From: Candidatus Saccharimonadota bacterium
Lineage (GTDB): Bacteria; Patescibacteriota; Gracilibacteria; Absconditabacterales; Absconditicoccaceae
Direction of reading: 5' to 3'
Length of the DNA: 32,000 nucleotides
NCBI GenBank assembly: GCA_000503875.1
Contig: CP006913.1
Location: 510,001 to 542,000, forward strand
Positions within the stretch are counted from its first letter, which is position 1; each line of letters opens with the position of its first letter. Below the pieces are notes generated by a model. The model saw nothing but the letters and a program-made list of their open reading frames with translations, searched no databases and was not told the origin of the DNA. Both the position numbers and the translations under genes were made by a program. Below are positions 1-32,000 of the stretch, in pieces.

Positions 1-59
1 TAATGGTAAAATACAAGACTCCGAATCCTGTGTTGTAGGTTCGATTCCTACTCTTCCTG
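1..59 (+). tRNA. 3' portion of a tRNA whose 5' end lies left of the window. The anticodon loop reads CU-CCG-AA, so it is probably tRNA-Arg(CCG).
   Basis: T arm GTAGG-TTCGATT-CCTAC at 35-51. Acceptor 3' strand at 52-58 plus discriminator G59. Anticodon stem 14-18/26-30 has one A-C mismatch, the loop is 19-25, and the variable loop is 4 nt. Confidence 0.6.
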
Positions 60-159
60 AATAGCAAATAAATATTGACATTTTAAATGTAAAATAAAAA
101 GAGATATAGATAAAATTCTATATATAAATACAATTTTTTACCAAAAAATATGTCTACAT

Positions 160-843
160 ATGTCCAAATTAAAACAAATATTTACATATATAAAGAGACT
201 TTTCCCCGATCCAAAGACTGAATTAATATATAATATGCCATTTCAATTAGTAGTAGCTGTAATATTATCAGCTCAGACAACTGATATACAAGTAAACAAA
301 GCAACTTCAAATTTATTCAAAAATATATATACTCCCCAAAATATAATACAAATATGACAATCAAAATTAATAAAGTCAATATCGTCAATTAATTACTATA
401 AGACCAAATGAAAAAATATATTTCTCTTATCTAAGCTTATTGTAGACAGTAAAAAAGTAAAAGATTTATGAATAGAAAAATGGAATACCTACGAGGATAA
501 AAATAATATATATTTTATACCCAACACAATAGAGGGACTTAAAAAATTGCCTTGAATTTGAGAAAAAACAGCAAAAGTAGTAGCTCATGTATTATTTTGA
601 GCACCAGTTATTGCAGTAGATACCCATGTTCATAGAGTATGTAATAGATTATGAATAGTTTCAACAAAAACTCCTGAACAAACTTCAAAATTACTTGAAA
701 ATATTATTCCAAAACAATACAAATCAATTGCTCATCATAGTATAATCCTCTTTTGAAGATATTATTGCACAGCCAAAAAACCCAAATGTGAAACATGCGA
801 ATTACAAAGCATCTGTAAACGATATCAATCAATTAAAAAGTAA
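160..843 (+). CDS. nth: Endonuclease III (HhH-GPD DNA glycosylase with a 4Fe-4S cluster), 227 aa
   Basis: ATG at 160 and TAA at 841-843, one frame with several in-frame TGAs. Motifs seen: VILSAQTTD, LP-G-I-G-EKTA (both G encoded by TGA at 553-561), IAVDTHVHRV, and a C-terminal C-x6-C-x2-C-x5-C (CTAKKPKCETCELQSIC). Confidence 0.93.
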
Positions 844-926
844 GTCATTGCACTTGTGTCCCATAGAACAAGCATTAAAGTAACAATTCATATATTATAA
901 AACTTTTTATCAATTATCATATATTT

Positions 927-1541
927 ATGAATCTTATTGAACCAAAACGATGACTTGAATTAGTTCTATCTCTTCATCAAGCAATGCTTTCATCGCAACT
1001 ACGAACAGTTCTTACTCCAACACTAGCTGATGTTTTCGTATTCAGTTACCCTATCTATCTAATAGTTCTTTATAGTATAGGACGAATTAAAAAACAGATC
1101 AGTTATAAAGTTGCATCGCTCTGGATTTTTGCCAATGTGGTTGTTACCACTCTGGTAAACATAGGAATCCAAGCACTTGTCCAAAAATCCAGGCCAAATA
1201 TTGTCCTCTGATTAATTGATGAGAAAGTAGAAACTGTTCTTCATAAATTTTTACCTACAAGTAGTTTTCCTTCTGATCATGCTGCAGTTTCTATGAGTAT
1301 AGCAGTAGCAACATTCCTTCGATGAATACAAAAAAAAGACAGGAAATATATCTATTTTTCAATTATCTTATTCGTTTTTAGTTGTATTATGTGTGTATCT
1401 AGAATAGCTACCGCTGTACATCGACCAACAGATATTTTAGGTGGGATTTTGGTAGGGGCCATCATTCCTCTACTTCTTAGCACAAAAAAAATCTCCTCAT
1501 TTGGAGAGAAGATTTCTTTATGGATAGGAAAGAAAATTTAA
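927..1541 (+). CDS. PAP2-family membrane phosphatase (undecaprenyl-diphosphatase/BcrC-like), 204 aa
   Basis: ATG at 927 and TAA at 1539-1541. PAP2 motifs KSRPN, FPSDHA and SRIATAVHRPTD are present, with several hydrophobic segments. Three in-frame TGAs are read as Gly. Confidence 0.85.
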
Positions 1542-1555
1542 TTACTACTAATCAT

Positions 1556-4500
1556 TTAACTAGTTTTTTTCGCTTCATAATCTACTTTCAATTTACTATC
1601 AGCAAACGACACTTTTATAGTATTACTCGTATCATGACTAAATACTAAAATACCATTGTCTACTTTCATTTTAGTCATGTTTTTTATATTATCCAAAACC
1701 TTATCTCATAAGGTTATTTTACTTGCATCTTTTCATTGAAGATATACAAGCATATTTCTGAAATGCATAGGATCTTTTATAAAATCCAGAGTCGCAATAG
1801 TTGTTTCAGTTGTGATAGATTCTAACAACATATTAAAATTACTTTTAATAACTCATTGGCCTTTATCAAAATCAAACAATTGACTCATTGGAGCTAAAAC
1901 ACCTTTCTGATATTTTGATATAGGAGTATCTGTTTCTGAACTATCATATGTATACAAATCATCAATTTTTTTGAATTCATAATTTCCATATTTATCACTC
2001 ACATCCTTAAGATTATCTTTTAATCAATTTTTCACTCAATCAAATTTATCTTTTGCTTCTTTATCTACATCTGGAGTTGCTGACTCAACAACTTTAGGTT
2101 GTCATGAAACATCATTTTCTGATAATACATAATGAAAATTACCATTTCATTTACTTCCTCCCATAAGATATGCTGTAATAGCTTTGGCATAATCAAATTG
2201 ATTTGTAATACCAAATAAATCTTTATCAAACAATGTTTCTGTATTTTTATATCCTGATTTTAATTTAGAATCCGAATCAATAATTATTTTATGCGTATTA
2301 GTGTCTTCAATAATTGATTTCAATAATATACCAATAGATCCTTGATCAACATTTTCTTTTATTAATGGTTGTGAAGTTACCGTATCAACGACAAAAAGAG
2401 ATTCATAAGGAATTACCTTCAACTTATCTTTATTTGCCAAATAATAAGAACTCAAAAGATTAGCATCCAATAATTTAGTATTAATAACAGAATTTACTTC
2501 GAAATTTTCTATAATTGATTCTTTATTATTTTCTTGTTTAAATGTAGCTGATATAGTTTTCAAGTTATCAATAATATTTTTATCATCTAATTGTATTGTA
2601 GTAGAATTGTTTTGAATAAATTTAAAACCTTCCAAAACTTTTTTTTGATCAGCATCAAAACCATATTGTTTAACAAATTCGTTATTCAATACATCAGAGA
2701 ATCAAGGTATTTTACCAAACTTCTTCAATAATCCACCTTTTCCACCAAAAAGAGAATCCAAAAATTTCATCAACATTTTTCCTATAGGATGTTGAAATAA
2801 AATTCATACAACAGATTTAATCTGATCTTCAAGTGTTTTAGGTTTATCTATTCATTCTTTTTGTATATCAATAGTAGCTTTTTGTATAGCAATAATGTCT
2901 TTTAAAGTAATAATTTTAGTGAATAATTCAGAATCTTTATCTATAAACGGGGTATTTCAAGTTGTCAATGAAAATAATTTTTCTGTAACAATTTGTTTCG
3001 TCATAAAATCTACTCATAAGAAATTTGAATTTGTTTTTATTTCTCCTGATTTTATTTCTCCTAATTCTATTTCTCCTAAATAAGTCCTAAGAAGTTCTTT
3101 ATCTCAGCTAATTCATTCAATAAGAATTTTTATATAGTCATTTTTCTCTGATTCAGGATATATTGATATTTTTTTTGTTTCTTTATTTTCCTCCTTTGTT
3201 GTATCATCTGCTAATAATTCTGTACTTTTATCTATAATAACCTCTTTGGTTGCATTAATTTTATTCAAAAAAGTCTTTAAATTTTCTCATGTTTTTAAAT
3301 ACGATAAAATCTCTTGTGGTCTTTTTTGAAAAAGATATCTCAATCCTTCACTACCTCAATGACCATCTAGCTTCATTTTTCAAACAACATCCATATAATC
3401 TCAAGGATTTTCTTCTTTTACATCATCAAATAATGTTGATAATGATGGTGTCTTTTCTAATCATTGAGCTAAATCTTTATTTGGATCTCCAAAAGTAATA
3501 TATCAAGTTATTGTTTTTTCAGATCAAGGTTTAGTACAAGGAAGGGAAACAACTCTAGTACCATCTTGATAATGAGAAATTTTTCCTGTATCAGAAGATC
3601 TTGCATAGGAAAGATCAAGCTTTGAGAAATCTGGCGTATTATCATTAAGTTGAGATCTAAGGATAAGTTTAAATGTATTTATATGTTGCTGCGTTATAGC
3701 TATTTTCTCTCCTCTAAAAGTAATTTCTCAAGGAGTAAATCCTTTTTTTTCTATTTTAAGCAAATACATCATATCAAAAATATCATTGTACACTTGCTTA
3801 TATTGCTCTTTTTCTACAAATTGTTTAAAACTATCTGGTTTTTGATTATCGGATTCCAAAATAGATTTCCAAGAGATTGAAGATTGTTTTTCTGGCGATA
3901 ATTTAGCAGCAGTTATTGAATTAGTCTCTTTTATAGCTGTTTCCAATACATTATCTATATCCGATTTTCATTTAACATCTATTGGTGCAGTATTTATTTG
4001 AGATTGTACATTATTCAAAGACTTTGTAATAAAAGATACTAATTCTGCATCAGGAGTATTTTTTAAGTCTATTTTGAATTTATTAATTCATTTTTGCATC
4101 GATGTTTGTGCTAAGGGATGCATTTTTGAAATTTGATTTTCAATCTTAGAAATGGTTTCTTCTGCATCATTTCTAATTTTTGTATAATTTATTTTATTCT
4201 CTACAGTCTGATTTACTCACTGCAACTGAGCAATATTAGAAATTATTGATTGATCTATGTTTTTTTGAGATGTTTGTTCTGTATATTTTTTATCTTCCAA
4301 AGAATATTTATCAAAAGATATTTTAACTTCATTGTTTATTTTTTTAAAAAAATCTTTCATTGATTTTTCTCAATTAATATTTTGTGCAAAATCATTTATA
4401 TAACTGATATATTGAGGATATTTTTGTTTAAATGATTCTAGATTTGTAGATTGATAAAAATTGGTCAACCCAGAATTAGATCAACTTTTTCATTTATCCA

Positions 4501-4906
4501 AAAAATCCATATATAAAGTGCCAAGTTCCTCAGCAAAAGAAGAAATCTGTTCATACTCTTTGCTAGATTCTTCTAGTTTTTGTTTGTCTGTAATTTTTCA
4601 ATCAAATAATTGATATATCAAATCTTTATAAACACTATCATCTCTATTAATATGATCATTTTCCTTATCCATTTTCCATAATGTAAGCAAAAAATTTGCT
4701 AATAATTTTTTTTCTTCTGGCGTGCAAGCAGAAAGTGTTGTTATATTAGCCTTTATATCAGATAAGACAAAATCAAAAACACGCTGATTTTTTTCCAAAG
4801 AAACAAGAGAATTCAAAGATTCCTTATAATCAGAAATTTGTTGAGGATTCATTTTTATTTCTGGTATTTTATCTTCAAAATGTTGTTTGTTTTCTACGTT
4901 TGTCAT
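1556..4906 (-). CDS. Large orphan protein L1, 1116 aa, with no recognised domain
   Basis: My codon-by-codon scan of this frame finds 0 TAA/TAG and 29 in-frame TGA. The frame joins track ORFs 2147-2689, 3728-3946 and 4598-4906. ATG at 4904-4906 is preceded by an in-frame TAA at 4916-4918, and the TAA stop is at 1556-1558. The protein is K/E/N/D/S-rich, with no signal peptide or TM segment seen. Confidence 0.85.
3038..3082 (-). repeat. Three tandem copies of a 15-bp unit inside L1, encoding a GEI pentapeptide repeat
   Basis: The copies are tatttctcctgattt, tatttctcctaattc and tatttctcctaaata (plus strand). On the minus strand they translate as LGEIELGEIKSGEIK. Confidence 0.8.
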
Positions 4907-4922
4907 AATAAATTTTTAAGAA

Positions 4923-5201
4923 TTAAATATCTGCCAATAATTTATTCAAATCATCTTCTTTTGACTGTTCTTGCAATTCAACTGCTTGTAACTTTTGCAA
5001 AAAAGTTTGGCTTTTGAGAAGATATTCTTGGGCCTTTTGATCATTTACTTGTTTAATGCTTTCAGCAAAAATATGTTGCAATCCAACAATTGTCTGATCA
5101 TTCAACACATTATGTTCTATCAACAACTTCAATCCTGCAGCCATTGACCATTTTCCATCTAACGCAGTAAGAAGTTTGAGAATATATTCTTTTTTGTTCA
5201 T
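4923..5201 (-). CDS. Small helical orphan protein S1, 92 aa, paralogous to S2 (8803-9093)
   Basis: Complete ATG-to-TAA ORF already intact in the track. It lies 16 nt upstream of the L1 start and 24 nt downstream of the protein A stop. Its N-terminus MNKKEYILKLL matches MTKKEYVLKVL of S2. Confidence 0.85.
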   Translation of the reverse strand: MNKKEYILKLLTALDGKWSMAAGLKLLIEHNVLNDQTIVGLQHIFAESIKQVNDQKAQEYLLKSQTFLQKLQAVELQEQSKEDDLNKLLADI

Positions 5202-5225
5202 GATAATAATGAATAATAAAGGGTA

Positions 5226-6344
5226 TTAGTTAGAAGCAAGAAGATGTTGTTTCTGTTGTACATTCATTTCTTGCGCTCTCATAATATATTCTTTCCATTC
5301 TTTTTTTTCTGAATAATTAGTATAAAGCTGATTAAGAGCAAATTTTGAATCATTTTTCGTAAAGAGATTAAGAAATGTTTTTGATTTACTTAAAGCAATA
5401 GCGACTCTATTTTCTTTGAAGATTTTTTGTATATCATCTTTATATTGCAATCACAAAGTATCAGATACATCCATAACAACAGAATTAGCTTTTTTCTCTT
5501 TATAATAAGCATATGACTGAGATGTTGTTTTCCAAGGTCAATGTTTTATTATGATTTTTCAATTTTCTAATTTATAATACGTACGTTTAAGAAAATTTTG
5601 TTGTACTCTTTTTCAAGCTCTATTAATTATTTCTACGCCTTCCAGAAACATATGTGTTCATAAAGGTTTTTTTAATACTTCCCAGGATTCAAATTTTTTA
5701 TAGTCTTGTGGAGGAAAAACTAAATTTTCCTCTTCTTCTAGATCTTTATCTGAATCATCTTCCGGAGTTTTAATATCGTCATCTTTTTCAGGTGTTTTTT
5801 GTGGAATCTTCTGAATATCAGGGACATTTCTACCACTCATACTCACATCTAATGCAGCAAATCTATACGTTCATTGTTCATCTGTTTTATCAACAGGAAG
5901 CACATCAAAGTGAATCTTATCTTTTATGGTAGTAAGAAGTGTTTGAGGTAATTGATTTAGCAACGTCATTGCTCTAAGCCATGCCTGAGCAGTATTTCCT
6001 GTAGAAAGATCAGGATTAGTAACGATTCCTTTTTCTTTTAATGACGATGCCATAGAGTTAGCTTCTGATTTTTTGTTTTCAGCTCAACCAGTGGACCATC
6101 AAATACTATCAGCTCTTGCTCTTACCGTAAATAAATCAACATGATTACCAAAAGCAGTATGAAAATTAACAATATTATCTATTTCTGATTGTGGTAACTT
6201 TTCAGCAGCTCCTACCTCTTGATTTGAAGCACCAGCTTCAATTTTTTTCTTTAAATCGGAAAATTCTCATTGTGTAGAAGACACTACTCAATCTACATCT
6301 TCTTGATGATTATTTGTATATTCAACAGTTTCTCCAAATACCAT
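5226..6344 (-). CDS. Orphan protein A, 372 aa, first gene of the A-S1-L1 operon
   Basis: Joins track ORFs 5226-5450, 5658-5846 and 5871-6053, all in one frame and separated only by TGA. ATG at 6342-6344 has an in-frame TAG upstream at 6375-6377, and the TAA stop is at 5226-5228. A central acidic/Lys-rich linker reads KTPEKDDDIKTPEDDSDKDLEEEE. No signal peptide seen. Confidence 0.82.
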
Positions 6345-6378
6345 ATAGGAATAGTGATAGAATAAAATTCTTACCTAA

Positions 6379-6406
6379 ATTATACAAGATATTTTGAAAA
6401 ACACAA
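6379..6406 (-). promoter_or_regulatory. Putative sigma70-type promoter for the A-S1-L1 operon
   Basis: Minus strand reads TTGTGT, then 16 nt, then TATAAT (-10 at 6379-6384). It lies about 35 nt upstream of the ATG at 6344. AT-rich DNA produces such matches easily. Confidence 0.35.
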
Positions 6407-6435
6407 AAGCTATCCAAATATACAATCAGATTAAT

Positions 6436-6463
6436 TTGACTTTTTATATAAAAGAATTATAAT
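6436..6463 (+). promoter_or_regulatory. Putative sigma70-type promoter for the CAP-domain gene
   Basis: TTGACT at 6436-6441, a 16-nt spacer, then TATAAT at 6458-6463. This is 29 nt upstream of the ATG at 6492. Confidence 0.4.
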
Positions 6464-6491
6464 ATAAAAGATTTATTATTTATGCGAAAAT

Positions 6492-7082
6492 ATGAACGCA
6501 AAAAAAGCAATAATTATAGGAAGTTTAGTAGCAGCAACAATATTGCCTTTTTCTAGTAATGGACAACAAACTACAAACAAAACAAAAAAAGATTTAATAG
6601 AAAATATAAATGGAAAAAATAATAAAATCAATGAAAAACCAGCTAATGTCGTAGATTATCAAAAACAAACACTCCTCTATATTAATGAAATAAGAAAACA
6701 ACATAAATTATCACCGCTAAAATATGATAAAACATTGGAAAATCTAGCACGAGAACAATCAAAATATCTGAAAGAAAATAGACCAGTTTGACATAAATTA
6801 GAATCTGGAGATCATTTTGATAAAAAATATAGCTTACCTATCCACAGGATAGAAAAAGCCCGATGAGAAAGATTAGATTTATTTTGAGAAGAAGATCCTT
6901 GATCAGAAGTAATCGTAACAATAGATCAAAATTCCATAAAAAGACTTGTCGATCTCCGAATGGAAAGTAAAAAAGGACATAGAGAAAGAATATTAGGAGC
7001 ATATACTCATATGTGAGTAAGTTATGAAAAAGGAAGTAATTTTTTTATTGTCGTTTTTGCAAGAGAAAAACCCCAAAATTAA
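6492..7082 (+). CDS. Secreted CAP/SCP (YkwD-like) domain protein, 196 aa
   Basis: Signal-peptide-like N-terminus MNAKKAIIIGSLVAATILPFSS. CAP-like segment INEIRKQHKLSPLKYDKTLENLAREQSKYL. Five in-frame TGAs are read as Gly, and the TAA stop is at 7080-7082. Confidence 0.75.
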
Positions 7083-7134
7083 AAGAAAAATATTATGAAT
7101 TAAATTCAGGTTCTTTTGCATAAAAAGAAAAATA

Positions 7135-8778
7135 TCTATCTTTTTGAATTCATTCTTCAGTAGATTGAGATGCGGTTTGCTTTCATTTAATCAAATCCCC
7201 CACAGAAAAATCTATTTTTTTAACAAGTTCTGAATCTTTTCCATTTGGAAGTTTTTGTAAAAGATAAGTAATTGATGTCAATGCTCTACAGATAACTAAA
7301 TCAGATTGTTTTACATCATTCCAACTCTTTGTTTTTTCTTGCATAGAAGTAACTAATGTATTTACATCAAAAGATAATTGTTTTGTAGAAACTAATTTTT
7401 GTATTCAATCGATTAAATTCTTTTTATCTTGTGTGAAATCTTTGCCTTCTTTGATTCAGACATAGTCAACGCCAGCACTAATAGCAATTGGAATTTTTTT
7501 TATGTCATTTACATCAAGAATTCTTTTTTCATAGGCATCAAATATTTTTTTTACAGAATCCATTTTTTGTTTTCATGATTGAGAAAGTGTATATTCTCAA
7601 AAATCAAAAAAATCAAGTCAACGAGCTGATTCTGGATTTGCACTACTACTATTATCTAAAATTCAATTAGTTGTTATTTGAGTAAGTACTTCATCTTTAT
7701 TATTTGGCTCAATTAATCATGTTTCTTTATTTACAAAAGAATTAGCAATAACTTTTAAAGAAACATCTGGTCTATTTCATAATTTATTTGAATCCAAAAC
7801 AATATGCGTTCAATCTATAGAAATTCCAGAAGATATTATTTCTGATTGATTTTCTCGTATAATTCAAGATTTTCCTTGTCATTCAGTATGTCAACGTAAT
7901 TGTTTTTCTCCTATAGAAACAAGTATATTTGCTCAAGGTCAATCTACTCAGGCTACTTTTAAATCTAATGACAAAGTATCTTGAGTCCATAAAACAGATT
8001 TTTCATTTTGACCAATTTTATCAAGTTTTGGATTATAATCAAAAAATACCCTTCAATAATTAGATCATTTTTTACCATCTATTCATGCCGTATTAGATCA
8101 ATCTCAAACTGCTAATGTAGTTTGTTGAGGTAATATACGAGCATCTGATGTATTAGCAAATAATTTATAGAAAGCTTTCGTTGTATCCTGTAAAGAATTA
8201 AGTAATTGTTTTTGAGGAAAACTATATCTTTCATATGCTTGTTGTGGCGTTAATGATTCTTGTGTTGATGAATCCTTTTGCTTTTTGCCAATCGATTCAA
8301 AAAAATCTTTTAAATTTACTATATTTCAATTATCATCTTTTCAGGTTTCTATATATTTTTTAAATTTATTAGCATCACCTAAACCTAAATCAGAATAAAA
8401 GGCAGAATTTTTAAAAGAGTGTAATGTCTTTACCATAGCCAAAGAATAAGCAAGATTTGACTTTTCTTCAGAAGAAAAATGCTGCACATCCTGTTTAGTC
8501 AATCAATCAATAGGTTTACTAATTCCATAGGTTTTTAGAATATTATTGATTTTATCTTTTATTTCAGGGCTTGAAAGCAAATCAACCTTAGTTGAAGAAG
8601 CATTAGTAACATTAAATATTTTAGAAAAATCGATAGATGTTTTATTTTCAAGATCTTTAGCAATATTCTTATTATTTTCTTGAGAATCAGTTACTTTATT
8701 AAGTTCTTCTTCATTCTTTATTTCTGGAGTTTCTTTTTTGACTTCTGGAGTTTCTTTTTTAACTTCTGGAGTTGGCAT
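7135..8778 (-). CDS. Large orphan protein L2, 547 aa, with no recognised domain
   Basis: My scan of the frame finds 0 internal TAA/TAG and 25 in-frame TGA. ATG at 8776-8778 and TAG stop at 7135-7137. The N-terminus carries a PEVKKET tandem repeat. Gly-rich middle stretches include AVGDGSNTAGIDGKKGSNYG and VAGVDGPGANILV. No signal peptide. Confidence 0.83.
8721..8775 (-). repeat. About 2.7 tandem copies of a 21-bp unit encoding the heptad PEVKKET at the L2 N-terminus
   Basis: Plus-strand unit cttctggagtttctttttt(g/a)a is repeated. The protein begins MPTPEVKKETPEVKKETPEIK. Confidence 0.85.
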
Positions 8779-8802
8779 TATAAAATTATTAAATAATAAA
8801 AG

Positions 8803-9093
8803 TTAAAAACTAGACAAAAACTCATCTAATTTTTGTATATCTTTTTGATCTGCTTCTTTAGATAAACGTTCTGTTTCTTGTAAGGATTGTAAATAAGAAG
8901 TTAATTGTTGAGCTTTTTGAGTATTCTGATATTGTAAAGTGCTATGTATCGATTCAACACATTTTTGATACATATCTTCAATATATTCATCCGTAGCCGT
9001 TCAAGAAAGTATTTTCTCTTTTATAGAAACAGCTTCTGTCCAATAAGGGAGAACTCTATCCAACACTTTTAGCACATACTCTTTTTTTGTCAT
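8803..9093 (-). CDS. Small helical orphan protein S2, 96 aa, paralogous to S1
   Basis: ATG at 9091-9093 and TAA at 8803-8805, with one in-frame TGA at 9001-9003. Too short for the track because of that TGA. It lies 24 nt upstream of the L2 start. The first 50 residues share 17 identities with S1 in an ungapped hand alignment. Confidence 0.82.
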
Positions 9094-9121
9094 TTCTTCA
9101 TATAAAAAATAAACATACTCG

Positions 9122-9150
9122 ATTATATATCCTCCGCTTTAAAAAAGCAA
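9122..9150 (-). promoter_or_regulatory. Putative sigma70-type promoter for the S2-L2 cassette
   Basis: Minus strand reads TTGCTT (9145-9150), then a 17-nt spacer, then TATAAT (9122-9127). It lies about 29 nt upstream of the ATG at 9093. Confidence 0.45.
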
Positions 9151-9217
9151 AAAAACAATCATATTCAGATTTTTTAAATTGACAAAACATAAGAAACATA
9201 TAAAATATCTAAAATAC

Positions 9218-9248
9218 AAAAAAACGGTAGGGAAAACCTACCGTTTTT
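9218..9248. terminator. Bidirectional intrinsic-terminator-like hairpin
   Basis: Stem CGGTAGG (9225-9231) pairs with CCTACCG (9237-9243). It is flanked by 7 A upstream and 5 T downstream, giving a U-tract on either strand that is longer on the minus strand. Confidence 0.55.
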
Positions 9249-9268
9249 CTAAACAAAAATTTTACAAT

Positions 9269-9300
9269 AAAAAAAAGCTATCGGGTAATAACTCGATAGC
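9269..9300 (-). terminator. Intrinsic terminator, minus-strand orientation
   Basis: A 10-bp stem (9277-9286 with 9291-9300, one G-U) with loop AATA. On the minus strand it is followed by 8 U (the A-run at 9269-9276). Confidence 0.6.
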
Positions 9301-9466
9301 CAGACTTCTGGCACCAGCTGACTCCTTATTACTATGGAGGGTATAGAACTAGTAACGCGCGCCACTACTAATTTTATATCCTCAATAATTGTTACAGAAA
9401 AAGTTCAAAAGGCTGGTTCCAAAAGTATATGCACATCATCCACTTGGGTAAGCTTCCTATGGGCGA

Positions 9467-9500
9467 ACACTTTTGAATGCAAAAGTGTAATAATTTTTTT
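9467..9500 (+). terminator. Terminator-like hairpin, plus-strand orientation
   Basis: A 9-bp stem ACACTTTTG/CAAAAGTGT (9467-9475 with 9480-9488). A run of 7 T at 9494-9500 follows after a 5-nt spacer. Confidence 0.4.
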
Positions 9501-9652
9501 GCTCCATGAGCGTTCTATCTTTTTGTATATTTTTGTTTACGACTCGTTGATAAGATTCATTACTCAAAATACAAGTAATCCAAGTAAAATACCTCTATAC
9601 AATCGTTAGCACATGTTACAAAAAAACAATTTAATTTTATTGACAAATCAAC

Positions 9653-9678
9653 AAAAAAATCCCGCTTTCACGGGATTT
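9653..9678 (-). terminator. Intrinsic terminator downstream of lemA
   Basis: An 8-bp stem AAATCCCG/CGGGATTT (9657-9664 with 9671-9678). On the minus strand it is followed by a U-run (the A-run at 9653-9659). Confidence 0.7.
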
Positions 9679-9705
9679 ATCTTTAAGTATATTATAATTA
9701 AATAT

Positions 9706-10281
9706 TTAGAATTGTACTTCTGGAGCAATTTCTGCTCATTCTTCTGCATCAAACAAATTAGCTTTTTCAAATCCAAATAATTTAGCAACTATATTTGTTG
9801 GAAAAGAACGTAACATAATATTAAATGATTTAACTACAGTATTATAATTCATTCTTTCTACAGAAATTCTATTTTCTGTACCTTCAAGTTGTACTGTTAA
9901 ATCGCGGAAAGCTTCAATAGATTTTAATTCTGGATAATTTTCAGTAACCATTAATAATCTTCAAAGAGCAGAAGATAATTCTCATTGTGATTTTTGATAC
10001 TGTGCAAGAGCATCAACATCTTTGATATCAATATTGGTTTTTGTAGCATTTGCTCTAGCTTCAACAACAGCAGTCAATACATTTTGTTCTTGAGCAGCAG
10101 CTCATTTTACCGTATTAACCAAATTAGGAATCAAATCAGCTCTTCTTTGATATACATTTTCTACTTGTGACCAAGCTGTTTTAACTGATTCATCACCATT
10201 TACCAATCCATTATATTTGCTTGTCAACCAAAGCCCTAGTACCAATACTACGGCAATAATAATCAATCGTGTCTTTTTCAT
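9706..10281 (-). CDS. lemA: LemA family membrane protein, 191 aa
   Basis: N-terminal TM segment [19 protein letters not shown]. LemA-like stretches [32 protein letters not shown] and [15 protein letters not shown] at 10279-10281 and TAA at 9706-9708. Four in-frame TGAs. Confidence 0.9.
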
Positions 10282-10357
10282 TTACATATTGTACAAAGAA
10301 TAAAATACCATGTAATTATAAATAATAGTCACAACAAATTCAACCAGATTTTTTTTA

Positions 10358-11206
10358 TTAATCTCCTGCTCCTCAACCACCAGAACTTCCTCATCATCAA
10401 CTAAAACCGCCTCAACCAAATCATCATCAACTAAATCCACTACCTCCACGTCATGGCAAAAATCCCGTAAATCCAAATACCAATCATGCAATTATTCAAA
10501 TCAATAATAAGGTACCAAGCCAAACAAGAAGAACAATAACCACACCAATAGCCAAAGGAATTGCTATTTTTTTTACAGATTTAGGAATTTTTTTTTGTTT
10601 AATTAATGAAGCTAAGATAAATCAAAGGATCATACCCAAAATCCAATATCATTCAGATTTTTGTTCTGAAGAAAAACTAATAGTTTTTGATAAGGTAGCT
10701 GCTTCATCCGTATCTATTGCTTCACTACATCTTTCATAAAATATACGAACCGCACCAGCAAAATCGCCACTATTTACTAAAGGACGAATATCATTTTCTA
10801 TAATACGCTTTACCAATGCATCAGGCAAATCTCACTCCAATCCATATCAAACAATAATTCTGATTTTTTTTTCTTCTGTAGATATCAATAACAACAATCC
10901 ATTATTTTTTCACGCCTGCCCTATCTGATTTTCATTAAATAATTTCATTCCTATATCAAACAGTTCATTTCCATTTCTATGAGGAAACAAAACAGCAACA
11001 AGTTGATTCGTAGTGCTAGAATTGTACGCTTCTCATAAGGAAGATAATTGTTGTAACGAAGATTGATCCAATACATTGGAATAATCCATAACATATTGAG
11101 AAATCTTCGGTAAATTCATTGGATCAACAGATGATTGCGCAAAAACAAAACCACTTCCAAAGACAAGAATCACTATTCCCAATAATTTTTTAAAGAAAAC
11201 ATTCAT
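10358..11206 (-). CDS. TPM-domain (YgcG-like) membrane protein with a Gly-rich C-terminal tail, 282 aa
   Basis: Signal peptide MNVFFKKLLGIVILVFGSGFVFAQS. TPM motif IIV-G-YGLE-G-DLPDA with both G encoded by TGA. TM segments are followed by the tail RGGSGFSGGGFGGGGFSGGGGSSGGGGAGD, in which 8 Gly are TGA. LemA is the classic operon partner of TPM-domain proteins. Confidence 0.88.
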
Positions 11207-11235
11207 CAAAGCATAAAGCTAAGAAGTAAAAGTTA

Positions 11236-12591
11236 TTATTCTCCATACCCAGTTTTTCCTGTTTCTACAAATTTCATAGTTTCTTTGTGGAACATAAGTT
11301 CTACTTCACCTACAGGACCATTTCTATTTTTTCTAATACATACATCAGTAAGTCATTTTTTATCGGTGTCAGGATCGTAATAATCTTCTCTATGAAGCAT
11401 CATTACTGCATCTGCGTCTTGTTCAATAGATCCTGATTCTCTCAAATCAGAAAGTTGGGGTTTCTTATCGACTCTCTTTTCTACTTCTCTAGAAAGTTGT
11501 GATAATGCTATTATAGGAATTTCAAGTTCTCTTGCTAATTCTTTTAATCATCTAGATATTTCACCAATTTCTTGTACTCTATTTCCAGAATATCCCGTAG
11601 AACTACCACTCATCAATTGGAGGTAATCGATAATCACTAAATCCAATCATTCTTTGATTTTCAATCTTCTAATTTTTGATTTCAATTGAGGAATAGTCCC
11701 AGATCACTTATCATCTATAAAGATTTTAGTACCAGAAAGATGTTCCATTGCTTCTCCTATATTTGAAAAATCTTCTGATTCTAATCTTCCTTTAGTTATT
11801 TTTGTCATAGAAACACCAGAAACAGTTGAAAGTATTCTGTCTACAATCTGTTCCGCACCCATTTCAAGAGAAAACATAGCAACAGCCTTCTTTTGTTGTA
11901 CAGCAGTATGCTCCAAAATATTGATAGCAAATGCTGTTTTACCCATACTTGGACGAGCTGCAATAATAATTAGCTCTCAAGGTTTAAATCAGCTTAACAT
12001 TTCATCCATATTATGATATCCTGACATAACCTTTTTATCGTTAACTTTTTCTGGATGATCAACAATTTCCATATAATCCTCTACTCTACTATCTAACAAT
12101 TCTTTGATAGAATGCACTTCATCTCACCCTGTATTTTGAGTAAGATCAAAGATTCTTTTTTCAATAGTTTGTAAAATATCAAACGTTTCTTTCTGTTCAT
12201 AAACATCTCCGATAATTCTTTGAGAAACTTTGAGAATATTTCTCAATATAGATTTTTCTTTTACGATTTTTGCATATTCATCCGCAGATGACGAAGTAAG
12301 TAAGAATCCAGATATTTCATACAAATAATCAGTTCCTCCAATAACATCTGAAACTCAATCTTTAGAAAGTTGATCTGCCAAAGTAAGCACATCTATGGTT
12401 TTACGAGCTGCCCAGAGTGTCTTTATTCCTCTAAAGATAAAAGCATGTTCTTTTTGATAAAAATCTTCTGGTGCCAAACCAATTCCTTCACAAATATACA
12501 AAAGTTCAGCATCCATAATAACACCACAAAGAATTCCCTTTTCCGCATCAATATTATGGGGAGGTAATTTAATATCTTCAAGACTAACCAT
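11236..12591 (-). CDS. dnaB: Replicative DNA helicase DnaB, 451 aa
   Basis: N-terminal [14 protein letters not shown]. Walker A region [22 protein letters not shown] with the two G encoded by TGA at 11977-11979 and 11989-11991. Also IIDYLQLM and LSQLSREVE. The whole frame was scanned with no TAA/TAG. ATG at 12589-12591 is chosen over an alternative TTG at 12600. Double TAA stop at 11233-11238. Confidence 0.95.
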
Positions 12592-12675
12592 AGTTCTCAA
12601 TTACAGATAAAATTCGATCAAAATAATTCTAAATCAGACTATATAACATTGAAAACCTTTTTCAAGGGATTTTTC

Positions 12676-12700
12676 AAAAAACACAGTCTAAAACTGTGTT
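12676..12700 (-). terminator. Intrinsic terminator between the nucleotidyltransferase gene and dnaB
   Basis: Stem AACACAGT/ACTGTGTT (12680-12687 with 12693-12700), followed on the minus strand by a U-run. Confidence 0.6.
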
Positions 12701-12733
12701 TCTAACATTTTTTCCACATTTTTTCCCACAAAA

Positions 12734-13633
12734 CTACTCCCATAAATGATCAGGATATTCTTTTTGAGTAATTAATTTTTGAATAGATGAAACAACTTGT
12801 GGTTTATCTTCAGGATACGTTACTCAAAACCAAGAAGAATCATTTGGAATTATTTTACAAATTGATTGATTATTCTTTATTAATTCATCCAAAATAGCAG
12901 GAATATAATATTCTGAAGTAAGTTCTTGACCGTGAGCTTGTAAAAATTTTTTAAATCAGATTTCTATATAATCCAAAATAGATGGCATAAACCCGAAAAA
13001 ATTCATAGAAACTAAGGTATCGGGTGCTAGAGAAAACCATTGATCGTTTTGACCAATATATCAGATTTCTCAATTTTTTGTATGAATATTCTTGGTTTCT
13101 ACTATATCAGAAAGAACATCACCATCAGCGCTACAAATTCCACGGTTTACACTACCAAAGTCAGAAATAGTGTTTTTTAAACGATATCCCACTAATGCAT
13201 AGGTATTTGGATCTTGATTTGTTGTCAAAAATTGACTTAGTTTTGCAAAAGCATCTCTTCCATAAAAATCATCAGCATTAATAGCAGCAAATGGAGCATC
13301 TATAACATCTTTTGCAACAAGCAACGCATGAGCTGTTCACCAAGGTTTAACTCTCCCTTCGGGAACAGAAAATCACAAAGGTAGATTATCCAATTCTTGA
13401 TACACATATTCAACAGGCAAAAACTGCTCAAATCTATTTCAAAAAAACGTCTTAAAGTCTGATTCTATACTTTTACGAATAATAAATACTACCTTCCCAA
13501 AGCCAGTTTTGATTGCATCAAAAACAGAGTAATCAATAATTACTTCTTTGTTTGGACCAATAGGATCTATTTGTTTTAATCATCAGTAACGACTACCCAT
13601 TCCTGCTGCCATAACGACCAAAATTGGTTTCAT
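12734..13633 (-). CDS. Sugar-phosphate nucleotidyltransferase family protein, 299 aa
   Basis: N-terminal AAGMGSRY-G-LKQ. Motif RVKPW-G-TAHA with G encoded by TGA, plus INADDFYG. ATG at 13631-13633 and TAG at 12734-12736. Confidence 0.8.
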
Positions 13634-13664
13634 AGATATATTTTTTGAAATATAAAGAGAAATC

Positions 13665-14531
13665 TTATGCCAATTCCTTTAGTTTCTGTTTAGCTTTTTC
13701 ATTACTTGGTTCATATTCCAATACTCTAAAATAATATTTTTTTGCAGATCAATAATCTTGTAATTCCAAATACAAATCTGCCAAAGTAAGAAGATATGAA
13801 GGTGTTGTTGGTCTAAGTTTTACTATTTTTTCCATCATTTCAACTGCTTCTTTTTTTCTATCAGTGTTATACAATACTTCTACCATACTCACATAATATT
13901 TAGGATTTGATTGATTAATTGATATTGCTTTATCTATAAGCAATTCTGCTGTTTCAAAATCCCCAGTAATGAGATACATTTCTCCTATTTGCCAAATTGC
14001 TTTATGATCTTGTGGATCAATTTCTATAATTTTCTTAAGTAACGAAAGGGCTTTTTTATAGTTTCAAAGATTAAAATAAAAATCAGCCAATAATTTATTC
14101 AGATCTCTATCATTAGGATCAATTGCTAATCATTCTATAATTTTTTTCTCATATTCTTCCAATTTTCATTCTTTTCTAAATACCAAAGCTTCATAGACTA
14201 TTTTCTCTATCATTTTTTTCTTTTTTTTGGAAAATTCTCTATCAACAAGTTCTTCCAGAGAAGGCTTCTCCTGTATTTCTTCTAAAGAATTTTCCTCAGA
14301 TAATTCTTGTTGAGCGGCAGGTACTTCTTCAGATTGATAGGTATTTACTAAATTTTCTTGTAAAATTTCATTTCTAATTTTACTTAATGTTTTTTCACTA
14401 AGTATTTTATTCCAAAAAACAATAATATACTTAGTTACATCCTTAAATAGAAAATAAAAAAGGAATCCCAAAGGAAATACTAATAAGACTATTGTTAATA
14501 CAATCCAAGAAAACACACCAACTTTCAACAT
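13665..14531 (-). CDS. Membrane-anchored TPR-repeat protein, 288 aa
   Basis: N-terminal TM segment VFSWIVLTIVLLVFPLGFLFYFLF, then an acidic linker, then TPR-like repeats (ALSLLKKIIEIDPQDHKAIWQIGEMYL and AVEMMEKIVKLRPTTPSYLLTLADLYL). Track ORFs 13749-13979 and 14166-14531 are in the same frame and joined through TGA. The gap between them was scanned and has no TAA/TAG. Confidence 0.82.
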
Positions 14532-14552
14532 GGTAATATATTTATAAATAAA

Positions 14553-15386
14553 TTACTTTTTTATTGCAGATATAAGAGCAACAGGTACTCTAAAGAATCA
14601 ACCATCTTTTGTTCTTACACTTACATCATTGGTCATAATATTATATGAAGTAACAAAACCACACATTTCACAGTTACTCTTTAGACAAACTTCTGATCCT
14701 TTTGGTGGAAATTTTTTACTTTCTTCAGCATATTGTTCTAATTCATACATCAAACAACACTTTAATTTACCACATCTTCCTTTGAGTTTTTCAATATCTC
14801 TTCATTCGAGGTTTTGAAGTACAATATTTTCTATTTCAATACTTGGAAGCGGTCTTGTGCTCTTACAACAAAGTTGAATTCCATTGCATCCTACAATACA
14901 ATCTGTTGCTGGAGACATTTTTACCATATCTCTTGCGCCAACTTGAAACAAAAATATATTTTTATTCAGAGTTTGTCTAAGTTCTTTTACAAAATCAGAA
15001 AACACATATCTTTCCTCTGCATAAAAATAGAAATAAATTTGATCAGCAAAGACATGGTACCTAGCAGTTACTGGTGTTGACGTAGAAAAATATTTTTTAA
15101 ACATTTTTTTAAACAAAGGGAATATTTGCAAAGAAAATACTTGTTGTTCTTCAAAAAATTTCTTTTCATCACCAGCTAAAATACGATGAAAAATTCCTTT
15201 TCTGTCAGTAGGAACAGTATGTCCTAGAAAAGTTCCAATAGTCAAAGCATTACTACCAGTTTGATCAGTCGTTTCATAAACAATTTTATCTCCAGCTTTT
15301 AAGGAAGACAAAACTTCTTTATCTTTCATTTCCAAAACAACATTCTTATTGGTATACCAATCTAATACATAAGCCATATTTGACAT
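14553..15386 (-). CDS. PSP1 C-terminal domain protein (YaaT/RicT-like), 277 aa
   Basis: Cys-rich PSP1 signature: GCNGIQLCCKS, then a TGA read as Gly, then KGRCGKLKCCLMYE. ATG at 15384-15386 and TAA at 14553-14555. Confidence 0.8.
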
Positions 15387-15442
15387 CAAGTATATAATAA
15401 CAAATAAATTGTGCTAAACTTAAAATATTTATATTCAACACT

Positions 15443-17308
15443 TTATGCAGTATATTCTTTCATTAATGATTCAAATTCTTCCCTTGTTAAGTATTCTTTA
15501 TCCAATAAGAAAACAGAAAGTTTTTCCAAAATAGATTTATTTTTTTTGATAATATCTTTTGATTTTTTATAGCAATCAGACATATATTCATGAATTTTAT
15601 GATCAATACGTTGAGATATTTCTTCACTATACGGTTTAACAAATCTATAATCATCCGGATCGGTTTCTCAATAGAAAATAGTTCCCAAGTCCTCATCCAT
15701 ACCATATTTAGTAAGCATATCTTTAATAATCAATGTAGCTTTTTCAAAATCATTAGATGCTCATGTAGTTATTTCGTCTTTTCCAAAAAATATTTCTTCT
15801 GCTGCTCTTCATCAAAGCAAAGATACAATTTGATCCAAAAATTTAGCTTTAGAATAGAGATTCTTATCTTCTTCAGGTATCATCCAAGTTACTCCCAAAG
15901 CATGACCTCTACGGACAATAGATATTTTTTCTACAGGATCTGTTTGAGGAAGAAAATAAGCAGTTACTGCGTGTCATAATTCATGAAAAGTAACTATTTG
16001 TTTTTCTTTTTCATTCATAGATTTGGTCTTTTTTTCTGGCCCCATAAGAACTTTTTCCAATGCATATTCAAAATCCTGAACTTCAATTTGACTTCTATCT
16101 TCCTTCGCTATTTTCAACGAAGCTTCATTTACAATATTTTCTATATCAGCTCAAACTAAACCACTTGTTCTTTTTCCTAAAGATTCAAGAGATACTTTTG
16201 TATTGATTTTTTTGGATTTAAGATAATAGGTAAATATAGCAACTCTTTCTTCATAAGTTGGTCTAGAAACCATTATCTTTCTATCAAATCTTCCTGCTCT
16301 AAGCAATGCTGGATCCAATATATCAGGCCTATTAGTTGCAGCAATAACAATAATATTGGTTTTATTATCAAATCCATCCATTTCTGTTAAAATTTGATTT
16401 AATGTTTGTTCTTGTTCTTGATGTCAACCAGTATGACCAACTCCTCTTCTTCTTCCTATAGCATCAATTTCATCAATAAAAATAATTGCCCTTCCAACAG
16501 CTTTTGCCTTACCAAAAAGTTCTCTTACTTTTGCTGCTCACATACCAACAAGCATTTCCATAAATTCAGATCCTGAAACACTAAAGAAAGGTACATCAGA
16601 TTCTCCTGCAACTGCTCTAGCAAGAAGTGTTTTACCAGATCATGGTTCTCCAAAAAGCAGTACTCATTTTGGATGTCTTGCTCAAACTTTATGATATTTT
16701 GCCGGATGTTTAAGATAATCAACAACTTCTGATAATTCGTTTTTAACTTCTTCCATACCAGCAACATCAGAAAATTTAGTCTTATTTTTCGTTTTATTAT
16801 CTAATTTACCAACTTTAACATTAAAAGGGAAACCAGCTCATCCCTTTGGCATCATAAATTTAAAAAATATAATAAACACTAAAAAGAACAAGAAGATAGG
16901 ACCTATTTCTTCCATAAATTTTTGTAAATATGATTTTGTAGTATATTGTATATCAACAAGTACAGATCATGTCAAAGAAATTCAAAGATCTGGTAAAGAA
17001 GTATCCATAGGTTTCTTGGTAGCATATACATCAAAAACATGTTCTGTATATGTTTTATTCATACTCATCAATGAAGTATTGGTACCAGAAGAGACAAATG
17101 TGTATCCCATTAAGTCAACACCATCTTTTAATTCTATTTTTGAAAAATCTCCTGCTGTATAATGATCAAGAAAATTATTTAAAGAAACTTCTTCTTGTTT
17201 TTGAACAACTTGAACAATATCTGATGTTACATCATAATTTTTATAAAGCTGTAATAATCAGCTTACAATAAGGGCAAAAAAGATAAAAAAGAGTATTCAT
17301 TTTTTCAT
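15443..17308 (-). CDS. ftsH: ATP-dependent zinc metalloprotease FtsH, 621 aa
   Basis: N-terminal TM segments. Walker A GEP-G-SGKT (TGA at 16640-16642), [29 protein letters not shown], zinc site HEL-G-HA (TGA at 15974-15976), LL-GG-RAAEE (two TGAs at 15809-15814) and TT-G-ASNDF. The whole frame was scanned with no TAA/TAG. Confidence 0.96.
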
Positions 17309-17423
17309 ATATCAAAGAATAGATAATAAAGCATCATGCAAAAGTTAACTATACAAAAAAGAATAAAAAAAGCAATTCAAAAAGAGAATTTGATTTATAA
17401 GAAAAAATATATACACTACCGGT

Positions 17424-19487
17424 ATGACAACATTGAAAGAACAATTAAAAACAACAGGTAAATACAGTACTATTTTGGAGAATAATGGAATAAAAAGCAT
17501 TAAAGAGCTTCTCCAATATTTTCCTAGAAGTTACGAAGATAGAAGCTTTATACAACCATTATCAGAATTAGTACTTAATGAAAAATGAATAGCTACAACA
17601 AAAGGAAAGATCATTGAAAAGAAGTTTTCTCCAAGAAGAGGAAGAAAAGTATACGAATATACATTTACAGATGAACAAGGCCAATTAGGTCAAATAAGTA
17701 TATTTAATTCTTGATACCTAGCAAGTAAAATAAAAGAAGGTGAACGATATATCATTATTGGAAAACCATTTTTTAAATGAGGAAAAGCATTTTTTAATCA
17801 ACCTGAAATAATTCCAACAACCGATACATCAGAATGACAATCAATAATTCCAAATATGGGCAGAATTTATCCTATATATTCAGAACTTTATGGTATTAGA
17901 CCAGCTTGGTTTGTAGAAAAAATATGGACAGTATTGGATAAAATAGAAGATCTTTTTGATGAGCATCTACCCATAGAATTTCTCAAAGAATATAATCTTT
18001 TGGGGGTCAAAGAAACACTAAAAAACATTCATTTTCCAGAAAATTATGATCTGCAAAAAGCAGCATTACAAAGAATATTTTTTGATAGATTACTTAGGGT
18101 ACAATTACATTCTCTTCTCCAAAAAGAAGAATATGAAAAAAAATCATTAAAAAGATTTGATGAATCTGATCCTCGCCGAGAAATCATCAAAACATTTATA
18201 GATAAACTTCCTTTTACATTAACTAATGCTCAAAAAAAAGTAGTAAAAAACTGTATAGAATCAATTCACGATAAAAAACCCATGATGGCACTTCTTCAAT
18301 GAGATGTAGGAAGTGGAAAAACTATTGTAGCTGCGATCATAGCATATTATATGTATACACTCAAGAATAAACAAAGTATATTTGTAGCGCCTTTAGAGGT
18401 TTTAGCAAATCAGCATCACAAAACCTTAGCAAAATTATTTCTTCCTTTAGGGATACGTAACGAACTCCTGACTTGATCTACACCAAAATCCGAAAAAGAA
18501 AGAATAAAAAATGATATCAGAGAAGGAAGAATACCAATTATTATAGGGACACACGCTCTTTTACAAGAAGATGTTGGTTTTCATGATCTTTGATTTGTTG
18601 TAATAGATGAACAACATAAATTCTGAGTAAGACAAAGAGCTGTTTTCAAGAAATTTGGAAATCCCGATATCTTACAAATGAGTGCAACACCAATTCCAAG
18701 ATCAATGGCACTAGCCTTTTTTTGAGAATTTGATGTCCATATTATTGATGAACTTCCCAAGGGAAGACAACCAATTAGTACAAAAATAATTTCCGAAAAT
18801 GAATATATAAAACTCAAACCACGAATCCTTTCTAAAATCAATGAAGGACAAAAAGTTTTTGTAGTAACTCCCCTTGTAGAAGAATCAGAAAAATTAGAAG
18901 AAGTAAAAGCAGCCACTTCTGAATACAGAGAAATTCAAGAAATTTTCCCAGAATTAAAAGGAAAAATAGGTCTGATTCACGGAAAAATGAATTCAAAAGA
19001 TAAAGAAGAGACTATGACAAAATTCAAAAACGGAAATTATTGTCTACTTGTGTCGACAACAGTGATAGAAGTAGGTGTTGATATACCAGAAGCCACAATA
19101 ATGATTATCAAAAATTCAGAAAGATTTTGACTATCTCAACTCCACCAATTAAGATGAAGAATTGGAAGATCGGACATTAAGTCATATTGTTTTTTAGAAA
19201 CCAAGAAGAAGACAGGTGATAGTTACAAAAGATTGCAAGCTATGGAAGAAACCAATGATTGATTTAAATTAGCAGAATTAGATCTCAAAAATCGTTGACC
19301 TTGAGAAATACTTTGAACCATGCAATCATGACAAACAGATATTCCTATCGAAATATTGTCTGATTTAAAATTTATTGAAAAAGTACAGGAAGGAGCTAAA
19401 TGGCTACTAGAACATTATCCCAAACTAAAATGATTAGATAAATTGAAAATATATTTAGAAGAAAAAATAGGAGATATTTTGGCGTAA
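17424..19487 (+). CDS. recG: ATP-dependent DNA helicase RecG, 687 aa
   Basis: The whole frame was scanned: 17 in-frame TGA and 0 TAA/TAG. Motifs LLQ-G-DVGSGKT, VIDEQHKF-G-V, QMSATPIPRS, ERF-G-LSQLHQLR-G-RIGR and NR-G-P-G-EIL-G-TMQS-G. TAA stop at 19485-19487. Confidence 0.96.
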
Positions 19488-19488
19488 T

Positions 19489-20412
19489 TTATTTTTGATT
19501 TAGAGAAACTTGAGGTGATTCTTTTATTGTAAGTGGTTCTTTATGTGCGAGCGCTTTAGAATCTTTGTCTAACTTTTTATATAAAGTAAGTAATTGTATC
19601 TGAACAAGTGATTTAATGTATTCAGAAGAATATCCAGAGTTAGGATTAAAAAACATTTGGACAGTTATCTTTGCTTTTTTATCATCAAAACTATCGAGTA
19701 ATACTTGTGTATATTCTTTATTGAGAATAAATGGAAATGCATTTACTGTTTGGAGTGTCTCTTGAATAACCAAAGGAATATCAAGGTTTACATCTACAAC
19801 AACATCTGCCTCTATTCTCAAAAATTCTTCTGCACTATATGTTTTAACAGCTTTTCTAAGAAACGTTGAATTAGGAATAATAACCCTCCTCATATCAAAT
19901 GTTCTAATCATAATATTTTTCATATTAATTTCTTCAATAATTCCAAATACATCACCTTCCATTCTTAATTGAACAATATTTCATATTTTATATTCAGACG
20001 TAGAAAAAATCATTACTCATGAAATCATATTAGAAAGGGTCTGTCTAAAGGCAAAACCGACTCATATAGTAATTCATGACATCAATAATTTAATATCTAT
20101 ACCAGCTATCGTAAAAGCAATATAGATAGAAAGAAATGACATAAGATAGAAAATCAAGTCTCAAATAAGGATTCCCATTTTTTTTGGAGCGACTCAATCT
20201 TTAACAGCAAAATTCTTTGTAATTCTATTTCTTACAAAGATTGATAATATTTTTGATATCGTAATAAGTCAAAAAGAAAGTGCTAACGCAAATATCAATG
20301 CTAAAAATCAATGAATATAAGGATTTTCATAAATATTTTCCAAAAAAGAAACAGAGGTTTCTACTGTTGTTTGACCTAATTGTTGTGCTTGACCAACTAT
20401 TCCGGCAGCCAT
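19489..20412 (-). CDS. Small-conductance mechanosensitive channel (MscS family), 307 aa
   Basis: TM-rich N-terminal half, then the MscS beta-domain pattern GDVFGIIEEINMKNIMIRTFDMRRVIIPNS. The frame was scanned with no TAA/TAG. An alternative upstream ATG exists at 20437-20439. The TAA stop at 19489-19491 lies 1 nt from the recG stop (convergent). Confidence 0.85.
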
Positions 20413-20548
20413 ACTATTAGAAATAGAATAAAAGTACATACATAAATTATACCCTCTTTTCTAGAAAAATGCAAATTTTCCTTTATTTTTTTTAATAATA
20501 GGTAAAATTTATAAACAAATTTTAGATAATTTTTTTGAAAACAATAAA

Positions 20549-21241
20549 TTATGTGGTAATCTTCCAATTTATAGGCTGTTTTCATTGTGAAATAAGAAAA
20601 TTATTTGTTTGAGAAAAATGTTTACACCCAAAAAATCATCTATAAGATGAAAACGGTGAAGGATGCGCAGCCTGCAACACGAGATGTTTCTCTTGATCAA
20701 TCAACCCGATTTTTCCCTGCGCATATGCTCACCAAAGCAAAAATACTACTCATTTTTTTTCATCAGATATTTTTTTAATAACAGCATCAGTAAATTGTTG
20801 CCATCCAGCATCCTTATGCGAATTTGGGGTATCTTTTCTCACCGTTAACGTAGCGTTCAAAAGGAAAACACCCTGCTTTGCCCAAGAAATCAAATTTCCA
20901 GAAACAGGAATAACAAAACCAGGAATATCTGTCAGTAATTCTTTGAAAATATTTTTAAGTGAAGGGGGAACTCTTACACCATCTTGCACAGAGAAACAAA
21001 GTCCATGAGCCTCCCCCTCTCCATGATACGGGTCTTGTCATAAAATAACTATTTTTACATCATCAAAAGGAGTCTGATTAAATGCATTAAATATATCAGA
21101 TCATTTAGGAAAAACTATATTTCATGCAAGTTTTTCTTGTTCTAGAAATTGTTTAATTTGTTCAAAATACGGCTTCTGAAATTCATCACGAAGAATATTT
21201 TTCCAAGAAGAATGTATTTGTATAGCAGCAATATCGATCAT
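20549..21241 (-). CDS. ung: Uracil-DNA glycosylase, 230 aa
   Basis: IL-G-QDPYHG (TGA at 21038-21040), [35 protein letters not shown] and [10 protein letters not shown]. The C-terminus reads FLISQ-G-KQPINW. TAA stop at 20549-20551. Confidence 0.95.
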
Positions 21242-21302
21242 AAAAAATTATTATTCATAAAAAATCAACAATACAACATTAATAATCTGTTTTTTTTTTA
21301 CA

Positions 21303-21344
21303 ACAAAAAAAAGATAGACATCCATATTTAGGAATGCCTATCTT
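21303..21344 (-). terminator. Probable terminator downstream of the DUF378 gene
   Basis: Stem AAGATAG/CTATCTT (21311-21317 with 21338-21344) with a large 20-nt loop. On the minus strand it is followed by about 8 U. Confidence 0.4.
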
Positions 21345-21355
21345 AATCTAATTAT

Positions 21356-21559
21356 TTATTTTTTACAATTACAATGAGTTAATTCTGCATAAGCAACAAA
21401 CACAGCTGAAAGTCAAACTAATCAATAAACAACACGAGATAAATTTGACATATCACCAAATATCCAAGCAACTAAATCAAATCCGAAGAAACCAACTAAC
21501 CCCCAATTAAGACCACCAACTACCAAAAGTAGTAATGCAATAATATAAACAGTTTTCAT
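21356..21559 (-). CDS. DUF378 family small membrane protein, 67 aa
   Basis: Sequence MKTVYIIALLLLVVGGLNWGLVGFFGFDLVAWIFGDMSNLSRVVY-G-LV-G-LSAV. The GxLNWGLxG and FDLVA pattern is typical of DUF378. TAA stop at 21356-21358. Confidence 0.8.
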
Positions 21560-21667
21560 AATGATATGTATTAGAAGATAAAAACATATTAAATGGTTTT
21601 CATCAAAGATCATTATATCAACTTGTTATTCATAATAAGATATGATTTTAAAAACAAAAATCAAGTT

Positions 21668-21694
21668 TTAAAAAAAATTAGCTATAAGCTAATT
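21668..21694 (-). terminator. Intrinsic terminator directly downstream of tRNA-Trp
   Basis: Stem AATTAGC/GCTAATT (21676-21682 with 21688-21694). On the minus strand it is followed by about 8 U. Confidence 0.6.
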
Positions 21695-21699
21695 TAATT

Positions 21700-21771
21700 C
21701 AGGGCCGGCAGGAATTGAACCCGCGACGCGGAGCTTTGGAGACTCCCGCTCTACCACTGAGCTACGGCCCT
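21700..21771 (-). tRNA. tRNA-Trp, anticodon CCA
   Basis: The reverse complement folds as a cloverleaf. Acceptor AGGGCCG/CGGCCCT, D arm GCTC-AGTGGTA-GAGC, anticodon arm GGAGT-CTCCAAA-GCTCC, T arm GCGGG-TTCAATT-CCTGC, discriminator G. CCA 3' end is not encoded. Confidence 0.92.
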
Positions 21772-21776
21772 ATTTT

Positions 21777-22101
21777 TTGCCCAATCTAATAAGCCTGATT
21801 CTGTACTATGTGGAATTTCTCTAAGTCGACGTAAAGTCGACATCTGCACTACTCTATACAAGATAGGTAAGCTTGCACCAGCTATGGTTTACCACTCGAA
21901 CACCCATCAGGTGAACTGAGAAGAAGTAGCTTGCTTTAGCAAGCATCCTCACGTTGCATCTTTTCTCTGCCGAAGCAAAGTAGTTTTCGTTTCTGTGGCA
22001 CTTTCATTTAACATGATTCAGCATCCATAAGATGCTAGCTTTTTTATGGTGTCAGGACTTTCCTCCCCACATTACTGCAAGGTACCACATAGATTGGACA
22101 A
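21777..22101 (-). ncRNA. rnpB: RNase P RNA, bacterial type A
   Basis: Minus-strand conserved blocks are GGAGGAAAGTCC (P4 5' strand), GTGCCACAGAAA, GGTAAACCATAGCTGGTGCAAG and ACAGAATCAGGCTTAT (P4 3' strand). An 11-bp P1 pairs TTGTCCAATCT (22091-22101) with AGATTGGGCAA (21777-21787). The region is markedly more GC-rich than its surroundings. Confidence 0.9.
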
Positions 22102-22107
22102 AGATGA

Positions 22108-22135
22108 CTTTTAAGGAATTACAGAAAAAATGCAA
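22108..22135 (-). promoter_or_regulatory. Putative promoter for rnpB
   Basis: Minus strand reads TTGCAT (22130-22135), then 16 nt, then TAAAAG (22108-22113). This places the predicted start about 7 nt downstream, at the 5' end of P1 (22101). Confidence 0.35.
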
Positions 22136-22158
22136 CAGAAAATGCGGCATTAGCCGCA
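22131..22158 (-). terminator. Intrinsic terminator downstream of lysS
   Basis: GC-rich stem TGCGGC/GCCGCA (22143-22148 with 22153-22158), loop ATTA. On the minus strand it is followed by UUUUCUGUUGCAUUUUUU. Confidence 0.65.
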
Positions 22159-22164
22159 CTTCTT

Positions 22165-23763
<1,599 letters not shown>

Positions 23764-23808
23764 AGTAATATATATCAATAAATAAAATCAGATTCTTATA
23801 ATATTATA

Positions 23809-24939
23809 TTAATAATTATTTTTTGTACTAAATGTTGTTTGTAGCGTAAATTGATAATTTTGAATAGATCATTTTAACTTTTTTTGCCATAATCATGCAT
23901 ATAGTTTTGTTTTCAATGATATAGTGAAATAAGGTGCTATTTGAAATTCTCATTCAGCCCAAGATAAATTAGGATTTTTGGTTGGATATATTGTAATATT
24001 TCGATCGGTAACAGTAATACTTCTATCAAATAGATCCACCCAACCAGTTAAAACATCCTGTGCTGATAAAGGCAAACGATATCATGAATATATATTTCCC
24101 AAAGCATTTCAACCGCAAACAAATCACTGAGAATAATCACAAGTCCAAGTATCAAGGACTCAATCATATACACCAGAAGATGTTGCTACAACAAAATCAT
24201 GATTATTTCCTGCATCAAATGATCTGAGTTTTAGCATTTGTAATGCATACAAAAATTCATTATCTCAAGAAATTTGACCATCTCAGTTCCAATCTCAACT
24301 TTCAATAAGAGCCCTTCTGATAAAGACTCTGTACTGTTTATCTTGAGAAATTAAATATAACTCTTTGACTCAAGTAGCTTGTAAAACAGCATCTGGTCAT
24401 TTTCCTAAATCAATATCATCAGAATCATTAATAGCAGAAAAATTAAAGTCTGAATTATCTTTAACATCCAAAAATTGTAATGCATATTGACCAAATGATT
24501 GATGGGTTCATGTTGCACATCACGTCAAAAGATTTGGCGTTTCAATTACATATTCAAAACCTGTGCTATATCACGTAGAAGAACTACAATGATATAAAGC
24601 GTGTTGTCATGTATTTGTTTTAAAGGTATTTTTATTACCAAATGTTGTAAACAAATCACAATATCAATTTATACCAACATTCCAAGAAAACGAACTTAGC
24701 GTATCACAACCAACGCGACTACGATTAAAATATTCTTCATAATCTATAGTATAATCTCTCAATAAAAGATTTACTCTTTCAAACATATAATAAGTAGTTT
24801 CGAGCAATTTCGCTCTTGCTTGAAAAGAATATCTAAAAGTAATTATACCTAAATATGCATTAATAACGATTGTCATCAATAAAAAGAATCCAGTAATAGA
24901 AAGGAGTATTTCCAATAGAGTAAATCACTTTTTTTTCAT
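23809..24939 (-). CDS. Type IV prepilin-like (pseudopilin-like) protein with an unusually large 376-aa body
   Basis: Begins MKKK-G-FTLLEILLSITGFFLLMTIVI, a class III signal peptide (G|FTLxE) followed by a hydrophobic helix. The -1 Gly is encoded by TGA at 24925-24927. The frame was scanned with no TAA/TAG. TAA stop at 23809-23811. Confidence 0.85.
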
Positions 24940-24964
24940 AAACAATTCACTGGTAAGAATAAAA

Positions 24965-26461
24965 TTATTGCAATAAATCTTTATTTAATTCAGATCTTGT
25001 AGAAGGCCCCATCCATCATCGAGTTTGCGGTTTCTTTTCATAACCTTTTAATAGATTCTTTGATAATTGATATTGATAAAGTGCTTCTATAGTTTGGGCT
25101 GAATATATGCCATCAATTATTCATTTATAATGTCATAATTTTGTTAACAATTGTTGCAGAATAGTAATATCATTATGTGATTGTCCTTTTTTAAAAGCTT
25201 GAGTGAATTTAAATCATTGATCAACAATGATAGATGGCGTTTCAACAAGAGTTGTTTGATCTGATGTTGGCAATAATTGTTTTTTATAATCATTTAAAAG
25301 AACTTGTTTTTTTTGAATAACTGCATTTTTAAATGTTGATGTTATATCTTTTTGTAATTGAATAATTAATGGTATCCATTTTGTGATAGCATCTTTAAAT
25401 TGAACAGAATTAATAGTTCAAGAATTTTGTAATGATACTGTTTTAGAAAAGTTTTTTATCTGGTTTGTAATGGTAGCTAATTCTTTTAAAAAACCAGTTG
25501 AAGAAACAAAAGAAGAACATTGTACTTTTCATAAAGGCGCATAAGTAGAAGAAAATAACTGAATATTTTTTGTTATTTGAGTAAATTCTTTATTGTCATA
25601 CCACTTATTAAGAAGCATATTCATTTTTTCATCAAATTGCATTTCATATAATCCCAAAGCATAAATTTTTTGCTGATGTAATTCCAATCCTAATGAAGGC
25701 AATATTTTATTCCTTTTAACTTCATTATTGATAATAGTTTGAAATGTAGAATCCAATCCAGAAAGAGATGCTTTTTTCAAAACATATAATTTAGAAAAGA
25801 ATTTATTTCAAGAACCAGCTAATTGGATTTGATAATTCAATAAATCTGAATTTAATTTTTTGTATTGTTCATCTATATTTTTAATTGTTTGAATATTATT
25901 ACCTATAGTTACCAATAAGTCTTTATTTATTTCAGAATAGTCTTTAACATCTTTAACAAACTTTTCTATTTTATTTTCATAAGAAGATTGAAACTGTGTT
26001 GCTAAATTTTTTTGATTAAGAATTAATTGATTAAGTGATGTTAATATACGAGTTTTCTCAGTTTCATATGTTTTTCAATTAGGAAACAAAGATACCTTAG
26101 TATCTTGGTAAATACGTTGTTTTTGTTCTATATCCAAAGCATCTGCATAAAACGTTGCATAAGCATTCAAAAATCAGATTTTTAGATTTTTATTATCATT
26201 TTGCATTTGTTGTAAAAGCGATGTATCACTAATTACTCACAAACAAACTAATCCTTGATAATTTAACGATGTAAGAAAACCTCCTACAGAAGTTTGAAAA
26301 TTTTGATACACCTTATTGTAAGAAGAATCAAACATATTTTCTATAGTAATTTTTTCTTGACTAATTGTTTCTAAAAATGTTTTTTGAGATGTCGAAGCAA
26401 ATACAGAAATTCAAAACAATAAAAAGCTGAAAAAGAAAAAACTTTTTATAATTCTCTTCAT
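24965..26461 (-). CDS. Secreted protein with a C-terminal peptidoglycan-binding (PG_binding_1-like) domain, 498 aa
   Basis: Signal peptide MKRIIKSFFFFSFLLF-G-ISVFAS. A long helical, Q/N/K-rich middle region. The C-terminus GQSHNDITILQQLLTKL-G-HYK-G-IIDGIYSAQTIEALYQYQ matches the PG-binding repeat pattern. The stretch 24965-25530 was scanned and has no TAA/TAG. Confidence 0.75.
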
Positions 26462-26615
26462 TGGATTAAAATAGAAAATAAAGAATATCATCAAAAATAT
26501 AGCATTACCCCATAGTATTTCAAGTTGATTTTACATTATAAAATAGTAATATCTATTCCAAGAAAACAATAAATTCAAAGTTCTTTACAGCTTTTAACTT
26601 TTATAATACAAAAAA

Positions 26616-27200
26616 ATGACCTTAGTACCAAGTGTGATTGAAAAAACAAAATGAGGAGAAAGAGCCTACGACATTTACTCTAGATTATTGGAAGACAGAA
26701 TTATTTTTATAGGAGAACAAGTACACTCTGGAATGGTGAATACTGTTATTGCACAACTTCTTTATTTGGAAAAGAAAGATCCTGATAAAGATATTATTAT
26801 ATATATCAATACACCAGGTGGTGAAGTATATTCCGGTATGGCAATCTACGATACCATTCAATACCTAAAATGCGATGTATGTACAATCTGTGTTGGTCTT
26901 GCTGCCTCAATGGGATCTGTGTTATTAGCTTGTGGAACAAAAGGAAAAAGATATGCGCTTCCTCACGGAAAAATAATGATTCATCAACCGCTCATTTCTT
27001 GAGGAGGAATTACGGGACAAGCTACTGATATTCAAATAGAAGCTGAAGAAATGTTAAAAGTAAAGGCTATGCTCAATGGTATTATTGCAAAACACACAGG
27101 ACAAAAAGCAAGTAAAATATCCCAAGATATGGAAAGAAATAAACGAATGACATCACAAGAAGCTTTAGAATACGGATTAATAGATAAAATAATCCAATAA
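26616..27200 (+). CDS. clpP: ATP-dependent Clp protease proteolytic subunit ClpP, 194 aa, with Asn at the catalytic Asp position
   Basis: Motifs [36 protein letters not shown] (catalytic Ser), IMIHQP (catalytic His) and GQATDI. TAA stop at 27198-27200. Confidence 0.93.
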
Positions 27201-27231
27201 TTTTCATTTTTTATGAACTCTTATACTGTTT

Positions 27232-28665
27232 ATGAACGCCTATAAACTAACAATTTGATTAGAAATCCACATAAAATTAAAATCTGAAAACAAACTTTTT
27301 TGCCAATGCAAAAATCAACAAGATTTCGAAAATACAAAACCAAATACAAATATTTGTCCAGTATGTACAGGACAACCAGGTGCTCTACCAACACTTAGTT
27401 ATGAAGCTTTACAAAAAGGCTTACTTTTGGGAAAAGCATTAAATTGTACTATTAACAAAGAATCTCGTTTTGATAGAAAATCATATTTTTATCCTGATCT
27501 TCCTATGGGATATCAGATTACGCAATTATATAAGCCTACAAACACAAACTGAAAAATGAGTTTTTATATAGACAATTATAGACAAGAAAGGACAGTACAT
27601 ATACTAGATGCCCATATAGAATCCGATACGGCAAAAATGATTCACGAAAACAAAAAAGCATTATTGGATTTTAATCGTGCTGGAACACCTCTCATAGAAG
27701 TAGTTACATGACCAGATTTCACAAGTTCTGAAGAAGTTATAGAATTTCTTAAAGAGCTTCAAAGAATAGTGAGATTCAACTATATTTCTGATGCTGATAT
27801 GGAAAAATGACAGATGAGAATTGATGTAAATATTTCAATCAGAAAAGATGAAGATACAAAACTTGGTACAAGAGTAGAACTAAAAAATATTAATTCATTT
27901 TCTGCAATAAGAAGAGCGATTGAAAACGAATTCAATAGACAAAAAGATCTTTATGAGACCGATCAAACTTTTTCACAGCAAACAAGACGTCGAGACGATC
28001 AAAACACTTGTTCACACCTAATGAGATCAAAAGAAGATGCTTTAGATTATAGATATTTTCCAGAACCAGATTTACCACCATTAATTCTTAGTGATGAACT
28101 ACTCAAAAATATCAATACTACTTCATTAGAAATTCCTTATATTTTTATTAAACAAGCAAAAGAAGAATTTTGATTTAATAAAGAATTCATAAATGCACTT
28201 ATTCAGGATAAAGAAACATTGGATTACTTTACATCGTTAGATATAGATCCAAGAATCAAAGCAAAACGAATTTGTGGACCAATAGCAGCTCGATGCAAAG
28301 AACAATACAAAACTATAACACAGCTCCCCTTCTCTAAAGAAAGTTTTATACAATTTTTGACTAGTTCTCAAGAAGGTAAACTACCAGAAAATCAACTTAA
28401 AGTAATTATTGAAGAAATGCTAGCAACAGGAAAATCATCAGAAGAAATAATAGAACAAAAATGATTCAATGCCCCAACAATTAATAACAATGATTTAGAA
28501 AATATAGTAAAAGAAGTATTAAAAGATAATCAATCAATTGTAGAACAATATAAAGCAGGCAAGACGACTACCCTATGATTCTTTGTCTGACAAGTAATGA
28601 AAAAAACTGGAGGTAAAATAGACCCAAAAATTGTCGGAGAATTAATTCAACAATTATTAGGATAA
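27232..28665 (+). CDS. gatB: Asp/Glu-tRNA amidotransferase subunit B, 477 aa
   Basis: Motifs I-G-LEIH (TGA at 27256-27258), [63 protein letters not shown] and [11 protein letters not shown]. The C-terminus reads [18 protein letters not shown] stop at 28663-28665. Confidence 0.95.
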
Positions 28666-28679
28666 GAACAATAAGTTAC

Positions 28680-28712
28680 AAAAAAAACTGAGAAATTACT
28701 CTCAGTTTTTTT
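28680..28712. terminator. Bidirectional intrinsic terminator between convergent gatB and the CcdA-fusion gene
   Basis: Stem AACTGAGA/TCTCAGTT (28686-28693 with 28700-28707). It is flanked by 8 A upstream and a T-run that follows to 28712. Confidence 0.7.
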
Positions 28713-28730
28713 ATTAGGAATAGTAGTATA

Positions 28731-29981
28731 TTACATAGTTACCAATACATATATTCAAAGTCCAAGCATCAATAATCATACAATCAAATGAATCAACTTC
28801 GTATTAGTATGTTTAATTTTTGCCAATTTATCAACTGTACTATATCCAAATGCTACTAGAATAGCAATAATTGCCATAGGTAAAACAAAAATCAGATTAT
28901 ATACTAAGAGATAAATATATCCTCGCGTATGTAATTCTTTACTTTCTGCACTTAAATATCCAAGAATTGTAAAATATGGTCAAGAAGAACATGGTAACAA
29001 GAAGATACTAACCAAAAGTCAAACAACAAACGCTCACCATGGAGAAGATACTTTATCAATCATATCTTGCATTTTTGGTCTTCGAGAGAAAGGAACTTCC
29101 ATAACAAATCGTTTTCCATACCAGAAATAATCTTTAAGATTTGCTAATCATACTAATATACCCAAAACTCCAACAATAAGTTTTAAAATAAATGTATTAT
29201 TCAATGTTGCCAAAGCTGAAAATAATCACAATCCCATAGCAAAATAACTAAGAAAAACAGCAAATGAGAATAATATACCTGCAAGCAATGTTTTTCTTCT
29301 ACTTTGATGTCTACTCAAAATAGCAGTAAGTAAAAGTAACATAACCGCAAATGCACAAGGATTTATACTATCAGCCAAAGCAGCTGGCATCATTATTCCA
29401 AAAAATTTAATTCTTTGTGTCAATACCGCCTTCTCTTTATTTTTCAAAACAATTTCTTCATTAACAATTTCTTGTTCAGCAACAATATTCGTTTCAACAT
29501 CAGGTTTTTTTATAGATGTTGTTTGTATTATAGCTCATTGTTTTTCACAATTTTCATGAGTACAGTTTTGATGATCACAGGTTAACGGATCACAATTTTC
29601 AGATTCAGTACATCAACCAGCCTGCAATTCATCCAGTTTTTTTTGAAAGAAATCAACAATAGATTTATCACCAGCCAAATATGTACAAGAATCAGATTCT
29701 GAGTCTATAATCAACATAGGTACACCAACTTGATCAGATGATAAATTTAACTTTTTAACATATTCGTTAAATTCACTGAGATTATTTCTATTAAAATAAA
29801 TTTCTTTTTTTTCTAAAGAAAATTTTTTCTGAATATCATTTTCGTTGAAGAAATCTTCAACTTTAGCACAATGAGGACAACCATTTCAATAAAAGAAAAT
29901 ATAATCTTGAGCAAAACTCATAGACATAAATCATCATACAGCAAAAAGCAATCAGATTATAATTTTTGTTCCGTATTTCAT
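28731..29981 (-). CDS. Fusion of an N-terminal thioredoxin/glutaredoxin-fold domain (CPHC) with a CcdA/DsbD-type thiol-disulfide transporter membrane domain, 416 aa
   Basis: N-terminal anchor MKYGTKIII-G-LLFAV, then FFY-G-NGCPHC, then a Cys/His-rich linker, then CcdA motifs ADSINPCAFAV and LLPCSS-G-PY with multiple TM segments. The whole frame was scanned with no TAA/TAG. TAA stop at 28731-28733. Confidence 0.85.
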
Positions 29982-30009
29982 ATCAGATAAGGTAATATAA
30001 TATAAAATT

Positions 30010-30291
30010 TTAATTATCAATAACTGAGTTAACAACAATAGAATTACCTATTTTTTCATGTTTAGCATTATCAAATAATATTTGTGTATCAGTATATTCA
30101 CAAACACCAGAAATTGGTTTTAGAGAGTGAAAAACAGTTCAATTATCATATAATGGTGATTCTATATCTTTCAGCTTTCACAAAAACTGGACAATATTTC
30201 ATAGTTGTGTCCCCAATGTAACAGTTTCTTGATCACTCAAAGAAATTGCAGCTAATTTCTGTAAACGTAAAAATTCTTCTTTATTAAGCAT
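30010..30291 (-). CDS. gatC: Asp/Glu-tRNA amidotransferase subunit C, 93 aa
   Basis: Sequence MLNKEEFLRLQKLAAISLSDQETVTLGTQL-G-NIVQFL-G-KLKDIE has GatC-like size and N-terminal pattern. ATG at 30289-30291 and TAA at 30010-30012. Confidence 0.7.
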
Positions 30292-30314
30292 ATCTTATAT
30301 ATAATAATAAATTA

Positions 30315-32000
30315 TTAATTAACCTTTATATTAATAGTTCCTTCAACTTCTGGTTTATCACTGTAAGATACTTTTGCTTTGATCGTATATGTTCAAGGAG
30401 CATCATATGTTGTAGAAGTACTTATACATTCTCTTCCATTACATTCCAATGTCTTTCCATTTCAAAAGTCCCAATAAATTTTTTCTGGCAATCAGTTAAG
30501 GGTTAAACTCATAGGAACTCTATCTCCTATTTTTGCTATCTGCCCAGGATGAGCATCCAAAGTTAAAGTAAGTTGAACCGTTTGTTTTTTTACAATAATA
30601 GGATACGATAATACTATTTCTTTTTTCATTCATTTTCTTGTTGTCACTGTTACTTTTGGATTATAAGTTCCATTTTCTTTTGCTTGATCATAATTATAGG
30701 TATGATTAACTACTGATTGAGATATATTTTTCTTTATTTCCCCATCTCCAAAATCCCAAGTAAAATAGACTATTTCATCACTTGGATCATTTAGTGTTGT
30801 TGTTGAAGCATCCAAAGTAACAGTAAAAGGAGATATTCCCACAGAATCAGGCTTTACCAATAATTTACCAATAATAGCATCTCTATTTACACGAACAACA
30901 ATATTTTTTTCTGTTTTAGCATTGGTTGTTGCGTCTTCAATAAGTATTTGTACACGATGCTCTTCTGGCGAGTCAATCGTAAATTCAAATATTTTATTAT
31001 CTGGAGACAATACAGGTACACCATCCAAGCTTACTTTTCTAAGAGCACGAGTATTATTTGGAACAACTGAAATTAAATTTAATTGAAGAACTGTTGGTAT
31101 TTCTGAAATAGTAATTATTTCATCACTAAAGGTATTTATTCCAGATTGTGTAAAAGCAGTGAATTTTGGAGAACCTGGTGATTTATATTGTAAGTCATAT
31201 GTTATTTGAAAATCTGTTGCTCCAACCTCAATATCTTCACTTTCACAAGATCATTTTTTACCCTCATCAGTAATAAATTCTACTTTAAGAGAATACATAC
31301 CAGCTGAAGGGAATTGGTAATCAAAAACTGGTTGTTTTGATTTTGTTGTTGCAAGCGTTTTCTTTCAATCAAGAACCAAATATTGATATTCTACGACACT
31401 AGCGTTAGCTTCCAAAAACTGAACATCAAAAGCATATGCTGTACCCTGAGTATTATTTGCAATAATTTCACAAACAGGAACATCAGACTGTTCTACTCTA
31501 AGTGGAAAAATATAAGCATACGCATTTAATCAAGGAAATCTAACTGAAACAGTATATAGTTTTGCTTGTTTATAAGTATAAGTAAATGTAGACGCATCTT
31601 GTTTATCTGCTTGACCATCACCATCAGCATCCCAAACTATTTTGTAGTCTTGTAAAGAAAAATCTCTAAATACACTTGATGCATCAAATCTGATTTTACT
31701 TGGAACTTTTCCAACAATCATTTCTGTATGAGCATCATTATAAGAAATAGATCATTCAACAGGATTTACTGCAATTTCTGATTCAAAAACCAATGATCAT
31801 GCAGGTATATCTTTTTGAAGTTTTTCTCCCGTTGGTGTATTTGTATAATCAACTTTCAACGTCATAGGATATTCTCCTTTCTTAAAATAGATACAGTTAC
31901 CATCAAACTGAGCAGTAGCCATATTCATAGGTACTGTTTGCCCATTTCCACAGTCCAAAATAACTTGATTAAAAGTGGACTGTCCAAAACTTGGCAAAAC
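30315..32000 (-). CDS. Large surface protein with repeated PKD/Ig-like domains. Only the C-terminal 561 codons are in the window, and the N-terminus lies beyond the right edge.
   Basis: Track ORFs 30630-31028, 31530-31721 and 31797-31997 are all in one frame, and the gaps were scanned with no TAA/TAG. Repeated PKD signatures: VYFTWDFGDGE...HTYNY...GTYNPKVTV, IVWDADGDGQ...FTYTY...LYTVSV and IYWDF-G-NGKT...YDAP-G-TYTIKAKV. Double TAA stop at 30312-30317. Confidence 0.85.

Follow-up and report, generated by a model that had tools for sequence, protein, structure and literature searches.

Glycine at UGA and probable tryptophan at CGA in a housekeeping stretch of the SR1 genome RAAC1_SR1_1

The window, a stretch of 32,000 nucleotides analyzed over its whole length, contains 25 protein genes and three RNA genes. 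On the plus strand lie the genes for endonuclease III (nth, 160–843; Pfam HhH-GPD and EndIII_4Fe-2S), with 8 in-frame TGA codons and 1 CGA; a PAP2 phosphatase (927–1541; Pfam PAP2; 3 TGA, 5 CGA); a secreted CAP-domain protein (6492–7082; Pfam CAP; 5 TGA, 3 CGA); the RecG helicase (17424–19487; Pfam, PDB alignments and 120 orthologues; 17 TGA, 3 CGA); ClpP (26616–27200; Pfam CLP_protease and PDB alignments; 2 TGA, 1 CGA); and GatB (27232–28665; Pfam GatB_N and GatB_Yqey, 78 standard-code homologues; 8 TGA, 3 CGA).

The remaining protein genes described here are on the minus strand. Three of them encode orphans that had no Pfam match: L1, of 1,116 aa (1556–4906; 29 TGA), which has a 30%-identical orthologue in L001, a syntenic Absconditabacteria MAG; a protein of 372 aa (5226–6344; 10 TGA); and L2, of 561 aa (7093–8778; 25 TGA, 1 CGA). 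These are followed by LemA (9706–10281; Pfam LemA, 1–149 of 149; 4 TGA, 1 CGA), a TPM-domain protein with a Gly-rich tail (10358–11206; Pfam TPM_phosphatase; 17 TGA), the replicative helicase DnaB (11236–12591; Pfam DnaB and DnaB_C; 8 TGA), a nucleotidyl transferase (12734–13633; Pfam NTP_transferase; 9 TGA), a TPR-repeat protein (13665–14531; Pfam TPR families; 4 TGA), PSP1/RicT (14553–15386; weak Pfam PSP1 match; 2 TGA) and the FtsH protease (15443–17308; Pfam AAA and Peptidase_M41; 16 TGA). Beyond recG are an MscS-type channel (19489–20439; Pfam MS_channel_2nd; 8 TGA), uracil-DNA glycosylase (ung, 20549–21241; Pfam UDG; 7 TGA) and a small DUF378 membrane protein of 67 aa (21356–21559), which is a single frame through 2 TGA and a table-11 fragment of which is annotated as PF04070 in L162. 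Class II lysyl-tRNA synthetase (22165–23763; Pfam tRNA-synt_2 and tRNA_anti-codon; 9 TGA) is followed by a type IV pilin-like protein (23809–24939; 18 TGA, 1 CGA), which was recognized by direct reading of its sequence (MKKK-G|FTLLE) and had no Pfam match at E ≤ 0.001, and by a secreted protein with a peptidoglycan-binding domain (24965–26491; Pfam PG_binding_1; 11 TGA, 1 CGA). The last two genes encode a thioredoxin-like or membrane protein (28731–29981; weak Pfam Glrx-like match; 13 TGA, 3 CGA) and a PKD-domain surface protein whose 5' end is outside the window (30315–32000; Pfam PKD; 9 TGA).

The window starts inside a tRNA gene with anticodon CCG, of which only the 3' part is included (1–59, plus strand; Rfam tRNA, 40.6 bits, 5'-truncated). 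The complete gene was found in L161 (9830–9900; 67.3 bits) and has A1:U72 and G73, with U in place of A at position 20. Judged by the Trp-type criteria that we used for CGR-reading tRNAs (G73, no A20 and A/G1:U72), these identity elements appear Trp-like rather than Arg-like. The tRNA-Trp gene (21699–21772, minus strand; ARAGORN and Rfam) does carry the anticodon CCA, as the first-pass annotation had it, but it is not the only tRNA in the window; tRNA(CCG) had been missed. A class A RNase P RNA (21774–22100, minus strand; Rfam RF00010, 106.7 bits, model 1–367 of 367) ends 2 nt before the tRNA-Trp, and the same tandem is found in L001. An open reading frame at 21854–22228 was rejected as spurious. 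Neither a tRNA-Gly(UCA), expected to have the identity elements G1:C72, C2:G71, G3:C70 and U73, nor a tRNA(UCG) was found in the window and the 10 kb flanking it at each end, a search that covered 52 kb of the 1.18-Mb genome.

The proteins of the window exactly match AHB41305–AHB41319 of candidate division SR1 bacterium RAAC1_SR1_1 (CP006913 / GCA_000503875.1), classified in GTDB as species UBA5124 sp000503875 (PMC8629427, supplementary table). Five of them were compared in read-through table-25 translation, and all matched exactly: LemA (AHB41305.1), DnaB (AHB41307.1), PSP1 (AHB41310.1), UDG (AHB41314.1) and ClpP (AHB41319.1). DnaB is also 88% identical to, and syntenic with, its counterpart in L001. 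The earlier assignment to the Absconditabacteria/SR1 is thus confirmed. Kantor et al. (2013, mBio) reported UGA = Gly and a tRNA-UCA for RAAC1_SR1_1, and found 2,288 ORFs averaging 289 bp under code 11 but complete genes under code 4 (PMC3812714). The first-pass reading of UGA as Gly was therefore right but not new, since it was already known for this very genome.

The reading frames of the 23 long genes (9,382 codons) contain 242 TGA codons and neither TAA nor TAG; 22 of the genes terminate at TAA and one at TAG. This agrees with the earlier observation that genes are broken at TGA only, and the TGA counts given then were reproduced for recG (17 in 687 codons), L1 (29) and L2 (25). All 17 individual codons that had been cited were TGA in the frame of their gene (recG 18300, 19128, 19155, 19296, 19302 and 19314; dnaB 11977 and 11989; ung 21038; ftsH 16640, 15974, 15809 and 15812; nth 553 and 559; gatB 27256; pilin 24925). 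The longest TAA/TAG-free frame spans 1,119 codons, compared to a maximum of 185 across 50 shuffles, and Pfam domains run end to end through the TGAs (DnaB_C 2–254 of 255, GatB_N 2–276 of 277, CLP_protease 2–180 of 182). With TGA as a sense codon, coding density is 88% of the window, whereas table 11 yields only four ORFs of at least 140 aa. The prediction that a standard-code annotation shreds these genes is borne out by GCA_003543185.1 (DPJE01000003.1), which is 100% identical over 20.8 kb and is annotated under table 11 as short fragments; the figure of about 27 shredded genes was off, given the gene content found here.

TGA is thus in frame throughout, and it corresponds to glycine. The TGA columns of DnaB and GatB were scored against 153 standard-code homologues (75 DnaB, 78 GatB). 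Over 16 columns, the summed log-likelihood was −17 for Gly and −81 for the next best residue, with Trp at −117, a lead for Gly of about 64 and about 100 log-likelihood units, respectively. Seven of the eight GatB columns were Gly-dominant, four of them with Gly in 77–78 of 78 homologues, and DnaB residue 201 (11989–11991) was Gly in 75 of 75. In PDB alignments, TGA fell on Gly at 12 of 16 positions in RecG, 6 of 7 in UDG and 5 of 7 in nth, including those of the LP-G-I-G-EKTA motif of nth, and never on Trp. Compared to Thermotoga FtsH, 11 of the 14 aligned TGAs in FtsH coincided with Gly, those of the Walker A and HExGH motifs among them, and none with Trp. The claim that the TGAs fall on invariant glycines was too broad, however: about one in four of the TGAs that could be compared with homologues lie in variable or non-Gly columns, such as DnaB residue 205 (11977–11979; Ser in 68 and Gly in 3 of 75 standard-code homologues) and ClpP residue 13, the conserved Arg of "RGER" in PDB alignments. 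Such columns are normal for Gly codons, because the window's own GGN columns, used as a control, behave alike. The mean Gly fraction was 0.55 in the TGA columns and 0.45 in the GGN columns, so that the TGA columns proved as Gly-rich as the GGN columns. Furthermore, 90 of the codon swaps between the window and L001 were TGA–GGN, compared to 8 for each next best residue and none for Trp. Among the window's Gly codons, TGA is used most often (242 times, versus 192 for GGA), and counting it raises the Gly content from 3.9%, from GGN alone, to 6.5%.

Two other readings of TGA can be set against these data. Under the standard code, the TGAs would have to be explained by pseudogenes, by selenocysteine insertion or by programmed read-through. 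Apart from the fact that TGA occurs, nothing speaks for this, and the probability that we give it is negligible: frames are kept, essential genes have intact domains, TGA positions are conserved in relatives, and the fragments called by the table-11 annotation cover about 35% of the 20.8 kb that were compared. These data refute it. Code 4, in which UGA is Trp, as in Mycoplasma and in the metagenome mode of Prodigal, gives the same ORF structure as table 25, and most public predictions do have W at TGA (90 of 120 RecG orthologues, as well as protein P0002). However, no Trp was found in any TGA column of the standard-code homologues, in either the DnaB and GatB sets or the PDB alignments, TGA is exchanged with GGN and not with TGG, Trp content would reach an implausible 3.1%, and the anticodon of the tRNA-Trp is CCA. 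Code 4, which the first-pass annotation had also dismissed, is hardly credible and is refuted by the homologue columns.

More serious is the third alternative, plain NCBI table 25, with UGA as Gly and CGA as Arg. The window has 23 CGA codons (24.5 per 10,000, compared to 54 for UGG) and no CGG among 9,382 codons. GenBank translates CGA as Arg, and the exact matches AHB41305.1 and AHB41319.1 have Arg at these positions; two of the three CGA positions of RecG are occupied by Arg in E. coli, in regions that align poorly; and at GatB residue 354, a variable column, 11 of the 78 homologues have R. In contrast, GatB residues 254 (W59/Y11/F8) and 346 (W46/Y17/F8), also CGA, have no R at all among the 78 standard-code homologues, and GatB has these three CGA codons without any TGG. 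At ClpP residue 177, CGA corresponds to Phe in PDB homologues and to TGG in L003. Against standard-code homologues, no more than a handful of CGA columns carry information, and in the three that do, the score of Tyr comes close to that of Trp. Across the recoded relatives L001, L003 and L004, CGA was exchanged with TGG nine times and with AGA, AGG or CGT never; in the PAP2 phosphatase, for example, four CGA codons stand opposite TGG, two in the comparison with L001 (residues 53 and 132) and two in that with L003 (residues 8 and 166). In the 120 RecG orthologues, the three CGA and three TGG columns are essentially R/W only, with no K or G (the exception being 3 of 120 sequences with Y or A in the TGG column of residue 660), whereas 27 true Arg columns include K in seven and W in only one. 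Plain table 25 would have to treat this pattern as real Arg–Trp replacements. The Codetta call for this genome, CGA = Trp (PMC8629427), and the lack of the Arg determinant A20 in tRNA(CCG) also stand against it, and we consider it highly improbable. In these comparisons, the CGA codons of the window correspond to Trp. Table 25, which the first-pass annotation had named as the code of the window, is correct for UGA but incomplete, and a table-25 translation puts Arg at 23 probable Trp positions, those of the CGA codons.

Almost certainly, then, the window represents a housekeeping region of the SR1 genome RAAC1_SR1_1 in which UGA is read as Gly, with CGA, and by inference CGG, read as Trp layered on top. 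In this closed, 1.18-Mb genome, as in its lineage, UGA is a sense codon for glycine, decoded according to the literature by a dedicated tRNA-Gly(UCA) encoded in another part of the genome, and termination would occur at UAA and UAG alone. As a second change, CGA would be read as Trp rather than Arg, and CGG presumably likewise. The tRNA-Gly(UCA), the loss of RF2 and the synthetase that would charge the CGR-reading tRNAs enter this scheme from the literature or by inference. For Shulgina and Eddy, the presence of RF2 together with a missing tRNA-Gly(UCA) indicates that non-recoded Gracilibacteria have kept UGA as a stop codon (PMC8629427).

It is very probable that the code of the genome is table 25 plus CGA/CGG = Trp, in which case the product of the tRNA(CCG) gene in the window would be charged with Trp. 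To our knowledge, this combination is absent from the NCBI tables. If it is true, tRNA(CCG) would serve an essentially unused CGG, a "captured" codon at an early stage. The GenBank table-25 proteins of the genome would then show Arg at positions that are Trp in the cell, and the same error would be found in every protein of a relative translated with CGA as Arg. Rinke et al. 2013 is reportedly another source for the UGA = Gly code.

Among known systems, RAAC1_SR1_1 as described by Kantor et al. (2013) shows no difference from the window, being the source organism itself. Table 25 shares UGA = Gly, the UAA and UAG stops, a low-GC genome and CPR membership, but CGA and CGG remain Arg there, while CGA behaves as Trp here. 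Code 4, known from Mycoplasmatales and insect endosymbionts, is similar in that UGA is a sense codon and the genome is small and low in GC, but there UGA is read as Trp by a Trp tRNA(UCA), whereas here it is Gly and a separate tRNA-Gly(UCA) is reported in the literature. A further system is the CGA/CGG-to-Trp reassignment predicted by Codetta in Absconditabacteria (Shulgina and Eddy, 2021, eLife; PMC8629427), for which the supplementary table lists this same genome with UGA = Gly, CGA = Trp and CGG undetermined, with tRNA(UCG), tRNA(CCG) and tRNA(CCA) present and tRNA(ACG) absent, and with 25.7 CGA and 57.9 UGG per 10,000 codons, against 24.5 and 54 in the window. Both assignments of CGA are computational; that of Codetta is based on Pfam consensus columns, and ours on codon swaps within the lineage and R/W-only columns. 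A code with CGA and CGG as Trp is only a modest step past the published prediction for the same genome.

When TAA and TAG are taken as the sole stops, the longest frame in the window, which has a G+C content of 29%, runs to 1,119 codons, against a maximum of 185 in shuffled sequence (n = 50 shuffles). With TGA read as sense, 23 long genes cover 88% of the window; table 11 leaves only four ORFs of at least 140 aa. Across the 9,382 codons of the 23 genes there are 242 in-frame TGAs and no TAA or TAG, and the genes terminate in TAA (22 genes) or TAG (one gene). Only UAA and UAG terminate in the window, and UGA is a sense codon. The first-pass annotation had described genes interrupted at TGA and never at TAA or TAG, as was seen here; its 17 named coordinates are all TGA in the frame of the gene, and its TGA counts for recG (17) and for the orphan proteins L1 (29) and L2 (25) were correct on recount. 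The Pfam domains DnaB_C, GatB_N, CLP_protease, Peptidase_M41, LemA and tRNA-synt_2 match end to end across TGAs, demonstrating that these are single genes and not fragments.

The protein gene count is 25, made up of the 23 long genes, a 67-aa DUF378 membrane protein gene at 21356-21559 (-) with two TGAs, and a possible small ORF of 96 aa at 8803-9093 (-) with one TGA, located in the gap at 8.8-9.7 kb. Both of the small ORFs are visible only with TGA read through. A 125-codon ORF at 21854-22228 was rejected as spurious, since it overlaps the RNase P RNA. Three large, TGA-rich orphan proteins had no Pfam match: L1 (1556-4906 (-), 1,116 aa), a 372-aa protein at 5226-6344 (-), and L2 (7093-8778 (-), 561 aa). 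The L1 orthologue in a close relative, Candidatus Absconditabacteria MAG STD2_163 (L001), is only 30% identical, compared to 75-92% for the adjoining housekeeping genes, indicating that L1 is evolving fast.

The amino acid assigned to TGA was addressed by four independent tests: composition, homologues of solved structure, column statistics and codon swaps. In the 23 genes, GGN codons by themselves account for 3.9% Gly, a figure that TGA raises to 6.5%; TGG codons give 0.54% Trp, and assigning TGA to Trp would bring this to 3.1%. In standard-code homologues of solved structure, TGA fell on Gly at 11 of 14 sites in FtsH (including the Walker A GxxGxGKT, HExGH and LLGGRAAEE motifs), 12 of 16 in RecG, 6 of 7 in UDG and 5 of 7 in nth; the non-Gly sites were in variable regions or insertions, and no Trp was found at TGA positions in these four comparisons. 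Column statistics were based on 75 standard-code DnaB homologues from a scan of the genome collection and 78 GatB homologues from a metagenome scan. (A tblastn search of all window proteins against 153 standard-code loci yielded hardly any homologues other than those of DnaB and GatB.) Seven of the eight GatB TGA columns are Gly-dominant, four of them with Gly in 77-78 of 78 sequences, and all 75 DnaB homologues have Gly at residue 201. Summed over the 16 TGA columns, the log-likelihood favoured Gly (-17) over the next residue (-81) and over Trp (-117). In the comparison with the syntenic relative L001, TGA was swapped with GGN 90 times; the next best partners were Ala, Ser and Lys, with eight each, and Trp had none. 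The same pattern was seen in more distant recoded relatives. Within the limits of sequence evidence, UGA = Gly is thus established.

Reading UGA as Trp (code 4) also restores complete genes: in the published analysis of this genome (Kantor et al. 2013, PMC3812714), code 11 gave 2,288 ORFs with a mean length of 289 bp, and code 4 gave complete genes. Code 4 is nevertheless excluded, as it was by the first-pass annotation, because there is no Trp in the TGA columns and TGA swaps with GGN, and the composition points the same way. Pseudogenisation, selenocysteine and a phage origin were ruled out by the column data together with the gene content. Most of the sites cited as invariant glycines, such as dnaB 11989-11991, are indeed of that kind, but this is not a general rule for the TGAs. 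The dnaB codon at 11977-11979 corresponds to Ser in 68 of 75 homologues, and several N-terminal TGAs of FtsH and RecG are at variable positions. The TGA at ClpP residue 13 (26652-26654) lies at the Arg position conserved in the N-terminal RGER motif of ClpP homologues, where the recoded relative L003 has Lys; Gly at this position is probably a real substitution. The non-Gly columns reflect the ordinary behaviour of a Gly codon, since the GGN control columns are equally spread: the mean Gly fraction was 0.55 for TGA columns, slightly higher than the 0.45 for the GGN columns of the window.

A second reassignment is indicated by CGA, which occurs in frame 23 times (e.g., 27991-27993, 28267-28269, 27144-27146 and 1422-1424). 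Shulgina & Eddy 2021 (PMC8629427) predicted that Absconditabacteria read CGA and CGG as Trp, and their source table for the same genome lists UGA = Gly and CGA = Trp, with CGG undetermined, tRNA(UCG), tRNA(CCG) and tRNA(CCA) present and tRNA(ACG) absent. GatB has no TGG codons and three CGA codons; in the 78 standard-code homologues, the corresponding columns are W59/Y11/F8 and W46/Y17/F8, with the third variable. Taken alone, these three columns score Tyr almost as high as Trp. At ClpP residue 177 (CGA), PDB homologues have Phe and L003 has TGG. Among the recoded relatives L001, L003 and L004, CGA swapped with TGG in nine cases and in none with AGA, AGG or CGT; these true Arg codons swap with one another and with AAA. 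In 120 RecG orthologues, R and W make up essentially the whole of the three CGA and three TGG columns, with K and G absent; the sole exception is Y or A in 3 of 120 sequences at the residue-660 TGG column. Of the 27 true Arg columns, seven contain K and only one contains W. On computational grounds, CGA therefore very probably encodes Trp in the window.

ARAGORN detected only tRNA-Trp(CCA), at 21699-21772 (-), consistent with the anticodon reported in the first-pass annotation, which had however overlooked a Trp-like tRNA at the window edge: Rfam identified positions 1-59 (+) as the 3' two-thirds of a tRNA with anticodon CCG. The complete gene is found in the flanking DNA (L161, 9830-9900). 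It has A1:U72, discriminator G73, the D-loop AAUGGUA and U, not A, at position 20, features that by the criteria of the eLife paper (PMC8629427) predict a Trp-type and not an Arg-type tRNA. Its cognate codon, CGG, is absent from the 9,382 window codons. A search for tRNA-Gly(UCA) and tRNA(UCG) that covered the window, the 10 kb flanking it at either end and the recoded relatives L001-L004, L008, L081 and L082 found neither; it recovered only tRNA-Trp(CCA), tRNA(CCG) and a single tRNA each for Val and Ser. The gene for tRNA(UCG), which CGA decoding requires, is located elsewhere. A class A RNase P RNA at 21774-22100 (-) ends 2 nt before tRNA-Trp(CCA), and the tandem is kept in L001 (448-776 and 779-850). 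If the two are co-transcribed, RNase P processing of the tRNA 5' end would at the same time define the 3' terminus of the RNase P RNA.

The window itself shows UGA behaving as a Gly codon and CGA as a Trp codon, and it carries a tRNA with anticodon CCG whose identity elements are Trp-like. UGA would be decoded by the dedicated tRNA-Gly(UCA) described by Kantor et al. 2013 (PMC3812714), and the absence of RF2 is reported to accompany recoding (PMC8629427). TrpRS presumably charges the CGR-reading tRNAs, which would differ from tRNA-Trp by an anticodon change at position 36 only (CCG) or at 34 and 36 (UCG).

The same DNA has been deposited twice. The table-25 record has intact proteins, with Arg at probable Trp sites, as in any table-25 translation of the window. 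The other, GCA_003543185.1 (DPJE01000003.1), has no mismatches over 20.8 kb and was annotated by NCBI in table 11, giving 30 short fragments, about 2,445 residues and about 35% coding over that length, with GatB in six pieces and T2SSE and T2SSF also broken (L161, L162); the shredding anticipated from the sequence is thus present in a public record. This assembly is labelled Patescibacteria/Gracilibacteria, not SR1. Logan/ENA predictions place Trp at TGA sites (P0002), and 90 of the 120 Absconditabacterales RecG orthologues (P0023-P0142) were translated with TGA = Trp; 90 contain more than 2% Trp. Such translation puts Trp at invariant Gly positions, and the Walker A glycine of RecG (residue 293) is W in 65 of 120. 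The significance is practical rather than conceptual: errors from an alternative code that is already described persist in public data, and gene calls in scans of such lineages should use UGA = Gly, with CGA and CGG as probable Trp.

The five read-through, Gly-translated proteins compared exactly match AHB41305.1, AHB41307.1, AHB41310.1, AHB41314.1 and AHB41319.1, with locus tags in P148_SR1C00001G0513-0528 of candidate division SR1 bacterium RAAC1_SR1_1 (1,177,760-bp contig, CP006913). For this genome, Kantor et al. 2013 (PMC3812714) reported a tRNA-UCA nearly identical to other SR1 tRNA-UCAs, and conserved alignment positions that indicated Gly. UGA = Gly is therefore already known, and its derivation here repeats a published result for the same genome. 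The analysis usefully adds the probable second reassignment, CGA = Trp, a tRNA(CCG) that had been overlooked and a direct record of public mis-annotation, and the Trp-like behaviour of CGA in the window agrees with the Codetta prediction for the same genome.

Follow-up and report, generated by a model that had tools for sequence, protein, structure and literature searches.

A large family of small acidic helical proteins paired with mutually unrelated leaderless partners in UGA-recoded SR1/Absconditabacteria-type bacteria

Twice within the window, the whole 32,000-nucleotide stretch of contig CP006913.1 that was analysed, a gene for a protein of less than 100 amino acids is followed closely on the same strand by a gene for a much larger protein, which raises the question what the small proteins (S1 and S2) do for the large ones (L1 and L2). 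The annotation of candidate division SR1 bacterium RAAC1_SR1_1 labels all four, as well as protein A encoded upstream of S1, as "hypothetical". Reading TGA as a sense codon extends the longest open reading frame (ORF) from 207 to 1120 aa, and conserved glycines in the Walker A motif of FtsH and in DnaB motifs align with TGA codons; the code used is therefore code 25 (UGA = Gly). S2 contains one in-frame TGA (codon 31) and L2 contains 25. The code-25 translations of L1 and S2 equal AHB41299.1 and AHB41304.1 exactly, and AHB41301.1 (A) and AHB41303.1 (L2) are same-length members of clusters containing the code-4 calls of this genome. The locus is organized as follows.

1492-1507, minus strand: terminator-like hairpin 3' of L1 (terminator scan)
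1556-4906, minus strand: L1, 1116 aa, leaderless, partner of S1 (AHB41299.1, G0507)
4907-4922, minus strand: S1-L1 junction, 16 nt, without a terminator-like site (sequence read and terminator scan)
4923-5201, minus strand: S1, 92 aa, acidic, predicted five-helix protein of cassette 1 (G0508, also DIC40_04085)
5226-6344, minus strand: A, 372 aa, leaderless, 24 nt upstream of S1 (AHB41301.1, G0509)
6492-7082, plus strand: CAP-domain protein, secreted as judged from its signal-peptide-like N-terminus, convergent with L2 (G0510)
7093-8778, minus strand: L2, 561 aa, leaderless, partner of S2 (AHB41303.1, G0511)
8779-8802, minus strand: S2-L2 junction, 24 nt, without a terminator-like site (sequence read and terminator scan)
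8803-9093, minus strand: S2, 96 aa, first gene of cassette 2 (AHB41304.1, P148_SR1C00001G0512)
9122-9150, minus strand: candidate promoter of the S2-L2 unit, TTGCTT-N17-TATAAT (motif match only)
9185 to 9158, minus strand: second promoter candidate of the S2-L2 unit, TTGTCA-N16-TATGAT (motif match only)
9217-9251, minus strand: strong intrinsic-terminator-like hairpin, 15-bp stem and T run (scan)

The coordinates of S1 and S2, the lengths of L1 and A and both S-L gaps agree with the original prediction, which had given L2 a length of 547 aa. Its view that each S gene opens a closely spaced pair whose second member encodes a large protein of no recognisable family was borne out: profile searches with S1, S2, L1, L2 and A returned no match in Pfam, NCBIfam, PHROGs or PADLOC (from PHROGs only weak matches, to PHROGs without known function). 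A known anti-phage defence system was rejected on the same PADLOC result. By hydropathy L1, L2 and A display neither a signal-peptide-like N-terminus nor a transmembrane-like segment, as had been stated for L1 and L2; within residues 1-60 their hydropathy peaks below 1.0, whereas controls with signal peptides encoded in the window reach 2.3-3.0.

The proposed paralogy of S1 and S2 holds. BLASTP aligns them with 31/93 identities (E=4e-10), and their Smith-Waterman score of 101 compares with 31.8+-5.5 for shuffles (z=12.5). The 17 identities counted earlier in an ungapped alignment of the first 50 residues are exact; W18 and ESI at 47-49 are common to both proteins. A family HMM recovers S1 with E=1.3e-27 and S2 with E=2.5e-27, and the family extends to 493 clusters at 50% identity (E<=1e-3), nearly all stand-alone proteins of 90-97 aa. 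S thus represents a large, so far uncharacterised protein family. It was found only on UGA-recoded SR1/Absconditabacteria-type contigs, with no relatives among 2.9 million viral contigs (IMG/VR). A phage-borne module was rejected on this absence, together with the lack of a BFVD fold match and of a function-bearing PHROG match. The acidic and helical character ascribed to S was also confirmed: median pI is 4.9 and 89% of members lie below 6 (S1 5.6, S2 5.0), and the AF2 model of S1 is all-helical (pLDDT 80, pTM 0.73), with predicted helices at residues 3-14, 19-30, 35-51, 55-73 and 79-91. The extreme N-terminus, MTKKEY, is very conserved. No signal peptide was found in S, and structure searches yielded neither a PDB match nor a fold match, in BFVD included.

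Comparison across genomes showed how tightly S is linked to the gene behind it. The next ORF after S lies on the same strand in 105/106 loci and starts at -23 to +57 nt (median 20 nt), while a same-strand gene upstream of S lies at a median distance of 193 nt and within 60 nt in only 6%. S normally is the first gene of its own transcription unit. The pairs are located between LemA and PAP2 genes, after secY, or beside pseudouridine synthase or PrsW genes, and these differing chromosomal contexts indicate that S is linked to its partner and not to a neighbourhood. They lie in core chromosomal synteny and not in defence islands. Defining the module as an S-family gene with a same-strand leaderless ORF within ~60 nt in a UGA-recoded genome, both cassettes of the window belong to it. 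The window thus carries this two-gene module, so far undescribed, twice; elsewhere, too, it was found only in UGA-recoded SR1/Absconditabacteria-type contigs. Locus L044 harbours an L1-like gene without S1, and S is therefore not always required.

The check suggested with the original prediction, whether S-like genes elsewhere precede large non-homologous ORFs, gave a positive answer, since the partners fall into at least eight families that are mutually unrelated by BLAST, the main groups also by hhalign. S clades track these families closely (ARI 0.94), and each large family has an S clade of its own: of the members of four partner families, 14/14, 32/32, 20/20 and 26/28 are found with a single S clade. 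In the S2 clade, S proteins that are 59-68% identical precede three unrelated partner families. With a mean column identity of 82%, the commonest partner, a 171-aa protein, is strongly conserved and not hypervariable.

Among these many unrelated families are the L1 superfamily, with 28 members, and the small L2 family. L1 is homologous to the partners of cluster 3 (hhalign 99.7%, E=3e-26) and to the partner at L035 (E=2e-38). Its conserved core spans residues ~640-960, with the motifs HPIGKM..FLD.LFGGKGGL and YL.GGSKG.G.FHYV.SEN, and its N-terminal part is variable; the first 385 residues are predicted to be helical. L1 gave no domain match and no PDB match, and its AF2 model is unusable (pLDDT 42.5). 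L2, with TPEVKKE heptad repeats at its N-terminus, belongs to orphan partner family 5; the only homologues found are those at L061 and L062 (25% identity over 509 aa, E=3e-18), and it too lacks a PDB match. An OmpA-C-like domain in L2 was considered and rejected (no PF00691 match; L2 family versus E. coli OmpA-C, hhalign E=0.045, probability 1%); the partner at L047, which is unrelated to L2, gave a sub-threshold OmpA match (E=1e-4).

Neither L1 nor L2 contains a recognisable extracytoplasmic domain. Several other partners do contain known domains, and no signal peptide was found in any partner examined. PG_binding_1 matches (cutoff 23 bits) occur in the direct partners of L080 (28.2 bits) and L112 (23.6 bits) and, at 40.8 bits, in a downstream paralogue of the direct partner at L029. 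One singleton partner has a C-terminal anthrax-lethal-factor-like (ATLF) metalloprotease domain (E=5e-14), which contains HExxH and lies next to a hydrophobic segment; other partners contain MORN repeats (E=5e-30) or a TPR domain. The N-termini of unrelated families score a similarity of 36.0 versus 31.7+-0.7 in composition-preserving shuffles. The likeness is weak and may be due in part to local composition; no statistically solid docking motif common to the partners was found.

Compared with the relatives at L047 and L044, the cassette island evolves far faster than its flanks: identity is 68-97% for flanking genes, 59-70% for S, 41-46% for A and 27-35% for L. L047 and L048 are near-identical strains that differ in L1 alone; their L1 proteins are 88% identical, with dS up to 0.57 in residues 300-600 and complete identity in residues 800-1092. 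L1 is thus a recombination mosaic between near-identical strains, its variable part being the N-terminal two-thirds. The secreted protein between the cassettes (Pfam CAP, E=5.8e-13) belongs to this fast-evolving island and not to the S-partner module; a reverse-strand secreted protein occupies this slot in all close relatives, with 35-37% identity versus 68-97% for the flanks.

Protein A, noted originally as a third orphan ahead of S1-L1, does not belong to the conserved unit. Homologues were found only in L044, L047, L048 and L021 (37-46% identity), A is absent from L046, and in other loci the upstream slot is taken by SecY or by a conserved but unrelated gene whose DNA-methylase match is only partial. 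A is an accessory gene of cassette 1, limited to the immediate clade of the window and outside the conserved core. The "near-consensus promoter" claimed at 9122-9150 has a perfect -10 box, but its -35 box agrees at only 3/6 positions, and promoter-like matches in this AT-rich region (53) are not enriched over shuffles (54.5). The predicted hairpin at 9217-9251 insulates S2-L2 from the LemA gene upstream; a second one lies directly after LemA (9678-9657). A search around the two cassettes of the window for conserved DNA repeats or operators found none.

Secretion chaperones and targeting factors typically are small, acidic and helical. From the pattern described above we tentatively propose, at somewhat less than even confidence, that S acts in the cytosol as a dedicated chaperone or targeting adaptor, and that its clients are surface or host-directed proteins which lack a leader and leave the cell by a non-Sec route. 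S would bind its cognate partner, probably via the polar, helix-prone N-terminal region of the latter, keep it export-competent and pass it to a Sec-independent export route. The partners would sit at the cell surface, be associated with the cell wall or be directed at the host; strong pressure to diversify would act on them, and recombination would exchange them. Binding, export and a role in host interaction are each steps that we infer; the last, already suggested in the original prediction, draws on the partner domains of relatives and not on the content of L1 or L2. In favour of the proposal, partners are leaderless, yet several have extracytoplasmic or attack-type domains. Against it, the variable region of L1 coincides with the N-terminal part expected to bind a chaperone. 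The L1-like gene of L044 without S1, the lack of a solid docking motif, the absence of extracytoplasmic domains from L1 and L2 and the conservation of the 171-aa partner likewise speak against it. Phage endolysins include peptidoglycan-binding proteins without a signal peptide, and a missing leader is therefore no proof of a dedicated secretion route. No export machine, nor anything else that recurs, was found beside the modules in the annotated loci, where most neighbours were compared by BLAST clustering; PilB/PilC-like genes lie 3-4 genes away from L1-type modules only.

Known systems offer several parallels. In VirE1-VirE2 of the Agrobacterium T4SS and in T3SS class I pairs, a small acidic chaperone gene lies immediately 5' of a large leaderless substrate gene in one operon, and the chaperone remains in the cytosol. 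S, small, acidic and encoded upstream of a large leaderless partner, resembles these chaperones, but has no sequence or fold match to them and no linked T3SS/T4SS genes. T3SS class I chaperones are alpha/beta dimers; identity of S with this class (CesT/SycE) was rejected in view of its all-helical model and the absence of a Pfam or PDB match, although S is small and acidic. T6SS is a diderm machine, not expected in these SR1/Absconditabacteria-type bacteria. Unlike its adaptors, S has no Pfam match to DUF4123, DUF1795 or DUF2169, and its loci contain no VgrG/PAAR, the Pfam-scanned neighbours being unrelated housekeeping genes (most others were BLAST-clustered only). The genomic pattern is nevertheless the same. 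The T6SS adaptor/chaperone genes DUF4123/Tap-1, DUF1795/Eag and DUF2169 mark diverse downstream effectors (PMC7714669; PMC4557670), and such a conserved small gene beside effectors of many unrelated families, mostly annotated as hypothetical, can therefore be used as a genomic marker for new cargo. S loci show this marker pattern.

The Lap targeting factors that serve LXG toxins in T7SSb, like the PE-PPE pairs of the mycobacterial ESX systems, to which they are related (PMC10801868; 10.1101/2022.07.06.499029), provide a precedent for small helical secretion-related proteins. As in Lap-LXG loci, the gene for an alpha-helical protein of ~100 aa stands directly 5' of the gene for a large, leaderless and polymorphic one, the bacterium is a monoderm, every substrate family comes with cognate small proteins of its own and the N-terminal part of the substrate is helical. 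Unlike these loci, there is one S per partner versus two Laps, S is predicted to form five short helices instead of a helical hairpin, and neither by sequence nor in Pfam was there a match to WXG100, Lap (DUF3130/DUF3958) or LXG; LXG (PF04740) matched neither L1 and L2 nor 26 other partner-slot proteins. L1 is variable in its N-terminal part and conserved in its C-terminal part, the reverse of LXG toxins. WXG100 (PF06013) was rejected as the identity of S: S1 and S2 do not match it even at E<=1, the families to which 83 diverse S members gave matches do not include it, and instead of the WXG100 hairpin the model has five helices and the consensus a conserved W18 without a WxG turn. No EssC/EccC-type FtsK-SpoIIIE ATPase was found within ~8 kb of S genes in annotated loci, and a literature search found no report of T7SS in Patescibacteria.

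The list of chaperone-effector, adaptor-cargo and immunity-toxin pairs offered originally is narrowed: chaperone- or adaptor-cargo fits best, and immunity-toxin is disfavoured. S and its partner might instead form a stable heteromer, in which S is a stoichiometric subunit and both are exported or displayed jointly (PE-PPE or EsxA/EsxB-like) or form an intracellular complex. Inheritance of one S clade with each partner family as a unit and tight operonic spacing agree with this, and helical S and the predicted-helical N-terminal 385 residues of L1 are compatible with a common helical bundle, for which Lap-LXG and PE-PPE bundles are a precedent (PMC10801868). We nevertheless regard it as unlikely, as a single S fold serves at least eight unrelated families including the 171-aa protein, L044 has its L1-like gene without S1, and there is no WXG motif, no WXG100 match and no T7SS component in any locus. 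A somewhat more doubtful option keeps both proteins in the cytoplasm without export, for example as an undescribed defence or sensor system, or as a cytoskeletal or scaffold pair in which pressure from phage or host makes the large subunit diversify. The lack of signal peptides and transmembrane segments in both proteins and of a linked export machine suits it, as does the fact that defence genes also typically are hypervariable and recombining; the missing PADLOC match, the position of the module in core synteny outside defence islands, and peptidoglycan-binding partners and a toxin-type ATLF protease by a hydrophobic segment, which make little sense in the cytoplasm, argue otherwise.

That S regulates the downstream gene without binding its product, for instance as a transcription factor, an anti-sigma-like factor or a device for translational coupling, appears improbable. 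S always comes first, directly 5' of its partner, MTKKEY is very conserved, and the short helices 1-3 could in principle make a small DNA-binding bundle. However, its acidity is unusual among DNA binders, HTH families are not recurrent (at most 2/83 S members), no regulator fold was matched, the window cassettes lack conserved DNA repeats or operators, and S clades tracking partner families fit protein-protein specificity more naturally. In polymorphic toxin systems the immunity gene normally lies 3' of the toxin gene and co-varies with the toxin domain. The S loci resemble such cassettes in that the large protein evolves fast, recombination drives its variation and toxin domains such as ATLF turn up occasionally, and a small protein adjoining a large one, with a toxin-type metalloprotease in at least one partner, could suggest an antitoxin neutralising its partner in the producer cell. 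The gene order and co-variation pattern are wrong, however: S lies upstream and in the S2 clade stays 59-68% identical while partners swap, most partners have no toxin domain, and ATLF is confined to the C-terminus of one singleton. This makes immunity very improbable.

Returning to the chaperone or adaptor proposal, its furthest extension, which we consider unlikely as yet, is that S proteins serve as the targeting factor in a Sec-independent export pathway, so far undescribed and restricted to SR1/Absconditabacteria-type bacteria. If so, every S-adjacent gene would encode a substrate, and together these genes would form a ready catalogue of leaderless surface and attack proteins for host recognition and damage by predatory or parasitic ultra-small bacteria. 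The S gene may mark proteins that these bacteria use at their surface or against their hosts.

Reading the window with table 11 gave only short ORFs and fragments. The longest ORF grew from 207 to 1120 aa once TGA was read as sense, and conserved glycines coincide with TGA codons, for example in the Walker A motif of FtsH (GEPxSGKT) and in DnaB motifs; code 25 (UGA = Gly) was therefore adopted. Exact sequence matches place the window in the complete genome of candidate division SR1 bacterium RAAC1_SR1_1 (phylum Candidatus Absconditibacteriota). A second public copy of this genome (GCA_003543185.1, TPA, 'Patescibacteria group bacterium'; our locus L006) is annotated with table 11, and there L1, L2, A, DnaB and other proteins are broken into short fragments. 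In code 25 the region holds two cassettes, each with a small protein (S1, S2) followed by a large one (L1, L2), and a third orphan protein (A) upstream of S1. The originally predicted length of L2, 547 aa, is corrected to 561 aa.

Genes of the cassette region
9093 to 8803, minus strand: S2, 96 aa (AHB41304.1)
8778 to 7093, minus strand: L2, 561 aa (AHB41303.1)
6492 to 7082, plus strand: secreted CAP-domain protein (Pfam CAP/SCP, E = 5.8e-13), between the cassettes and convergent with L2
6344 to 5226, minus strand: A, 372 aa (AHB41301.1)
5201 to 4923, minus strand: S1, 92 aa (DIC40_04085 in the second deposit)
4906 to 1556, minus strand: L1, 1116 aa (AHB41299.1)

The public annotation of L1, A, L2, S2 and S1 is 'hypothetical protein', and as predicted none of the five has a match in Pfam, NCBIfam, PHROGs or PADLOC. 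Signal-peptide- or TM-like segments are absent from L1 and L2, as predicted, and also from A: hydropathy peaks below 1.0 in all three, whereas signal-peptide proteins of the window used as controls reach 2.3–3.0. No homology among L1, L2 and A was detected by BLAST or hhalign. Near the N-terminus of L2, three tandem 21-nt repeats (8710-8772) encode TPEVKKE/TPEIKNE heptads, a possible site of repeat-number variation.

The cassettes are flanked by ordinary chromosomal genes, namely LemA, a TPM-domain protein and DnaB on one side and PAP2 and Nth on the other. The TPM-domain protein (10358-11206, minus strand) ends in a Gly-rich tail (…GFSGGGFGGGGFSGGGGSSGGGGAGD); most of its glycines are specified by TGA, of which the gene contains 17 codons. 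A 376-aa protein (23809-24939, minus strand) has, as read by eye, a type IV pilin-like N-terminus (MKKKGFTLLEILLS…) in which the Gly where prepilin cleavage is predicted is encoded by TGA; the gene immediately upstream on the same strand (24965-26491) encodes a protein of 508 aa whose N-terminus includes a hydrophobic segment. The window further contains a partial tRNA at its left edge (1-59) and a tRNA-Trp (CCA) at 21699-21772 (minus strand). Just left of the window, beyond Nth, locus L005 (15199-19854) encodes a Holliday-junction endonuclease, PilB-like T2SSE, PilC-like T2SSF, a 240-aa protein and Lgt. In distantly related loci (L001, L009-L012, L018 and L035) this block again accompanies L1-type modules in synteny.

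S1 and S2 are paralogs (31/93 identities, E = 4e-10), with a Smith-Waterman score 12.5 SD above shuffles; the count of 17 ungapped identities in the first 50 residues proved exact. Word-indexed searches returned just 13 relatives for S1 and 4 for S2. When 1.84 billion cluster representatives were searched exhaustively with a profile, 493 clusters were retrieved at E≤1e-3, of which 138 at E≤1e-10. Nearly all members of this S family are free-standing, with a length of 90–97 aa. Their pI is acidic (median 4.9; below 6 in 89%), and conservation is strong at the N-terminus (MTKKEY[IVL]xK[LIV]L). An AlphaFold2 model of S1 consists of five helices (pLDDT 80, pTM 0.73). Foldseek gave no meaningful match for this model (best E = 2.6 in PDB, 1.1 in BFVD), PDB sequence and profile searches with S found no relative, and no Pfam family recurred across 83 diverse members. 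S loci were collected from GTDB species representatives (37) and from metagenomes (80 of 139 matches listed). A phage origin was rejected, as no match occurred among 2.9 million viral contigs. Since in addition all 105 partner genes, i.e. the ORFs directly downstream of S, carry in-frame TGA codons, the S family seems to be limited to UGA-recoded lineages of the Absconditabacteria/SR1 type. At least two S copies occur in several genomes; the window has exactly two S genes.

The tight spacing noted for both cassettes (16 nt for S1-L1, 24 nt for S2-L2) is typical of the family. Among loci re-annotated with code 25 whose downstream sequence runs to 500 nt or more, 105/106 have a same-strand ORF beginning −23 to +57 nt past S (median gap 20 nt). 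The nearest same-strand gene upstream lies at a median distance of 193 nt, and within 60 nt in only 6%; S is therefore normally the first gene of its transcription unit, to which the A–S1 arrangement of the window is an exception. The modules occupy unrelated contexts: between LemA and PAP2 in the window, right after secY in oral SR1, and beside pseudouridine synthase, PrsW or Dus genes elsewhere. In the human-oral SR1 MAGs (L026-L034, about 6470-16000) the partner following S is 1494-1737 aa long with a Gly-rich beta-like middle region, and the next gene encodes a DUF11-repeat surface protein with a signal peptide. Tandem arrangements were also seen: in locus L022 (8001-10900) S and a 666-aa partner are followed by another S and a 181-aa ORF, and in locus L035 (7591-11679) two consecutive S genes precede a single L1-type partner. 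The two-cassette finding is real, and more general than could be seen from the window: both cassettes belong to an S-partner module that spans the lineage and is as yet undescribed.

Clustering sorted the 109 partner proteins into about 8 families and 6 singletons.

Partner families
171-aa family: 32 members, 165–181 aa
L1 superfamily, including L1 of the window: 28 members, up to 1140 aa
PG_binding_1-bearing family: 20 members, up to 938 aa (full-length 496–938 aa)
Oral-SR1 family: 14 members, full-length 1494–1737 aa
Three small families in the S2 slot: 3, 3 and 2 members

L2 of the window forms one of the small S2-slot families together with the partners of loci L061 and L062. Hhalign joined L1 and the 'cluster 3' partners at a probability of 99.7% and showed no relation among the other partner groups compared. 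The commonest family, that of 171 aa, is found in L024, L030, L037, L038, L040 and some 27 loci from metagenomes. It is accompanied by a separate clade of 95-aa S proteins and matched nothing in the databases; with a mean column identity of 82% it is highly conserved, whereas the large partners are hypervariable. With this family, the L1 core and L2, PDB sequence and profile searches found no relative. A word-indexed search with L1 recovered only L1 itself, its candidate list being saturated by low-complexity words, and the AF2 model of L1 from a 6-sequence MSA (pLDDT 42.5) was too poor for use and its Foldseek matches meaningless. Domains recognized among the partners include PG_binding_1 (cutoff 23 bits), which L080 and L112 have in their direct partners (28.2 and 23.6 bits) and L029 in a downstream paralog of its direct partner (L029+2, 40.8 bits). 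One partner has a C-terminal anthrax-lethal-factor-like zinc protease domain (E = 5e-14) and a central hydrophobic segment. MORN repeats (E = 5e-30), TPR repeats and a sub-threshold OmpA-like region were also found; an apparent OmpA-like signature common to the three S2-slot families failed profile comparison. The N-termini of unrelated partner families are slightly more alike than composition-preserving shuffles (similarity 36.0 vs 31.7±0.7), which may serve as a lead, and only that, for a common N-terminal signal.

S subfamilies and partner families correspond almost one-to-one (adjusted Rand index 0.94), with 14/14, 32/32, 20/20 and 26/28 members of partner families associated with a single S clade. 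It follows that S and partner are inherited, and duplicated, together. The S2 clade of the window departs from this: its five S proteins share 59–68% identity, yet the partners behind them in that one chromosomal slot come from three unrelated families. Comparison of the window with the related loci L047 and L044 showed 68–97% identity for flanking genes, 59–70% for S1 and S2, 41–46% for A, 35–37% for the CAP-slot gene (a reverse-strand secreted protein in all close relatives) and 27–35% for L1 and L2. In the near-identical strains L047 and L048 all genes except L1 are 99–100% identical (dS≤0.02). Their L1 homologs (L047 6433-9711, L048 4657-7932) are 88% identical overall, with dS up to 0.57 in the N-terminal two-thirds and dN/dS of 0.14–0.52 over residues 1–700; at residues 800–1092 the two do not differ. 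High dS with dN/dS below 1 points to divergent alleles imported by recombination rather than to positive selection on point mutations, and judged by these alignments L1 is a recombination mosaic between near-identical strains. DNA repeats shared by both cassettes, possible drivers of exchange, amounted to short chance-level matches. 'A-like' upstream genes were rejected as a conserved third component, as A homologs are limited to the immediate clade of the window; L046 (1875-2999) has S1-L1 without A, and in L044 (4863-8363) A directly precedes an L1-like gene and S1 is missing.

Neither pair of the window has a terminator between S and L. The near-consensus promoter predicted for S2-L2 (9150→9122) holds for its −10 box, which is perfect, but the −35 box matches at only 3/6 positions, and promoter-like sites are no more frequent than in shuffles of this AT-rich DNA. 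The S2-LemA spacer (9094-9705) is unusually long, 612 nt, with two terminator-like hairpins (9678-9657 and 9251-9217), the latter a strong one. A 91-aa ORF within it (9334-9609, plus strand) is probably spurious, and no credible RNA element was found, an Rfam L20-leader match (26.6 bits) being far under the gathering score of 58.7.

The best fit to these data, which we adopt tentatively and at somewhat less than even confidence, is that S acts as a dedicated cytosolic chaperone or adaptor for leaderless proteins functioning outside the cytoplasm. We infer this mechanism from several properties: S is small, acidic and helical, its partner is always encoded immediately after it, each partner family has a single S clade, the partners are diverse, lack Sec signals and partly carry cell-wall-binding or toxin-type domains, and the large partners diversify fast via recombination. 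The remaining probability is shared by a stable co-complex of S and partner, a purely cytoplasmic role, a regulatory role and immunity. Gene order speaks against the immunity–toxin reading raised in the original prediction, as does the fact that S stays conserved where partners are replaced. No domain, extracytoplasmic kinds included, was recognised in L1 or L2 (Pfam, NCBIfam, PHROGs, PDB), and no recurrent export machine was found among genes neighbouring the modules. The chaperone or adaptor reading is further tempered by the N-terminal position of the variable part of L1, the L1-like gene of L044 without S1, and the conserved rather than hypervariable 171-aa partners.

The S-partner pairs come closest to LXG toxins with their Lap targeting factors and to the PE–PPE pairs of the T7SS (PMC10801868). 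T6SS adaptor genes, which mark diverse effectors (PMC7714669, PMC4557670), and VirE1–VirE2 are further analogues. S is not homologous to any of these. By profile search and the predicted S1 fold, S and the partners scanned lack what defines WXG100, LXG, CesT-type chaperones and T6SS adaptors; S shares the generic features, being small, acidic and located beside diverse cargo. A literature search yielded no report of a T7SS in Patescibacteria, and the genome paper on Vampirococcus (PMC8080830) names Sec and type IV pili only, besides many large proteins that are unrecognisable. The organisation of a small adaptor gene plus a variable cargo gene is already known; here it involves a protein family without known relatives, and its mechanism is the one we infer.

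The only described predatory CPR bacteria belong to the Absconditabacteria (SR1), and most of their large proteins lack recognisable features (PMC8080830). S is a small, easily detected, lineage-wide marker ahead of leaderless, fast-evolving proteins, and would make host attachment and draining by Absconditabacteria a testable protein list. Whatever S does, a large family of at least 493 clusters without a Pfam model is defined, and a recombination-driven hypervariable island is documented within otherwise conserved synteny. If S is a targeting factor, these minimal-genome bacteria would possess an unrecognised export route.
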